64,000 nucleotides of DNA, taken from Phenylobacterium sp. (GTDB lineage: Bacteria > Pseudomonadota > Alphaproteobacteria > Caulobacterales > Caulobacteraceae). Position 1 is the stretch's first letter; every line of letters starts with the position of its first letter. The notes under the pieces are model-generated. The model was given only the letters and a program-made list of their open reading frames with translations. It did no database searches and was not told the DNA's origin. Where the stretch lies: positions 20,125 to 84,124 of the forward strand of contig NZ_DATMNA010000094.1 of assembly GCF_035569475.1 (NCBI RefSeq), in the 5' to 3' direction. Shown here piece by piece: positions 1 through 64,000 of this stretch. The position numbers were made by a program, and so were the translations under genes.

Positions 1-1316
1 CCGCCGATCCCCGGCGTCAGCTTCACGATCTCCACGTTGCAGTTGCCGGTGAGCGCCGCGCCGGCGAGCGTGGCGGTCGTGCGGGCGTCCGGCGGCGCCA
101 TGGTCGGGACGACCGGGGCGGAGGGCGCGGGCTTCGGGCGCGGCGCGCTGCCCAGCATGCGATCGATCCGCGCGGTGGCTTCGGCGGACGGCGCAGGCCC
201 GTCGCCCATCGAGACCCGCAGGCCGTGCTCGACGATCTCGGCGACCAGGATGTCGGGCTTGAACCGCTCCACCAGATCCGGACGCCAGAAGCCGTCGTCG
301 TTGTGGGCCAGGATGATGCGGCTGAAGTGCGGGTAGAGCAGCGGCAGGATCTCGTTGGAGAAGGAGTCCCTGGTCATCATCAGGACCGGCTTGCCGGTCT
401 CGCCGGTGTCGATGACCTGCGGCGCGGTCCACGCGGTCTTTTCGGTCAGGAAGGTCTTGTGGATCCTGGCCTCGCCCGCCGGGTTCTCGATGTGCGGGAA
501 CCGGAGGTCGACGCTGTTGGCCACGCCCAGCATCAGGGCCAGGTCGCGCGGCCGGTCGCCGGAGTCGCCGGTCGTCACCTGGAAGTCCGACATCGGATGC
601 GGCGCGTCGGTCAGCCCCATCTCGTGCAGGCGGCCGACAAGGGCCGCGTAGCCGGCGTAGGCCCCGTAGGCGTTCCAATGGGTGTCGTGGCGGCTGTAGG
701 TCGCCGGGCCGCGCCGGGTGGCCTCGGCGACCGCCGGATAGAGGTAGAGGATCTCGGCAAGGCCCGCCTGATGCGCCAGCTTCGGCAGCGTCACCGTGGC
801 CCGGTTCGGACTCGGGCCTGAGTACCAGGCGGGGCCGAACTGTGGGTAGAGCGCCTCCTTCGCCGGGCCGACGACGGTGAGGTAGGGGATGTGGCGGGCC
901 TGCATATATTCGGTGCGGCCGGCGTAGGTCAGCAGCCAGGACCTGACCTCGGGGCCCATCATCGGCGGATCGGCCCGGACCGCGCCCAGGTGGGTGTCGT
1001 TGTCGAAGAACAGCCAGCCGTCGCGCCCGACGATCACCCGGTTCGACCCGCTGACGCCGACCGTCATCCGCAGCCGGTTCAGCGCCGCGATCAGGTAGGG
1101 CCGGATCGGGAAGCGGTCGGCCACATAGGCGTCGGCGGCCCTGCGGAAGCCGTCCAGGTCCTGCCAGCCCTTGGGCCAGGCGGGCGCTGCGGCCAGGACG
1201 CGGTTCTCCTGGATACCCGGCGGGCGCATGTACCGCGGCGCGATCCAGGCGCCCGCCATCAGGGCCAGGATGGTCCCGACCAGCAGTCTCCAGTGGAGGC
1301 GCGAGGCGAGGACCAC
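1..1316 (-). CDS. AlgJ/AlgX-like SGNH O-acetyltransferase component (3' end runs off window)
   Basis: Hand translation from GTG at 1316: N-terminal TM, then QENRVLAAAP...YVADRFPIR, typical of AlgJ/DHHW-type proteins; directly downstream of the MBOAT gene. Absent from ORF track because it has no stop in the window. Confidence 0.75.
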   Translation of the reverse strand, partial: MVLASRLHWRLLVGTILALMAGAWIAPRYMRPPGIQENRVLAAAPAWPKGWQDLDGFRRAADAYVADRFPIRPYLIAALNRLRMTVGVSGSNRVIVGRDGWLFFDNDTHLGAVRADPPMMGPEVRSWLLTYAGRTEYMQARHIPYLTVVGPAKEALYPQFGPAWYSGPSPNRATVTLPKLAHQAGLAEILYLYPAVAEATRRGPATYSRHDTHWNAYGAYAGYAALVGRLHEMGLTDAPHPMSDFQVTTGDSGDRPRDLALMLGVANSVDLRFPHIENPAGEARIHKTFLTEKTAWTAPQVIDTGETGKPVLMMTRDSFSNEILPLLYPHFSRIILAHNDDGFWRPDLVERFKPDILVAEIVEHGLRVSMGDGPAPSAEATARIDRMLGSAPRPKPAPSAPVVPTMAPPDARTTATLAGAALTGNCNVEIVKLTPGIG

Positions 1317-1318
1317 GG

Positions 1319-2761
1319 TCAGAACCTGAAATAGAGGAAGGGGTTGAGGGTCGAGCCGACCAGAATGGCGACCGACAGCACGAAGCCCGCCGCCAGCAGC
1401 GGGATCGGCAGGGCGTGCACGCTGCGGGTCTCAAGGCGCCCGGGCAGGTCCGGGCGCGGCGGCTCGGCGCGGGGCGTGCGCAGTCGCGCCATCAGCGCCG
1501 GCAGGAGGGGCGCGGCGAACAGCGTGCCCGCGACCAGAGCCGCGAGCGTCTGGGCGTTCAGCAGGATCGACAGCCCGGCGTCCGGCGCCAGGAACCGCCC
1601 CGGCTGGGCCATCTGGCCCAGATAGGCCAGCGCCTGGGGCAGGTCGTCGGCGCGGAAGAACACCCAGCCCACCATCACCACCAGCACGGCATAGAGGTGG
1701 CGCAGGACCCGCGGCGCACGGTCGAGCACCCGGCCGAAGCCGAACCGCTCCAGCATCAGGAAGGCCCCGTGATAGAGGCCCCAGACGATGAACCGCCAGG
1801 CCGCCCCGTGCCACAGCCCGGTCAGGAAGAAGACGATCAGCAGATTCCGCACCGTCTGCGCCAGGCCGTTCCGGTTGCCGCCCAGCGGGATGTAGACGTA
1901 GTCCCGGAACCAGGACGACAGGCTCATGTGCCAGCGCCGCCAGAAGTCAGTGATCGACTGGGCGATGTAGGGGTAGTCGAAGTTCTTGGGGAAGGTGAAG
2001 CCCAGCAGGAACGCCAGGCCGATCGCCATGTTCGAATAGCCGCAGAAGTCGAAATAGATCTGCAGGGTGTAGGCCCAGACGCCTAGCCAGGCGGTGGTGG
2101 CGTCCAGCCGCGTCAGCTCGGCGGCGAAGGCATGGTCGGCGAGCGGAGCCACGGTGTTGGCGATCAGCGCCTTCTGGCACAGGCCCACGATGAAATACTG
2201 CACCCCCAGGCCGACGTGGGCGGTCTTGCGCCGGTCGGCGTGCATCTCGTCGCGGATGTCGGCGTAGCGGACGATGGGCCCCGCGATCAGGTGGGGGAAC
2301 ATCAGGATGTAGGCGGCGAAACGAAGGGGATCGCGCTCCACCTTCACCGCGCCGCGCTGCACGTCGACGACGTAGCTGACCAGTTGGAAGGTGAAGAAGG
2401 AGATGCCGAGCGGCAGCTTCTGGCGGACCTCGGGCAGGAAGCCGCCGGGAAAGAGGTGGTTCAGGTTGTGGGCCAGGAATTCGGAATACTTGAAGAAGCC
2501 GAGCACGGCGAAGTCGGCGACCACCAGCGCCGTCAGGATAGCCACCCGCCGCCGTCGGTCTCTGGTCGCGTCGAGCCAGAGCGAGCCGGCGTAGTTCAGG
2601 CCGATCAGGCCCAGGAGCAGGAAGACATAGGCCCCCTCGCCCCAGACGTAGAAGGCCGCGCTGCCGACCAGCAGCGCGCCGGCCCGCCAGCCGGAGACGT
2701 AGTAGCCGAGCAGGAAGACCGGCAAAAAATAGAAGATGAAGATGACCGAGCTGAAGACCAC
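1319..2761 (-). CDS. algI: MBOAT family O-acyltransferase (AlgI-like)
   Basis: LPLGISFFTFQ, FPHLIAGPIVR, DFWRRWHMSLS, GLWHGA and C-terminal NPFLYFRF motifs. Confidence 0.9.
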   Translation of the reverse strand: MVFSSVIFIFYFLPVFLLGYYVSGWRAGALLVGSAAFYVWGEGAYVFLLLGLIGLNYAGSLWLDATRDRRRRVAILTALVVADFAVLGFFKYSEFLAHNLNHLFPGGFLPEVRQKLPLGISFFTFQLVSYVVDVQRGAVKVERDPLRFAAYILMFPHLIAGPIVRYADIRDEMHADRRKTAHVGLGVQYFIVGLCQKALIANTVAPLADHAFAAELTRLDATTAWLGVWAYTLQIYFDFCGYSNMAIGLAFLLGFTFPKNFDYPYIAQSITDFWRRWHMSLSSWFRDYVYIPLGGNRNGLAQTVRNLLIVFFLTGLWHGAAWRFIVWGLYHGAFLMLERFGFGRVLDRAPRVLRHLYAVLVVMVGWVFFRADDLPQALAYLGQMAQPGRFLAPDAGLSILLNAQTLAALVAGTLFAAPLLPALMARLRTPRAEPPRPDLPGRLETRSVHALPIPLLAAGFVLSVAILVGSTLNPFLYFRF

Positions 2762-2791
2762 GCCCCGAGGCCCCCCTACGCGCTCAGGACG

Positions 2792-3481
2792 TCAGGACTT
2801 GGGGGCCGGCGCGGGCGGCGCGGCCGCGGCGGCGGGCGCCGACGCCAGGGCCGCGGGGTCCGGATTCTCGGCGACCGCGATCTGGCGGATCAGGAAGCCG
2901 CCGCCCGGCCTGTCCTCCAGGTCGAAGCGGATTTGCTCGATCGTCGACTGCAGCCAGTCGGGGCCGCCGAGGGCCTGGTGGCTCATGTCGTAGACCAGGG
3001 TGGTGGTCTCGCCCACCTTGGGGTCGGCGCCGGAGAGCGGCTTGCCAAGATAGCTGATCGCCTCGCCGTGCGCGGCCGTCGAGTAGTAGAGCGCCCCGTC
3101 CCAGGCCGAGGCCGGCGCCGTGCGGGTCAGCCGCACCAGGACGAGGGGGTACTGGCCGCCGGGCACGTTCAGGCCCTTGGGCGAGCGCAGGGTCGGGTCG
3201 GCCATGGCGACCGCTATGCCCTGGCCCGGCGCGGGCGAGATGCGGCTTCCGACCGTGGTGAAGCCCTCGGTCGAGCCGTCGAAGGTCCAGAGCTTGACGG
3301 TCTTCAGCGGCTTGCCGCCCAGCTCGAACCCGCCGGCGGCGGCGTTCCAACGCACCGGCCCGGCCCGTTCCGGGCCCACCGGGACGGGGGCGGCGGCCGA
3401 CTGGTCCTTGACCGCCGGCCGATGGCAGGCGGTCATCAAGACCGTCAGGGCGGCAAGTCCGATCCAAGGCAGGCGCTTCAC
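2792..3481 (-). CDS. Putative lipoprotein
   Basis: Signal peptide with lipobox LMTAC; co-oriented upstream of algI. Confidence 0.7.
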   Translation of the reverse strand: MKRLPWIGLAALTVLMTACHRPAVKDQSAAAPVPVGPERAGPVRWNAAAGGFELGGKPLKTVKLWTFDGSTEGFTTVGSRISPAPGQGIAVAMADPTLRSPKGLNVPGGQYPLVLVRLTRTAPASAWDGALYYSTAAHGEAISYLGKPLSGADPKVGETTTLVYDMSHQALGGPDWLQSTIEQIRFDLEDRPGGGFLIRQIAVAENPDPAALASAPAAAAAPPAPAPKS

Positions 3482-3624
3482 CGGACAGCTCTCCTCAAGG
3501 CATGGCCGCGCGGGCCGGATTCGCGTTGAGGTTTAGCATGGCGCGCGGCGCGAGCCATGCCGCGGCGGGCGAATTCCGCCGTCGCAGGCGACGGCCGGGG
3601 TGCGATGAGGGGCGACGTCGGCGA

Positions 3625-3701
3625 TGGTACCAGCTCTCGGGCTCGAACCGAGGACCTCTAGATCCACAATCTAGCGCTCTAACCAACTGAGCTAAGCCGG
3701 C
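3625..3701 (-). tRNA. tRNA-His (GTG)
   Basis: GCCGGCTTAGCTCAGTTGGTTAGAGCG...GATTGTGGATC...GGTTCGAGCCC...GGTACCA; cloverleaf, anticodon GTG, encoded CCA. Confidence 0.95.
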
Positions 3702-3776
3702 CCATCGCGAGGGGGGTTTCTAGTCGCGTGGCGGCTCGCGATCAAGCGGCGCAGTCGCCGCGAGGCCTATTCGGAT

Positions 3777-4613
3777 TCAATCGGCGAGCAGCGGGCGGCG
3801 GTAGCGGCGGCTGCCGGCCAGTTCGCGGCCGTCGCGCAGGCGGACCACGAAGTCCCCGGTGGGTTTGGACTCCACCGCCGCCACGGCCTCGCGCCGCACC
3901 AGCCGCGAACGGTGGATGCGCACGAAGCCCGCGCCCTGCAACCGGCGCTGCATCTCCGACAGCGAGGCGCGGTGCAGCAGGCCCGTCCCGCCCCGGTGCA
4001 ACTCCACATAGTTGCCGGCCGCCTCGACCCAGACCACGTCGATCAGGGGCACGAAGTGGCGGCGGGCCCCGTCGCGGACCTCCAGCACGTCGGGCGGTTG
4101 GCCTGCGGCCGCCGGCGGGCCGGCTCGCAGCCGCCGCCAGGCGACGTAGATCGCCACGACCGCCGCATAGACCACGAGGTCCTTGCGAAGCTCGTAGGGC
4201 CAGTCCGTCAGCGGCGACCAGGGGTCGTAGTGGTCGCCCACCAAGGCATAGACGCCCCACCGCATGATGCCGATGGCCACCACATGGACCAGGGACACGC
4301 CGACCGCGGCGGCCAGGTGGATCGCCAGGCGCGGCAGCCGCGGGCGCGCCAGCGGCCAGGCCCGCCGGGTCAGCCACAGCATGAGCGGGGCCAGGGAGAC
4401 GAAGACGACGCCGCTCGAAACCTCCCAGAGGGCCGGTTGCCAGAAGGGCGTCGCCAGGCCCGCACGCTGGCGCTCGTGGACGACGTTCAAGGCGTTGACG
4501 AGGAGGATCACCGCCAGGACCGCCGTCGCGACGGCCATGAACCGTCGATCCCCCCGGGGATCGGGCCCCGGCGGCGCGGCCTCCTGGCTCGGCGGATCTT
4601 GGGACGAGCTCAC
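3777..4613 (-). CDS. Membrane-anchored LytTR DNA-binding domain protein
   Basis: Several TM segments, then WVEAAGNYVELH...FVRIHRSRLV (LytTR); start uncertain (GTG 4613 or ATG 4539). Confidence 0.85.
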   Translation of the reverse strand: MSSSQDPPSQEAAPPGPDPRGDRRFMAVATAVLAVILLVNALNVVHERQRAGLATPFWQPALWEVSSGVVFVSLAPLMLWLTRRAWPLARPRLPRLAIHLAAAVGVSLVHVVAIGIMRWGVYALVGDHYDPWSPLTDWPYELRKDLVVYAAVVAIYVAWRRLRAGPPAAAGQPPDVLEVRDGARRHFVPLIDVVWVEAAGNYVELHRGGTGLLHRASLSEMQRRLQGAGFVRIHRSRLVRREAVAAVESKPTGDFVVRLRDGRELAGSRRYRRPLLAD

Positions 4614-4698
4614 CCTGGCTCCAGGTTGGATGCGCCGTGCGCCGGCGCCGCCGCAGCATGGGTCCCCGCCCCCGTCCTGTGAAGGGGAGCCGCCGGGC

Positions 4699-4734
4699 AA
4701 AAGAAAAGGCCCCGCGGCTCGCGCCACGGGGCCT
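4699..4734 (-). terminator. Probable intrinsic terminator after tonB
   Basis: GC hairpin followed by a T-rich run on the minus strand. Confidence 0.5.
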
Positions 4735-4756
4735 GATCCAGTCGGTGAGCGGAGCC

Positions 4757-5482
4757 CTAGCCGTCCTTAGGCAGGTTCCACTTGATCGGGATGTTGATGT
4801 GCTGGCCCTCGACGGGCGCGCCATCCTTGGTCGCCGGCTTCATCTTGAACAGCTTGCTCAATTTCAGCGCGGAGTCCGCGAAGCCCTGGTCGGCAGGAGT
4901 CTCCTCGGTCACCTGGCAGTTATCGAGCGTGCCACGCGCATTGACGACGCAGCTCAAGGTCGTGTGACCGCTCACCCCCATCCGGGTCGCACGATCCGGA
5001 TAGTACTTGGAGTACTCTTCCGGGCCCGGCTTGCGGATCCAGTCGGGGTTGGTGATCACCGACGGACGCGGCGCTTCAGGGGGCGGCGGAGCCGGCGGCT
5101 TCGGTTCCTCGATGTGCCGCTCGACCGGGGGAACCGGCAGGGGCGGGATCGACGGAACGTCGGGCGTGGCGACCGGCGGCCTGGGCTGCAGCTTGGGCGG
5201 CGGCGGCGGCGGCGTGTTCGGCGGCGGAGGCGGCGGCGGCGGCGGGGGCGGAGGCGGCACCGGCTTGATCAGCGCCACATCCGTCACGTCGTCGGAGTAC
5301 TCCTTGAAGTTCGGCTCGAACTTGCTCTTCCAGAGATAGAGGGCAAGCGCGGCGTGCACGACGATCGCGATGACGATGGCGATCCAGAAGCCCTTCTGGC
5401 GTCTCGGCCGCGGATCGTCGAACGGGTTGTGACTGCCGGTCAGGTGGCTAGGAGCGGCGCCGGGCGGTGATGTTTCAGCCAT
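4757..5482 (-). CDS. tonB: Energy transducer TonB
   Basis: N-terminal TM, poly-Pro linker, YPDRA...G C-terminal domain; operon with exbB/exbD. Confidence 0.9.
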   Translation of the reverse strand: MAETSPPGAAPSHLTGSHNPFDDPRPRRQKGFWIAIVIAIVVHAALALYLWKSKFEPNFKEYSDDVTDVALIKPVPPPPPPPPPPPPPNTPPPPPPKLQPRPPVATPDVPSIPPLPVPPVERHIEEPKPPAPPPPEAPRPSVITNPDWIRKPGPEEYSKYYPDRATRMGVSGHTTLSCVVNARGTLDNCQVTEETPADQGFADSALKLSKLFKMKPATKDGAPVEGQHINIPIKWNLPKDG

Positions 5483-5493
5483 GCGTCAGCGCC

Positions 5494-5931
5494 TCACTTG
5501 TTATTGTCTTCGCCGACCAGGGCCACGCTGTAGAACCCGTTGTCCTGCAACATGTTCATCACGCCCATGAAGTCGCCGTACATCACGTTCTTGTCCCCGC
5601 GGATGAAAATCCGCTCGTGGGTCGGATCGCGCTTTGCGCCTACCTGTTTCCGGAGGTCATCGCCAAGCGAGGAGAGGTCCGTCGGAAAGTCCTGGATGAA
5701 GATCCGGCCGTTGGGCTGGATCGAGATATAGACCGGCTTGGGCGGGTTGGTGCCCGGCTTTGCAACGGCGGGAGGAAGTTCCACCTTCACCGTGACGGCC
5801 GCCAGAGGGGCCGCCACCATGAAGATAATCAGCAGGACCAGCATGACGTCCACGAACGGCGTGACGTTGATGCTGCTGTTGGCTTCTTCCTCGTACTTGC
5901 CGCCGCCTGAGCCCCCGAGTTTGGCTCCCAT
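5494..5931 (-). CDS. exbD: Biopolymer transport protein ExbD
   Basis: INVTPFVDVMLVLLIIFMV motif. Confidence 0.92.
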   Translation of the reverse strand: MGAKLGGSGGGKYEEEANSSINVTPFVDVMLVLLIIFMVAAPLAAVTVKVELPPAVAKPGTNPPKPVYISIQPNGRIFIQDFPTDLSSLGDDLRKQVGAKRDPTHERIFIRGDKNVMYGDFMGVMNMLQDNGFYSVALVGEDNNK

Positions 5932-5936
5932 CTGGC

Positions 5937-6839
5937 TTAGGCTCCTTTGTCGAGCTGCCGGGAGATCGCGTTCATCAGTTCAGCCACAAAGCCTTCCGTA
6001 CGCGCGCCGTAGGCGGAGATACGCGTCTGGAAGTAGTTGTAGAAGATAACCGACGGAATGGCGGCGAACAGACCGAGGCCCGTGGCGAGCAGGGCTTCGG
6101 CGATGCCGGGCGCCACGACCGCGAGGTTGGTGGTGTTGGTGTTCGCGATCCCGATGAACGAGTCCATGATCCCGTACACGGTGCCGAACAGGCCGATGAA
6201 CGGACCGTTCGAGCCGACCGAGGCCAGGAACTGCATGCCGCTGGAGAGACGCCGGGTCAGCGAGGCCTGAACGGCGGCCACCGCATGCTCGGCGCGGCTG
6301 AGGGTCGTTTCGCGGTGTTCCCCGGCGACGTGCAGCCCGGCCTGGCGGCTGAGCTCGATCTCCTGGGCGGCCGCGGCGGCCATGTCAGCCAGCGGGTTGC
6401 CGTCGAATTCTTCGGCGACGGCGATGCGGCCCATGTCGTTGATCGACTTCGCGCCGCGGAAGGCTTCGAGGAAGCTGTCCGAAACGCGGTTCAGGGCGCG
6501 GAACTCGAGGAGCTTGGTGATGAGCAGGGTCCAAGAGAACACCGAGGCCAGCAGCAGGCCCAGCATCACCACCTTCACGACGGGCTTGGCGTCCATGAAC
6601 ATGGTGCCGATGCCCATCTTGCCCGCATGTTTCATTTGCGGGGGCAGGCTCGCGTCGGCGCCGGCCGGCGCGTCAGCGGCGGGGGCGGCGGCCGGAGCGG
6701 CGGCATCCGCAGCAGGAGCCGCGGCGGCCGGAGCCGGAGCGGCGGGGGCGGCGTTCTGCGCAAACGCCGGTGCGCTCGCCATAAGCGCAACAGCGCCGAC
6801 GAGAGCAATGAAAGGGGTCTTCAGTTTGTTGTCGAACAT
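5937..6839 (-). CDS. exbB: Biopolymer transport protein ExbB (MotA/TolQ/ExbB family)
   Basis: GPFIGLFGTVYGIM, VAPGIAEALLATGLGLFAAIP motifs; start MFDNKLK chosen. Confidence 0.9.
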   Translation of the reverse strand: MFDNKLKTPFIALVGAVALMASAPAFAQNAAPAAPAPAAAAPAADAAAPAAAPAADAPAGADASLPPQMKHAGKMGIGTMFMDAKPVVKVVMLGLLLASVFSWTLLITKLLEFRALNRVSDSFLEAFRGAKSINDMGRIAVAEEFDGNPLADMAAAAAQEIELSRQAGLHVAGEHRETTLSRAEHAVAAVQASLTRRLSSGMQFLASVGSNGPFIGLFGTVYGIMDSFIGIANTNTTNLAVVAPGIAEALLATGLGLFAAIPSVIFYNYFQTRISAYGARTEGFVAELMNAISRQLDKGA

Positions 6840-7408
6840 CTGTCGCCAGTTCCTGGTTGGTCTAGCACGAGTGGCCAAAGGGTCGTCGCGCGAGAGCGTC
6901 TCCACCCTAGTTGAAACAATCCCGACGTCGTGAACCGATTGCCCGGTCCTTGTCGTCAGGCCGCTGTCGCTGCGCCGCGACCCGTAAAGCGTGGTCCCAA
7001 CACGAGTGAAGGGGCAACGTTTGAAGGCGCGAGGCGAACTCTTCCGCCCCGAGGGGCCTCCGAGGTCTCACCGCTATCTTAGACTTGCGGCTCGGGTCCT
7101 TTGGCAACCCCTTAATGAGGCGTCAAGGGGGCAGACGATAACGGGGTCTTGCGAAAGTTCCATGGCATCCCATGACGCACTGCACTGCACAATTCTTTGC
7201 CCAAGGGGGCGGCGCGCAATTTCTACCGTTACGGGAAATTAATGTTGCAGTGCGGTATGTATTTCACAAATGTAATCTGCACGCCGCTCCAGGTTAATTG
7301 GCAGCCGCTGAGCGGGATCTAGTCAGTTTCGCCTGGACCCGGCCGGCGCCCCGATGGCGGACGCATGGGCTGCGGCGAAACCTGCGCCGGCGCCGCGATG
7401 CGAAGAAG

Positions 7409-7455
7409 TGGCGCCTGGGGGCGGATTCGAACCACCGACACGCGGATTTTCAATC
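7409..7455 (-). repeat. att-like copy of tRNA-Phe 3' half (distal)
   Basis: 47 bp matching 17583-17629 with one mismatch; identity stops at the anticodon loop. Confidence 0.92.
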
Positions 7456-7625
7456 GCCAGCTTCCGCCTACAAAATCAAGCGTTGGTCGCAAAGCTAACG
7501 GAAAACAGCGCCTGACACCGCGCAGAGCCAACCTCCGATTGGAAAATCGCCTGCCCCTTATTTCAGCAATCGCGTCATCGAGTGCGCGGGTCTCCGCTCT
7601 TCATCTCTATCCAGTCGGCATCAGA

Positions 7626-7671
7626 ATGTTCACCTTTTGTTCTTGACGAGCGCGCGCATTTATGCGAGAAT
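7626..7671 (+). promoter_or_regulatory. LexA (SOS) box abutting a sigma70-type promoter
   Basis: GTTC-ACCTTTT-GTTC at 7628-7642 (alphaproteobacterial GTTC-N7-GTTC), then TTGACG, 15 nt, GCGAGAAT. Confidence 0.75.
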
Positions 7672-7802
7672 AAACCTATCGCTGTGAGATGCGCCTATTC
7701 CCCCACGGGGACTGAGCCGTCTCCGCGCTTTTCCTCCAATCCCGATGCTCGCCTCCGTTCTTTTGGAACGGCGCGCGCCTCGCTGTGCCTGAAGGACAGC
7801 CG

Positions 7803-8957
7803 ATGCCCTACTCCTTGGACCCTTCCGATCTGGAGGGTGACGAACTCGACCGTTGGTATCGACGGTCACCTCAGGAAATCGCACTGCAACAGCAAGCCAC
7901 TCAGGCGCAGCGCTATCGGGACTTCTTCGGGATTCCTGACGACACCGACGACAGCGATGGCGCCGAACGGGACGCTGCCGCGGATCAGGATATCAGCGAC
8001 CAATGGGGGGGGGCCCAGCCGCCCTCCCTTCAATCCCCTTCTTCGAATGGACTAGGAGCCGTTGACGGCTCCTCGATCAATCCGGTCGGCGCCGAAGATT
8101 TCCCACATCCTATCCCACTTTCTGAGCCACCGTTTGCGATCGGTGTTTCCTGGCCACCGCCCGTCCCGATGCCCATGCCCTGGACGCCCGGTTCGGAAGG
8201 TCGGCAGCCCGTCCCCTTAAATCAAATCGACCCCGCATCGTCGCAATTTGATCCCACGGCGACGACGGGTTCGGGCCAAACTCCAGTTCCTTCGCTCACA
8301 CACCCCAACCCGACCAAGCCGACGTTCATAGGCGCTTCTGCACCTGCAACCGGAGCTTCATCGACCGGCTCAGCACAGCCGGATCCATCGAAGGTTGATG
8401 TCTTTCAGCCCGACCCTGACGGGAAGCTGCAGCCGATCCCTGGCTGGCACACCACCGGACCATTCGACTTCGGTACATGGTCGCACAACGTCAACTGGGG
8501 CGGCGTCGCGAACGATCTTGCCAATATCGGCATGGGGGTGGCCGATTTTACGGGGGCTGGTGAGCTCGGTAGCGCGATCTTGGCTGGCCTCCGCTACAAG
8601 ATTGGGCCGGCAGTTGTCCGAGGCATCGTCCACGGTCATCACCCCTTGCCGAGGTTCATGGGTGGAGCCGCCGACCAGCAGTTGGCGCGCTTGCACCAAA
8701 GCATTCACCAGATGTTCCATGCAGACCTGGGCGCCGCGCTGAGAGAGGCCGGCTTTCCCCGCGTTGGTGGAAGAGGCGGTGGCACGGAGGATTGGACCGC
8801 CTTTTTCAAGGAGAACCCGGATGCGGAAAATCGAGCCATCGAGACTCTGCAGAGAGTGACGCGAGACTTTGATAAGAAGAATGGCACCAAAATTTCGAAA
8901 TATCTGGACGGGGAGTTGTCGCGACATAAACCTCCTCAGCCTCCTCCCCAGCAGTAG
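7803..8957 (+). CDS. Putative polymorphic toxin with C-terminal His-rich (HNH/EndoVII-like) nuclease domain
   Basis: ATG 7803 after GAAGGA; short helical N-terminus, long Pro/Ser-rich linker, hydrophobic Gly-rich segment, then HGHHPLPRFMGG...LHQSIHQMFH. Confidence 0.65.
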   Translation: MPYSLDPSDLEGDELDRWYRRSPQEIALQQQATQAQRYRDFFGIPDDTDDSDGAERDAAADQDISDQWGGAQPPSLQSPSSNGLGAVDGSSINPVGAEDFPHPIPLSEPPFAIGVSWPPPVPMPMPWTPGSEGRQPVPLNQIDPASSQFDPTATTGSGQTPVPSLTHPNPTKPTFIGASAPATGASSTGSAQPDPSKVDVFQPDPDGKLQPIPGWHTTGPFDFGTWSHNVNWGGVANDLANIGMGVADFTGAGELGSAILAGLRYKIGPAVVRGIVHGHHPLPRFMGGAADQQLARLHQSIHQMFHADLGAALREAGFPRVGGRGGGTEDWTAFFKENPDAENRAIETLQRVTRDFDKKNGTKISKYLDGELSRHKPPQPPPQQ

Positions 8958-8968
8958 CGACGGTCGAA

Positions 8969-9577
8969 TTGGGCATCTCGGATCGGCATGAAGATCGCTG
9001 GCTCTGGTTCACCCCGGAAACGGCTGATTGCGTTCGGCTGGATCCACGCGCTTATCCGTCAACAACATTTGGCCGACACATCATCCCCTTGCCCGAATGG
9101 GTTTGCCGAGCTCCGAACGGCGGCCTCCATGTCCGCGGAGGGCTTGGGCGGATCGACATCGACGTATCTGAGCCTCCGAATGCCACGGACGAGATCAATT
9201 GGACGTGCGACTATGGCCTCCGGATTCTCGCGAACAGTTGGCTCGACCAGGTTCGCGACTTGATAGACGGAGAACGGATCGGACTGGGCGTCCTCCGACG
9301 ATACGGAGACGTCCTTGATGGATGGTCCACCGTCCGGGAACGTCACCCACCACCGCTTCTTTCAACGGAGGGTTATACAAAAGCCTGTCCGAACTGCGGA
9401 CATTCCTATTCGGTCCTGCATGGCCGAGAATTCTTCGCCGACCCCACCGTCGTCGGCAGATCGCTGATCGTGAACAACAGCGGCGTGTTTGTGCGAGAGG
9501 ATATTGCCGACAGTCGGAACCTTTGCTCGCCTCGCGGCAGCTTCGAACCCGGTCTCGTCGCATTTGAAGCCTCCTAA
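8969..9577 (+). CDS. Putative immunity protein (CxxCG motif)
   Basis: Immediately downstream of the toxin-like gene; CPNCG motif; start uncertain. Confidence 0.55.
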   Translation: MGISDRHEDRWLWFTPETADCVRLDPRAYPSTTFGRHIIPLPEWVCRAPNGGLHVRGGLGRIDIDVSEPPNATDEINWTCDYGLRILANSWLDQVRDLIDGERIGLGVLRRYGDVLDGWSTVRERHPPPLLSTEGYTKACPNCGHSYSVLHGREFFADPTVVGRSLIVNNSGVFVREDIADSRNLCSPRGSFEPGLVAFEAS

Positions 9578-9630
9578 AGTCGCAGCTTCATGAGCAGCAC
9601 CGGAGCTTCCCCTAGGCAGCCTGTCGTCAC

Positions 9631-9655
9631 AAAACCTAGATCAGGTCTAGGTTTT
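9631..9655. promoter_or_regulatory. Inverted repeat, probable TA operator
   Basis: AAAACCTAGA-TCAGG-TCTAGGTTTT, perfect 10-bp arms, 15 nt upstream of the DUF4160 ATG. Confidence 0.65.
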
Positions 9656-9670
9656 ATGAGATAGTGCGCC

Positions 9671-9919
9671 ATGGCGACGGTGTTCCAGAGCCGGCGGCGC
9701 TATCGCGTGGCGGTCAATTCCAACGATCATCCACCACCGCACGTCCACGCGTTCGGCAAAGGTTGCGAGGCTCGATTCAAGCTCAACTGCCCAGAGGGGC
9801 CAGTGGAGCTCTGGGATTATGTCGGTGACTGGACCTTGGCGCGGCTGAACGAACTGGGCGGCGAGATCGCCGACAACCTTGCCGACTGCTGCAAGACTTG
9901 GGATGAGATCCATGGCTGA
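9671..9919 (+). CDS. DUF4160 domain protein (putative toxin)
   Basis: NDHPPPHVHA motif, 82 aa, C-terminal W..IHG. Confidence 0.85.
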   Translation: MATVFQSRRRYRVAVNSNDHPPPHVHAFGKGCEARFKLNCPEGPVELWDYVGDWTLARLNELGGEIADNLADCCKTWDEIHG

Positions 9920-10322
9920 GTTCAAGCTGGTCGATGAGACGGCCTTCAAAGCTGCCGGCGTCCGTGGCCGGTTCACTCACGCGACGCCTCGTGCGGTTAA
10001 AGCGCGATTTGATCGCCGCACAGCGCGGGTCGTGGTGGGATTGAGCACGGGGATCGAATTTGCGTTCGACCCTCGCCTCGCCCCCGGGCTGGCGGCAGCC
10101 GCCGCCGAGGATCTCGTCGGCGTCACGGTCGAGGGTGTTGGCAGCACGCTGCACTTCCCGCGATTGGACGCGGATTTCACCGTGTCGCGTCTGCTTGAAG
10201 GTTTTCTCGGCCCAATGGACTGGACCCGGCGCGAAGCCCGTGCCCTCGCCTCTCGGGAAAATGGCAAGCGCGGCGGCCGTCCAAAGCGAAGCGCGGGCTT
10301 GGCCAAGAACTCGCCCAGCTGA
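9912..10322 (+). CDS. DUF2442 domain protein (putative antitoxin)
   Basis: ATG overlaps DUF4160 stop; GSTLHFPRLDADF and ASRENGKRGGRP motifs. Confidence 0.85.
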   Translation: MAEFKLVDETAFKAAGVRGRFTHATPRAVKARFDRRTARVVVGLSTGIEFAFDPRLAPGLAAAAAEDLVGVTVEGVGSTLHFPRLDADFTVSRLLEGFLGPMDWTRREARALASRENGKRGGRPKRSAGLAKNSPS

Positions 10323-10812
10323 CGCAGCTTTTATGAGGGCGGCCGGCGCGTCATCAAAGAAGTAGCGCTCCGCCAACGCGCCGAGACGCGCGAAGCGATC
10401 ATTCTGCCCGGCTAAGAATGCGAAATTGCCTGATACCCCCGTAGAGGGAACGCTCGCACAGCGCCAGCCGCCGCCCGCCTAACCCATTGAAAATGCTGGA
10501 TCAGTGGATTTCGGACTCAACCCATACGCACGGACGGGTTGTCCGGTTGTCTCGCAAAGCCAATCCGCCTCTCCACGGCGGCATATTGTTCATCAACAAT
10601 ACAGTTACTTAGTACTCCTCCAGCTCCATTTCCCGTGGCGGGACCGGCAACTCTAGGTCGGTTTGGGGCCAAGCTGTTTTCCAATCCGAGATTACTCTCA
10701 TCCAATTGAAAATCATCAACTTTCTTCGATTTTATGGCTTCGAGGATTAGAAGCAAAAAGGCGCCCCGCGGCGCCCCGAAAATTTCGTAAGTCTTTGATT
10801 TTCTGCGGGGCG

Positions 10813-10858
10813 TGGTGCCTGGGGGCGGATTCGAACCACCGACACGCGGATTTTCAAT
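10813..10858 (-). repeat. att-like copy of tRNA-Phe 3' half (middle)
   Basis: 46 bp identical to 17583-17628. Confidence 0.95.
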
Positions 10859-11034
10859 TTATCGGAAATCGTTGATATTATTCTGAAATTCGGAAAAAAT
10901 GGATTCTCGCTGGCATATGAAAGCTGCCCGCCCTGGCATACACCGGCACGTATGCCGCGAAGATTGGCATTCATAATCAATGGTTTGACAGGATTCCGGA
11001 CTCCATGACGACGAAACGCTCGAATTCAGGTTCG

Positions 11035-11376
11035 TCAGGCCTTGTGAAAGGCGCGAAGTACCCGCGTTAAGAGCCTCGCCCCCTCCTCTGTTCGGTCCCA
11101 GGCAGCTAGGACCTCCGCAGCGAGCTTGGCCTCGACGCTCGTCGTCTTTGCGGCCGGCACTACCAAGCCTTCCGCTTCGGGCTCGATCCCGAGCGCGTTG
11201 CAAATCTTCAAGACGCTTGGGTTCAGCGTCGTGAAGTCGCCCCTGCAAATTCGCCAGGCCTGAGCACCGTCGACCTCCGCCAGCGTCCCAAGCTGCTCGA
11301 ACGTCAAGTCACGCTCTTGGCGACGCGCGCTGATCCGTTCGGCGAGTTGCGCCCCGTATTTGTAGCGCTTTGCCAT
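11035..11376 (-). CDS. XRE-family HTH regulator, divergent from the methyltransferase
   Basis: RRQERDLTFEQLGTLAEVDGAQAWRICRG HTH pattern. Confidence 0.8.
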   Translation of the reverse strand: MAKRYKYGAQLAERISARRQERDLTFEQLGTLAEVDGAQAWRICRGDFTTLNPSVLKICNALGIEPEAEGLVVPAAKTTSVEAKLAAEVLAAWDRTEEGARLLTRVLRAFHKA

Positions 11377-11416
11377 TGCTAATTAGCATATGCATTGCTA
11401 GATTATTTGCAATAAT
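11377..11416. promoter_or_regulatory. AT-rich divergent promoter region with palindromes
   Basis: TGCTAATTAGCA (11377-11388, perfect) and ATTATT-TGC-AATAAT (11402-11416). Confidence 0.55.
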
Positions 11417-11431
11417 ATTTGGGAGCGCCGC

Positions 11432-12694
11432 GTGTACGTTGGTTTCGAACAGTGGACAGGGAACCGCGAGGTCGCGACGCTCGGGACTAACGCTGGCTCC
11501 GCAGCAATCCCCTTCCAGCGCTGGCGTCACTTCAAAGAGGCCTTCGCGCCTGAAATCGTCTATGAGGCCGTTCGCGCGGCAGAGACCCCGGTGAAGACCT
11601 GCATCGATCCCTTTGGGGGTTCAGGGACGACCGCTCTCGCCTGCCAGTTCCTTGGGGTCGAGCCGACGACCATCGAGGTCAACCCATATCTCGCGGACCT
11701 CATTGAGGCCAAGCTGTCCACCTATGATCCTGATCGACTCGTCCAGGACCTAGGGACCATCCTGCGGAACGCGGAGCGTATTGATCCCGCCGCCACTCTC
11801 GCCGGCCTCCCGGCGACCCTTGTCGAACCCGGCGTGGCAAACCGCTGGATTTTTGATCTGAACGTCGCGCGTCGAATTCTTTGCATTCGCGCGGCAGTCG
11901 AGCAGCTAGGCACTCCGGCACATCGCCGCTTGTTCAAGGTTCTGCTCGGTGGCGTCCTAGTGGGTCTGAGCAACGCCGTTGTGAATGGCAAAGGGCGTCG
12001 CTACCGCCGAGGCTGGGACAAACGGACTCTTGGCGCAGGCGATGTCGATGCGGCATTTACCGACGCGGCATCCGCAGCGATCGGCGAAATCGGGCGCTAC
12101 GGGAGTCGCGCCGCTGGGGCCTATGCCGTCATTCGCGGCGACAGCCGCGAGGCGATCAAGGACCTAGGAGCGTTTGACCTAGCGGTCTTTTCGCCACCCT
12201 ATCCGAACTCGTTCGACTACACGGACGTCTACAACATCGAGCTTTGGATGTTGGGCTACCTCACCGGATCGGCAGAAAACCGATCTCTTCGAGAAAGCAC
12301 CCTCGCCTCGCACGTCCAGATTCATCGTTCCTTTGCGGCACCGCCGCCAGGCTCACAGCACCTCGCGGACACCCTCGGAATGCTTGAGGCCCAGAAAGAG
12401 CAGCTATGGAATCCGCACATCCCCGCGATGGTCGGCGCCTACTTCACCGAGATGCTGGGGATCGTGGAAGCCCTCGGCAAAGTGCTGCGACCCAGAGGGA
12501 CAATTTGGGCGGTTGTTGGCGATAGCCGCTATGCCGGCGTCGCTGTGAACGTGGCGAACATCCTCGGCGAACTTGCGACAGCGAACGGCCTGAAAGTGGA
12601 CAGGTTGGAGACACTTCGCGAGATGCGCGCTTCAGCACAGCAAGGTGGCCAAGCACAGCTTGCCGAGAGCCTAATAGTCATCCGCCACGCTTAA
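11432..12694 (+). CDS. Amino DNA methyltransferase, probably N4-cytosine (alpha motif order)
   Basis: Motif I DPFGGSGTT precedes motif IV FSPPY; VVGDS near C-terminus. Confidence 0.85.
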   Translation: MYVGFEQWTGNREVATLGTNAGSAAIPFQRWRHFKEAFAPEIVYEAVRAAETPVKTCIDPFGGSGTTALACQFLGVEPTTIEVNPYLADLIEAKLSTYDPDRLVQDLGTILRNAERIDPAATLAGLPATLVEPGVANRWIFDLNVARRILCIRAAVEQLGTPAHRRLFKVLLGGVLVGLSNAVVNGKGRRYRRGWDKRTLGAGDVDAAFTDAASAAIGEIGRYGSRAAGAYAVIRGDSREAIKDLGAFDLAVFSPPYPNSFDYTDVYNIELWMLGYLTGSAENRSLRESTLASHVQIHRSFAAPPPGSQHLADTLGMLEAQKEQLWNPHIPAMVGAYFTEMLGIVEALGKVLRPRGTIWAVVGDSRYAGVAVNVANILGELATANGLKVDRLETLREMRASAQQGGQAQLAESLIVIRHA

Positions 12695-13758
12695 GGCCCG
12701 TACCGGGCTACCCGATATCGCTCTGCGTCGTTGAATAGATAGTTGCGGTGGAGCTCGACGGAGAGGCCGTCAGCGTACGCTTTCACCGCTGCGAAGGCGG
12801 CGGTGTCGCCAACGTCAGTGGCGCGCATGTCGAAGCAACAGAGCATCCCCGCCCTCGCCCGCCGCTCGTCTCTGTATGCGGCGGCCTGCCTTGCGCCGCG
12901 TCTCATCCACTTCTCGTTCTTGGTAGCGGACCAATGATGCCCGCGGATATTTCGCTCTCGAAGAACCTTGATCTCAATTTCGGCGGGAATGATCGAAGAG
13001 CCATCCGCCATCCGCTGGACAACTTCCAAATCCACGCGGCCGACTTTCATCGGCTGCTCATGCCGGACATCGCAGCTAAATAGAGCGACCGAAAGCGCCG
13101 TCTTTACGTGTGCCTGCGCGATGGCTTCGGCGTTCTGAGCCGCGCGGTGTTTGTCCGCGTCATGCCACATGGAAACGCCAGCAACTTGAGCGTCGGGGGT
13201 GCAAAGATTGGACTCGTGCGCCGCATCGATGACGCGCTTGATGTCATCGAGCGTCGTTTCCCGGTCGACGATATCGACGGTTTCAACGCTCTCCTCATCG
13301 TTCAATCCGTGGCGGTAAAGCCGGACCGTGGGCGTCGTGACGGTCGGATTGAACACTGCCGCCGGAACATCGCCAAGTCCGAGCCCCTGGATGTAGTCAA
13401 AGACCTCCCCAGCGCCTTCGGATGGCGGAACCAGCTCACGCCCCGATTGGACGTTCATCGGGACGAACCAAATTCGCCCAGAAATCTCAACGCCGCCATC
13501 GCCCAACATTGGCTGGCGCGTCGTGTCTGTTCCGGACAGCCCGCCGGGCTGGAGCAGAAAGACGGCGATTGCATCGCGCCGCATATCGCCGAGATGCTGC
13601 CTTGTTCGTCGAAGGGCTAGGCGCGCGACGTTGCGGCCAAAGCGCGACACGGGAGGAAGATCGTCATCGGCGCCGTCGCCGGCAAACAGTCGCGCTGTCC
13701 CGCCGAGATCGGCCCCCGTCCAGAATCCTAAACCTGTCGCATTGTTGTCAGCGGGCAC
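12691..13758 (-). CDS. Putative PD-(D/E)XK nuclease-domain effector
   Basis: GTG 13758 after GGAGG, overlapping the upstream stop; C-terminal HEQ...GRVDL...EIEIK...QAAAY. Confidence 0.6.
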   Translation of the reverse strand: MPADNNATGLGFWTGADLGGTARLFAGDGADDDLPPVSRFGRNVARLALRRTRQHLGDMRRDAIAVFLLQPGGLSGTDTTRQPMLGDGGVEISGRIWFVPMNVQSGRELVPPSEGAGEVFDYIQGLGLGDVPAAVFNPTVTTPTVRLYRHGLNDEESVETVDIVDRETTLDDIKRVIDAAHESNLCTPDAQVAGVSMWHDADKHRAAQNAEAIAQAHVKTALSVALFSCDVRHEQPMKVGRVDLEVVQRMADGSSIIPAEIEIKVLRERNIRGHHWSATKNEKWMRRGARQAAAYRDERRARAGMLCCFDMRATDVGDTAAFAAVKAYADGLSVELHRNYLFNDAERYRVARYGP

Positions 13759-14419
13759 CCTGGAGCCGCCTCCGCAGGTGTCGGACGTAGAGGTGGACTT
13801 TCTCGCTGGCGCCGACGACCGCACCGGTCTCCACTAGGCTGCCAACCTTTTCCGCCGAGGCAGCGGAATAGTTCACGTCCAGCCATTCCCCGAAGTCGAT
13901 CACATTGTCGGCGCTGAAGTGAGGGTCGGCGTATGTCGCATCTTCGTTGATCACACGATCGATCTCCGCATCGGACAGCGCCGACAATGCAAGGACGAGT
14001 TCGCGCAGGAAGTGAGCCGACGCAGCTTCGTCGGGCATCGTTTCGAGGTGGCCGAGGATAGGGTCGGCGAGATCAGGATTCAGCCGATAACTGCCTTCCA
14101 AGCGATAATGCTCGGCGTCGATCTCAACGTGCTTCAGCCCTTCAACCCTTGCCACGCCCAGGCCGACGAGGCGATCGAGGTCGCGCTGGAGGTCTGGATA
14201 GAATGGACCACCGCTCCGCTTCAGCACCGTCCCGTCCACACTTGGCATGTCCCAGACGGGCGAAAGAACATTAGCCAGGTAGGCGATGAGGTGCAGACGA
14301 AGCGCCGGCAATGGATCGATGCCGGCGTCTAGGCTCGCCTTGAGCAAGACGACGAGCCGTACACGCCGACGTATGGACGCGGCGAACTGATCCTCTTGCG
14401 GGCGCGAACTCTCGCTCAT
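13748..14419 (-). CDS. Putative winged-helix 'middle component' protein
   Basis: RLHLIAYLA...GGPFYPDLQRDLDRL pattern; ATGA-coupled to the ATPase. Confidence 0.55.
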   Translation of the reverse strand: MSESSRPQEDQFAASIRRRVRLVVLLKASLDAGIDPLPALRLHLIAYLANVLSPVWDMPSVDGTVLKRSGGPFYPDLQRDLDRLVGLGVARVEGLKHVEIDAEHYRLEGSYRLNPDLADPILGHLETMPDEAASAHFLRELVLALSALSDAEIDRVINEDATYADPHFSADNVIDFGEWLDVNYSAASAEKVGSLVETGAVVGASEKVHLYVRHLRRRLQGAR

Positions 14420-16401
14420 GCCAGCGGCTCAAATAGCCGCTCTCTGAGCCGATCATATTCGTCGCGATCGTCGCTGACGGCGCGCGTGGGCTTCGCAACC
14501 TCGAAGAGATCGACCAGCCGGTCGGCCTTCTCCGGTGTAGCTGCCAAACCCCCGACAAGGGTCGGAAGTAGGCTACCCTCGATCAGGTTTGAAGTGACGA
14601 GCAGACGGTTTTCCCCCTCGCCTGCGAAGCGAAGCAAGACGTTGCCTGCGCGCTTAGCAAAGACAGCGTCGAGCGACGATTCTGGCGTGTCGATGATCAG
14701 AGCCGCCGAGCCGTCGCTTGACGATCGCATGAGCGCCATTCGAAACGCGAGATCGATGAACTCACGCTGACTTTCGGACACGTCTCCAGGGCCGGCACGA
14801 CGTACCGCATCTGAAAAATCGCTGCCGGTCATGTTGAGTTCGAAGGCGGGAAACGGAATTGCTTCGCCGCTTTGCCCAACTGCCGCTGACCGCATGGCCC
14901 ACGTCAGCGAGACGCGTTCAGAAAGGAACGCGCCCGCAAAAAGCTCAAAGCCCTCGACGATCTGGCTGGCGGAAGCCAACAACTCGTCCGTGCATTGCTC
15001 GACGAATTCCCGAAACGCGGTGCGCTCTGCCGCCAATTCCGTTTTCATTGACTCAAGCCGACCTCGAATGGCGGCTAGTTCACCGCGCTGGGTTCGGAGG
15101 ACCGCTTCGTCTGGTGGCAGCAACTCGATGATGCGGGAAAGCCGTGCTGATCGACTCGCGATCTCGGCGTTCAAACGCGTTACTTCCAGCGTATGCGCGT
15201 CGAATTCCGCCTCGGCGATTTCACGTTCGCGTACTGCGCCGGCTAGTTCCCGGTCCGCGAGTTCGAGCAGACGTTCCGATTTCACTACGCGCTCATCTGC
15301 GACGTCGCGCGCCTCAACAATTTCGGCTGATCGCGACAGGTCGCTATCGCACACGACGCACTTGTCGCCCGTCAGGCGGGCGGCGTAGGCGGCTGCGGCT
15401 TCTGGAGCATGGGAGCCGCAGACTAGGCAATCCATCTCGCTCATGAGATGGGCGACCATGTACCGGCCCGTTTCGAGACGTCCTGGGAAACGAGCTTCGA
15501 TCGCAACAAGCTTGGCGTGTTCCAATGCTCTGAAGCGCGCCTCTCGCTCCTGTTTCGCCTTCAGATGGCTCAGACGCGCCTCCTGGCGCCTGCTGTCCAT
15601 CGCGTCCGTAAAGGGCTCGATCTCCTCCAGCCGAGCCCGTCCTTGTTCTTGTAGGGCGTCAAGCGCTTGAAGCTCGCCGCGCACCGCAGCGGCATTGCTG
15701 GCTTTCGCCAAGCTGTTGTTCAGCAACTTCTCCTCGCGCCCAACGACCGCTTGGAAGTTGCGCATCCGGCTGTCGTTCTGAAGGATGGATCGTTCCAACT
15801 CCGTCCATCGTTGGGCAATATCGGCGGGCAGAAAAAGCATCCGCAGAAGCTGCCGCTGAGCAGAAGGATCCCAAACCAGCTGCCGCCGGTCTTCGAAGTA
15901 AAACACCAAGTATCGCAGCATCAGGATAAAATCGCCGAAAGAACCGAGGCCCGATGCGGCTGCTATTTCGGCTTGAAGAATGGACTCGTCCGTAATTTCA
16001 GACGCACCGAACAGCGCTGAAATCAGTCCAAGATCGCTCAACCGACGCTCAACGACCACGACTATCGAACCAAGCATAAATTCCAGACGAGCCGTCGCGG
16101 TTGCCGCTCGATCTCCGACGCGCGCGGCTAGGATCGAACGCTGCGGCGAGGGAATTGCCGCAGCGGCCAGACGGCGAAAACCTAGCTCGTCGCCGACGCC
16201 GAGTGCAGGAATGTCGTATGGACCGGCCAGGAGCCGGAAGATCAGCGTGATGAGCGTCGTTTTGCCTAGCCCATTTGCACCAACGACTAGGGTGAGGCCG
16301 GGCGGGAAGTCCACATGCAGCCCAGGCGTAGCGTCGGACACGCCTGGAAAGAGGCCATACCCGTCGACGTCCAGGCGGCAGAAGACGGGGAATGTCTTCA
16401 A
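14416..16401 (-). CDS. Rad50/SMC-like ABC ATPase with coiled coil and CxxC motifs
   Basis: Walker A GANGLGKTT, coiled coils, CLVC and CVVC, degenerate signature VSESQ, Walker B LIIDTPE with SLD loop. Confidence 0.85.
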   Translation of the reverse strand: MKTFPVFCRLDVDGYGLFPGVSDATPGLHVDFPPGLTLVVGANGLGKTTLITLIFRLLAGPYDIPALGVGDELGFRRLAAAAIPSPQRSILAARVGDRAATATARLEFMLGSIVVVVERRLSDLGLISALFGASEITDESILQAEIAAASGLGSFGDFILMLRYLVFYFEDRRQLVWDPSAQRQLLRMLFLPADIAQRWTELERSILQNDSRMRNFQAVVGREEKLLNNSLAKASNAAAVRGELQALDALQEQGRARLEEIEPFTDAMDSRRQEARLSHLKAKQEREARFRALEHAKLVAIEARFPGRLETGRYMVAHLMSEMDCLVCGSHAPEAAAAYAARLTGDKCVVCDSDLSRSAEIVEARDVADERVVKSERLLELADRELAGAVREREIAEAEFDAHTLEVTRLNAEIASRSARLSRIIELLPPDEAVLRTQRGELAAIRGRLESMKTELAAERTAFREFVEQCTDELLASASQIVEGFELFAGAFLSERVSLTWAMRSAAVGQSGEAIPFPAFELNMTGSDFSDAVRRAGPGDVSESQREFIDLAFRMALMRSSSDGSAALIIDTPESSLDAVFAKRAGNVLLRFAGEGENRLLVTSNLIEGSLLPTLVGGLAATPEKADRLVDLFEVAKPTRAVSDDRDEYDRLRERLFEPLA

Positions 16402-16639
16402 GCAGCAAAATCCTCTCTCACGCCCACCCTAGGCATGCATTGCGATAACCTACACCGTAGGCTTGTGGAAGGTGCCCATCGCCCTAACGGGCGTCGATCA
16501 TGTCGATGCGGCGTCATAGCACTCAACGCCGACCGTCGCGCGATCGCAACGCCCTCTACGAGTCTGCCGTCTCCGGCGATGAGAACGCCGGCCCATTTGG
16601 CTGTCCGCTCTTCATGCGTCACCAGCGCATCAAAACAGT

Positions 16640-16867
16640 TCACCCACCGTCATCAGGGTCCGTGGGTTGAAGCAACGCCAGCGGATCGACGCCCAGCACG
16701 CTTGCAAGCCGCTCGACGACATCTAGTGTCGGATTTCGAATTCCGCGCTCGATCTGACCAACGTATGTGACAGCGAGGCCCACCTCGTCTGCGAGCACTT
16801 CCTGGCTAAGTCCGCGCTCCTGCCGGGCGAGACGGACATTTATCCCCAAGACCTGATTCAAGCCCAT
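16640..16867 (-). CDS. XRE-family HTH, resembling R-M controller (C) proteins
   Basis: 75 aa; RQERGLSQEVLA...TYVGQIERGIRNPTL. Confidence 0.85.
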   Translation of the reverse strand: MGLNQVLGINVRLARQERGLSQEVLADEVGLAVTYVGQIERGIRNPTLDVVERLASVLGVDPLALLQPTDPDDGG

Positions 16868-16901
16868 CAGGGCAGGCGTATTGAGTCCCGACCCCCCGAC
16901 C

Positions 16902-16931
16902 AGTCACTATAGTGACTATACGAGTCGACTC
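16902..16931. promoter_or_regulatory. C-box-like operator
   Basis: Perfect 16-bp palindrome AGTCACTATAGTGACT (16902-16917) plus GAGTCGACTC (16922-16931); GACT/AGTC half-sites upstream of the XRE gene. Confidence 0.6.
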
Positions 16932-17011
16932 GCATATTCTGGCGCGGCCACCTCAAGGCACGCCGACGTCGGCGTGCCCACGAAGGTCGGGATAGTCGTA
17001 GCGGGGCCACG

Positions 17012-17245
17012 ATGCACGCAGGTGACGATCCCGCCTGGGACGTCTTAAGCGACGACCTGCTTGAGGGCTCTGAGGCCATCGCCAAATTCCTTGGCGACAA
17101 GTGGAGCGCAAGCAGAGTGCGAAAGGCGAAATATCGCCAGCACCTACCTATCCACAAGAGGCCCGGGATTGGCCTCTACGCTTTCAAATCCGAATTAACG
17201 GCTTTCCTCCGCGCGGCCGAGTCGTTGGCCCGCCCGATCAAATAG
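17012..17245 (+). CDS. Excisionase-like small DNA-binding protein
   Basis: 77 aa; DLLEGSEAIAKFLG...LPIHK...GLYAFKSEL; adjacent to att end. Confidence 0.6.
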   Translation: MHAGDDPAWDVLSDDLLEGSEAIAKFLGDKWSASRVRKAKYRQHLPIHKRPGIGLYAFKSELTAFLRAAESLARPIK

Positions 17246-17261
17246 AGTCCAGCTTGGCCTT

Positions 17262-17294
17262 ACCGACACGCGGATAGATAATCCGCGTGTCGGT
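17262..17294. repeat. 14-bp inverted repeat built from the tRNA-Phe att core arm
   Basis: ACCGACACGCGGAT-AGATA-ATCCGCGTGTCGGT; arm identical to 17608-17621. Confidence 0.85.
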
Positions 17295-17582
17295 GCTTGG
17301 TCGGAGCATCGCGGCCTCCGCTGACAACATGCTGTTTTATAACATTTTTCTTTCTGTTCCCGGTAGGCGATAGGAAGCCGACGTAGCACCACGATGGCAT
17401 CAACAATGGATTCCCGCCCTGCAAACGGCGCTTGGTTCCCCGAAAATCGCGACGCCGTGGCACGTGCCGGAACGTCAGAGAACGCCCTGGCATGTTGCGG
17501 AATGTTCTCGTTTTGACCCGATATGCCATCGAGAACGACGTTCCCCCAGTTGGGGAAGATACTGATTTCATTGAAGAAAAAG

Positions 17583-17658
17583 TGGTGCCTGGGGGCGGAT
17601 TCGAACCACCGACACGCGGATTTTCAATCCGCTGCTCTACCAACTGAGCTACCCAGGC
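17583..17658 (-). tRNA. tRNA-Phe (GAA)
   Basis: GCCTGGGTAGCTCAGTTGGTAGAGCAGCGGATTGAAAATCCGCGTGTCGGTGGTTCGAATCCGCCCCCAGGCACCA. Confidence 0.97.
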
Positions 17659-17891
17659 GAAGGCCGCCGTCGCGGGGAGCCGCGTCTATAGAAGAGCCGC
17701 TTTCGGAAGTCCAGCAAGCGCGGATCAGTCGTCCCCAGGCTCTTCGGGGACGCTGTCGGGATCCTCCGGACCGGGGATCGCATAGTGACCTCCCAACCAG
17801 CGATGCAGGTCCAGATCGGCGCATCGCTTGGAACAGAACGGGCGGTGCTCAGGCTCAACCGGCTTGCCGCATATCGGGCATTTGGGCGCGC

Positions 17892-18935
17892 TCACGAGGC
17901 CGGCCCCACGTCCAGGCTCTCACGTGAACGCCCCGGGTCAGGGGTGATCGAAAACCGGGCCCCGATCTGCTCGGCCAGCAGGCGGGCCAGCGGCTGCGCC
18001 GCCTCGGCGATGGCCGGAGCGCAGGCCGCGGTCAGTCGCCCGCCGGGCTGGGCGGCGGCCTCGGCCTGCAGGCGTCGGATCAGGCGCTGGGCCAGGGTGC
18101 GGTCGCTCGGGGCCCCGTCCTCGCGGCAAAGGCGCTCGGCGAGCGGCCGTATGCGGCGCGGCAGGGACAGTTCCATGGTCCCGAACCGGCCCACGGGTCC
18201 GATGGCGACGCCCGGATTGTCGGGCGCGAAGGCGGCGCGGGCGGCGGCCATCAGCGCGTTGCCGTCATGGCCGCGGCCCACCAGGTCGATGATCACGATT
18301 CCGCCCAGGCCCTTCAGCCGCAGCAGCCGCGCGGCCATGCCCAGCGCCGCCAGATTGGCCTGGCGGGTGACTCGCTTGGCGTCACCGCCCTTGCGGTCGG
18401 AAAGATCGACGTCGATCGCCGTGAGCGCCCGGGTCGGCTCGATGGCGATCAACCCGCCGCCCGGCAAGGAGTGGAGCGCCTCCAGCGCCTCGGCTTCGGC
18501 CTCGTCCGCCACCTGGCGCGCCGCCGAACCTTCCACGATGGATGCGCCGTGACTCAGCGCGTTCAGCTCGGCGGCCAGGTCGGGCGCCGCGGCCATCAGG
18601 CGCGGCGCGCCCTCGGCGGGCCCGACGGCGCGCGCGATCGCCAGCTTCCCGCGGCGGGGTTCGCTGCGGATTTCCACCTCGATCGCCTGGCCTCGGACCG
18701 GCCGCGCATCGGGCTTGAAGGGCAAGATCGCCTCGGCGCCCTGGCCAAGCTCCAGGAAGGCGGTGCCGAGGGCCGGCTCGACGGTCGCCACCCGGGCGAC
18801 GAGGCGCGCACCGATCAGCAGCCGCGATTCGTCGTCGTCGCGGCGGATCAGCAACCGCTCGGGCCGGCCGTCGAGGGTCACGACGCCTCGGGTCTCGCCG
18901 AGGCCGCGGTCCAGATAGGCGCGCCGCTCGCTCAT
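17892..18935 (-). CDS. Ribonuclease E/G family protein (short form)
   Basis: S1-like N-terminus, IEPTRALTAIDVD, LRLKGLGGIVIID motifs; follows maf. Confidence 0.85.
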   Translation of the reverse strand: MSERRAYLDRGLGETRGVVTLDGRPERLLIRRDDDESRLLIGARLVARVATVEPALGTAFLELGQGAEAILPFKPDARPVRGQAIEVEIRSEPRRGKLAIARAVGPAEGAPRLMAAAPDLAAELNALSHGASIVEGSAARQVADEAEAEALEALHSLPGGGLIAIEPTRALTAIDVDLSDRKGGDAKRVTRQANLAALGMAARLLRLKGLGGIVIIDLVGRGHDGNALMAAARAAFAPDNPGVAIGPVGRFGTMELSLPRRIRPLAERLCREDGAPSDRTLAQRLIRRLQAEAAAQPGGRLTAACAPAIAEAAQPLARLLAEQIGARFSITPDPGRSRESLDVGPAS

Positions 18936-19519
18936 GGCCGGCGGTATCCGAGGCCCGCCAGCAAGGCGGCGGCCTCATAGAGCGGCAGGCCGACGACGCT
19001 GGAGTAGGAGCCCGAAAGATCGGTCACGAAGGCTGCGGCCAGGCCCTGGATGGCATAGCCGCCAGCCTTGCCGATCCCCTCCCCGGCCGCCAGGTAGCGC
19101 TCGATCTCGGCGTCGGTCAGGCGCTTGAAGCGGACCCGCGTCTCCACCAGCCGCTGCGCCCGCCGCCCGTCGGGCGAGATCGCGCAGGCCCCGGTCAGCA
19201 CCCGGTGCGCGCGCCCGGACAGCAGCTTCAGACAAAGACGGACCTCCTCGACGTTCTCGGCCTTGGGCAGCACGCGGCGGCCAAGGGCCACCACCGTGTC
19301 GGCGGCCAGTATGTAGGCGTGGGCATGGCGCGCGGCGACGCCGGCGGCCTTTTCGCCCGCCAGGCGCTGGGCGAGCCGGCGCGGCGTTTCATCCTTCAGC
19401 GGCGTTTCGTCGACTTCGGCGGCCTCCACCGCATCGGGCGGCAGGCCGATCTGGCGCAGGAGGTCGAGCCGCCGGGGACTTGCGGAGGCCAGGACCAGGC
19501 GCGGCGGCGGTTGCGGCAC
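18932..19519 (-). CDS. maf: Maf nucleoside triphosphate pyrophosphatase
   Basis: LVLASASPRR, ADTVV, KAGGYAIQG, VVGLP motifs. Confidence 0.93.
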   Translation of the reverse strand: MPQPPPRLVLASASPRRLDLLRQIGLPPDAVEAAEVDETPLKDETPRRLAQRLAGEKAAGVAARHAHAYILAADTVVALGRRVLPKAENVEEVRLCLKLLSGRAHRVLTGACAISPDGRRAQRLVETRVRFKRLTDAEIERYLAAGEGIGKAGGYAIQGLAAAFVTDLSGSYSSVVGLPLYEAAALLAGLGYRRP

Positions 19520-19534
19520 TTCGGCCGGACGCGT

Positions 19535-19753
19535 CTAGCGGACGCGGAACGTGATGCGGCCCTTGGTGAGGTCATAGGGCGTCATCTCCACGAGCACCTT
19601 GTCGCCGGCCGACACCCGGATACGGTTCTTGCGCATCTTGCCGGCGGTGTGGGCGATGATCTCGTGGTCATTCTCAAGCTTCACGCGGAACGTCGCGTTG
19701 GGCAGGACTTCGCTGACCGTGCCCGGGAATTCCAGCAATTCTTCTTTCGCCAT
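19535..19753 (-). CDS. infA: Translation initiation factor IF-1
   Basis: [11 protein letters not shown]...[21 protein letters not shown]. Confidence 0.97.
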
Positions 19754-19828
19754 GCAGGCTCCAAATCGAGGATAAAACGACGGCCCGCGTCCTTAAGTCA
19801 GGTCGCGAGCCGCGGATAGAGCCTTGAA

Positions 19829-20353
19829 CTATAGCGCACCGTCTGGGGCGAGGTCGATGGGCGACGCGGCGAGGCCGCCGAAGCGCTCGGCGATCCGTCG
19901 CGCGAGCGCGTCGCGGACCTGCCGATAGGCCTCCAGCCGCGCTTCGCGCGAGCCCTCGGCCAGCGTCGGGTCGTGGGTCGGCCAATATTCGATGTCCGCC
20001 GCCCGGCTGCGGGCCAGCTCGACCGCCCGGTGATGGGCCTCGGGGGTCAGCGACACCACCAGGTCGAACGAGGAGTCCTCCAGGTCGCCGAAGGTCTTGG
20101 GCCGGTAGTGGGAGATGTCCCAGCCCAGTTCGGCCATCACCGCCTGGGCGAAGGGATCGACGCCCGCCTCAACGTCCTCGTCGCGCACGTCGTCGTGCAC
20201 CAGGGCGGGGAGCTTCAGGCCGCAACTGTCCACAAAGATCCGCTTGCCGACCAGGCGCTTCAGGAGCGCTTCGGCCATAGGGGAACGGACCTGGTTGAAG
20301 TTGCAGGCGAACAGCACCGCGCCAGGCGCGGGCGGCGGGGCGTCAGCCGGCAT
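19829..20353 (-). CDS. Low-molecular-weight phosphatase/ArsC family protein
   Basis: VLFACNFNQVRSPMAE P-loop. Confidence 0.88.
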   Translation of the reverse strand: MPADAPPPAPGAVLFACNFNQVRSPMAEALLKRLVGKRIFVDSCGLKLPALVHDDVRDEDVEAGVDPFAQAVMAELGWDISHYRPKTFGDLEDSSFDLVVSLTPEAHHRAVELARSRAADIEYWPTHDPTLAEGSREARLEAYRQVRDALARRIAERFGGLAASPIDLAPDGAL

Positions 20354-20359
20354 CTGACC

Positions 20360-20839
20360 CTAGCCCCGCCAATGCAGCGCGCAGATCAGGGTGAACAGCC
20401 GTCGCGCCGTGTCGAGGTCGGTGTCGACCTTGCCCGCCAGGCGGGTCTGCAATAGCTCCGAGGCCTCGTTGTGCAAACCGCGGCGGCCCATGTCCAAGGC
20501 CTCGATCTGGGCCGGCGTGGAGTTGCGGATCGCCTGGTAGTAGCTCTCGCAGATCAGGAAATAGTCCTTGATCAGACCGCGGAACGGCGACAGCGACAGG
20601 ATGTGCCGCTTCTCGTAGCTGGGCCCGCGGACGTCGAGAACGAGGCGGTTTTCCACCAGGCCCATCTTCAGGTCGTAGGGGCCGTACTCTGCGCCCTCCG
20701 GGTGGAAACTGTTCTCCTCGAGCAGGTCGAAGATGGCGATCTGGCGTTCCTGCTCCTGGTCGCGCGACACCGCCGCGAGCGACTCCTCGTCGAGCTCGAC
20801 GCTCTGCAGGCGGTGCATCTGGCGGTCGTCGTCGGCCAT
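20360..20839 (-). CDS. UPF0262 family protein
   Basis: [34 protein letters not shown]; conserved position after hisD. Confidence 0.88.
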
Positions 20840-20984
20840 GGGCGTCCCGGGGGCGTAGCCCACGCTTTATGGCATTCCGCCCCCTCACGTCATCCCGCAC
20901 CTGCGAACGGGCGCGCCGGCCATAAAGAAATACGCCCGGCGCGGGGGCGCCGGGCGTATCCGAGGGTCGAAATGGCGGGCAAGC

Positions 20985-22037
20985 CTAGGCGGCGGCGCGG
21001 GCCTCGCGGAAGGACACCAGCCGGCCGGCCGCCTCGTCCCAGAGCGCCAGGCGCGCGCAGCGGAAGCTTTCCCAGAAGCCCAGGCGGCTCATGGCGTTCA
21101 GCTCCGGATGGTCCTTCAGCACCTTCGGCAGGCGGTAGAACGGGATGCGGCTCGACAGGTGATGCACGTGGTGGATGCCGATATTGCCGGTCAGCCAGCG
21201 GAACGGTTGCGGCAGGTCGTAGTGCGAACTGCCGGCCAAGGCCGCCTCGTCGCGGTTCCACTGCCCCTCGCGCGCCCAGGCGGCGCCCTCGAACTGGTGC
21301 TGCACATAGAACAGCCAGACCCCGATGGTCGCCGCCAGCAGCATGGTGACCACGTTGACGATCAGGACGGGAGCCACGCCGAACAGCAAGGCTAGGCCGC
21401 CCAACCCCACCAGGGCCGCGACGCCGTTGCCCAGGACGCTGGCCCAGGGGCGCCAACCCTGGCGCATCATCCCGAGGGGCACCCGCTGGCTGATCATGAA
21501 CACATAGGCCGGACCCAGGCCGAACATCACCAGGGGATGGCGGTAGAGCCGGTAGCCGAACCGCCGCATCGGCGTGAGCGCGCGATACTCCTCCACCGTC
21601 AGGGTCTCGATCTCACCCAGGCCGCTTCGCCGATCCAGGTTGCCGGAGGTGGCGTGGTGCATGGCGTGGGTCTGGCGCCAGTAGTGATAGGGCGTGATGG
21701 TGAAGACGCCGGCGATGCGGCCCACCCACTCGTTCGCCTGGCGATTGCGGAAGAACGAGCCGTGGCCGCAGTCGTGCTGGATCATGAACAGCCGCACGAG
21801 GAAGAAGGAGGCGGGAATCGTGAGCAGCAGCGCCGCCCACCACCAGCCGCGCGCGTGCAGCGCCCAGGCGATGGTCCAGAGCGTCAGCAACGGGGCCACG
21901 GTGACGATCACTTCGAAGATGCTGCGGCTGGTCTTCGGGTCACGATAGGGCGCGAGGATCTTGGACCAGTCGCGCGCTGGTCGTGTCTCGGAAGCCATCG
22001 TCGGGCTCTCGCTGGGGTTGGGGGAAGACTCAGCCAT
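20985..22037 (-). CDS. Fatty acid desaturase
   Basis: His boxes HDCGH, HAMHH, HHVHH. Confidence 0.9.
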   Translation of the reverse strand: MAESSPNPSESPTMASETRPARDWSKILAPYRDPKTSRSIFEVIVTVAPLLTLWTIAWALHARGWWWAALLLTIPASFFLVRLFMIQHDCGHGSFFRNRQANEWVGRIAGVFTITPYHYWRQTHAMHHATSGNLDRRSGLGEIETLTVEEYRALTPMRRFGYRLYRHPLVMFGLGPAYVFMISQRVPLGMMRQGWRPWASVLGNGVAALVGLGGLALLFGVAPVLIVNVVTMLLAATIGVWLFYVQHQFEGAAWAREGQWNRDEAALAGSSHYDLPQPFRWLTGNIGIHHVHHLSSRIPFYRLPKVLKDHPELNAMSRLGFWESFRCARLALWDEAAGRLVSFREARAAA

Positions 22038-22072
22038 TGCCCCACAAACAAGGTTTGATTGGGGCCATTGGT

Positions 22073-23356
22073 TCAACCTTGCCCCATGCGAATCGCCGCG
22101 GAGCGGGCGTGGGCCGGCAGGCCCTCGGCCTCCGCCAGTGCGACCGTCGCCGGGGCGAGGCGCGCGAACGCGGCTTCGTCGCACTTCACGATCGAGGTCC
22201 GCTTGAGGAAGTCATAGAGCGACAGGCCCGAGGAAAACCGCGCGGCGCGACTCGTCGGCAGCACGTGATTGGAGCCTGCCACATAATCGCCGATGGCTTC
22301 AGGCGTGTGACGCCCAAGGAAGATCGCGCCGGCATGGCGCACCCGGTCCGCCAGGCGCTCGGGGTCCTCGACCGCGAACTCGGCATGCTCCGGGGCGATG
22401 CGGTCCACGAGCCCCGGCGCTTCGTCCAGCGGCGCGATCACCACCGCGCCGTGGTCGCGCCAGGAGGCCGCGGCGTCGTCGCCCGTCGTCAGCGCCTGCA
22501 ACTGCGCCTCGACCGCGGCTTCGACGCTTGCGGCGAACGCCTCGTCATCGGTGATCAGGATGGATTGCGCCGCGGGATCGTGCTCGGCCTGGGACAGGAG
22601 GTCGGCGGCAATCCACTCCGGCCGGTTGGCGCCGTCCGCCACCACGACGATCTCAGAGGGGCCCGCGAGGGCGTCGATGCCCACGGCGCCGTAGACTCGC
22701 CGTTTGGCCGCCGTCACGAAGGCGTTGCCGGGGCCGACGATCTTGTCCACCGGCCGGATCGGGCCCGCGCCATAGGCCAGCGCCGCCACGGCCTGGGCCC
22801 CGCCGACCCGCCAGATCTCGTGCACGCCGGCCGCCTTCGCCGCCGCCAGCACCGCGGGCTGCAGCCGCCCCGGCGGCGTCACCATCGCAATGCGCTCGAC
22901 GCCCGCAACGGCCGCCGGCACGGCGTTCATCAGCACTGTGGAGGGATAAGCGGCTCGGCCGCCGGGAACGTAGATGCCCACGGCCTCCAGGGCCGTCCAG
23001 CGCCAGCCGAGCTCGACGCCCGCCTCGTCGGTGAAGCGCAGATCGGCCGGCCGCTGGCGGGCGTGATAGCTGCGAATGCGGTCGGCGGCGAAGGCGATGG
23101 CGTCGCGCACGGCCTGCGGGCAGGCGGCCGCGCCGTCCTCGATCTCCGCCTCGCTGACCCGGATCGTCTGCTCGTCCAGCGCGACCCGATCGAAGTCCTG
23201 GGCGAACCGCAGCAGGGCGGAGAGGCCCTCCGAACGGACCGCGGCGATGACGTCGCGGACGACCGCGTCGACCTCCTCGGGGGTTTCGCGGCGTTCTTCG
23301 ATGAAGGCGGAAAAGGCCGTCTCGAAGTCGGGGTCGGAGAAGCGGAAGCGGCGCAT
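22073..23356 (-). CDS. hisD: Histidinol dehydrogenase
   Basis: YVPGG, DKIVGPGN, AGPSE, DLLSQAEHD, GDYVAGSNHVLPT. Confidence 0.96.
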   Translation of the reverse strand: MRRFRFSDPDFETAFSAFIEERRETPEEVDAVVRDVIAAVRSEGLSALLRFAQDFDRVALDEQTIRVSEAEIEDGAAACPQAVRDAIAFAADRIRSYHARQRPADLRFTDEAGVELGWRWTALEAVGIYVPGGRAAYPSTVLMNAVPAAVAGVERIAMVTPPGRLQPAVLAAAKAAGVHEIWRVGGAQAVAALAYGAGPIRPVDKIVGPGNAFVTAAKRRVYGAVGIDALAGPSEIVVVADGANRPEWIAADLLSQAEHDPAAQSILITDDEAFAASVEAAVEAQLQALTTGDDAAASWRDHGAVVIAPLDEAPGLVDRIAPEHAEFAVEDPERLADRVRHAGAIFLGRHTPEAIGDYVAGSNHVLPTSRAARFSSGLSLYDFLKRTSIVKCDEAAFARLAPATVALAEAEGLPAHARSAAIRMGQG

Positions 23357-23404
23357 GGCGCGGCTTCTTTAGCGGCGCGGACGGCCGAGCGCCATGCCGT
23401 GCGG

Positions 23405-23830
23405 CTAATCGCCGTGCGCCGGCGCCCTCGGCGTCGGCCAGGGCTGCGAGACATCGGCCAGAACGGCGTCGATGCATTCGACCTCGGCGCGCAGGTCGCC
23501 GCCGCCCGCACAGCTTATGGTCACCAGGCCCCCGGGCGCATCGCCGGCGTCGAAGGTCACCGCCAGCACCTCCAGCACCGCATCTCGGGCGCCGCGTCGG
23601 ATCTTCCGGGCCTGGACCTTCAGCACCCCGCCCAGCTGCAGCGCCGATCGCACCCGCACGCCGCCATCGGCTTCCCAGCAGTAGCGATTGAAAGCGACCG
23701 TCAGCAGCCGCGCCTTGGGCTCGTAGGAGATGTCGCCCACCTTGGCGACAGCGTCCTGCATGGCGGCGGAGATGATCGCCAGATCGTCGGCGTCCTGGGC
23801 CAGCAGGCGAAGCGGCGGGGTCTTGGCCAT
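23405..23830 (-). CDS. DUF2948 family protein
   Basis: LRLLAQDADDLAIISAAMQDA; typical position between murA and hisD. Confidence 0.85.
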   Translation of the reverse strand: MAKTPPLRLLAQDADDLAIISAAMQDAVAKVGDISYEPKARLLTVAFNRYCWEADGGVRVRSALQLGGVLKVQARKIRRGARDAVLEVLAVTFDAGDAPGGLVTISCAGGGDLRAEVECIDAVLADVSQPWPTPRAPAHGD

Positions 23831-23834
23831 GGGC

Positions 23835-25127
23835 TCAATCCTCGTCGCCTTCGCCATCGCCCTTGATGCGGCGGATCTGGGCCCCGCAGGCGCCGAGCTT
23901 CTCCTCCAGGCGCTCGAAGCCGCGGTCGAGGTGATAGACGCGGTTGACCATGGTTTCGCCGCGGGCCGCGAGGCCGGCGATGACCAGGCTGACCGACGCC
24001 CTCAGGTCGGTCGCCATCACCTGCGCGCCCTCCAGGGCCACGACGCCGCGTACGCGGGCCTCGCCGCCCTGCACCGAGATGTCGGCGCCAAGGCGCGCCA
24101 GTTCCGGCGCGTGCATGAAGCGGTTCTCGAAGATCGTCTCCTTGATGACGCTCTCGCCCTCGGCCAGCGTCATCAGGGCCATGAACTGCGCCTGCAGGTC
24201 GGTGGCGAATCCCGGATAGACGCCGGTCTCGACCTCGACGGCTTTCAGCAGAGCGCCGTTGCGCCGCACGGTCAGGCCGTCGTTATGCGCAATCACCTCG
24301 ACGCCAGCCTCGACCATCTTGTCGATCAGGGCCTGGATGAAGTCGCTGCGCGTGCGGGTCAGCCGCACCTCGCCGCCGGCCATGGCTGCGGCCACCGCAT
24401 AGGTTCCGGTCTCGATCCTGTCCGGCATCACCGCGTGGGTCGCGCCGTGCAGCCGGCCGACGCCCCGGATGCGGATCACCGAGGATCCGGCCCCGGACAC
24501 CTGCGCGCCCATGGCGTTCAGGCACTCGGCGAGGTCGATCATCTCCGGCTCGCAGGCCGCGTTGGTGATCACCGTCTCGCCATCGGCCAGCACCGCCGCC
24601 AGCATGGCGTGCTCCGTGGCGCCGACGGAGTTGAACGGGAAATCGATCTGAGCGCCTTTCAGGCCCCGCGGCGCCTGGGCATAGACGTAGCCCTCGTGCA
24701 GGTCGATCCGCGCCCCCAGCGCCTCCAGCGCCTTCAGGTGCAGGTCCACCGGACGCGCGCCGATGGTGCAGCCGCCCGGCAGCGAGACCTTCGCCTGTCC
24801 GGTGCGCGCCAGGAGCGGCCCCAGGACGTTGAAGGAGGCGCGCATCTGCCGCACCAGGTCATAGGGCGCGAACCCGCTGGTGATCTCCGGCGTCCGCAGC
24901 AGCGTCTCGGGCCCGTCCTCCCCCTCGGCCTCCACCACTTCGGTTCCCAGCCGCTGCAGCAGCTTGCCGAGGAAGCGCGTGTCGGCCAGGCGCGGCATAT
25001 TGGTCAGCCGCAGGGTGTCTTCGGTCAAAAGGCTCGCCGCCATCAGCTTGATGGCCGAGTTCTTGGCGCCGCTGATCGGGATTTCGCCCTGCAGCCGCGC
25101 GCCGCCGGTGATGGCGATGCGGTCCAA
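23835..25127 (-). CDS. murA: UDP-N-acetylglucosamine 1-carboxyvinyltransferase
   Basis: [23 protein letters not shown] motifs; TTG start. Confidence 0.96.
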
Positions 25128-25223
25128 TCCCAATCCTTCGAGGCGGCCGCGCTTTTTCGGGGAGTCGTGATGGCGGCGCGAAGCCGATATCTAACGTGCG
25201 CCAGGGCGCCGCGCAAAGGCCGC

Positions 25224-25376
25224 TCAGCCCTCCTCCCCGCTTTTCGGCCTTTCGGGCTCCGGAACCTTCGCCCCGCCGCCGGCCTTGCGTCGCCGCAAGT
25301 TGGCGCGCAGCGCCTGTGCGAGCTTGGCCTCCCGCTCGGAAGGCGGCCGTTTCGGAGGCTGGTCAGCGGGCGGCAT
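25224..25376 (-). CDS. Small basic protein upstream of murA
   Basis: REAKLAQALRANLRRRK motif, 50 aa. Confidence 0.6.
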   Translation of the reverse strand: MPPADQPPKRPPSEREAKLAQALRANLRRRKAGGGAKVPEPERPKSGEEG

Positions 25377-25478
25377 GCGCAAGGGGTGCGGCGCTCGGTC
25401 CTGCCCGTCAAGGCGCCCGTACGCGGATTGGGGCTTCACGCGGCCCCCCACGTTGGCTATAGCCGCGCCTCGCCATTC

Positions 25479-25553
<75 letters not shown>

Positions 25554-25560
25554 CTCTAAA

Positions 25561-25591
25561 AAAGACCCGCAGCGCGAGCTGCGGGTCTTTT
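25561..25591 (+). terminator. Intrinsic terminator after tRNA-Thr
   Basis: AAAGACCCGCAGC-GCGA-GCTGCGGGTCTTTT. Confidence 0.85.
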
Positions 25592-25637
25592 CCATTCTAG
25601 TCTTCGCCCGAAATTACACCCGGGGTAAAAGGTAAGA

Positions 25638-26192
25638 ATGGAGACGAATCTCACCGCGTTCGCCGGCCCCAGGATCGTTGCGCGCGGCGACCTTCACGCC
25701 GTGGTTCGCGCGGCGCATGCCTGCGCCGACCAACCGATCCTGGTCTTCGACGACGCCACCGGGCGACCCGTGGAGCTTGATCTTCGCGGCACGGTGACTG
25801 AGGCCATCGCTAGGCTGGCGCCTCCGCCCCTGGCGCCGAAGGCCGCGCGCGGCCGCCCAAAGCTCGGCGTCATCGCCCGCGAGGTCACGCTCCTGCCCCG
25901 TCATTGGGAATGGCTCGCCAACCAACCGGGCGGCGCGTCCGCGGCCCTGCGCCGCCTCGTCGACCAGGCGCGGCGGGATATGGGCGACGCTGACGCCATC
26001 CGTCGGGCGCAGGCGGCGACCTATCGGGTGATGACCACGCTCGCCGGCGACCTACCCGGCTATGAAGAGGCCGCGCGGGCCCTGTTCGCCGGCGACCAAG
26101 CCCGTTTCGCCGCGTTGACCGCCCCGTGGCCTGCCGACATCGGCGACTACGTTCGGAGCCTCAACGCGAAGCCGAGCTCCCCTTCGCCGTAA
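25638..26192 (+). CDS. DUF2239 family protein
   Basis: RGRPKLGVIAREVTLLPRHWEWL...PGGASAALRRLV. Confidence 0.88.
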   Translation: METNLTAFAGPRIVARGDLHAVVRAAHACADQPILVFDDATGRPVELDLRGTVTEAIARLAPPPLAPKAARGRPKLGVIAREVTLLPRHWEWLANQPGGASAALRRLVDQARRDMGDADAIRRAQAATYRVMTTLAGDLPGYEEAARALFAGDQARFAALTAPWPADIGDYVRSLNAKPSSPSP

Positions 26193-26463
26193 TCTGATCT
26201 TCCAGGGCGTGCTCGGCGGCGTGGGTCTGGACGGCGAGCGCCCGGGCCGCGTCGCAGGCGACCAGTTGGGCGCCACGCGTCGCATAGCCGATCTCAAGGT
26301 CCGCCTGGGTCGGCGCCTGGGGCAGCAGATAGAGGCTGCAACTCCGGCTGGCCTCAGGGGGCATGTCCACTCGCGGGGCAATCGCCGAGATCGGGGTCCG
26401 TGAGGCACAGTTGCAGGTCAGCATCGCGCAGGCGAGCAGCGCGGGAAGGGTCGAGCGGCGCAT
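26161..26463 (-). CDS. Putative o-spanin (Rz1-like lipoprotein)
   Basis: Lipoprotein-like signal with Cys, Pro-rich; overlaps the 3' end of the upstream gene in another frame. Confidence 0.65.
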   Translation of the reverse strand: MRRSTLPALLACAMLTCNCASRTPISAIAPRVDMPPEASRSCSLYLLPQAPTQADLEIGYATRGAQLVACDAARALAVQTHAAEHALEDQITAKGSSASR

Positions 26464-26731
26464 TGGCGTCCTCCGATTTCAGAGCCTTGGGCGTGAGCTG
26501 GGCGACCACCGCGCTGGCCGCGTCGCGCTGTCGAACCACCACCTCGACGCGTTGGGCGCTTGCCTGCGCGCCCCGGACCTCAAGGCCGGCGACCGCGGCC
26601 TTGGCGAGCGCCGCTTCGGCCTTCGGCTTCTCGCGGACCGCGTCGTCGTGGCGGCCTTTCCAATAAAGTCCGGCGGCGGCGGCCAGCACTGCGCCCACCG
26701 CGGCGAGGATCAGGATCAGGCGCGCGCTCAT
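26354..26731 (-). CDS. Putative i-spanin (Rz-like)
   Basis: N-terminal TM, helical periplasmic domain, C-terminal Cys pair; ATGA-coupled to the endolysin. Confidence 0.7.
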   Translation of the reverse strand: MSARLILILAAVGAVLAAAAGLYWKGRHDDAVREKPKAEAALAKAAVAGLEVRGAQASAQRVEVVVRQRDAASAVVAQLTPKALKSEDANAPLDPSRAARLRDADLQLCLTDPDLGDCPASGHAP

Positions 26732-27159
26732 TGCGCCAGCCCCAGCCCATAGCCGCCGCCGGCGCGCCGGGTCAGCACCTGGCGGCGCAGACGTGGATCG
26801 AAGCTGATGTGGCACCACGTGCCTTCTTCGATCAGTTGGTCGAAGGCGATGGCGGCCTTCTCCAGGGCCGCACAAACCGCCCGAGGCTCACCAAATCCGT
26901 AGCAATTGAAGTCCACCGCATGGCCGGACAGGTGCGCCGAGGTGGCCGCTCCGCCCACGGCCCGATTCAACGCCGGGCAGCGATAGCCGCTGGAGACGCT
27001 GATCACCCGGTCGCCCAGGATCCGGCGCACCGCCTCCATCTGGGCCGCGGTGTTGCGCAGCGTCGCCACCACCTCCGGCGGCGGCGTGTTGTCGAACTCC
27101 CGATGCTGGGTGCACGAAAGCTCTTCCAGCGCGAAGTGCGCCGTAAGCGGGGTGGTCAT
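26728..27159 (-). CDS. Endolysin, peptidase M15A family
   Basis: SSGYRCPALNRAVGG..TSAH...AVD, FDQLIEE..WCHIS. Confidence 0.88.
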   Translation of the reverse strand: MTTPLTAHFALEELSCTQHREFDNTPPPEVVATLRNTAAQMEAVRRILGDRVISVSSGYRCPALNRAVGGAATSAHLSGHAVDFNCYGFGEPRAVCAALEKAAIAFDQLIEEGTWCHISFDPRLRRQVLTRRAGGGYGLGLAQ

Positions 27160-27189
27160 GGCCTTGATCCTGTTGTGGGGAAGTGACGC

Positions 27190-27429
27190 CTACGGCGCGG
27201 TGCTGCGCGCGGCGTGGGCCAGCTTCGCCCAGTCGGTGACCGTCGCGCCGGCCAGATAGAGCGTGGCCGTGACCACATTGGCCCCGATCAGCGCCAGGCC
27301 GATCCATTTCAGCGCCTCGGCGTTGTTCAGCCGCCAGATGATCGCGCCCAGGCCGGCGCAATTCATCACCGTCACGGCATAGGTGTAGATCCGCCGCCAG
27401 AGCCAGCGGACCTCAATGGGCGGCGACAT
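27190..27429 (-). CDS. Putative holin
   Basis: 79 aa, two TM segments, directly upstream of the endolysin. Confidence 0.65.
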   Translation of the reverse strand: MSPPIEVRWLWRRIYTYAVTVMNCAGLGAIIWRLNNAEALKWIGLALIGANVVTATLYLAGATVTDWAKLAHAARSTAP

Positions 27430-27724
27430 CGGCGACCTCCTGGAGGGCGGCGGGACGGGCGGCTTCTAGGTGCGTCAGGCGCGCCTGGCTTCCCGCCCAG
27501 ACCTGGGCCATCGCCCAGGCCAGCAGCGTGACGGCGATCACCCAGAAGCGATTCTTCAGGCCCTCGACGGCGCGAAGGGTGTTGGCGGCGGCGTGCTTGA
27601 TCTCACCGAGGCGTTCTTCGCATCGCGCTTCGTGGTCGGTGAGACGCTGCTCGACGGAAGCAAGGCGCTCAGAGCCAACTTGATCCAGCCTAGCCATCTC
27701 AACCGCCGTAGCTTGCGCTGGCAT
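27413..27724 (-). CDS. Phage membrane protein (coiled coil + TM)
   Basis: HEARCEER motif then TM; in lysis cassette. Confidence 0.55.
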   Translation of the reverse strand: MPAQATAVEMARLDQVGSERLASVEQRLTDHEARCEERLGEIKHAAANTLRAVEGLKNRFWVIAVTLLAWAMAQVWAGSQARLTHLEAARPAALQEVADVAAH

Positions 27725-28553
27725 TGACGTTCGTCGATTGCCCCTTGCTCTGGGTGTTCGACGTTGCGTCCGTCGTCTGACCCGTGAAAAGGTTGATCGG
27801 CAGCCCGTTGAGCATCGCCACGAGCTGGGCGGTGTTCGTCACCGGCGCCTGATCCTGTTGCTGGGAGATGTTGCGCAGGTCGTCGCCGGCGGCCGTCTGG
27901 CTCGCGATATCCGCCCGCTGGTTCGCGCCGTATTGGCCCGCGATGTTGGCGATCTGCCCCGCCGCGGCCAGCCTCTGGGCCTGCTGCTGCTGTTGTAGCT
28001 GGGCCTGCGACGTCGCCGCGCCCAGCGCCTGCGAATAGCCTTGCGAATAGAGGTTGCCGATCGACGTGGCGCGCGCCCGCGCCAGCTCGCCCTCGGTGGC
28101 CGATTGCGCGAGCGCCGCGCCTGAGCCGCCGAAGGCGCCGGAGCCCGCCAGATTGAGCGCCTGCTGCGCCCGCACCTTGGCGTCGTTGGCGTCGAGATCC
28201 GCCGAGGTCGCGTTCACCACCTGCTTCACATAGGGGTTCATGAACTGGCCGATGTCGGATGAGATGCTGGGGGTGTCGGCCTGGGCGACGCCCGTGGTCA
28301 CATTGGTGGCCGCGTCATAGTCCCAGGGCGTGCCGGAGAGGCCGGCGGCGCCGGCGCCCGCCTGCTGCTGCAGCGCGTTGGCCGGCGCGACATAGCTTTG
28401 CGGATTGGCTCCCACCAGCCCGCCCACCTGTCCCGCGACGCCCTGGGTGAGGTTGGACGCCCAGTCCGGGACGTTGGGTGTGGTCGTCGAGTTGGTCGCG
28501 GTGTTGGAACTGCTGCTTGTGTTGGTCTTCGAACCGCCGATCTTCAAACTCAT
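27699..28553 (-). CDS. Putative internal virion/DNA ejection protein
   Basis: GGSK-Ser/Thr-rich N-terminus, P.W, QFMNPY, GAFGGS; Ala/Gly/Gln-rich; follows tail genes. Confidence 0.65.
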   Translation of the reverse strand: MSLKIGGSKTNTSSSSNTATNSTTTPNVPDWASNLTQGVAGQVGGLVGANPQSYVAPANALQQQAGAGAAGLSGTPWDYDAATNVTTGVAQADTPSISSDIGQFMNPYVKQVVNATSADLDANDAKVRAQQALNLAGSGAFGGSGAALAQSATEGELARARATSIGNLYSQGYSQALGAATSQAQLQQQQQAQRLAAAGQIANIAGQYGANQRADIASQTAAGDDLRNISQQQDQAPVTNTAQLVAMLNGLPINLFTGQTTDATSNTQSKGQSTNVNASASYGG

Positions 28554-28922
28554 CTAGAGATCCTTTGCGATGATCCGCGCCAGGGGCGCGTAGCCGTGTG
28601 GTTTCAAGGTCCGTTCCCAGCCGGCGCGGCCGATCACCAGCACCCGCCGGCACCGCTGGGCGCGGCCCCAGGCCTCGACCTGCGGGAGGACGTCGCCCTC
28701 CAGCTCCTGCCGCTCGCCGCCGGCCAGCCAGATCAGCAGCCGCCGCTCGCCGGGATCCTGCTCGACGGCCGCCACCAGCGCGCTCGCCGCGCCAGGCCAC
28801 AGCCGCGCCTCGCCGCGATCGACCGCGGCCTTCACATCGGCCAGGGCGTGGGTTCGTCCGGCGTGATCCAGCGCCGCCTCGAGCCAAGGCGCACAGCGGG
28901 CCCATTCATCGTCGCCGCTCAC
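28554..28922 (-). CDS. Phage GNAT-like protein
   Basis: GTGA-coupled; LLIWLAGG...GRAGWER; position between nozzle and ejection genes. Confidence 0.6.
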   Translation of the reverse strand: MSGDDEWARCAPWLEAALDHAGRTHALADVKAAVDRGEARLWPGAASALVAAVEQDPGERRLLIWLAGGERQELEGDVLPQVEAWGRAQRCRRVLVIGRAGWERTLKPHGYAPLARIIAKDL

Positions 28923-30451
28923 CGCCGCCCCGCCGGCGTCGCGTCGAACACCGGCTGGCCGATCCGGCAGGCCGTGGGCGCGCTCGATCCGGCGAAGGTG
29001 ACCTTGAACAGCCGCCCGGAGACCAGCACGTCGGTCTTGGCGTCCTGCGGCGCCATGGCGGGCGCGGCCACCACCTGCTCGACATCCTGCGGATGGCGCC
29101 GCGCCGAGATGCTGACGTTGACGGGGCCCTGCTGGTCTTTGAAATCCGGCCAGATCTCGCGGACCAGAAGGCAACTCTCCGGGTCGAGATAGCTGTCGGC
29201 GGTCTGGATGAACCAGGCGAACGGCTGGCCGTCGGCCGAATGGCCCTTCTCGTGGTGATAGACCCGCCCGCCATAGGTCACGCCCAGGGGATAGAGCGAC
29301 GGCCCGGCGTCCACGAAGGCGGTGCGCGCCATGAGCCCGCGGTGCCAGGCGCCCGCATCGCCCCCCGACAACGCCAGGGCCAGGTAGCGGCTGTTCTCAT
29401 AGCCGTCACGGCTGTCCGGATAGTCGAACCGCACCTCGGAATATTCGCCGTTCGACGACACCACGACCTTGTCGCCCTGGCTGGCGGCCAGGCTGTCGGC
29501 GAAGTCCTGTCGGATCGGGCACAGGATCGGCTGCGGCTGGCCGCCGACGCCATAGCTGTAGAATTGCCGGTCGGGGCTCACCCAGAAGGCGGTCTGCCCG
29601 ACCACCACGGCGGCGTTTGGGCCGATCAGGCCGCAATTGCGTCCCACTCTGTCGAACCGCCAGGGTTCATCCAGGGCTCCCACGAAGGTCCCCAGGAAGA
29701 GCGCGTCGCTGGTCCAGACCAGCAGATAGGGTCCCGCCATCCGTCCGGCGACGATCCGCCCTCCCCCGGTCAGCACATATTCCCGCGCCGTCGAACCCGA
29801 GGCGGTGGTGCTCCACTGGGTGTTGTCGCGGATCGAGGAGTGGCGGATGCAGAGCGGGTTGAAGACGCCCGAAACCTCCTCGTTGCACCCCAGGGCGAAG
29901 ACCTGGTAGCCGCCGTTCAGCGGCGCCACGAGCATGTGGGTCACGTTCGCCGGCGCATTGGCGATCGCCACGGCCTTGGACGCCGTGCTGTTGGTCCAGG
30001 CGAAGATCGTCTGGTTGCGCGGGCTCGCCAGCAGGTTCTGGCCCCAGGCGCCGAACGACCAGGTCAGCGGAAAGTAGTCGGTGTTCGAAGGCTGCCCGAA
30101 GCCGCCGACGCCGTAGGCCCCCGTGCCGAAGCCGGCGCTGCCTGCCCCATCGATCGCCCCGGCCGCGAATCCCGACGCCGGCGTGATGTCGAACAGCACC
30201 CCGCCCTGCCAAAGCTGCAACTTGGAATGCGTACCGAAGGCGATGTTCAGCACAGCGGCGTTGTCGGTCCAGGGAAACACCGTGCGGCAGACCCCGGTCA
30301 GCGGGGTGTCCACCAGGCTCTCCCATCCGCCGATGGTCTGCGCCCGCCCGAGGCGAAACCGGACGTTGGACCCGTCCGCCCAACGGCCATTGCCGGCGAA
30401 ACTCGTGTCGTCGCCGTTGAGACCGGGCGGAAGATCCAGGGGTATGCGCAT
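28919..30451 (-). CDS. Phage tail nozzle/stabilisation protein (podovirus-type)
   Basis: 510 aa beta-rich; MRIPLDLPPG...WADGSNVRF...IGGW N-terminus; phage context. Confidence 0.65.
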   Translation of the reverse strand: MRIPLDLPPGLNGDDTSFAGNGRWADGSNVRFRLGRAQTIGGWESLVDTPLTGVCRTVFPWTDNAAVLNIAFGTHSKLQLWQGGVLFDITPASGFAAGAIDGAGSAGFGTGAYGVGGFGQPSNTDYFPLTWSFGAWGQNLLASPRNQTIFAWTNSTASKAVAIANAPANVTHMLVAPLNGGYQVFALGCNEEVSGVFNPLCIRHSSIRDNTQWSTTASGSTAREYVLTGGGRIVAGRMAGPYLLVWTSDALFLGTFVGALDEPWRFDRVGRNCGLIGPNAAVVVGQTAFWVSPDRQFYSYGVGGQPQPILCPIRQDFADSLAASQGDKVVVSSNGEYSEVRFDYPDSRDGYENSRYLALALSGGDAGAWHRGLMARTAFVDAGPSLYPLGVTYGGRVYHHEKGHSADGQPFAWFIQTADSYLDPESCLLVREIWPDFKDQQGPVNVSISARRHPQDVEQVVAAPAMAPQDAKTDVLVSGRLFKVTFAGSSAPTACRIGQPVFDATPAGRR

Positions 30452-30564
30452 GTCGGCTCCATGAATTGCCCGGGCGACTCCGCCGCCGTTGACGTCCGGG
30501 CGGCGCGAAAGTCTCTCGCGATGGTGGGTTTTCCTTGCGACCCCAACGCCGCTAGGAGAGCGCC

Positions 30565-32262
30565 ATGGCCACCGCTTCTCCGACCGACGCCGTCATCCGC
30601 TTCGAGCCCGACGGCTACGACCTCAAGGGCCCCCGCCTGCTCGGGCGCCAGTCGGCGGGCAACGGCTTCCTCCGCGCCGCCGTCCAGGGCCGTGGCGAGG
30701 GCCCGGTCTACGGCCATACGGCGCGCACGGATTCCGCGCGGATGTTCAAGCGCATGGTGCGCGAGTTCGACCCTTCAGCCGACCCGGTCTTGATCGCCGC
30801 CGGACAGCTGGATCAGATCGGCCCGAAGCGCGGCGTCCTCTACATCGCGGACCCCACGCTCACGAGCTTCGCGCGTCTGCGGCAGCGCGTCGGACCGGGC
30901 AGCTACTCGTTGTGCGGCGTGACCCACACCCTGGCGAGCGATCTCACCTTGGAGACCATCGGCGACCTCTTGTCCGAGGCAGTCATGCCCTGGGACGCAC
31001 TGGTGTGCACGTCGACAGCTGCGCTTGAGACGGTGCGGCGCGTGCTCGCCGCGAAGATCGAGTTCCTGCAGTGGCGGTTCGGGCGCGGAGCGCGCCTGCG
31101 CCTGCCGCAGCTGCCGATCATACCGCTCGGGGTTCACACCGCGGATTTCACCTTCAGCGACGATGAAAAGGCCTCTCACCGCCAAGCCCTCGGCATCGCG
31201 CCTGACGAGGTCGTCGCCCTCTACCTGGGTCGGCTGCTCTTCTTCAGCAAGGCGCATCCATTTCCGATGTTCCAGGGACTGCAAGCGGCCGCGGAACGGT
31301 CGGGGAAGAAGATCGTCCTGCTCCTTTGCGGGCGGGCCCCGAATCCTCAGTTGGAAGCGCCCTTCCTGGCCGGGGCGGCGAAATATGCCCCGGACGTCCG
31401 CACGATCCTTGTCGACAGCCGCGACGACGACCTCCGGCGCGGCGCCTGGGCGGCCGGCGACCTCTTCGTCTCCCTCGCCGATGGCATCCAGGAAACCTTC
31501 GGCCTCACGCCCATCGAAGCGATGGCGGTGGGCCTGCCGGCCGTGGTGACCGATTGGAACGGCTACCGCGACACCGTCCGCGACGAGGTCGATGGCTTCC
31601 GGATCCGGACCTGGGCGCCAGAGCCGGGCCTGAGCGGCGAGGCCTACGCCCTGCGCTACGAACTGAAGCTCCTGGACTACGACAATTACTGCTGGGCCGC
31701 CGCGGCGGCGACCTCGGTCGACCTGGGCCAGTTGGCCGATTGCCTGACCGCCCTCGTCGAGCAACCCGACCTTCGCCGACGCATGGGTCTGTCCGGCCAG
31801 GCCCGCGCCCGCGAGACCTTCGACTGGGCGCAGGTCTATCGGCAGTACCAGGCGCTCTGGGGCGAACTGAACGCCCGGCGCCTGGCGGCGGCGCAAGATG
31901 CGGAAGAATGGGCCTGGGCGAAGGCCGCGCCCAGATTGCCGCCGTCGCGGCTCGATCCCTTCCATGCCTTCGGCCATTACCCGACCGCGATGATCGGTGG
32001 CGACACCGTGGTGTCCCTCGTCCCGGGCGCGACGATCGAGCTCTACCGCGACCGCGCCGCCGACGGCCTATTCGTCAACGCAGGCGCCGCGGATCCCGTG
32101 GTGTCGCTCATGTGGCCGCGGCTTGAGGCCGGTCCGACCACCGTCGCGGCCTTGGCGAAGGACGCCAAGCTCTCAGTCGGCTGGGCGGACGCCGTCGTCG
32201 GCGCCCTAGCGAAGATGGGCGTGGTGAGGCTGGAGCCGCCGGCGCCGACGCAACGCGGATGA
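30565..32262 (+). CDS. Glycosyltransferase family 4 protein
   Basis: QETFGLTPIEAMAVGLPAVVTDWNG (ExFG-x3-EA) motif. Confidence 0.88.
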   Translation: MATASPTDAVIRFEPDGYDLKGPRLLGRQSAGNGFLRAAVQGRGEGPVYGHTARTDSARMFKRMVREFDPSADPVLIAAGQLDQIGPKRGVLYIADPTLTSFARLRQRVGPGSYSLCGVTHTLASDLTLETIGDLLSEAVMPWDALVCTSTAALETVRRVLAAKIEFLQWRFGRGARLRLPQLPIIPLGVHTADFTFSDDEKASHRQALGIAPDEVVALYLGRLLFFSKAHPFPMFQGLQAAAERSGKKIVLLLCGRAPNPQLEAPFLAGAAKYAPDVRTILVDSRDDDLRRGAWAAGDLFVSLADGIQETFGLTPIEAMAVGLPAVVTDWNGYRDTVRDEVDGFRIRTWAPEPGLSGEAYALRYELKLLDYDNYCWAAAAATSVDLGQLADCLTALVEQPDLRRRMGLSGQARARETFDWAQVYRQYQALWGELNARRLAAAQDAEEWAWAKAAPRLPPSRLDPFHAFGHYPTAMIGGDTVVSLVPGATIELYRDRAADGLFVNAGAADPVVSLMWPRLEAGPTTVAALAKDAKLSVGWADAVVGALAKMGVVRLEPPAPTQRG

Positions 32263-32305
32263 TGTGCCAAATGCACGGCTCTCGCGCCCGTGGTAGGACC
32301 CGGAC

Positions 32306-33001
32306 ATGAAGTTCAACATGGGCTGCGGCGCCCGGAAACTGCCGGGCTTCCTGAATGTCGATGGCATCGCAGCCTGCGAGCCCGATGAACTTGTAGATCT
32401 TGAGGTCACGCCTTGGCCTTGGCCCACCGACTGCGCCGATGAGATTATCTTCAATCATTCTCTTGAACACATGGGTGCTGATCCGAAAATTTTCTTGTCG
32501 ATCATGGCTGAAATCTATCGTATAGCTGACGCTGGATGTATTGTTCAAATCAACGTGCCTCACCCACGTCACGACAACTTCATCAGCGACCCGACGCACG
32601 TTCGAGCGATCACGCCCCAGATGCTATGCTTGTTCGACAAGCGGCTCTGTGACGAAGGGATTCGCCGAAACGCCGCCAACACGCCGTTCGCCCACTACCT
32701 CGGGGTGGATTTTGAACTGACCCACACTCACACGGTGGTCGAGGAGCCCTTCCTTTCTCAGTACAGGAGCGGTGTTCTGAGCGAGGATGCATTGCGCCTC
32801 ATGCTACGCACGCAACTCAACATCGCCCGCGAATTCAAAATGACGTTGCGGGTGCGCAAGGATCATACCGCCGTCACCCGCGAGAAGGTGGCGATCAACA
32901 GACCGCCACCAGCCGGTGCCGACAAGGCACCTCCGCCACCAAATCCCGCGGCCGAGCCGCCAGAAGTGGCACCCACGCCTCCGCTGATCAGATCGCCATA
33001 G
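32306..33001 (+). CDS. SAM-dependent methyltransferase-like protein
   Basis: KFNMGCG, HSLEH, DPTHVR motifs; Pro-rich tail arises from overlap with the convergent gene. Confidence 0.75.
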   Translation: MKFNMGCGARKLPGFLNVDGIAACEPDELVDLEVTPWPWPTDCADEIIFNHSLEHMGADPKIFLSIMAEIYRIADAGCIVQINVPHPRHDNFISDPTHVRAITPQMLCLFDKRLCDEGIRRNAANTPFAHYLGVDFELTHTHTVVEEPFLSQYRSGVLSEDALRLMLRTQLNIAREFKMTLRVRKDHTAVTREKVAINRPPPAGADKAPPPPNPAAEPPEVAPTPPLIRSP

Positions 33002-33540
33002 TCTTTGAAGCCGCCGCTACCGCCGCCGCCTCCGCCGCCGCCTAAGGTGCCACCACCGGCTCCGCCATGGTCCCCCGCCGCACCCACCAACGCATTTGCC
33101 CCACCTGTTCCACCGGCGCGATGGACTTCATCCTGCCCCACGGTCCCGCTGAATCCGCCGCCCACGCCTGGTATGTTCAGCGCACCACCGATGCCGCCTT
33201 GGGCGACAATGACTAACCCCGAGGGCAGCACTAGTGCGGTCGCGCCGCCATTGACGCCGTTGCCGATGCCAGCAGCGCCCAGTGTATAAGTCAGGGCTGT
33301 ATTCGGCGGGCAACGGAAACGCTTCCAGACCGCCTCGCCGCCTCCGCCGCCAGCGTTTCCTCCCGAGTTCTGGCAGCCGCCTCCAGCACCAAACAACCAC
33401 GCCTCGACAATGGTTGGATATGCCGGAGACGTGAGGCTCGTGACCGTCGATCGGTAGGCGACTTGCAGTATTCGGGCACGCAACGATTTCGTAGCCATCC
33501 GCTGGCCCACAAGTCCGCGAAGGGGTTGGCCGACAGACAT
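32863..33540 (-). CDS. Glycine-rich phage tail-associated protein
   Basis: GAGGG...GGGGGE, AQGG.GG repeats typical of Gly-rich tail fibre domains. Confidence 0.6.
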   Translation of the reverse strand: MSVGQPLRGLVGQRMATKSLRARILQVAYRSTVTSLTSPAYPTIVEAWLFGAGGGCQNSGGNAGGGGGEAVWKRFRCPPNTALTYTLGAAGIGNGVNGGATALVLPSGLVIVAQGGIGGALNIPGVGGGFSGTVGQDEVHRAGGTGGANALVGAAGDHGGAGGGTLGGGGGGGGSGGFKDYGDLISGGVGATSGGSAAGFGGGGALSAPAGGGLLIATFSRVTAV

Positions 33541-33957
33541 CTAGAAGTCCGCCCACTCGGCTTCGAAGGACCACGAACCGGCTACGCCGCAGGCGACATA
33601 GAGCTGCTCGCCAGGAGCCAGAACCTTTGGCGTGTCGTCGGAATAGCCAAAGTCGACCAAAGGCGGCAGCGTCGTTGCGGCCATGGTATAGCCGCTTGGG
33701 GCGCCCAACGCGGCATTGGTGAACTTCTTGGTCGCACCACCGTCGAGGGAGCGAAACTCCTGTAGTTGGGTCACAGTCACCGTCGCAGCCGGAATGGCCC
33801 GCAGCTTAGTCAGGCGCGAGCCGTTCGCGCCCGCTGTCACGAGCAATGCGGTGTTGGTAGGCGAGGCGCTGTAGGTGCTGTTCGCCAAGAATGACTGATT
33901 GATGTGCGCGGACTTCGGTGTCTGCGGCGTGATGATCGAATTGGCTGTGCCGGCCAT
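33541..33957 (-). CDS. Phage virion protein (hypothetical)
   Basis: Beta-rich 138 aa with RBS, co-oriented within the tail module. Confidence 0.55.
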   Translation of the reverse strand: MAGTANSIITPQTPKSAHINQSFLANSTYSASPTNTALLVTAGANGSRLTKLRAIPAATVTVTQLQEFRSLDGGATKKFTNAALGAPSGYTMAATTLPPLVDFGYSDDTPKVLAPGEQLYVACGVAGSWSFEAEWADF

Positions 33958-33970
33958 GGCTCAGGGCTCC

Positions 33971-34480
33971 TTAGAGGGCGACGGCGAGCGCGACCTGCAC
34001 GCCGAGCACCTTGGTGGAAAAGTCGGAGAGGTCGCTGCTGGAGATCGGCTGCCAGCTCGCATTGGTCCCGTCGGTCTTGACGAACCTGCCGGCGTTGCCG
34101 GCTTGCGCCGGCAGGGCGCCGGCGTTGTAGGACCAGGCCGTGGCGGCGACGAAGTCCTTGATCGACAGGCCGCCATAGCCGGGCGTCTTCACGTTCGCCC
34201 CGTCGCAGACGATCTGGACGATGTCGCCCGGATCGACGCTCACCGCGCCGCCGGCCCCCGTGGTCAGGGTGACGCCGGCGCTGCAGGCGTTCCAGACCAG
34301 ATAGGCCTTGCTCACCGACGGCAGGGTCACCGTGAACGGCCCGGCCCCGGTGAATTTGAGCATCGCCGCGCGGGCCTCGTCGTCGCCGGCGTTGGCGGTG
34401 GTCAGGGCATAGTCGCCGGTGAGCGCCTTGGTCAGCCAGCCCGCCACCGCATAGTCGGCATGGCCCAGGACGGCGTTCAA
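33971..34480 (-). CDS. Tail fibre-like protein, probably 5'-truncated
   Basis: Phage-like sequence starts abruptly at TTG AAC GCC (LNAVLGHADY) against a promoter copy; AGRFVKTDGTNASW motif; no RBS. Confidence 0.55.
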   Translation of the reverse strand: MNAVLGHADYAVAGWLTKALTGDYALTTANAGDDEARAAMLKFTGAGPFTVTLPSVSKAYLVWNACSAGVTLTTGAGGAVSVDPGDIVQIVCDGANVKTPGYGGLSIKDFVAATAWSYNAGALPAQAGNAGRFVKTDGTNASWQPISSSDLSDFSTKVLGVQVALAVAL

Positions 34481-34515
34481 ATCGCGCGCGAAAGTCAAGA
34501 ACAAAATAGCAACAT
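34479..34515 (-). promoter_or_regulatory. Partial copy of LexA-box promoter (box and -35 kept, -10 missing)
   Basis: GTTG-CTATTTT-GTTC-TTGACT; 27 bp (34479-34505) identical to 45290-45316. Confidence 0.7.
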
Positions 34516-34527
34516 CTGTGCGCGCGC

Positions 34528-36318
34528 TCACGCCGAGGAGACCGCCTGCTCCAGCGCCTCGCCCGGCAGCTCCAGCTCGCAGACCAGGCCCTCGGGGCGC
34601 CACTCCAGCCGGCTCGACCCGCCCAGCGGACCGGCGAGCGCGCGGGCCAGCATCACCGTCCCCAGGCCGCGGCGCGAGGGCGTCGCCACCGTCGGGCCGC
34701 CGCTCTCGCTCCAGCGGAGGACCAGCGGTCCGCCGCTGGCGCGGGTCCAGCTCACCGCTACGCGGCCCTTCGGCCTCGACAACGACCCGTACTTCGCCGC
34801 ATTGGTCGCCAGCTCGTGCAGGGCCATGGCCAGCGCCTGGGCCGCCGGCGGCGACAGCGCCACCTCCGGCCCCTCGATGCTCACCCGCGTGGCCTCGCCC
34901 AGGCTGAAGGCCAGCAGTTCCTCCTCCACCAGCCGGCGCAGGTCCGCGCCCTCCCAGCGCGCTTCGGAGAGCAACTGGTGGGCCCGCCCCAGGGCCGAGA
35001 TGCGCCCGGACAGCACCTCCTTCAGCGCCTGCACCGTCGGCGCCTGCGACAACTGCACCGTGCTCAGCACCACCGTCAGCAGGTTGTTGGCCCGATGATC
35101 CACCTCGCGGGCCAGGAGCTTCAGGCGCTCCTCGGAATCCTTGCGCTCGGTGATGTCCATCACCACCCCGATGGCGCTGCGCGGCGCGCGCTTGGCGTCC
35201 AGCTGGATCTCCGCGCGCGCCAGCAGCCAGCGGACCGCGCCGTCCAGGCGCCGCACCCGGTACTCGACCTCGAAGCGCCGCTCGCCGCGGGCCAGGGCGT
35301 CCTGCGCCGCCTGCCGCAAACGGTCCTGCTCGCCGGGCAGGTAGAGGGCGTCGATCTCGCCCATGGTCGGCCGCGCGTCGTCGGCAAAGCCCAGGATCCG
35401 GTTGAGTTCGACGCTGGGGGTGATCCCTCGGCTCCCGTCTACCTGCCAGACCGCCATGCGCCCGGCGTCGATGGCCAGCGCCAGGCGCGCGGCGCCCTCG
35501 TCGCGCTCGGCCTCCGCCCGCTTGCGCGCGGTGATGTCCTGCAGGGTGCCCACATAGCGCGTCGCGACGGCGCGGCCATCGACGGTCTCGAACACCGCCC
35601 GCGCGTTGGCGAACACCCAGCGCACCTCGCCGTCGGGCAGCCTCAGCCGGTATTCGTAGGGCCGCTCGTCGCGCACCTGCGGGTCGAGCGCGCGCCGGGC
35701 CTGGGCCGAGGTCTGCGCGAAGTCGTCCGGGTGGGTGACCGCGGCCACCATCTCATAGGTCACCGGCGCGTCCGCCGGGAAGCCGCAGATCGCCCTGGCC
35801 TCCGGCGAATAGATCATCTCGTTGCTGATCGGCCGCCATTCCCAGACGCCCACCGCGGCCGCCTTGGTGGCCAGTTCCAGCCGCGCCTCGCTGGCCTGCA
35901 GCGCCGCCTGCCCGCCCACCAGCATCCGCGCCCGCGACCGGAACACCTCGGCGAACGCCACGATCGAGCCCGCCGAGACGAAGTAGAGCACCAGCGTCAC
36001 CGCATCGGCCTCGGTGGGTCCCGCGCCGCCCGGATGATGCATGGCGATGAGCCAGGCGGCGACGCCGCCGACCACGACGACCGCCGCGCCGGACATCCAG
36101 CCCGCCAGCAGGGTGGCCAGCAGCACCGCCGGGAACTGCAGGGCGAAGGGCAGCACGCCGGGGAACGCGGCCTCCAGGCTCCGGCGCGCGACGCTGACGG
36201 CCGCCAGCAGGACGAGGGTCACCAGGACGCGGGTCAGCAGCGTCGGCGCGGCCCCGTCCAGGCGTCCCAGCAGGTTGATCTTGCTCAGTCGAATGGACAG
36301 CTTGCCCGCCTCGCGCAC
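34528..36318 (-). CDS. HWE-family histidine kinase with TM and two PAS domains
   Basis: EVDHRANN, LHELATNAAKYG, WSESGGP. Confidence 0.9.
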   Translation of the reverse strand: MREAGKLSIRLSKINLLGRLDGAAPTLLTRVLVTLVLLAAVSVARRSLEAAFPGVLPFALQFPAVLLATLLAGWMSGAAVVVVGGVAAWLIAMHHPGGAGPTEADAVTLVLYFVSAGSIVAFAEVFRSRARMLVGGQAALQASEARLELATKAAAVGVWEWRPISNEMIYSPEARAICGFPADAPVTYEMVAAVTHPDDFAQTSAQARRALDPQVRDERPYEYRLRLPDGEVRWVFANARAVFETVDGRAVATRYVGTLQDITARKRAEAERDEGAARLALAIDAGRMAVWQVDGSRGITPSVELNRILGFADDARPTMGEIDALYLPGEQDRLRQAAQDALARGERRFEVEYRVRRLDGAVRWLLARAEIQLDAKRAPRSAIGVVMDITERKDSEERLKLLAREVDHRANNLLTVVLSTVQLSQAPTVQALKEVLSGRISALGRAHQLLSEARWEGADLRRLVEEELLAFSLGEATRVSIEGPEVALSPPAAQALAMALHELATNAAKYGSLSRPKGRVAVSWTRASGGPLVLRWSESGGPTVATPSRRGLGTVMLARALAGPLGGSSRLEWRPEGLVCELELPGEALEQAVSSA

Positions 36319-36372
36319 AGGCCGGCATCTGGGCGCGGCCGCCCGCCTCGGTCAAGCTCGCCGGGCCTGACT

Positions 36373-38154
36373 CTAGGCCGCCGTGACCGCTCCGCCCTCG
36401 CCGGCCTCCTGGCCTCCCGGAGCCCGGGCCAGCTCCAGGGCCGCATAGAGGTTCGCCGCCTCGATCGGCTTGGCCACGTGGCCGTCCATGCCGGCCTCGC
36501 GGTAGTCGGCGATCTGGTGCGCCATGGCGTTGGCGGTCAGGGCCACGATCGGGGTGTAGGCGCGTGCCGTCCGGGCCTCCGCCGCACGGATCGCCCGCGT
36601 CGCGGCGGGGCCGTCCATCACCGGCATCTGCACGTCCATCAGGATCAGGTCCCAGGGCTCCCGGGTCCAGGCCTCCAGGGCCGCGCGCCCATCGGCCACT
36701 ACCGTCGGCTCGACGCCCGCCTGCGCCAGCAGGGTCCGGAGCACGAGCTGGTTGATGGCGTTGTCCTCTGCCGCCAGCACCCGCAGCGGGCGCTCGGGCG
36801 AAGCGGGCCCGTCCGGCGCCGGCGTCGCGGGGTTCGGCGCTGTCGCCCCTGCCCCTTCCGCCGCCGTGGCCCGCGGGAGCGGCAGGCTCGCCGTGAAGGT
36901 CGAGCCGCGCCCGGGCGTGCTGGCGGCCTCGATCGACCCGCCCATCAGCCCGGCCAGCTCGCGGCAGATCGACAGCCCCAGCCCCGCGCCGCCATAGCGC
37001 CGGGTGGTCGAGGCGTCGGCCTGCTCGAACTTGCCGAACAGGCGCGACAGCGCCTCGTCGTCGATGCCCACGCCGCTGTCGGCGACCGCGATCCGCACCG
37101 CGTCGCCGTCTCGGCTCACGGTCACCACGATCCGCCCGGCCTCGGTGAATTTCAGGGCGTTGGAAATCAGGTTGTGCAGGATCTGGCGCACCCGCGTCGG
37201 GTCGCCCAGGCAGCGGCCGCCCGCGCCCGCGGCGAGCTCCAGCTCCAGGGCCAGGCCCTTGGCGTCGGCCAGCGGCGCGAAGGTGTCCCGCGCCCCGGTC
37301 GCCAGCGCCGTCAGGTCGAATTCGATGGTCTCCAGCTCCAGCTTGCCCGCCTCCACCCGGCTCAGGTCCAGGATGTCGTTCAGGATCGCCAGCAGGCCCT
37401 CGCCGGACTCCCGGATCACCTGCACCTGGGCGCGCACGTCGCCGGGGAGGGACGGCTGGGCGGTGATCGCCTGGGCCATGCCCAGCACCCCGTTCAGCGG
37501 CGTGCGGATCTCATGGCTCATGGTGGCCAGGAAGGCGCTCTTGGCGCGGGTGGCGGACTCCGCCTCGTCCATGGCCTGGACGATGGCCGCATTGGCCCGC
37601 GTCAGCCGCTTGGCCTCCATGAAGTTGACGCCCATGCTCACCGTGGCGTGCCCCACCGCCGCCAGCATGGTGACCTCGACCAGAACCTGGTCGACCCCAT
37701 GGAAGTGCTGGACCAACAGGGGCGCCAGCGCCGGCGCCGCCAGCGCCGGCAGGGCCGGGATCAGCGCGCCGATCGAGCGCCCGTGGTGGGTGTCCAGGTA
37801 GAGCAGGTGCCCCGCGAAGAAGGCCATGCCCGCCAGTTGGCAGGCCACGTGGCTGGAGGACCACAGGATCGCCCCCGCCGCGCTCCAGGCGGCGATCGCC
37901 GCGGCGTAGACCGCCACGCAGATCCACGCCTCCGCCCGGCTCAGCTTCAGGCCCCGGGCCATGGGCCGGGTCACCTCCCGCAGCGGCCATTCGACGGCGA
38001 CCGCGGCCACCACCCAGAACCCGGCCTTCTGCCAGCTCTCGCCCAGGCCCATGACCGCCCAGACCACGCCGGCCATCAGCAGGCGCATGGCCGAGAAGTG
38101 GAAACTTCTCGCCCCGGCCTCGCTGAAGCGCTCGTCGAACCAGCCCTGAAGCAT
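36373..38154 (-). CDS. Hybrid sensor histidine kinase/response regulator
   Basis: FLATMSHEIRTPLNG, NLISNALKFT, receiver LMDVQMPVMDG. Confidence 0.92.
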   Translation of the reverse strand: MLQGWFDERFSEAGARSFHFSAMRLLMAGVVWAVMGLGESWQKAGFWVVAAVAVEWPLREVTRPMARGLKLSRAEAWICVAVYAAAIAAWSAAGAILWSSSHVACQLAGMAFFAGHLLYLDTHHGRSIGALIPALPALAAPALAPLLVQHFHGVDQVLVEVTMLAAVGHATVSMGVNFMEAKRLTRANAAIVQAMDEAESATRAKSAFLATMSHEIRTPLNGVLGMAQAITAQPSLPGDVRAQVQVIRESGEGLLAILNDILDLSRVEAGKLELETIEFDLTALATGARDTFAPLADAKGLALELELAAGAGGRCLGDPTRVRQILHNLISNALKFTEAGRIVVTVSRDGDAVRIAVADSGVGIDDEALSRLFGKFEQADASTTRRYGGAGLGLSICRELAGLMGGSIEAASTPGRGSTFTASLPLPRATAAEGAGATAPNPATPAPDGPASPERPLRVLAAEDNAINQLVLRTLLAQAGVEPTVVADGRAALEAWTREPWDLILMDVQMPVMDGPAATRAIRAAEARTARAYTPIVALTANAMAHQIADYREAGMDGHVAKPIEAANLYAALELARAPGGQEAGEGGAVTAA

Positions 38155-38227
38155 CCCGCCCCCGAAACCCGGGCGCGGAGCATGGCCGAGGTTCCACAAG
38201 GCGCGGTTAATGCCAGGCGCGATCGCC

Positions 38228-39610
38228 TCACCCCATCCAGCCCAGCGGCGCGCCCACGCTCGCCCGGCCCGGCCGCCGGACCGCGGCCCCGCCGCTGCGG
38301 TTGGCCGCGAACTCGCCGAAGGCGTCGGCCCCGTGGCTCGACTCGTCGTGCAGCGGCCCGCCATAGCTGCGCGTGGCCCGGTTCCACCGCTTGCGGTAGC
38401 CGCGCAGCCGCTCCAGCCCGCCGGCGCACTTCTCCGCGTCGAACCAGGTCATCGGGATCATCAGCCGCCCGGCGTTGATCCGCTCCTCCGGGTCCATCGC
38501 CGCCCCCACCGAGATCGGCGACAGCCCCAGCCCGCCCAGGGTCTCGAACCGCGAACGCCCCGCCGCCCCCAGCTCGCGCACCATCACGTCGTGCGGCAGG
38601 TGGTGCGTCCCATAGGTGTAGGGCTTGCCGGCCAGCCCGGCCTGCACGATTCCCGCCAGCCCCTCGCCGGAGGCCTCGAAATAGTCGATGGCGCGCACCT
38701 CGCGGCCGGCCTGCTGGAAGAACCAGATGGCCGTATAGTCGTCGATGCCCAGGTCCCAGGCGGTGTCCACGCGCAGCGCCGGATCGAACGGCACGCGCCC
38801 GATCCGCCCTTCCCGCTCGGCGTCCCGCAACAGCGGCGCGTAGTAGGCGCCCGGCGCCGCGGCGTCGAAATCCACCAGATATTCCGACGCGTACCGCGCC
38901 TCGCCCTCCTCCACCGATCCCAGCTCGGCGATCATCTCCGCCCGCTCCCGCTCCAGTTGCTCGGGCGTGAACACGTCGGTCAGCGTCGCCGGCGACCTGA
39001 GCGTGAACCACTCGTCCTTCCGCAGCCGGCGGCTCTCGAACGCCCGCGTCGCATGCCCCCGCCCGCGCGGCGTCCACAGGAACAGCGCCCAGCCCCCGTT
39101 TTCCGCCAGGATCGGCCGGATGAAGCTCCACGCCTCCGGCTTGGCCAACGACCACTCGGAAAACACCACGCCCACCGGCGATGACCCCACCAGGCTGTTG
39201 TAGTTGTCCGATCCCGCCACCTGCCATGTGGAGCCGTTCGCCAGTTCCAGCTTCATCTCGCCGTTGAAGCGCCGCGCCCGCACCTCGCGCGGAAACGCCT
39301 CGTCGATCCGCCGCTTGCCGGTATGCGGGTTCACCGCGTCCCAGATCGCCTTGCGCCCCTGCGACGCCTCGGGAAGCAGGTGCCAGTAGCTGCCGACCCG
39401 CTGCGACGCCGACAGCGCCGCCCAGCGCAGCGCGACATCGTCCTTCCCCCACCGGCGATGGGCCACCACGTCGGCGCGCGTGCAGCCGTCCAGCAGCGCC
39501 TCCCACAGCTCGACCTGATGCGGTCGCGGCATCCAGTCGACCGGCATGCGCAGGCGCGGGACCGCCTCGTCCTCCGTGGGCGCGGGCGCTGCCTTGCGCC
39601 GACCGCTCAT
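38228..39610 (-). CDS. terL: Phage terminase large subunit
   Basis: Walker A HRRWGKD, Walker B GVVFSE, nuclease TAWDLG and SHGADAF. Confidence 0.9.
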   Translation of the reverse strand: MSGRRKAAPAPTEDEAVPRLRMPVDWMPRPHQVELWEALLDGCTRADVVAHRRWGKDDVALRWAALSASQRVGSYWHLLPEASQGRKAIWDAVNPHTGKRRIDEAFPREVRARRFNGEMKLELANGSTWQVAGSDNYNSLVGSSPVGVVFSEWSLAKPEAWSFIRPILAENGGWALFLWTPRGRGHATRAFESRRLRKDEWFTLRSPATLTDVFTPEQLERERAEMIAELGSVEEGEARYASEYLVDFDAAAPGAYYAPLLRDAEREGRIGRVPFDPALRVDTAWDLGIDDYTAIWFFQQAGREVRAIDYFEASGEGLAGIVQAGLAGKPYTYGTHHLPHDVMVRELGAAGRSRFETLGGLGLSPISVGAAMDPEERINAGRLMIPMTWFDAEKCAGGLERLRGYRKRWNRATRSYGGPLHDESSHGADAFGEFAANRSGGAAVRRPGRASVGAPLGWMG

Positions 39611-40140
39611 TGCGGCGTCCGCCGCGAGCGCGACGCCGCCGGGCGGACTTCCCGCACATAGACGCTCCCGTCCGGCCGCGTGACCTTCTCGAACCGCCGC
39701 ACCTCGATGATCAGGCGCTGGGTCTGGGTGTCCTCGGCGTCGTCATGGACATCGCTGCGCGTCCCGTAGCGGCGAGGCGCAGCCTTCGCCGCCCGCCACT
39801 GCAAGGCTCCCACATGCAGCCGGTCCGCCTGCACCGTCGCCGCCGTCGCCGCCTCGGCCACCGCCAGCGCCTTGTCGGCCCGCAGGTCCGCGGCCATCTC
39901 GCGCGCCTGGGCCAGCGCCTCGGCGAACTCCGGATGCTTGCGCTGCCATGCGTAGAGCGTCGTGTAGCTCGGCATCCGCCCGGTGTTGGCGATCCGGAAC
40001 CAGGCCTCGCCGTTGGCGATCCGCTCGCAGATCTCCCGGGTGATCTTCTGCGAATACCGCACGCAGACCACCGTCCCGTCGACGCGCACAGTCTTGCCCG
40101 CGGGCCCGTTGCCCCGCGAGTTCGATGTCCTCTTGGGCAT
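39607..40140 (-). CDS. terS: Phage terminase small subunit
   Basis: ICERIANGE...MPSYTTLYAW...PEF...WRAAKAAPRRYG; ATGA-coupled to terL; GAGG RBS. Confidence 0.85.
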   Translation of the reverse strand: MPKRTSNSRGNGPAGKTVRVDGTVVCVRYSQKITREICERIANGEAWFRIANTGRMPSYTTLYAWQRKHPEFAEALAQAREMAADLRADKALAVAEAATAATVQADRLHVGALQWRAAKAAPRRYGTRSDVHDDAEDTQTQRLIIEVRRFEKVTRPDGSVYVREVRPAASRSRRTPQ

Positions 40141-40186
40141 CGGAACCTCCTCAGTTGTGGATTTGGCGCGGAGCCTCAGCCCCGAC

Positions 40187-40217
40187 CCCGCTCATCCCCG
40201 CGAAGGCGGGGAGCCAG
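40187..40217. repeat. REP-like palindromic element
   Basis: TCATCCCCGCGAAGGCGGGGA hairpin, resembling alphaproteobacterial intergenic repeats. Confidence 0.5.
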
Positions 40218-40483
40218 GTTTTTTGGCTGCGGCCGGACGCGATGAACTAAGCGATGAACCAAGGGGACAGGACGACCTGTCCCTAACAGCGCACCGGGAC
40301 CCGGCCGGCGCCCCGTCGGCGCGGTCCGAAGTTGAAGAGAAGGCCCAGCGGGACCTGGCTAGGGGCGGATGTCAGCTATGCGCAGCAAGCGGAAGCCGAC
40401 ACGGCGCCCTAGAGCGGACTCCCGCAAAGCCGCCGAAGGGTGGGAAGCTGTTCCTTTCCAAGGAAAAGCCCGCCGGGGAGGAT

Positions 40484-40675
40484 TCACTGGTCACGGAAAA
40501 CCACCTCTAGCGGCAGACCGAAGAGGCGTGCGATCCTGAAGGCGAGCGGCAGGCTGGGGTCATACCTGCCAGTCTCGATGGAGTTCACCGTCTGGCGCGA
40601 CACATCGAGACGTTCAGCCAGTTCCGCCTGGCTCCAACCCCGTTGCGCGCGCAGCTCCTTCAGGCAGTTGTCCAT
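40484..40675 (-). CDS. XRE-family HTH regulator
   Basis: WSQAELAERLDVSRQTVNSIETGRYDPSLPLAF. Confidence 0.92.
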   Translation of the reverse strand: MDNCLKELRAQRGWSQAELAERLDVSRQTVNSIETGRYDPSLPLAFRIARLFGLPLEVVFRDQ

Positions 40676-40684
40676 GCGTGGCCG

Positions 40685-41131
40685 CTAGCGTTTCGCCATC
40701 CGCTGCGCGGCCCGGGCGATCAAGGTGCTCAGCAGTTGGGCAAGAACGAGTCCGCCCCATCCCAGAGTGAAGAGTGCGCCGGGCGTGCTGCGGCGTCCGA
40801 GGAGATGCTCGAGAAAGGCGCCTCCGCCCACAAGGCAGAACACCATGACCGGCGCGGTGAGCAAGATGGCCGCGGTGGATCCAATGAACCAGGAGGTCTT
40901 GCGGGTTTCCTGTTCCCTCTCGTCAAGCCGGCGCCACGAGACCAACCAACCCACAGCGATCACCCAAGCCAGGCTCGCGAACTTGGCCAGCGCCAGCCAG
41001 GGCGCCGCCGCCTGGACGTCGGGGCCCAAGATGGCCCACGAAACCGCTGATCCGCCGAGCCAAATTACCACCGCGCCGACAACGGCCAATGCAACAGATC
41101 GAATGAATGCGACGTGTCGACGGCTGGGCAT
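40685..41131 (-). CDS. Membrane protein paired with XRE regulator
   Basis: Four TM segments, LDEREQ motif. Confidence 0.7.
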   Translation of the reverse strand: MPSRRHVAFIRSVALAVVGAVVIWLGGSAVSWAILGPDVQAAAPWLALAKFASLAWVIAVGWLVSWRRLDEREQETRKTSWFIGSTAAILLTAPVMVFCLVGGGAFLEHLLGRRSTPGALFTLGWGGLVLAQLLSTLIARAAQRMAKR

Positions 41132-41146
41132 AGCTCGAAAATCCAA

Positions 41147-41198
41147 ATGACAAACAACCTTGTCATACCTGTCCGGCAACGTCAAACATCCTTGTCAT
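41147..41198. promoter_or_regulatory. Tandem operators, probably for the downstream XRE protein
   Basis: ATGACAA-N6-TTGTCAT (41147-41166) and a second imperfect copy (41179-41198). Confidence 0.65.
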
Positions 41199-41519
41199 CG
41201 CCCGTCGCGGCGGCACGCTTGTGTGGGTCGAGAGCTCGTGGTCACGCAGCGTCGGGTCATCTGAAGTCGATATGTGCGAGCGCCTGACAGGTCGGGGACG
41301 AAATCGAACAGGCGTCGAGAGTGGACGTTTGGAACGTCCGCTATGGGTCGAAAGCGGTCTCAGACTTCCACCTCGAGAGCGGACTTGCCCGACGCCGCCT
41401 GAGAGTCACGATCAGGCACTCTTGACCCCTCCCCGCCGCCCCGCGCACCCTCCGCGCCGTCCCGGTTCCCGCAGCCGGACGCCGGAAACCACAAGCGGGC
41501 CCACGGGGATGGACCACAG

Positions 41520-43037
41520 ATGACCCTTCGCACGACCCTCGCCGCCGCGGCGGTTCTCGCCCTGGCCGGCCTCGCCGCGCCCGCCTTCGCCGCCGACACC
41601 GTGAAGGTGGCGCAAGGGACGCTCCACGGCGCCACGGCCGGCCCGGTGGCCAGCTTCAAGAACATCCCCTTCGCCGCCCCGCCGGTGGGCGACCTGCGCT
41701 GGCGGCCGCCGCAATCTCCCGCGTCCTGGACCGGCGTTCGCGACGCCACGGCCTACGGCCCCATGTGCATGCAGATGCGCCAGGTCACCCCCGACGTGAA
41801 GCAGTCGGAGGACTGCCTCACCCTCAACGTCTGGACGCCCGCCGGCTTCAAGCCGGGCGGCAAGCTGCCGGTGATGGTGTTCATCCACGGCGGCTCCTTC
41901 ACCGGCGGCTCGGGCTCCAACGCCATCTATGACGGGACCCACTTCGCCGAGCGCGGCGTGGTGCTGGTGACGGTCAACTACCGCCTGGGACGCCTGGGCT
42001 TCTTCGCCCATCCGGCGCTGACCGCCGAGCAGCCCGGCGCCCCGCTCGCCAACTACGGCATGATGGACAACATCGCGGCCCTGAAGTGGGTGCAGGCCAA
42101 TATCGCCGCCTTCGGGGGCGATCCGAAAAACGTCACGGCCTTCGGCGAGAGCGCCGGCGGCATCCTGATCAACGACCTGATGGCCTCGCCCCAGGCCAGG
42201 GGCCTGTTCGCCAAGGCGATCTCGGAGTCCGGCTTCGGCCGCGTGCCGGGCCTGCCCATGGCCGCCGCCGAGAAGGCGGGCGTGGCCTACGCCACCGGCC
42301 TTGGCGTCGCCGGAACCGGCCCCGACGCCGTGAAGGCCCTGCGCGCGCTTCCCGCCGACCAGCTTTCCAAGGCCACCGGCCAGATCACCCCGATCGTCGA
42401 CGGCAAGGTGATGCCCGAGGGCCCCGCCGCGGCCTTCGCCGCCGGCCGCGAGCTGAAGGTCCCCTAAATCGCCGGCGGCAACAGTTGGGAGGCGAGCCTC
42501 TTCCCCAACAACACCCCGCTCGACAACGCCGGCCCGCTCCGCGACAAGCTCGTCGCCGTCTACGGCAGCCCGGCGGACCTCAAGAACGTCCAGTGGGACC
42601 TGGCCACCGAGGCCATGGTTATCGAGCCCGATCGCCTGCTCGCCCGCCTGCACGTCAGGAACGGCCAGAAGGCCTGGGTCTACTACGACAGCTACATCCC
42701 GGCGTCGCAGCGTCCGACGACCCACGGCCTCGCCCACGGCGGGGAGCTGATGTACGTCTTCGGCACCCTCCCCGACCACGACCGCGTCCAGGGAACCCGC
42801 ACCATCCCGGCGGCCACCCCGGACGACCGCAAGTCCGGCGCCGCCATGACCGACGCCTGGGTCGCCTTCGCCAAGGCCGGCGATCCCAGCACGCCCGCCG
42901 CCGCCTGGCCGGCCTACACGCCCGCCAACGACACCGTGCTCGAGTTCGGCGCCGACGGCGTCCACGCCCGCGCCGCCTTCCACAAGCCTTCCCTCGACCT
43001 GGTGGAACAGCTCGCCGCCGCGAACGCGGGGCGTTGA
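41520..43037 (+). pseudogene. Type-B carboxylesterase interrupted by one in-frame TAA
   Basis: SEDCLTLNVW, FGESAGG, HGGEL; KVP*IAGGN at 42465-42467, frame continues to 43037. Confidence 0.85.
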
Positions 43038-43085
43038 GAGGCCAAGTCTAGGGCTCATCGACATTCAGGCCGGCGCCTAAGGCTG

Positions 43086-43245
43086 CCTCCTCCCCTTGTG
43101 GGAGGAGGTGGCCCGCGCAGCGGGTCGGAGGTGGGGTTTCTCGGCCTCCCGGCGCAGCTCGAAGCTCAGTCTCGCGCCGAGAGCCCAGCGCGACCCCACC
43201 TCCGTCAGCCCTCCGGCTGACACCTCCTCCCGCAAGGGGAGGAGG
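43086..43245. repeat. CIR-like palindromic intergenic element
   Basis: 25-bp terminal inverted repeats CCTCCTCCCCTTG(T/C)GGGAGGAGGTG with internal hairpins. Confidence 0.75.
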
Positions 43246-43277
43246 AAGACCCGGGTCCCCGCTGGACGCCGCCCACG

Positions 43278-43306
43278 AAAAAGGGCGGCCCAGTGACCGC
43301 CCTTTC
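43278..43306 (-). terminator. Intrinsic terminator (paralogous copy at 43711-43738)
   Basis: AAAAGGGCGG-loop-CCGCCCTTT after each of the two paralogous genes. Confidence 0.7.
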
Positions 43307-43331
43307 CCTTGTCTGAAATCAGGTTCACGCC

Positions 43332-43604
43332 TTAGCGCGGAACCCAGACGCCGTGCTCGTAGTAGCCACGGCCCTCGTGATAGTCGCGCCAGTGGTGCTC
43401 GCGATCGCTGTCCCAATGCTGGTGGAAATACCAGTCGTCGGGATGGGACCGCAGCACGACGTGCGGATAGACGACGCGGTTGTCGACGTGCCAGCAGTCG
43501 CCCTCGGCGTTGCATACGATCCGCGCCGAGGCGGCGCCGGCGGTCGCCAGCGCGCCGATGCCGATGACAGCGGCGATCGCCGCGACGGGTAATTTGGTCT
43601 TCAT
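43332..43604 (-). CDS. Small secreted protein (paralog 1)
   Basis: Signal peptide ending ASA; RIVCNAEGDCWH...HPDDWY...GRGYY..GVWVPR. Confidence 0.8.
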   Translation of the reverse strand: MKTKLPVAAIAAVIGIGALATAGAASARIVCNAEGDCWHVDNRVVYPHVVLRSHPDDWYFHQHWDSDREHHWRDYHEGRGYYEHGVWVPR

Positions 43605-43762
43605 AGGGTCTCTCTCCAATCTCGCCGCCGCGCCCTCGGTCGCGGTGTGGCTGGCGGGAAAAACGCCGAACGCCCGACCGGGGTTGCGCGGCCCGCCCCA
43701 TCGCCCAAGCAAAAAGGGCGGCCCGAAGACCGCCCTTTCGCTACATTTTCAGCTCGGTTGGG

Positions 43763-44041
43763 CTAGCGCGGAACCCAGACGCCGTGGGCGTAGTAGCCGC
43801 GGCCTTCATGCGTGTCCCGCCAATGGCGCTGGTTGCTCTGGTCCCACTTCTGGTGGAAGTACCAGTCGTCCGGGTGGGACTGCACCACAACGTGCCGGCC
43901 ATAGGTGGCTCGGCTGTCGGTGTGCCAGCAGTCGCCGTCGGCGTTGCAGACCACGCGGGCCGAGGCGGTTCCAGCGCTGACGGCCACGCCGCCAAGGCCC
44001 AGGACAGCGGCGATCGCCACTGCGGACAGGGTGATTTTCAC
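43763..44041 (-). CDS. Small secreted protein (paralog 2)
   Basis: GTG start after GGAG; RVVCNADGDCWH...HPDDWY...GRGYY..GVWVPR. Confidence 0.8.
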   Translation of the reverse strand: MKITLSAVAIAAVLGLGGVAVSAGTASARVVCNADGDCWHTDSRATYGRHVVVQSHPDDWYFHQKWDQSNQRHWRDTHEGRGYYAHGVWVPR

Positions 44042-44161
44042 GTTCGGTACATCTCCCAATTTCGCCGTGGCGCGAAAGCGCGACGGAGCCGCCAACCAAC
44101 GCCGGGCCCCCGTCGAGGTTGCGCGGACTGCGCCGTTTCCGGTCCGATCGATCCCTGGCCG

Positions 44162-44830
44162 CTAGTTACGCTGCCACGGCGGAACCTCGTCGCGGGCGCT
44201 GCGGATGCTGTCGCGGAGCCGCGAAAGGCGTCCTTCCAGATAGAACCGGTCGGAGTCGCGAAGCCGTCCGCCGGCGTGTCGCATCATCCGCCCCTGGGTG
44301 GCGCGGATGTCGTTCAGCGCGGCCTGGGCCCGGAAGGCTTCGTGCCGGCTCAGCGTTCCGTCGCCGCGCCCGCGGTCGATGCGTTCCTGGATCCAGGATT
44401 CGCGCCGCTCCAGGGTCCAGTCGCCGGCGACGGGGGGCGGCGCGACGACCGGCGGCGCGGCCACCGGCGGGGCGCCCGGCCCCGGCCCGTGCTCGCGCAT
44501 CCAGTGGATCGAGCGGCTGAGGCCGTCGAGCCGTTCCTGCAGGCGGCCGCGGTCCATCTCGCTGAGCTCGCCGCCGGTGCGCGCCCGCATCCGATCCTGC
44601 TCCTCGCGGATCGAGGTCAGCTCGCGCATGGCGCGGTCCGCCTCGCCCCGGTCGATCTGGCCCGCGCGGATGCCGTCGTCGATGCGGTGCTGCAGGGTAT
44701 CGAGCTGTTCGCGAAGGTCGTGGCCGGGGCGCACGGCGCCGGCCGCCGGCGGGGCGTAGGGCTGGGCGAGCGTCGGCGCGGCGCCGCAAAGGGCCGTAGC
44801 GCACAGGGCGATCGCCAGTAACGACTTCAT
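44162..44830 (-). CDS. Secreted protein with two internal helical repeats
   Basis: Signal peptide; RIDDGIRAGQI..E / RIDRGRGDGTL..E repeats. Confidence 0.75.
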   Translation of the reverse strand: MKSLLAIALCATALCGAAPTLAQPYAPPAAGAVRPGHDLREQLDTLQHRIDDGIRAGQIDRGEADRAMRELTSIREEQDRMRARTGGELSEMDRGRLQERLDGLSRSIHWMREHGPGPGAPPVAAPPVVAPPPVAGDWTLERRESWIQERIDRGRGDGTLSRHEAFRAQAALNDIRATQGRMMRHAGGRLRDSDRFYLEGRLSRLRDSIRSARDEVPPWQRN

Positions 44831-45280
44831 CTTGTTTCTCTCCTGGGAAGGGCCCCGCCCCAATATTGCAGGATCGAAACGTTGCCCCGCCCACAAGGTT
44901 GCGGGCCACGGCCGGCCGACCTTTTTAGTTCGAGGTGTCGATCCGCACCCGCCGGGGATGCCGCGTCGGCGGCAGCCGCCCCTTCACCGAACGCTGCGCC
45001 GTGCGCCAGGCCGGCGGCAGGCCCAACCCCAGGCGGCGCGCGGCGCGCGCATCTGCACCCCGCCGGCGCAACGGCCGCAGCAGGGCGGAAAGGGTCGAAG
45101 CAAAAGACATCATCGCAAAGCCGGGTCCATAAAAGCGAGCCGCGCCGCGCGGCCGGTTCGCCGGCGGCCGCGCTTCATCCCTCGCCCCGCCCGGTGCATG
45201 AAGTGGCGCCGACGCGCACCGCGGCGCACGGTTAAGCCGGCGCCGGCCGATGGGCCGGCGCAGCCATCGACGCTGACGCA

Positions 45281-45326
45281 AACCTAGCGAAATCGCGCGC
45301 GAAAGTCAAGAACAAACGAGGAACAT
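45281..45326 (-). promoter_or_regulatory. LexA (SOS) box abutting a complete sigma70-type promoter, facing the late genes
   Basis: GTTC-CTCGTTT-GTTC (45324-45310), TTGACT, 15 nt, GCTAGGTT. Confidence 0.78.
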
Positions 45327-45445
45327 ACTGCCGCTAGGCGACGGCCGCTACCGAAAGCTTGGAACGGGATCGCCTTTCGCCCGTTGTCGGCAAACGTGCC
45401 GCGGAAGCGCTTTCGCGTTCGTGGCGGGTGGGGCGAAGAGCGGCC

Positions 45446-46513
45446 ATGACTCCCGGATTTGAAGCGTCCGTCGACCGTTCGGCCCTGACGGCGGCCTCCG
45501 AGGTCGTGCGCCTCGCCGAAGCGCAGCGGTCGTTCGACGGCCGTGAGATCTTCTACCGCGACCTTCTGAACGCCCTGCCGGCGGCGATCTACACCACCGA
45601 CGCCCAAGGCAACATCACCTTCTACAACGACGCCGCCGTCGAGTTCGCCGGCCGCCGGCCTGTCCTGGGCGACGCGTGGTGCGTCACCTGGAAGCTCTAC
45701 AACCTCGACGGCACGCCCCTGCCGCACTGCGAATGCCCGATGGCCGTCGCCTTGCGCGAGGGCAAGCCCAATCGCGGCGCGGAGGCCATCGCCGAACGGC
45801 CGGACGGCACCCGCGTCACCTTCATGCCCTATCCGACGCCCCTGTTCGACGCCGAGGGCCGCATGGTCGGCGCGGTGAACATGCTGGTCGACATCACCGA
45901 ACGAAAGGCCGCCGAGGACCGCCAGCGGCTGCTCGCCCACGAGGTCAACCACCGCGCCAACAATATGCTGGCCGTCGTCCAGTCGATGGTGCGCCTCAGC
46001 CGCGCGGAGACCGTCGACGAGTTCCGCGAGACGCTGCACGGCCGCATCCAGGCCCTGGCCCGCGCCCACACCCTGCTCGCCAAGAGCCGCTGGATCGGCG
46101 CCGATCTGCACCTCCTGGTCAGCGAGGAGCTCTCGCCCTTCATGGACGACCGGCCGCAGGTCTGGATCGCCGGGCCGCCGGTGCCCATGGAGCCAGCCGC
46201 CGCCCAGTCCATGGCGATGATCATCCACGAACTGGCCACCAACGCGGTAAAGCACGGCTCCCTCTCCACCGAACGCGGCAAGGTGATGATCGCCTGGCGG
46301 CGCGCCGGCGACGGCCGGGTCACCTTCAAATGGAGCGAGCAGGACGGCCCGCCCGTGCGCTCGCCGCCCACCCGGCGCGGTGTCGGCTCGACGGTCATCG
46401 CCCGCGCCGCCGACCACCTCAAGGCGACCGTCGAAATGGCCTGGACCGCCGATGGCCTTGCCTTCGAGCTTGAGGTTCCCAAACAGGTCCTCACCCTGGA
46501 GGCCGACGGCTAG
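45446..46513 (+). CDS. PAS-domain HWE histidine kinase
   Basis: EVNHRANN, IHELATNAVKHG, WSEQDGP. Confidence 0.9.
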   Translation: MTPGFEASVDRSALTAASEVVRLAEAQRSFDGREIFYRDLLNALPAAIYTTDAQGNITFYNDAAVEFAGRRPVLGDAWCVTWKLYNLDGTPLPHCECPMAVALREGKPNRGAEAIAERPDGTRVTFMPYPTPLFDAEGRMVGAVNMLVDITERKAAEDRQRLLAHEVNHRANNMLAVVQSMVRLSRAETVDEFRETLHGRIQALARAHTLLAKSRWIGADLHLLVSEELSPFMDDRPQVWIAGPPVPMEPAAAQSMAMIIHELATNAVKHGSLSTERGKVMIAWRRAGDGRVTFKWSEQDGPPVRSPPTRRGVGSTVIARAADHLKATVEMAWTADGLAFELEVPKQVLTLEADG

Positions 46514-47087
46514 GATCCAGGCGCAGCAGGTCCAGGGCGACCTTCAGCACGGCCTCGATCCGCGCCGCCTCGCGCTCGCCGCCGCCCGCCTCCCGCGGCG
46601 TCAGCTCCTGGCCGCACACCAGGTCGCAGACGCTGACCAGGTCCGACTGGCCGAGCAGCCGCGCGCGCAAGGCCTCCAGCTCGGCCTCCGCCCTCTGCCG
46701 CCCGGCCGCCTGGCGCAGGAGCTGGGCCAGCGAAGGCCCCGCCGCCAAGCCGCCGCTTGGCTGGACCTCCAGGCTGGAGCCGATCGACGGGCCCGATCCA
46801 GCCCGCCGCCAACACGCCCCATAGGCCTCGCCCGCCGCCTTCTGCGCCGCGGTGATCCGGCCTTTGCGTTCGAGCCAGTCGAGCCCGGCCTGTCGGCGAT
46901 AGGGCGTTTCGCGCTCGCCGCGCCGGGCCTGGGCCTTGTCGAACGCCGAGCCGCGCGCCTCGGCCAGTTCCACGGTCTCGGCCACGCCCTCGGCGACCGC
47001 CCGCGCCTGGGTGCGCGCCCGTTCGCGGGCCTCGAGCTGCTTCAGCCGCTCGCGCATGGCGCGGGCGGGGTCGTAGGCGCGTCCCAT
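46491..47087 (-). CDS. DUF6456-like protein (putative late-gene activator/antiterminator)
   Basis: GLDWLERKGRITAAQKAAGEAY and C-terminal VCDLVCG...LKVALDLL; GGAGGA RBS; Q-like position. Confidence 0.65.
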   Translation of the reverse strand: MGRAYDPARAMRERLKQLEARERARTQARAVAEGVAETVELAEARGSAFDKAQARRGERETPYRRQAGLDWLERKGRITAAQKAAGEAYGACWRRAGSGPSIGSSLEVQPSGGLAAGPSLAQLLRQAAGRQRAEAELEALRARLLGQSDLVSVCDLVCGQELTPREAGGGEREAARIEAVLKVALDLLRLDPSRRPPG

Positions 47088-47125
47088 CACATCCTCCGGA
47101 TTGTCCTGCAAATTCAACGATGGCC

Positions 47126-47323
47126 TCAGCGTCCGCCGCGCGCCACCACGGCGTCGGCCAGCCGGTAGACCGCCTCGCCCGCCGCCCGGTCGCCCTCGAT
47201 CACCACCAGCCCGGCCGCGGTGTGCGCCAGCAGCTCGCGCAGGAACCGCGCCCGCTCCTTCGGCGCCCGGCGGCTGAGCGCGCGGGCCACCATGGCCGCG
47301 GCGTCCTCGCCCGCGCCGCTCAC
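47126..47323 (-). CDS. Small hypothetical phage protein
   Basis: GTGA-coupled to upstream gene, 65 aa. Confidence 0.55.
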   Translation of the reverse strand: MSGAGEDAAAMVARALSRRAPKERARFLRELLAHTAAGLVVIEGDRAAGEAVYRLADAVVARGGR

Positions 47324-47580
47324 CGCCGCCGCTCCGGCAGGGCCGGGAAACCGCCCTCGCCCATCGCGGCGCGCACATGGGCGGCATGCCGCGCGAATCG
47401 CGGCCGCATGGCGTTCGCCCCGCCGCTGGCCCGCCGCAGGAACAGCCGCTCCAACTGCGCCGCCGTCGCCGCCGGCAGGTCGAGTTGCACGCCGGCCAGG
47501 TCCGGTGGGACGCCGCCATGGCGGCAGGCCGCGTAGCTGGCGGCGATGAGGGTCGGGCTGGGCGGTTTGAACGGCTTCAT
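47320..47580 (-). CDS. Small protein in Cro position (possible HTH)
   Basis: 86 aa, divergent from the CI-like repressor. Confidence 0.5.
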   Translation of the reverse strand: MKPFKPPSPTLIAASYAACRHGGVPPDLAGVQLDLPAATAAQLERLFLRRASGGANAMRPRFARHAAHVRAAMGEGGFPALPERRR

Positions 47581-47665
47581 GTCCGCCACCGTACAAAACA
47601 TGCGGTGCTTGCGCCAAAGGAAATCGTACTTTATCTGCTGAAAAATCTTCTGCCGGAGATTTCCT

Positions 47666-48310
47666 ATGGACGAGCGCTTCCTGCGCCTGCGCCAGGCCCG
47701 TCAGGCCAAGGGCTTCGACACGGCCGCCGCCGCGGCCGACGCCTTCGGCTGGAACCGCAACACCTATGGCTCGAACGAGAACGGCAACGCGCCCTTCTCC
47801 TATCGCCGGGCCAAGGAGTACGCCGCGGCCTTCGGCGTTCGGCCGGAATGGCTCTATGACGCGGCCGGCGCCATGCTGCCCGCCGCCGAGCCGGGCTTCG
47901 TGCCGATCATCGGCCGCGTGGGCGCCAACCCCGACGGGCTGGTGCTCTTCGCTACGGGTCAGGAGCCCGGCGACCTGGCGCCGATCCCGCCCGGCGGCAC
48001 CGAGCACGCCCGCGCCCTGCTGGTGGTCGGCCACTCCATGCGCGGCATCGCCGACGATGGGGCGCTGATCTATTTCGAGGACCAGAAGACCGCGCCCAGC
48101 CCCGACATGCTGGGCCATGTGGTGGTCGTCGAACTGGAGACCGAGGAGGTGCTCGTCAAGCGCCTGCTGCGCGGCTCGCGCTCCGGCCTCTACGACCTGG
48201 AAAGCATCGCCGGGCCCACTCGCCAGGACGCGCGCCTGCGCTGGGCGGCCCATATCACCGCCATCATCCCGCCCTTCCAGGCCCGCCGGATCATCCGCGG
48301 CGCGGCCTGA
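47666..48310 (+). CDS. CI/LexA-like repressor (HTH + S24 peptidase domain)
   Basis: N-terminal HTH; catalytic VVGHSM and VLVKRL. Confidence 0.88.
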   Translation: MDERFLRLRQARQAKGFDTAAAAADAFGWNRNTYGSNENGNAPFSYRRAKEYAAAFGVRPEWLYDAAGAMLPAAEPGFVPIIGRVGANPDGLVLFATGQEPGDLAPIPPGGTEHARALLVVGHSMRGIADDGALIYFEDQKTAPSPDMLGHVVVVELETEEVLVKRLLRGSRSGLYDLESIAGPTRQDARLRWAAHITAIIPPFQARRIIRGAA

Positions 48311-48337
48311 CGCCCGTCACGATGTAGGTTTTCTACG

Positions 48338-48892
48338 ATGTGCAACGAGTACCGGTTCAAACAGTCCCTGGACCATCTGGCCGACGTCTTCGGCCAGTTG
48401 AACATCCCGATCCACTGGGCCGGCGGCGCGCCGAACCTGGAGCCGCGCGATTCCATCCGCCCCACCGATCCGGCCCCGATCCTGGTCGGCGCTGGCGACG
48501 GCGCGGAGCTGAAGCAGCTTCGCTGGGGCTTCCCCAACCCGCACAAGGGCGGGCCGGTGATCAATTTCCGCTCCGACGGCCGCCGCTTCCCGGCCGGGCG
48601 CTGCCTGATCCCGGCCGACGGCTTCTACGAGTTCACCGGCCCCAAGGCCCCCAAGTCGAAGTGGCTGTTCACGGCCGCCGCCGGCGAACTCTTCTGTATC
48701 GCCGGACTGGTGCGCGACGACCGCTTCACCCTGCTGACCATGCCGCCGGGGCCGGACATCGCGGCGTTTCACGACCGCCAGATCGCCATCCTGCCGCAGG
48801 CGCTATGGGCGCCGTGGCTCGACACGGCCAAGCCGCAGCCGGAACTCCCGCCGCTTCCGGCCGGCAGCCTGAACGTCGTGCAGATTCGCTGA
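48338..48892 (+). CDS. SOS response-associated peptidase (SRAP/YedK)
   Basis: MC N-terminus, RCLIPADGFYE, HDR motifs. Confidence 0.9.
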   Translation: MCNEYRFKQSLDHLADVFGQLNIPIHWAGGAPNLEPRDSIRPTDPAPILVGAGDGAELKQLRWGFPNPHKGGPVINFRSDGRRFPAGRCLIPADGFYEFTGPKAPKSKWLFTAAAGELFCIAGLVRDDRFTLLTMPPGPDIAAFHDRQIAILPQALWAPWLDTAKPQPELPPLPAGSLNVVQIR

Positions 48893-48904
48893 GGCGCGCC
48901 GGCC

Positions 48905-49111
48905 CTACGGCAGGTCCTCGGCCAGGATCGCCATCTCGAACATGAACGAGCCGTCGCCGTCCTCGTCCTCGAACACCACGCCCACGAACTCCTCGCCGAT
49001 ATAGACCTCGGCGGAGTCCTTCTGCTTGGGCCGCGGCGTCAGCGTGATGCGGGCGTTGGCGAAGGTGCCGCGAAGATGGCCCTCGATCTTCCGGATCATT
49101 CGTTCGTCCAC
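48905..49111 (-). CDS. DUF3126 family protein
   Basis: DSAEVYIGEEFVGV...F.MAIL..DL; follows cysE. Confidence 0.82.
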   Translation of the reverse strand: MDERMIRKIEGHLRGTFANARITLTPRPKQKDSAEVYIGEEFVGVVFEDEDGDGSFMFEMAILAEDLP

Positions 49112-49192
49112 GCCCAGCTCCTTAAAGTCTTCAAAAGCGGCGCGAACCTAGCCGGTCGCGGCGCCCACGAAAACCAGGAACGGCGGAAATCC

Positions 49193-50026
49193 TCAGATCA
49201 CGTAGTCGTAGACGGCTTCGGCCAGGGTGTGATCCATGCTCTTGGCCGGTTCGTCGCAGGTCGGGCAGTTGACCAGTCGCGCCGGCACGCCGGCCGCGGT
49301 GCAGCCCGCCGGCACCGGCTTCAGCACCACCGAACCGGAGGCGATCTTGGCGTAGTCGCCGATCTCGATATTTCCCAGCACCTTGGCCCCGGCCCCCAGC
49401 AGGACGCCCTTGCCGATCTTCGGATGGCGATCGCCGCGCTCGGCGCCCGTGCCGCCCAGGGTCACGCCCTGCAGCATGGAGACGTCGTCGCCGATCACCG
49501 CGGTCTCGCCGATCACGATGCCGGTGCCGTGGTCGATGAACACGCCGCGCCCGATGCGGGTGGCGGGATGGATGTCCACCTGGAACAGCTCGCTCATCCG
49601 GCTCTGCAGATAGAGCGCCAGCGTCTCGCGGCCCTCCTCCCACAGCCAATGGGCGACCCGCTGGGTCTGCAGCGCCAGGAACCCCTTGAAGAACAGGAAG
49701 GGCTGCAGATAGCCCTTGCAGGCCGGGTCGCGCTCGAACACCGCCTTCAGGTCGGCTTCCGCCGTGGAGACCAGGCCTGGATTGGCCTCATAGGCGTCCT
49801 CCGCGATCTCGCGGATACTCATCGCCCGCAGCTCCTGGTCGCCCAGCTTGCGCGCGAGCTGGTAGGACAAGGCCCCGCCCAGCGTCTTGTGGTTCAGGAT
49901 CACCGCCGCCAGCAGGCTGGCCAGCGCCGCCTCCTTCTGGCCCGCGGCCTCGGCCTCGTTGCGCAGCGCCGCCCACACCGGCGGCGCATTGGCCGGGTTC
50001 ACGACTTCCAGGCGTTGCTGGCTCAT
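49193..50026 (-). CDS. cysE: Serine O-acetyltransferase
   Basis: RDPAC, DIHPA, IDHGTGIVIGET, GDRHPKIG. Confidence 0.95.
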   Translation of the reverse strand: MSQQRLEVVNPANAPPVWAALRNEAEAAGQKEAALASLLAAVILNHKTLGGALSYQLARKLGDQELRAMSIREIAEDAYEANPGLVSTAEADLKAVFERDPACKGYLQPFLFFKGFLALQTQRVAHWLWEEGRETLALYLQSRMSELFQVDIHPATRIGRGVFIDHGTGIVIGETAVIGDDVSMLQGVTLGGTGAERGDRHPKIGKGVLLGAGAKVLGNIEIGDYAKIASGSVVLKPVPAGCTAAGVPARLVNCPTCDEPAKSMDHTLAEAVYDYVI

Positions 50027-50056
50027 CTGGTCCTCCCGCCCCATGAGGCGTTTCCC

Positions 50057-50671
50057 CTATCCTAGCATGGCGCGCCCCAGCGCGCCCGGCAAAGACCCTT
50101 CCCGAGCCATATGGTAGCCCCGCAGCAGCATCGCCACCGTCAGCATGTCGGGAAGGTATCCGGCCATCGCCGCCTCCAGCGCCTCGCGGAACGGCACGCG
50201 GGCCAGGGCGATCGCCTCGGTCTCGTCGGCCGCGTGGGCCGCGGCGGCCTGGGAAAGCCCCAGCGCCAGGTAACCGACCATCCGCTCGTCGGTGACCGAA
50301 TTGGAAAGCTGGGTGCGCAGCACCTCGCGCCACTCGGCCGCCGCCAGGCCGGTCTCCTCGGCCAGTTCGCGCTTGGCGCCCTCCAGCGGATCCTCGTCCA
50401 GCGGCGCGCCGCCTTCCGGCAGCTCCCAGCTATAGTCGCCCAGCGGAAACCGGTGCTGGCCGACCAGCACCACCGTCCCGTCCTCGTGGATCGGCATCAC
50501 CGCCACGGCCAGGTTCTTGAACCGCACCATCCCATAGGGCGAGGCCCTGCCCGTGGGCGCGATGGCCGTCTGCTCGATCACCTGGATCCAGTCGCTCTCG
50601 AACGCCAGGCGCTCGACCCCGGGCTTCCATGGCTCGCCGTGCGGCCGCAGCCAGGCGGGTTTGTCGGCCAT
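50057..50671 (-). CDS. NUDIX hydrolase
   Basis: ELPEGG...AKRELAEETG Nudix box. Confidence 0.92.
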   Translation of the reverse strand: MADKPAWLRPHGEPWKPGVERLAFESDWIQVIEQTAIAPTGRASPYGMVRFKNLAVAVMPIHEDGTVVLVGQHRFPLGDYSWELPEGGAPLDEDPLEGAKRELAEETGLAAAEWREVLRTQLSNSVTDERMVGYLALGLSQAAAAHAADETEAIALARVPFREALEAAMAGYLPDMLTVAMLLRGYHMAREGSLPGALGRAMLG

Positions 50672-50755
50672 GCTCGGCGCCTCTCCTTGCGGTGCGGGCG
50701 GGCGCACCCATAAAGGAGCCATCCTATCGTCTTCTTAAAGCCCGCGAGGCCTCCC

Positions 50756-51373
50756 GTGACCGTCGCCCTGCCGCCTGCCCCCCAATTCGGCGCGCCCGTC
50801 CCCCAGGCGCCGGCGCCCGAGGTGCTCCGATTCCTGGCGACCCGCCGCTCGGCCTCCGCCGTGACCCTCAATGCGCCGGCGCCCAGCGCCGATGAGCTGG
50901 ACATCCTCCTGCGCCTGGCCGCGCGGGTTCCGGACCACGGAAAGCTCGCCCCCTGGCGCTTCGTGATCCTCGATGGACAGGCCAAGGCCGCCTTCGCCGC
51001 GCGCCTCGAGGCGCTGGCCCTCTCGCGCGACGACGCGACCGCCGCCGCCAAGCTCGCCAAGTTGAAGATTCCGCCGCTCTGCGTGGCAGTCATCGCCTCG
51101 CCTCGGGAAGCGCCGATCCCCGCCTGGGAGCAGGAGCTGTCGGCCGGCGCCGCCTGCACGACCCTGCTCTACGGCGCCCAGGCCCTCGGCTATGGCGCGA
51201 ACTGGATCACCGACTGGTACGCCTACGACGCCCAGGCCAACGCCATCCTGGGGCTCTCCGGGGCGGAGAGAGTGGCCGGCTTCGTCCTGATGGGCACCCC
51301 GCGCGAGCCGCCGATGGAGCGCGAACGCCCCGATGTCGCCGCGCTGGTCAGCCGCTGGCGCGACGCCGGCTAG
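50756..51373 (+). CDS. Nitroreductase (YdjA-like)
   Basis: TRRS, RVPDHGKLAPWRF, GYGANWIT. Confidence 0.92.
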   Translation: MTVALPPAPQFGAPVPQAPAPEVLRFLATRRSASAVTLNAPAPSADELDILLRLAARVPDHGKLAPWRFVILDGQAKAAFAARLEALALSRDDATAAAKLAKLKIPPLCVAVIASPREAPIPAWEQELSAGAACTTLLYGAQALGYGANWITDWYAYDAQANAILGLSGAERVAGFVLMGTPREPPMERERPDVAALVSRWRDAG

Positions 51374-51498
51374 CCCCGCCTTCCGCGCGCCAGTCCGTCT
51401 GTCTCGCGGCGATGAGCGCGTTCACCGGCCGGCCGGCCGCCTCGACCTCGGCAAGGCGCCGCAGGTCAAGCTAGCGCCGGGTTCGCGTTGCCTGGCAA

Positions 51499-53223
51499 TT
51501 AACCTCCGACCGGACCCGCGGTGGTCGCGACCAATGGCGGCGGTTGCTCCGGCTGAACCTCCGGTGCGCCGCGCGGCACGACAAACTGTAGGACGGCGCC
51601 CTGCGGCGTGTTCACGTCCGCCCACAATTGCCCGCCGTGGGCCTCGACGATCGAGCGGCAGATGGAAAGGCCCATGCCCAGGCCGCCGGGCTTGGTCGTG
51701 TAGAACGCCTCGAACAGCCGCTCGAGCTTGACGGGATCCAACCCGGGACCCGTATCCCGCACCGCGACCAGCACGCCGCCCGCGTCGGCCTTCACAGTGC
51801 TGACCCGCAACTCGCGCGCCCCTTCGCCTACGCCGCGCATCGCCTCGATGGCGTTGAGGATCAGGTTCAGAATCACCTGCTGCAATTGCACCCGATCCCC
51901 TTGGATGCGCGGCAGGCCTTCGGCTAGCTGGGTCTGCACCGCGATGCCGTGCTTCACCACCTCGCCATGGAGCAGGACGATGACCTCGCAGATGACTTCG
52001 TTGAGCGCCAGGGCCTCCTTGCGTGGGGGCGCCTTTTCGACCAGGGCCCGGATCCGGTCGATCACCTCGCTGGCGCGCAGGCCGTCCCCGGCGACGCGCT
52101 CAAGCGCCTGCCGCACTTCCTCCAGCTCCGGCGGCTGGGCGCCGAGCCAGCGCAGCGCCGCCTGAGCATTCACCACCGTCGCGGCGATCGGCTGCTTGAC
52201 CTCGTGCGCGATCGAGGCGGTGAGCTGCCCCATGGTCGCGACGCGGTTGGCGTGCGCCAGCGCCTGCCGTTCTTCCTCCGCCCGCCGGCGCTCGGTCACA
52301 TCCATCGCGGTTCCCACGAATTCAAAGAATTCGCCGGATTCGTCGAACACAGGATGGCCTACTATATGAATATTCTTGATTCTTCCATCTGGCATCAGCA
52401 ACCGGTGTTCAAAGTCGAGATGTTTTTTGCCCTGCGTTGCGAGATCTATTGTTTTCTGAACACGCGCTCTGTCGTACGGATGCGTTCGTTGTAAAATGAA
52501 CTCTACTGTCGGCTGATCGTCTCGGTCGCATTCCAGGATTCGAAAGGTTTCCTCCGACCAGGACAGTTTCCCGCTGGAAGCATCCCAGCCAAAACTGCCC
52601 GTATGGCTTAGCCGCTGCGCTGCGGCCAAGTAGGCCTCGCTGCGTTGTAATTCGATGGTCCGCTCCGCCACTCGCATCTCGAGTTCGTCGCGGGCTTTGC
52701 GAAGCTGGCGCTCGCTCTCGCGTAACGCTTCCTCGGCGCTGCGGTGATTGTGAACGAGGTCCGCCATCCGAAAGGCCGTCGCGGCATGGTTCGCCGCCAC
52801 GGAGAGCAGCAGTTGGTCGGTTTCGGTGGGAAAGCCCGCGCGATCACACGCCGCCGCAACCAGACCGCTCTCGCCGTCAATCCCGACGGGAATGACAATG
52901 CCGCAGCCTCCCTGCGCGCCGCCGCGGATGTCGGCGACGACTTCCGTGCGCGACAGGCGGCCGTGGGCGGCGAAATACTGCTGCCGCCATTCCGGAAATG
53001 CGCGCCATGCGCTTCCACGCGCGATTTCGACCGCGGCGCCCCCGCCGGGGCCGGACAAACGAACGAAAGCGAAGTCGAGATACAACGTATTGACCAGCAC
53101 ATCGGCGAGCCCGGAAGCGATGGCAGGCGGTTCTCTTCCGACCCACGCCGCTGGGACGCTCGACAGCGCCACGAGGTCTCGGAGTGCTCTTTGCAGCCGA
53201 AGCACATCGGGCTCGGGACCCAT
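51499..53223 (-). CDS. PAS-domain sensor histidine kinase
   Basis: MGQLTASIAHEVKQP, NLILNA, FYTTKPGGLGMGLSI. Confidence 0.9.
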   Translation of the reverse strand: MGPEPDVLRLQRALRDLVALSSVPAAWVGREPPAIASGLADVLVNTLYLDFAFVRLSGPGGGAAVEIARGSAWRAFPEWRQQYFAAHGRLSRTEVVADIRGGAQGGCGIVIPVGIDGESGLVAAACDRAGFPTETDQLLLSVAANHAATAFRMADLVHNHRSAEEALRESERQLRKARDELEMRVAERTIELQRSEAYLAAAQRLSHTGSFGWDASSGKLSWSEETFRILECDRDDQPTVEFILQRTHPYDRARVQKTIDLATQGKKHLDFEHRLLMPDGRIKNIHIVGHPVFDESGEFFEFVGTAMDVTERRRAEEERQALAHANRVATMGQLTASIAHEVKQPIAATVVNAQAALRWLGAQPPELEEVRQALERVAGDGLRASEVIDRIRALVEKAPPRKEALALNEVICEVIVLLHGEVVKHGIAVQTQLAEGLPRIQGDRVQLQQVILNLILNAIEAMRGVGEGARELRVSTVKADAGGVLVAVRDTGPGLDPVKLERLFEAFYTTKPGGLGMGLSICRSIVEAHGGQLWADVNTPQGAVLQFVVPRGAPEVQPEQPPPLVATTAGPVGG

Positions 53224-53239
53224 TGGCGCTCCCTCGTGA

Positions 53240-53881
53240 TTATTGCATTCGTGCGGACCCGCCTCGCTCCCGGAGTTCGAGCAGAAGCTGGTCTGGGGGA
53301 ACGAAGTACGGATTCTCGTGCAGCACTTCTCCGACAATCACGACCGGGTGAGTCCGCATGACGTCCATCACCACGCTGGCGCTGAACTTCGACAGGTCAT
53401 AGGCGCAGATCACCGGATCAGCATATTTGGGAAGCAGGTAATTGAGGCGTGTCTCATATTCCACCAGGTCGCCCACGCCTGGGTTGTCGCGCAGCGCCCA
53501 TTCCATATGCGCCACCAACCGCGTAAGCGGATAACCGGAAGCCGCCCCCGACTGGAGCACCTCTTCGATCAAGGCGAGCATCGCATCTTGATCGAAGCGA
53601 TCGTCACGCAGGTAAGTGTCCTGCCAGCGCCGCAGTTCGAGCTGGCCCGTATCCATCGCCTGCGCCACGTCAATGCCGGCGTCGGCGAGTCGCCTGAGAT
53701 GATCTTCCCGCAGATCAGGGTCCACGAGGTGGCAAGCTTTGTCCCCCCGCTCAAAGCCCTCTTTGATGAACGAGCGAAGCACCCTGTGCTCCTCGTCGGC
53801 GCTGTTGAAGAAAGCGCAAATGTGACGGTGCTGACCGAGAACGCCCCCGGCGCATCGCATGGAACCGCCGTTCGTCGCCAT
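53240..53881 (-). CDS. MEDS domain protein
   Basis: RHICAFF, HMEWAL, EYETRLN, ICAYDL, THP motifs. Confidence 0.88.
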   Translation of the reverse strand: MATNGGSMRCAGGVLGQHRHICAFFNSADEEHRVLRSFIKEGFERGDKACHLVDPDLREDHLRRLADAGIDVAQAMDTGQLELRRWQDTYLRDDRFDQDAMLALIEEVLQSGAASGYPLTRLVAHMEWALRDNPGVGDLVEYETRLNYLLPKYADPVICAYDLSKFSASVVMDVMRTHPVVIVGEVLHENPYFVPPDQLLLELRERGGSARMQ

Positions 53882-54271
53882 TTTCACCTCCTGCCGCTTC
53901 ACCTCCTGCCGCCAGCTTAACCTTGGCCAGTTCTGGTAAAGTCGCGCTGTCGGCGTGTCTCTAAGTCGAGTTGATCCATGCGAGCGGCATCGACCCAGGG
54001 GCCCTGCTCCGATGCCGCCCGCAAGGAGCGCGCGCTCTGAATGCCACCGAAGTATACGCCGCGATCAGGAGGCTGGGAATGAGATCGCCAGAGGCAGCCG
54101 GCAGGCCTCGCGCATCGAGCGCCCGCATGAAGCCGCCCCTTCGGAACGATGCCAGGTTCCGCTTATGGGCCAGTCGGTCCAGCCGGAATACAGGGACACG
54201 ACACCTCTCCCCAGAGAGAATTGCGGCCGCAGGCATGGGGATGAGCATCGTGTCCCATCATCCTGGGGCTC

Positions 54272-54988
54272 TCAGGTCATCTTGGGGCTCTCAGGCGCGG
54301 AGCGGATGGCCGGCTTCGTCCTGATGGGCGCCCCGCGCGAGCCGCCGGATGCGGCGGTGAAAACCGCCAACTGCGCGGCGAAAGCACGCTGGTAGGCGGG
54401 CCGCGCCTCGCCGCGGGCGAGATAGGCAGAGAGGTTCGGATATTCCTCCAAAATGCCCGATCCGCTCAACCTGAGCAGCACCGACACCATCAGCAGATCA
54501 CCGGCGCTGAACTCACCGTCGAGCCAGTCGGCGTCGCCAAGGCGATCGGAAAGTTCGCCAAGCCGACCGCGGATGCGATCCTCGACAAGGGGAAGGCGCT
54601 GCTCGTGCCAGGTCCTGTCGCGCTCCACGAGAATGGCGGTTGTGCGATCTACGATCGGCGGCTCCATCGTGCTTAGGGCGGCGAACATCCATGATATCGC
54701 CCGCGCCCGGGCGTTCGCATCGTCCGGCAGCAGGCCCGCGTGGCGCTCGGCGATATGGAGCACGATGGCGCCCGACTCGAACAGCGCGAGATCGCCGTCT
54801 TCATAGGTCGGGATCTGCCCGAAAGGATGGAGCGCACGATGCGCGGCTTCCTTCATTTCACCGAACGAAAGCAGACGGACGTCGTAAGGCTGGCCAACTT
54901 CCTCAAACGCCCAGCGAACGCGCATGTCACGCGCCAGTCCCCTGCCGCGATCGGGAGATCGTTCGAAGGCGGTGATGGTGGGGCTCAT
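54272..54988 (-). CDS. Glutathione S-transferase family protein
   Basis: ARDMRVRWAFEE, HPFGQIP, LFESGAI; 3' end runs into the duplicated nitroreductase segment. Confidence 0.88.
   Translation of the reverse strand: MSPTITAFERSPDRGRGLARDMRVRWAFEEVGQPYDVRLLSFGEMKEAAHRALHPFGQIPTYEDGDLALFESGAIVLHIAERHAGLLPDDANARARAISWMFAALSTMEPPIVDRTTAILVERDRTWHEQRLPLVEDRIRGRLGELSDRLGDADWLDGEFSAGDLLMVSVLLRLSGSGILEEYPNLSAYLARGEARPAYQRAFAAQLAVFTAASGGSRGAPIRTKPAIRSAPESPKMT
54278..54347 (+). repeat. Imperfect 70-bp copy of nitroreductase 3' segment (51244-51313)
   Basis: 63/70 identity by manual alignment; preceded by a 19-bp tandem duplication (54258-54295). Confidence 0.85.
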
Positions 54989-55591
54989 CGGGGCGCTCCG
55001 CGCGACGGCATGACGCCGTTCAGCGTGACACGGGTCATGGCGGTCGTCTTCCGCATTGCCTCTCTCCGGGTCTTCGTATCCCGAGGACGAACGACCGGCG
55101 GGCCTCACGACACGCGCTCGAATTTTTCGCGCGGACCGTCCTTGGCGCCTCGGCCGGGCTGGAGCCTTCGAGCTCGGATGTTCGGGGCCTGCACTCGACG
55201 GGCGCCGTCGCGACGCGCCGCGCCGTCTCAGGCGGCCATGGCCGCGGCCCGGGTTTCGCTGGGGTGAGAGGGGCCAGGAACGGATCCTGAGGCCCTGAAA
55301 ACACAACGGCCGGGCGGCGCGAGGCGCCGTCCGGCCTGAGGTGACACGCCCGAGGAGAGATGGGCGCTCCGGTTATAGGCGCGATTAACGGATTTGCAAA
55401 GCCCGAAGCGGCGGATCGACAGCAGCCGCGGCTTTTCCCCTCAGAGGAGAATCGCCCACCCGCAGTCCTCATCTGATTTCGATAGGATTTCCTAGAATAA
55501 ACGCCGAGCAGGAAAGTTTAACTGGCCCGAACCTCAGTAGTTTGGGGATCCGAACTGGGGCCACGCCCAATCCAGTTGCTGATCGCGAGAC

Positions 55592-56047
55592 TCAGCCCCG
55601 TCCACGATAGGGCGCCACGCCTTGGTCGGGCAGCCACAAGCCTTCCGGGGGCGGGCCGCTTTGCCAGAACACGTCGATCGGGATGCCGCCGCGTGGAAAC
55701 CAGTACCCGCCAATACGCAGCCAGCGCGGTTCGGCGACGGCGACGATCCGCCGCCCGATCGCCACGGTGCAGTCCTCGTGGAACGCCCCGTGGTCGCGGA
55801 ACGAGGTCAGGTAGAGCTTCAGCGACTTCGATTCGATCAGCCACTCGCCCGGGGCGTAGTCGATCACCAGATGGGCGAAGTCCGGCTGGCCGGTGACCGG
55901 GCAGAGCGAGGTGAACTCGGGCGCCACGAACCGCGCCAGGTACAGGGTGTCGGCCTGCGGGTTGGCCACGCGTTCCAGCACCGCCTCGTCGGGGCTCGCG
56001 AAGCCGCGCACCTCGCGGCCAAGCTGGGTCAGGCGGGTCTCGTCCAT
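55592..56047 (-). CDS. queF: preQ0 reductase
   Basis: [34 protein letters not shown]. Confidence 0.96.
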
Positions 56048-56140
56048 GCGCGCGGCTTTAGCCCTCGCGGGAGGCGCCCGCAACCGAGACAGCCGGCCGG
56101 CTTGTCGCTATCAAGCCCGCAAAACCAGGTGGAGGCGATC

Positions 56141-56941
56141 ATGTCCGGCGGCGCTTGCGAAGACTTCGTGGTGGTGGTGACAGGCGCCTCGACCGGCCTC
56201 GGCCGCTCGATCGCCGTGGAGACCGCCCGCCAGGGCGCGAAGGCCGTGGTGATCAACTACGCCCGCAGCGAGGCCGAGGCCCAGGAGACCGCCCGCCTCG
56301 TGGAGGCCGAGGGCGCCAAGGCCGTGATCGTCCAGGGCGACGTGGCGTCCGACGCCGATTGCCGCAAGATCGCCGCGGCCGCCGAGCCCTTCGGCCGCGT
56401 CGACGCCCTGTTCAACAACGCCGGCACGACCCGGTTCGCCAACCACGCCGACCTCGACGCGGTGTCCGGCCAGGATTTCCTCGACCTCTATGCGATCAAT
56501 GTCGTGGGGGCCTTCCAGATGGTCCGCGCCTGCCGGACCCTGCTGGAGGCCGCGCCGCAGCCCGGCGCGGTGGTCAACACCGCCTCGATCGCGGGCGTCG
56601 TCGGCAACGGCTCGTCTGTTCCCTACGCCGCGTCCAAGGGCGCCTTGACCACCATGACGCTCTCTCTCGCCCGTGCGTTGGGCCCCAGGATCCGGGTCAA
56701 CGCGGTCTGTCCCGGCTTCATCGACACGCCCTGGTTCGGCAAGGGCCTCCCGGAGGCCGCGGTCGACCGCATCCGCGCCAATGCGGCGGCCAGCACGCCG
56801 CTTCGGGTCGCCTCGACGCCCGACGACATCGCCGTCTCCACCGTCTTCCTGGCCTCCAGGGCCTCGCGGCACGTAACCGGCGAGACCCTGCTGGTCGACG
56901 GCGGCCTGCATCTGGGCTTCGCCCCGCAAGTCGCCCGCTGA
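56141..56941 (+). CDS. SDR family oxidoreductase
   Basis: TGASTGLG, NNAG, YAASK. Confidence 0.93.
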   Translation: MSGGACEDFVVVVTGASTGLGRSIAVETARQGAKAVVINYARSEAEAQETARLVEAEGAKAVIVQGDVASDADCRKIAAAAEPFGRVDALFNNAGTTRFANHADLDAVSGQDFLDLYAINVVGAFQMVRACRTLLEAAPQPGAVVNTASIAGVVGNGSSVPYAASKGALTTMTLSLARALGPRIRVNAVCPGFIDTPWFGKGLPEAAVDRIRANAAASTPLRVASTPDDIAVSTVFLASRASRHVTGETLLVDGGLHLGFAPQVAR

Positions 56942-57174
56942 CGACAGCGGCCGACCACGCGGCCGGCCGGCGATCTCCGCGCCTCCCGGCGCTTCGCGGC
57001 GCCCGAATGGATGGCGCCCGCCCCCTCAGGCGCCCAAACATTGATCAGGGCCCGCAAGCACGGCCGTACCCGGATGGCGACCGTTGATCTCGAGGGTCGG
57101 CCCGCGACGATGTCCGCGCACGGTCGGATCCAGTCAAACTGGACAGCACAGGCCGGGGAAAAGGGGATATATCA

Positions 57175-58362
57175 ATGAAGGCCATCAAGATCGCCTGGCT
57201 GACGAGTGTCGCGGCCCTGTCTCTGGCGGCGGCCGGCGCAGCTCGCGCCGACGACACGCCTCCGGCCGCCGCGGCTGCGGCCCCGGCCGGGCCGACGGCG
57301 CTCTCCACGCCGGCCATGTCGGCCTCGCTCTCGTCGAACGCCGACCCTCTGAACATGGACTGGGGTCCGCTGGGCAAGATCTACCTCAGCGGCCAGGTCT
57401 CGGCCTTCGGCATGTCCCAGACCGCCGCGCCGGCCGCCAGCCAGAAACGCAAGGGCGACATCTCCAACCTGCAGCTCGAGATCCAGAAGACGGATGGCGT
57501 GGTGCAGTTCTACGTCCAGGCTGGGGAGTACAACTTCCCCTCGCTGGGGACGCCGGTCGCCACGACCAACCGCCTGACCGAGGACACCTACAAATATGTG
57601 CCGGTGGCCTATCTGAAGCTCCAGCCGACGGCCGAATGGAGCGTCCTGATCGGCAAGCTGCCGACCCTGATCGGCGCCGAATACACCTTCAGCTTCGAGA
57701 ACCTGAACATCAACCGCGGGCTGCTCTGGAACCAGGAGCCGGCCATCAGCCGCGGCATCCAGGTGAACTACGCCAAGGGCCCGTTGACCGTCTCCGGCTC
57801 GCTGAACGACGGCTACTACTCCGACCACTACTCCACGGTCTCGGGTCTGGTCAGCTATGCCGTGACCATGAAGGACACCGTGGCGGTGGCGGGCTCCGGC
57901 AATTTCGACAAGACCTCGCGGTCGACCTTCGTCACGCCGGTGGCGCAGAACAACGGCACGGTCTGGAACCTCCTTTGGACTCACACCGAGGACAAATGGA
58001 TGATCAACCCGTACCTGCAGTACACGACGACGCCCAAGGACGTGTCCTTCGGCCTGCCGGGCTCGGCCTCGACCTTCGGCGCGGCGGTGCTGGGCAAATA
58101 CTCGTTCACCCCGATGTTCAACCTGGCCGGCCGCGTGGAGTACATCTCCTCCTCGGGCTCCCAGGTCGCCCTGCTCTACGGGCCGAAGAGCGACGCCTGG
58201 TCCTTCACCTTGACGCCGACCTTCCAGTTCAAGACCTATTTCGTGCGCGGCGAGCTCGCCTACACCAAGATCGACTCGGGAACCGTCGGCTCGGAATTCG
58301 GCAAGTTCTTCAACAAGAGCGAACAGACCCGCGCCATGATCGAGACCGGCGTCCTGTTCTAG
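57175..58362 (+). CDS. Outer-membrane beta-barrel protein (putative porin)
   Basis: Signal peptide, alternating beta strands, GKLPTLIGAE, C-terminal F. Confidence 0.8.
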   Translation: MKAIKIAWLTSVAALSLAAAGAARADDTPPAAAAAAPAGPTALSTPAMSASLSSNADPLNMDWGPLGKIYLSGQVSAFGMSQTAAPAASQKRKGDISNLQLEIQKTDGVVQFYVQAGEYNFPSLGTPVATTNRLTEDTYKYVPVAYLKLQPTAEWSVLIGKLPTLIGAEYTFSFENLNINRGLLWNQEPAISRGIQVNYAKGPLTVSGSLNDGYYSDHYSTVSGLVSYAVTMKDTVAVAGSGNFDKTSRSTFVTPVAQNNGTVWNLLWTHTEDKWMINPYLQYTTTPKDVSFGLPGSASTFGAAVLGKYSFTPMFNLAGRVEYISSSGSQVALLYGPKSDAWSFTLTPTFQFKTYFVRGELAYTKIDSGTVGSEFGKFFNKSEQTRAMIETGVLF

Positions 58363-58593
58363 GATCCGCGCGCCCCAAAAAGGGCCGCCGGAGAGCCGTC
58401 GTCCTCGCGGGCGGCGGCTTTTCCATTGCATCGAAGGTCGCCGCTTTCTAATGTCCGGCCGCTTCGCGGATGCGCACAAAATGTGCGCGGCGTGCAACAC
58501 CCCTCGCGGTAACACTTTATCCCGCCACTTTAGGTAGACGGTCGCATACCCGGGTCTATGTTGACGATTCGAAGAGCTAACGGAGTGCGGCGC

Positions 58594-60537
58594 ATGGAGC
58601 GGATGGCTTTTCGAGCCCAGACCATCGTCGCCGACGTGATCCTGGCCGCGATCGCCTTCACCCTCGCCTATTCCGTCGCCTCGTCCTCGACGCCCTCGCT
58701 CGACGTCGTCACCAGCCTGCCGTCGCTGAACCTCGTACAGCTCACCGTGCTCTACGCCGCCCTCGCGGGCGGCTTCAGCATGCTGTTCCGCCGCGAGCTG
58801 TCGCCGTGGCGCTACGCCTCGATCCCCGACGCCCTGGTTCTGGCCCGCATCGCGGTCCTGACGGTCGGGGTCTTCCTTATCTGGGTCTTCATCATCGACC
58901 GCGGGCGCGGCCTGCCCCGTTCAACCCTGCTGCTCGCCCCGATGTTCCAGATGGTGAGCTCCATGGGCGTGCGGATCCTTCGCCGCGCCCTGCATGAGCA
59001 TGCGCTGGACAGCTTCTCGCCGCTCAAGACCGTGGCCGATCGGATCACCCAATCGCCGTCCCTGCTGCTGATCGGCCCGCCGGCGCTGGCCGACAGCTAT
59101 TTGCGCGACATGGCCCGCAGCCACGACCGCACCTATACGCCCGTCGGCATCGTCGGCGCCGATCCGCGCGACGTGGGCCAGCAGGTGCGTGGCGTCTGCG
59201 TGATCGAAAGCCTCGAAAACCTCGACGAGGCCCTGGCGGACCTGCGCCGCTGGAACCGCTATCCGCGCGCCATCCTGTTCCTCGAGGAGCCGGGCCGCCT
59301 GAAGGGCCTCACCGCCGACCAGCTCGGCCGGCTGAAGACCGACGGCCTGCGCCTGCTCCGCCTGCCCTCCATCGTCGAGCTCGCCCAGCATGACGGCGTC
59401 ACCTTGCTGCCGATGCGCGACATCAACATCGAGGAGCTGCTGGCCCGCGAGCCCATCGAGCTCAACCGCGACGCCATCGGCGCCCTCATCCGCGGCCGCC
59501 GCGTGCTGGTCACCGGCGCCGGCGGCTCCATCGGCGCCGAGCTCTGCCGCCAGGTCGCCGCCTTTCACTGCGCCCACCTGACCCTGCTCGACTTCTCCGA
59601 GACTTCGCTCTTCGAGATCGACCGCGAGATGGCCGAGACCTTCCCGCACATGTCCCGCCAGGCCGTGCTCTGCGACGTGCGCAACGCCGCGCGCGTCACC
59701 CAGACCTTCCACGGCGAGCACCCGGACCTGGTGTTCCACGCCGCGGCCCTGAAGCACGTGTCCATGGTGGAGCAGCACCCCTGCGAGGGCGTGCTCACCA
59801 ATGTCATCGGCACCTGGAACGTGGCCGAGGCCTGCAAGAGCAGCGGCGCGGGCCAGATGGTGCTGATCTCCACCGACAAGGCCGTCGACCCCACCAATGT
59901 CATGGGCGCCACCAAGCGCCTGGCCGAAAGCGTCATCCAGGCCCAGCAGACCGCCGGCCAGGGCGCGCGCTTCTCCGCCGTGCGGTTCGGCAACGTCCTC
60001 GGCTCCGGCGGCTCGGTGGTGCCGATCTTCAAGTCGCAGATCGAGCGCGGCGGCCCGGTGACCGTGACCCACCCGGACATGGAGCGGTTCTTCATGACGA
60101 TCCCCGAGGCGAGCCAGCTCGTCCTCCACGCCACGGCCACCTGCGCCGAGGGCGAGGGCCGCGAGGCCCGCCTGTTCCTGCTGGAGATGGGCGAGCCGGT
60201 GCGGATCATGGACCTGGCCCGCCAGATGATCGCCCTCTCCGGCCGCACGCCCGGCAAGGAGATCGAGATCGAGATCACCGGCCTGCGCCCCGGCGAGAAG
60301 CTCACCGAGGCCCTGCTGGACGAGACCGAACGGTCGCTGCCCTGCGCGCACAAGGTGCTGGAAGTGGTCTCCAACTCGCCCCTGCGCATCTCCACGGCGC
60401 ACCTGGAAGAGATCGAGGCCCTGGCCGACCGCGGCGACGTCGATGGCGTGCGCCGCGCCCTCTTCGACCTGGTCGCCCAGATCCGCGGCGAACGGCCCGG
60501 CAGCGCGCCCACCCTGCGCGTCGTCGCCAACGGCTAG
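58594..60537 (+). CDS. Nucleoside-diphosphate sugar epimerase/dehydratase (CapD-like)
   Basis: TGAGGSIG, HAAALKHV, STDKAV, RFGNVLGS; start uncertain (58558-58603). Confidence 0.92.
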   Translation: MERMAFRAQTIVADVILAAIAFTLAYSVASSSTPSLDVVTSLPSLNLVQLTVLYAALAGGFSMLFRRELSPWRYASIPDALVLARIAVLTVGVFLIWVFIIDRGRGLPRSTLLLAPMFQMVSSMGVRILRRALHEHALDSFSPLKTVADRITQSPSLLLIGPPALADSYLRDMARSHDRTYTPVGIVGADPRDVGQQVRGVCVIESLENLDEALADLRRWNRYPRAILFLEEPGRLKGLTADQLGRLKTDGLRLLRLPSIVELAQHDGVTLLPMRDINIEELLAREPIELNRDAIGALIRGRRVLVTGAGGSIGAELCRQVAAFHCAHLTLLDFSETSLFEIDREMAETFPHMSRQAVLCDVRNAARVTQTFHGEHPDLVFHAAALKHVSMVEQHPCEGVLTNVIGTWNVAEACKSSGAGQMVLISTDKAVDPTNVMGATKRLAESVIQAQQTAGQGARFSAVRFGNVLGSGGSVVPIFKSQIERGGPVTVTHPDMERFFMTIPEASQLVLHATATCAEGEGREARLFLLEMGEPVRIMDLARQMIALSGRTPGKEIEIEITGLRPGEKLTEALLDETERSLPCAHKVLEVVSNSPLRISTAHLEEIEALADRGDVDGVRRALFDLVAQIRGERPGSAPTLRVVANG

Positions 60538-60540
60538 CAT

Positions 60541-60686
60541 TGTCATCCCGATTTCGCGGCGCGCGAAGACCGGGACCCATAGGCCCTAAGCTCTCAGAAT
60601 AGCTCGCGGCGTCGCCACCGCGAGCGGTCGGAGCCGATCGCGCGTATGGGTGCCGGACAGCCGCGTGCGCGGCCTTCGGGATGACA
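60541..60686. repeat. Palindromic intergenic repeat element
   Basis: TGTCATCCCGA ... TCGGGATGACA terminal inverted repeats between convergent genes. Confidence 0.6.
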
Positions 60687-60694
60687 GCGGGTGG

Positions 60695-62554
60695 CTACTC
60701 CGCCGCCACCATCGCCGACTTGCGGGCGGCCGGCTCGCCCAGGCGGGTCACCAGGGTGTCCAGCTCGGCCCACAGGGCCGCGGGCAGGCGCTCGCCGAAG
60801 CGTTCGTAAAAGGCCGGCACCAGGGCCGCCTCCTGCCGCCAGATTTCCGCGTCGACGGTCAGCAGCAGGTCCATCTGCGCCTGGCTGAGGCCCAGGCCCG
60901 AGACGTCCAGGCTGCCCGGCGCGGGCAGCAGGCCGATGGGCGTGTCCACCGCCTCGGCGCGGCCTTCCAGCCGCTCGACGATCCACTTCAGGACGCGGCT
61001 GTTCTCGCCATAGCCGGGCCAGACGAACTTGCCGCGCTCATCCTTGCGGAACCAGTTGACGAAGTAGATGCGCGGCAGCTTGGCCGGGTCCTTGGCCTTG
61101 GCGCCCATCTCGAGCCAGTGGGCGAAGTAGTCGCCCATGTTGTACCCGGCGAAGGGCAGCATGGCGAAGGGGTCGCGCCGCAGCTCGCCGATGGCGTTCT
61201 CCGCCGCCGCCGTGCCCTCGGAGGCCACATTGGAGGCCATGAACACCCCGTGCGCCCAGTCGCGCGCCTCGTTGACCAGCGGCACCGCCGAGGCGCGACG
61301 CCCGCCGAACAGGATGGCCGAGATCGGCACACCGGCCGGATCTTCCCATTCCGGGGCGATCACCGGGGTCTGTTCGGCCGGGACGGTGAAGCGAGCGTTC
61401 GGATGGGCCGCGGGCTCCAGGCTCTCCGGCGTCCAGTCCTTGCCGCGCCAGTCGGTCAGGTGGGCCGGCGCCTCGTCGGTGAGACCCTCCCACCAGACGT
61501 CGCCATCGTCGGTCAGGGCGACGTTGGTGAAGATGCAGTTGGCGTGCAGGGCGGCGACCGCGTTCTTGTTGGTGGTCTCGCCGGTGCCCGGCGCCACGCC
61601 GAAGAAGCCCGCCTCAGGATTGACCGCATAGAGCCGGCCGTCGTCGCCGAAGCGCATCCAGCAGATGTCGTCGCCGATGGTCTCGGCCTTCCAGCCGGCC
61701 AGCGTCGGTTGCAGCATCGCCATGTTGGTCTTGCCGCAGGCGCTGGGGAAGGCCGCGGAGATGTAGCGGACTTCGCCCTGCGGGGAGGTCAGCTTCAGGA
61801 TCAGCATGTGCTCGGCGAACCAGCCCTCGTCGCGGGCCATCACCGAGGCGATCCGCAGCGCGAAGCACTTCTTGCCCAGCAGCGCGTTGCCGCCGTAGCC
61901 CGAGCCGTAGGACCAGATCTCCCGCGTCTTGGGGAAATGGACGATGTACTTGATCTCGTTGCACGGCCAGGCGACGTCCTCGACGCCCTCCGCGAGCGGC
62001 ATGCCCACCGAGTGCACGGCCGGAACGAAAAAGCCGTCCTCGCCGAGCTGGTCGAGGGCGGCTTGGCCCATCCGCGTCATGATCTTCATGGATACGGCGA
62101 CGTAGGCCGAATCCGTGATCTCTACGCCGATGGCGCTGATCTTCGAGCCGAGCGGCCCCATGCAGAACGGCACGACATACATCGTGCGGCCCTTCATGCA
62201 GCCCTTGAACAGGTCCTTCAGGTCGGCCCGCATCTCCGTCGGGTCGAGCCAGTTGTTGGTCGGGCCGGCCTCCTCGGGAGTGTCGGAGCAGATGAAGGTG
62301 CGGCTCTCGACGCGAGCCACGTCACGCGGGTCGGACGCGGCGTAGAACGAGTTCGGGCGCTTGGCCGGGTTCAGCCGCTTCAGCGTGCCGGCCGCGACCA
62401 GCTCGTCCGTCAGCTCCGTCCATTCCTGTTCCGATCCGTCGCACCAGCGCACCCGGTCAGGCTCGGTCAGCGCGGCGATTTCGCGAACCCATTGCAGAAG
62501 CTTCGCGTGTTTCGTCGGCGCGGGCTCGAGCCCCGGGACGATGCGTTGGGTCAT
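60695..62554 (-). CDS. pckG: Phosphoenolpyruvate carboxykinase (GTP)
   Basis: [30 protein letters not shown]. Confidence 0.95.
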
Positions 62555-62733
62555 ACTTGGACGCTCCCTGGCCCCACTCCCCGCCGCGGATTGCGCTTCC
62601 GAAGCGGTCAAATTTGAACAGTCTTCTAAATGCAGAAACTCCGCCTGCATACCACGGGCCATAGATTCGGGACGGCCCACGCCCTTAACGCAAAGCTACG
62701 ACATTCGGCGCCGCAAGACCGCAGTTCCGAGCA

Positions 62734-64000
62734 TCACTTCATCGTGCCTGGCGCGGGCGGCGCAGGGCCGTCCTTGAGGTAGTGGGCGAGCCAGACGTCC
62801 ACCTCCTGATAGAAATGGCGGCTGTCCTCGGGCTTCAGGATCCAGTGCCAGGCGTCGGGCCAGACCAGCAGGCGGCTCGGCACCTTCATGCGCTGCAGGG
62901 TGGACCAGTTCTCCAGCGTGTTTCCGATCGGCACGCGGAAGTCGCGCTCGCCGATCGACAGCAGCATCGGGGTCTTCCAGTTCTTGGCGTAGGTGATCGG
63001 GCTCTGGTCCCGCCAGACCGGGTTGCCCTCCCAGGGCGGGCCGCCGTTGGTGACCTCGCGGTTGTAGATCCCGTCGCTCATGCCCCACTGGCTTTCCAGG
63101 TCCACTTCGCCGGCATGGCTGACCAGGCACTTGTAGCGGGTGGTGGTGGCCTCCAGCCAGTTCACCAAGTGGCCGCCGTAGCTGGCCCCCAGCGCGCACA
63201 TCCTGCCGCCGTCGATATAGGGATAGCGCTTCAGCGCCTCGTTGACCGCCTGGTCGATCTCCAGCCCGGGTGTCTTCAGCGGGTCGAGCTTGATCGCCTG
63301 CGCGAACTTCTCCCCGAAGCCGGTCGAGCCGGTGTAGTCGGTCATCAGCATCACGTACCCGGCCGCGGTCAGCAGGTGGTAGTTCCACCGTAGGCCGATG
63401 GAGTCGGTGTTCATGCTGGCCGCGCCGCCGTGGATGAAGACCAGTAGCGGGTACTTCTTCGACGGATCGAAGTTCGGCGGCAGGATGATCATGTTGTGGA
63501 TCTGCCGCCCGCCGGCGCTGGTGAACCAGAAGTGCTGCGGCGGCTGCCAATCGAAGGTCGCCGCCTCGGCGGTGTCGATGTTGGTCAGGTTGGCGTGGGT
63601 CTTGGCCGCCGGATCGATGCGCACGATCTCCTCGGGGCTGACCGAACTGCCGTAGTTGGCGATCAGCAGCGGCTTGGCGGCCTTCTGCGGGATGGTCAGC
63701 CCGCCATAGCCGCCCGTGGCCGGCTCGATGACCAGGCTCGGTTTCCCGCCGGCGGTCGGCACGCTGTAGAGGTCGGTCTTCCCGGCCTCGGGGACCAGGA
63801 TGTAGGCGGTCTTGCCGTCCGGCGTGATCTGGAACCGCTCCGGCTCGCGGTCGAAGTCCTTGGCGACCGTCGTGATCTCGCCGCCGGCCGGCCAGGCGAC
63901 CTTGGAGAACCGCGCGAGGTTGTAGATCTCCTCGGTCCGCGGCGCGTAACCGAAGTAGAGGCTCTTGCCGTCGGCGCTGAAGGTCGGCGCGCGGAACCCG
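62734..64000 (-). CDS. S9 family (prolyl oligo/acylaminoacyl) peptidase, 5' end outside window
   Basis: IHGG, GASYGG, ERDFRV, AWHW catalytic triad pattern. Confidence 0.9.
   Translation of the reverse strand, partial: GFRAPTFSADGKSLYFGYAPRTEEIYNLARFSKVAWPAGGEITTVAKDFDREPERFQITPDGKTAYILVPEAGKTDLYSVPTAGGKPSLVIEPATGGYGGLTIPQKAAKPLLIANYGSSVSPEEIVRIDPAAKTHANLTNIDTAEAATFDWQPPQHFWFTSAGGRQIHNMIILPPNFDPSKKYPLLVFIHGGAASMNTDSIGLRWNYHLLTAAGYVMLMTDYTGSTGFGEKFAQAIKLDPLKTPGLEIDQAVNEALKRYPYIDGGRMCALGASYGGHLVNWLEATTTRYKCLVSHAGEVDLESQWGMSDGIYNREVTNGGPPWEGNPVWRDQSPITYAKNWKTPMLLSIGERDFRVPIGNTLENWSTLQRMKVPSRLLVWPDAWHWILKPEDSRHFYQEVDVWLAHYLKDGPAPPAPGTMK

Follow-up and report, generated by a model that had tools for sequence, protein, structure and literature searches.

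A LexA-boxed phage late promoter recurs at a toxin islet and at a head-deleted prophage remnant in Phenylobacterium sp.

The window analyzed here, a stretch of 64,000 nucleotides from Phenylobacterium sp., carries one SOS-box promoter motif at three places, next to an island toxin gene and twice in a cryptic phage late region. Two questions are raised by this arrangement, namely whether toxin and phage genes are induced together, as the initial annotation proposed, and whether the toxin may travel in a phage-derived particle.

Promoter copies, phage element and toxin islet in the window

All three sites originally quoted are present as given. TTGTTCTTGAC-N3-CGCGCGC matches exactly at each, at 7637-7657(+), 34484-34504(-) and 45295-45315(-); shuffled sequences gave 0.12 matches with 3 mismatches permitted, and 0/100 reached 4. 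The GTTCTTGAC-N3-CGCGCGC core occurs three times in the 4.04-Mb assembly, every time in the window, and exact GTTC-N7-GTTC boxes number 90 genome-wide. GTTC-N7-GTTC is the consensus given for alphaproteobacterial LexA in PMC4211646; its reading as a LexA box is borne out by an identical box directly 5' of the genome's own lexA (box C38:104915, gene C38:104968). Matching at 7/8 bases or better and overlapping promoters, the boxes conform to the alphaproteobacterial LexA regulon. The spacer was scored in 3 of the 40 LexA-box candidates of the genome, site 45324 ranking top (sites are named after the start of their LexA box), as expected of a motif specific to the phage element. The 21-mer also matches outside Caulobacteraceae in GTDB.

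The three sites are copies of a phage late promoter of ~70 bp, made up by a LexA box, TTGAC, a GC-palindromic spacer, a -10 and a Q-type, -10-like pause (Table 1). Sites 7628 and 45324 share a 17-nt spacing to a NANNNT -10. The pause conforms to NANNNT at site 45324; it has lost its conserved T at site 7628, and is deleted at site 34513. Terminator-like sites were found at 7706-7725 and 45154-45138. Their number in the 26-45.8 kb region equals that of shuffles, and in promoter leaders no enrichment was found, terminators residing in a minority of them.

Table 1. Features of the window (positions, strand and basis of each assignment)
Feature	Position	Strand	Basis or remarks
tRNA-Phe 3'-end duplication (attachment scar) bounding toxin islet	7402..7462	.	
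Late-promoter copy before toxin	7628..7695	+	LexA box 7628-7642, -35 TTGACG 7643-7648, CGCGCGC spacer, -10 GAGAAT 7666-7671, degenerate pause TATCGC 7677-7682
Predicted polymorphic toxin, 384 aa	7803..8957	+	45-aa shared leader, Pro/Ser-rich linker, His-motif C-terminal domain
Predicted immunity gene, start uncertain	8969..9577	+	59% identical ORF after same toxin type in L051
Second tRNA-Phe scar	10806-10866		
Intact tRNA-Phe	17583-17658	-	
Lysis cassette: predicted holin, peptidase M15 endolysin, Rz-like spanin, small o-spanin-like ORF	26161..27429	-	
93-aa gene and predicted ejection/pilot protein (284 aa, Gly/Gln/Ala-rich)	27699..28835	-	position, composition (putative)
Virion structural protein, tail-stabilisation position	28919..30451	-	phrog_3287, E 1e-54
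Two small tail or fibre-like genes (138 aa; Gly-rich 225 aa)	32863..33957	-	
5'-truncated tail gene	33971..34479	-	starts at codon about 27 of relatives' protein (tblastn residues 27-189)
Truncated portal promoter	34480..34513	-	LexA box (one mismatch), -35, spacer
Predicted terminase large subunit (terL)	38228..39610	-	position, Walker-like motifs, phrog_2472
Terminase small subunit (terS), Sf6-like	39607..40140	-	
Complete pR'-like late promoter 5' of terminase region	45255..45324	-	LexA box 45324-45310, TTGACT, palindromic spacer, -10 TAGGTT 45286-45281, pause CAGCGT 45275-45270
Predicted Q-type antiterminator, DUF6456-like, C-terminal sigma-4-like helix-turn-helix	46491..47087	-	fold match and neighbours
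Conserved 65-aa gene and cro-position gene, early operon	47126..47601	-	synteny
cI-like repressor, HTH and S24 peptidase	47666..48310	+	
SRAP gene, conserved left flank, then DUF3126, cysE	48338..48892	+	

Gene calls proved broadly right, terS, endolysin, Rz and one virion structural protein being supported by PHROGs/Pfam; the terL, holin and ejection-protein names are putative. Neither a long tail module nor replication or integrase genes were seen in the element. A deletion with its junction at 34479/34480 removes the head module and the -10 of the portal promoter. Because the deletion cuts the site, site 34513 lacks a -10; it is a former portal promoter. Portal, scaffold, capsid and adaptor genes are absent from this assembly and, the module being gone, this strain likely makes no particle, contrary to what had been envisaged. 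The deletion is polymorphic, the tail gene having an intact start in run X2. An assembly artefact at 34479 was considered and rejected.

The toxin cassette resides in a tRNA islet, 18 kb from the phage element, with a GC content of about 0.60 vs. 0.70. The C-terminal domain of the toxin is of the HNH/AHH/SHH-like type and its top fold match, a middling one, is the PT1(Em) toxin (Z 5.5, rmsd 4.0, 87 aa); the protein is predicted to be an HNH-like toxin. No family match was found for the predicted immunity protein. As the head module is deleted, the toxin would in this strain be at most released by lysis, or kept for its immunity gene.

The putative antiterminator matches sigma region 4 in fold (Z about 5-6), and of its 30 neighbours in a language-model atlas, 15 are clusters bearing DUF6456 (score 0.93, family share 23%). 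None of the 36 members of the family matches Pfam DUF6456 at E up to 1, and the name is without Pfam support, resting on the language-model neighbours. A PDB sequence search with the family profile gave no significant match, and Foldseek of both structure models no match at E 0.001 or better.

The promoter and its element in relatives

The promoter belongs to a P22-like podophage remnant whose chromosomal position is constant among Phenylobacterium-type soil bacteria. In relatives the element has the same flanks and a P22-like coat, and 11/11 distinct annotated contigs in IMG/VR are this P22-like element. Distances correlate with those of rpoB for both Q-like (Mantel r 0.57, 27 genomes) and portal genes (r 0.77, 13 genomes; p 0.0005), genomes lacking an rpoB match (3/30) being set aside, and dN/dS ranges from 0.09 to 0.24 in the 8 closest pairs of each gene. 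The fixed locus, the agreement with host phylogeny and the purifying selection all point to a domesticated element. Its genes are unevenly kept: among 45 genomes of the genus the Q-like gene was found in 34, terL in 28, the tail-stabilisation gene in 24 and portal in 20. No description of the element was found in the open-access papers and main preprint texts searched.

Promoter copies precede terminase, portal and toxin-immunity cassettes in relatives. Of 60 copies, 58 have a NANNNT -10 and 56 a further NANNNT 5 nt downstream (vs. 3/33 host LexA boxes); from this arrangement of -10 and pause the promoter appears to be of the Q type, as first suggested, and the derivation of the toxin promoter from the phage late promoter holds as well. 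The palindromic spacer between -35 and -10, a candidate regulator element, is seen in the spacer-selected set, in which its conservation is circular since the selecting pattern contains the spacer. Another 20 motif loci comprise 10 lying ahead of terS paralogs and 6 scars at the right end of the element; the rest are one IS insertion, one contig end and two loci lacking a LexA box. That the spacer is widespread at unrelated SOS promoters was rejected upon the scoring of the genome LexA candidates and the review of these loci.

Different figures emerge when promoters are selected by protein. The spacer is exact before 1/22 toxins, the pause present before 6/22, and the spacer precedes 6/30 portals. 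Dispersed toxin cassettes have kept the LexA box in 23/30 loci, and mostly lost the Q elements. The spacer thus fails as the link between toxin and phage. A single DNA-damage regulon, as initially inferred, remains likely as far as the shared LexA box goes, and is not supported in its connection through the DUF6456-like protein. Since toxin promoters keep the LexA box and lose spacer and pause, co-induction of toxin and phage genes most likely works through LexA.

Candidate cargo, leader and possible modes of release

The tie between toxin cassettes and virion genes is supported in relatives. Twenty of 23 elements have inserts larger than 500 nt between their head genes; toxin-immunity pairs occupy portal|scaffold|capsid|adaptor gaps, behind duplicated promoters, and dispersed cassettes have LexA-boxed promoter copies. 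Head-gap inserts also include ISs, TA pairs and orphan immunity-like genes. Ten of 34 cargo candidates match lysozyme, Ntox44, HNH, Tox-REase-5/-9, DUF6973, 3D or hydrolase models, and none of 60 cargo proteins has a hydrophobic N-terminal signal. The leader, common to diverse toxins, was found in 319 clusters; 113 leader proteins include 7 C-terminal families of at least 3 members, a conserved N-terminus followed by interchangeable toxin domains being the hallmark of polymorphic toxins. The partner ORF, a candidate cognate immunity gene, co-varies with toxin type. Leaders had no match in cultured phage records nor, as a 4-sequence alignment, in IMG/VR.

The leader weakly resembles the scaffold protein of the element. 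Its profile aligns to scaffold residues 51-81 (E 0.0035; column shuffles scored as high in 1/200 and 2/150 cases), with an hhalign probability of 2-9% and a single-sequence E of 0.2 or worse, nine target families having been tried. Scaffold-segment HMMs run against 60 cargo and 3,694 host proteins ranked cargo high, at E 0.75 or worse. In one case scaffold and cargo domain form a single in-frame fusion, and the element itself contains degenerate leaders, one of them in the capsid-adaptor gap. Modelling the leader in complex with scaffold residues 38-225 (score 0.02) gave no answer, and counts for neither side.

We tentatively favour, with slightly less than even confidence, a reading in which the three sites are copies of the late promoter, likely LexA-repressed and Q-antiterminated, of a P22-like prophage domesticated at a single locus in the genus; cassettes with copies would be DNA-damage-induced and, where head genes are kept (they are deleted here), likely head-loaded as antibacterial cargo. 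Upon DNA damage LexA and the cI-like repressor would be cleaved; the Q-like protein would load at spacer palindrome and pause, and carry RNA polymerase through terminase, head, tail and lysis genes, past inserted host genes. Scaffold-like short helical leaders might then recruit toxins into procapsids, the particle might deliver them via ejection proteins, and immunity genes might protect kin; loading of toxins into particles is what we infer. More doubtful is a genus-wide, host-domesticated podovirus serving as SOS-triggered protein-delivery particle, into which toxins encoded anywhere would plug by means of a late-promoter copy and a scaffold-mimicking leader, to be co-expressed, packed in procapsids and ejected into competitors. 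If true, toxins would be secreted by a capsid-based system whose promoter and loading tags are modular; were the leader such a tag, about 45 residues could be enough to send a protein into the head of a podovirus.

Toxins might alternatively be SOS-induced soluble bacteriocins, freed as colicins by lysis due to the element or of any kind, with a leader that serves uptake or oligomerisation and a capsid that plays no part. Such a route, unlikely in our judgement, would account for the lack of a portal match in 10/22 leader-toxin genomes of the genus (7 of the 10 also lack the tail-stabilisation gene; leader-type toxin and portal show no clear association in a 12/10/8/15 table), for toxin and lysis genes retained without head in this strain, for the fate of LexA box and Q elements in dispersed cassettes, and for the location of 9/30 such cassettes no farther than about 1.5 kb from a tRNA gene. 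It fits poorly with toxin-immunity pairs recurring precisely between head genes and overlapping the scaffold stop, with cargo in which no receptor-binding or translocation domain was found, and with several head-less genomes having lost the region down to Rz too. Somewhat less likely again, the element may be a gene transfer agent packaging host DNA, and the cassettes passengers exploiting its promoter and transduction. The helical leaders shared by diverse toxin domains, and the periplasm-acting lysozyme cargo with signal-bearing partner genes, are left unexplained by a transfer agent; vertical inheritance under purifying selection at a fixed locus is typical of such agents, Q-type control recalls BaGTA and CcGTA, terminase is retained in most genomes, no replication or integrase genes were seen, and several terS paralogs are dispersed, 10 solo terS genes each having its own promoter copy. 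Gene transfer is compatible with the favoured reading, not exclusive of it. Least probable is a decaying prophage, with promoter copies as mere recombination substrates and cassettes as selfish toxin-antitoxin addiction modules acting in their own cell. Repeated independent losses (portal, Q-like), terL and capsid split in some genomes, near-identical promoter pairs bracketing single cassettes in relatives and the polymorphism at 34479 all speak of decay; the low dN/dS of portal and Q-like genes and the conservation of the leader across clusters do not, and signal-less lysozyme-type cargo would presumably miss its target in the producing cell.

Relation to known systems

Colicins/pyocins and tailocins are SOS-induced, and the element shares with them a toxin-immunity-lysis logic under DNA-damage control. 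It differs because intact elements keep head and terminase, with no long tail module seen, and because cargo lacks recognisable colicin translocation domains. RcGTA and CcGTA are HK97-type siphoviral elements. The element adds a domesticated phage lineage distinct from these and from BaGTA, with a LexA box directly on a putative Q-type late promoter.

As described for BaGTA (bioRxiv 10.1101/2024.11.20.624540), BrrG requires a NANNNT 5 bp downstream of the -10; BaGTA too derives from an alphaproteobacterial phage that became domesticated, and its promoter is of the Q type with this spacing. No NCBIfam BaGTA match was found for portal, capsid and adaptor, and one cargo protein weakly matches the BgtA lysozyme. 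Unlike BaGTA as there presented, the element has a LexA box on the late promoter and predicted toxin cargo. GafZ of CcGTA is reported to bind a GC palindrome between -35 and -10 (PMC11150451); GafZ/ZBE and lambda/21 Q share with the element this GC-rich near-palindrome and a regulator with a sigma-like helix-turn-helix, here a predicted one. The element differs from CcGTA as described in having a P22-like coat, multiple promoter copies and a direct LexA box.

The closest known kind is MuF toxins, for which head loading and virion delivery have been proposed from genomics, as a hypothesis for mobile phages, in the accounts of Zhang et al. 2012 (PMC3482391) and Jamet et al. 2017 (PMC5576092). 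As in MuF systems, polymorphic toxin and immunity genes lie within the head/packaging module, here in relatives, and a similar delivery is suggested. Pfam scans of the window toxin and of 41 + 67 proteins found no MuF domain. The element is a fixed, vertically inherited case whose hosts are culturable Caulobacteraceae. Its promoter is defined, its leader is a candidate for a loading tag, its toxin types are many, and natural head-less deletion strains provide built-in controls; the question of capsid delivery is therefore directly testable. In comparison with MuF systems as described, mainly found in mobile temperate phages of Firmicutes, this element stays at its locus and passes vertically, has a P22-like coat and portal, features several short leaders in place of one MuF domain, and its dispersed cassettes bear their own late-promoter copy.

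A probable late-promoter motif and its predicted regulator

The three sites described in the initial annotation are all present in the window as quoted. The TTGTTCTTGAC-N3-CGCGCGC core has three exact matches there, where chance would give 0.12 even at a tolerance of three mismatches; all copies of GTTCTTGAC-N3-CGCGCGC in the assembly (4.04 Mb, 88% complete), three in number, lie in the window. The GTTC-N7-GTTC boxes were rightly read as LexA boxes: they agree with the Caulobacter consensus (PMC4211646), and one also lies directly 5' of the genome's own lexA. Matrices for spacer and downstream element, trained on other genomes, were applied to 40 LexA-box candidates of this genome. Only the three window sites score with the spacer matrix; sites 45324, 7628 and C46:43777 (contig:position) score with the downstream-element matrix, the last lying ahead of a second protein sharing the toxin's leader. 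The 20 further motif loci comprise ten ahead of terS paralogs, six deletion scars (right end of the element), one IS insertion, one locus running into a contig edge and two without a LexA box. Both surveys speak against a spacer shared widely with unrelated SOS promoters. Where records with the motif and the neighbouring proteins are named, they mostly belong to Phenylobacterium, and the genus is accordingly taken to be this one.

Aligned across other genomes, motif copies make up a ~70-bp promoter, formed by LexA box, TTGAC, a 17-nt spacer with a palindrome (CGCGCGCG, most commonly ATTCGCGCGCGAAT), -10, 5 nt, a second hexamer and a TGCGCC tail. Sixty copies were picked by box, -35, spacer and tail position, neither hexamer serving as a criterion; the -10 is of the NANNNT form in 58, and a second NANNNT (the pause hexamer) is found 5 nt past it in 56, vs. 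3 of 33 host LexA boxes at the same position. For antitermination by BrrG in BaGTA, an NANNNT element has to follow the -10 at a distance of 5 bp (bioRxiv 10.1101/2024.11.20.624540), and GafZ depends on a GC palindrome located between the -35 and the -10 (PMC11150451). Because hexamer and palindrome are laid out as BrrG and GafZ require, we infer that the motif may act as a lambda pR'-type late promoter with an added LexA operator. The Q-like gene (predicted antiterminator) occupies the Q position in the element, and its modelled product features a C-terminal sigma-4-like helix-turn-helix (Z 5-6). DUF6456-bearing clusters are nearby in the ESM atlas, but none of 36 Q-like members matches Pfam DUF6456.

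Several deletions end a few bases from the spacer, at the -10 (window 34479; loci L004, L272, L273, L276, L278), and may reflect selection for silencing plus search bias, or a cleavage/recombination site.

Features in the window and assembly (contig:position)
Feature	Position (strand)	Remarks
Motif copies, LexA-box starts	7628(+), 34513(-), 45324(-)	
Toxin gene	7803-8957(+)	
Predicted immunity gene	8969-9577	
DUF4160/DUF2442 pair	9671-10322	TA-like, within toxin islet
Second tRNA-Phe islet	10866-17576	Includes HTH gene
DNA methyltransferase	11432-12694	Type II-like, second islet
SMC-like ATPase	14416-16401	In an operon, second islet; matches Lamassu LmuB, E 3e-11
Family-4 glycosyltransferase and predicted methyltransferase	30565-33001(+)	Reversed insert in tail region
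HWE and hybrid histidine kinase genes	34528-38364, 45446-46513	Directly 5' of promoter copies; likewise in several relatives
Carboxylesterase gene	42467-42615	Apparently split in two ORFs at 42467; other runs read a different base there
Q-like gene	46491-47087(-)	
Second leader-type protein (L035)	C46:43577-42915(-)	Cys-rich C-terminus of no known family; convergent partner gene
Solo terS-like genes, this strain	C112:5875(-), C56:13208(+), C87:88784(-), C95:33258(+)	
Solo terS-like genes, relatives	L262-L268, L271, L274, L279	

A domesticated prophage and its head deletion

The element is a domesticated prophage, often lost. Gene order in relatives is cysE-DUF3126-SRAP-cI-cro-65aa-Q-like-[inserted host genes]-promoter-terS-terL-[inserts], followed by (promoter)-portal-scaffold-major head-adaptor-tail genes-ejection-like-lysis-DUF2239-murA/hisD. 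The coat is P22-like, identity to any cultured phage being at most 45%, and neither replication nor integrase genes were seen inside the relatives' loci. Of 45 genus genomes, 34 have the Q-like gene, 28 terL, 24 the virion structural gene and 20 portal (two matches weak). Distances correlate with those of rpoB (Mantel r 0.57 in 27 genomes, 0.77 in 13; p 0.0005), and the most similar pairs have dN/dS values of 0.09-0.24. Ahead of portal, the internal promoter is derived, being present at only 6 of 30 protein-selected portal loci (two had <300 nt of upstream sequence); terL abuts portal in some of the others.

Portal, scaffold, capsid and adaptor were not found in this strain's assembly. Site 34513 is what remains of the portal promoter: the deletion begins right ahead of the -10 and ends at codon ~27 of a tail gene, and in seven relatives the block lost here is 6.4-8.6 kb long. 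An assembly artefact at the junction is ruled out by contigs from several studies: that of the probable source run reads through 34479 without differences, one from another study crosses it as well, and a third study has a near-identical contig that at exactly 34479 runs on into an intact tail-gene start. With head genes missing and the promoter cut, this strain is probably unable to build heads; the 34.5-kb site is likely silent, the deletion having removed its -10.

Promoter copies come repeatedly after inserted host genes. Glycosyltransferase/methyltransferase genes similar to those of the window lie at the same place in some relatives, and the insert may modify the producer's surface receptor. 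Solo terS-like genes are found at scattered chromosomal sites (five in one relative), always preceded by a LexA box or a complete late-promoter copy; they might confer packaging specificity or act against phages by inhibiting packaging. In a sister genus (L292-L293), replication-like genes separate terL from the Q-like gene in a related element that also has 3D-domain cargo with a partner gene; this element is possibly a less-domesticated relative.

Predicted toxins, their leaders and candidate cargo among head genes

The predicted toxin starts with a helical leader of 45 aa, which a low-complexity linker joins to a domain with a His motif. Among structures, the polymorphic toxin PT1(Em), so named in the PDB title, matches it best (Z 5.5, rmsd 4.0, 87 residues). 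The clusters nearest to it by language model are of the AHH, HNH, DUF2380 and Tox-SHH types, all below the 0.9 bar; a nuclease is the likely prediction. The ORF behind it has a 59% match accompanying the same toxin type elsewhere, and the pair is flanked by two tRNA-Phe attachment scars. No integrase was seen in the second tRNA-Phe islet.

Of 301 genomes of the family, 25 carry the leader: this one, 22 of the 45 genus genomes and 2 of 7 from one sister genus. A 1.84-billion library has it in 319 clusters, at or near the N-terminus among the 150 matches listed. Its conserved positions include W/Y-R residues. The 113 longer members fall into seven C-terminal families and 21 singletons, many of the latter probably frameshifted; C-termini include HNH, Tox-REase-5 and Tox-REase-9. 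The Cys-rich type is the largest group (51/113).

A LexA-type box lies 65-216 nt upstream in 23 of 30 leader-type loci. The spacer, proposed as the regulator site uniting toxins with phage genes, probably does not play this part, being exact in only 1 of 22 toxin promoters, with the pause hexamer in 6 of 22; site 7628 retains the spacer and has lost the pause T. Toxin promoters outscore host SOS boxes on both phage elements (spacer, downstream), which is consistent with descent from the late promoter and later loss of Q elements. As the LexA box is kept and spacer and pause are mostly lost, LexA is likely the common control of toxins and phage genes. Site 45324 would then depend on relief from LexA together with Q, and site 7628 on relief from LexA alone.

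Inserts >500 nt separate portal, scaffold, capsid or adaptor in 20 of 23 elements examined. Many of them are toxin-like and have small genes for membrane or signal-bearing proteins behind them. Elsewhere, promoters are duplicated ahead of portal with inserts between them, in one genome three in tandem. Single cassettes enclosed by a near-identical pair of promoters (promoter-cassette-promoter-portal; L194, L199/L287, L288-L289) suggest that cassettes come and go through promoter recombination. Pfam matches were obtained for ten of 34 cargo candidates (lysozyme, Ntox44, DUF6973, HNH, REase, 3D, hydrolase), with no MuF domain among them.

The leader of the window toxin recurs within elements in degenerate form, in one case between capsid and adaptor. 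None of 60 cargo proteins starts with a hydrophobic signal, and one scaffold carries a fused cargo domain. A conserved scaffold segment (residues ~51-81) can be aligned to the leader profile at E 0.0035, a score equalled or beaten by one column shuffle in 200 and by two in 150; scaffolds rank near the top vs. 3,694 host proteins, with single E-values of 0.2 or worse and nine families tried. Another cargo leader resembles the scaffold C-terminal helix (ranks 2 and 3, E ~0.75). All this only hints at a link to the particle. A portal match is absent in 10 of 22 leader-bearing genomes, seven of which also lack the virion structural gene, and this counts against obligatory packaging. The initial observation is confirmed, its interpretation partly supported. 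For relatives with an intact element, particle delivery is the likeliest mechanism, at a chance we put just short of even; this does not extend to the head-less strain studied here.

Comparison with known systems

No description of the element was found in the literature searched, most subscription papers falling outside its scope, and the domesticated podophage that the motif exposes, with its associated polymorphic toxins, is apparently undescribed so far. Toxin delivery by the phage head has been proposed for MuF (PMC3482391, PMC5576092); the element would work likewise, but its cargo falls outside the MuF family. Although the element has no match to BaGTA structural models, its predicted regulation is of the same type as that of BaGTA and CcGTA.
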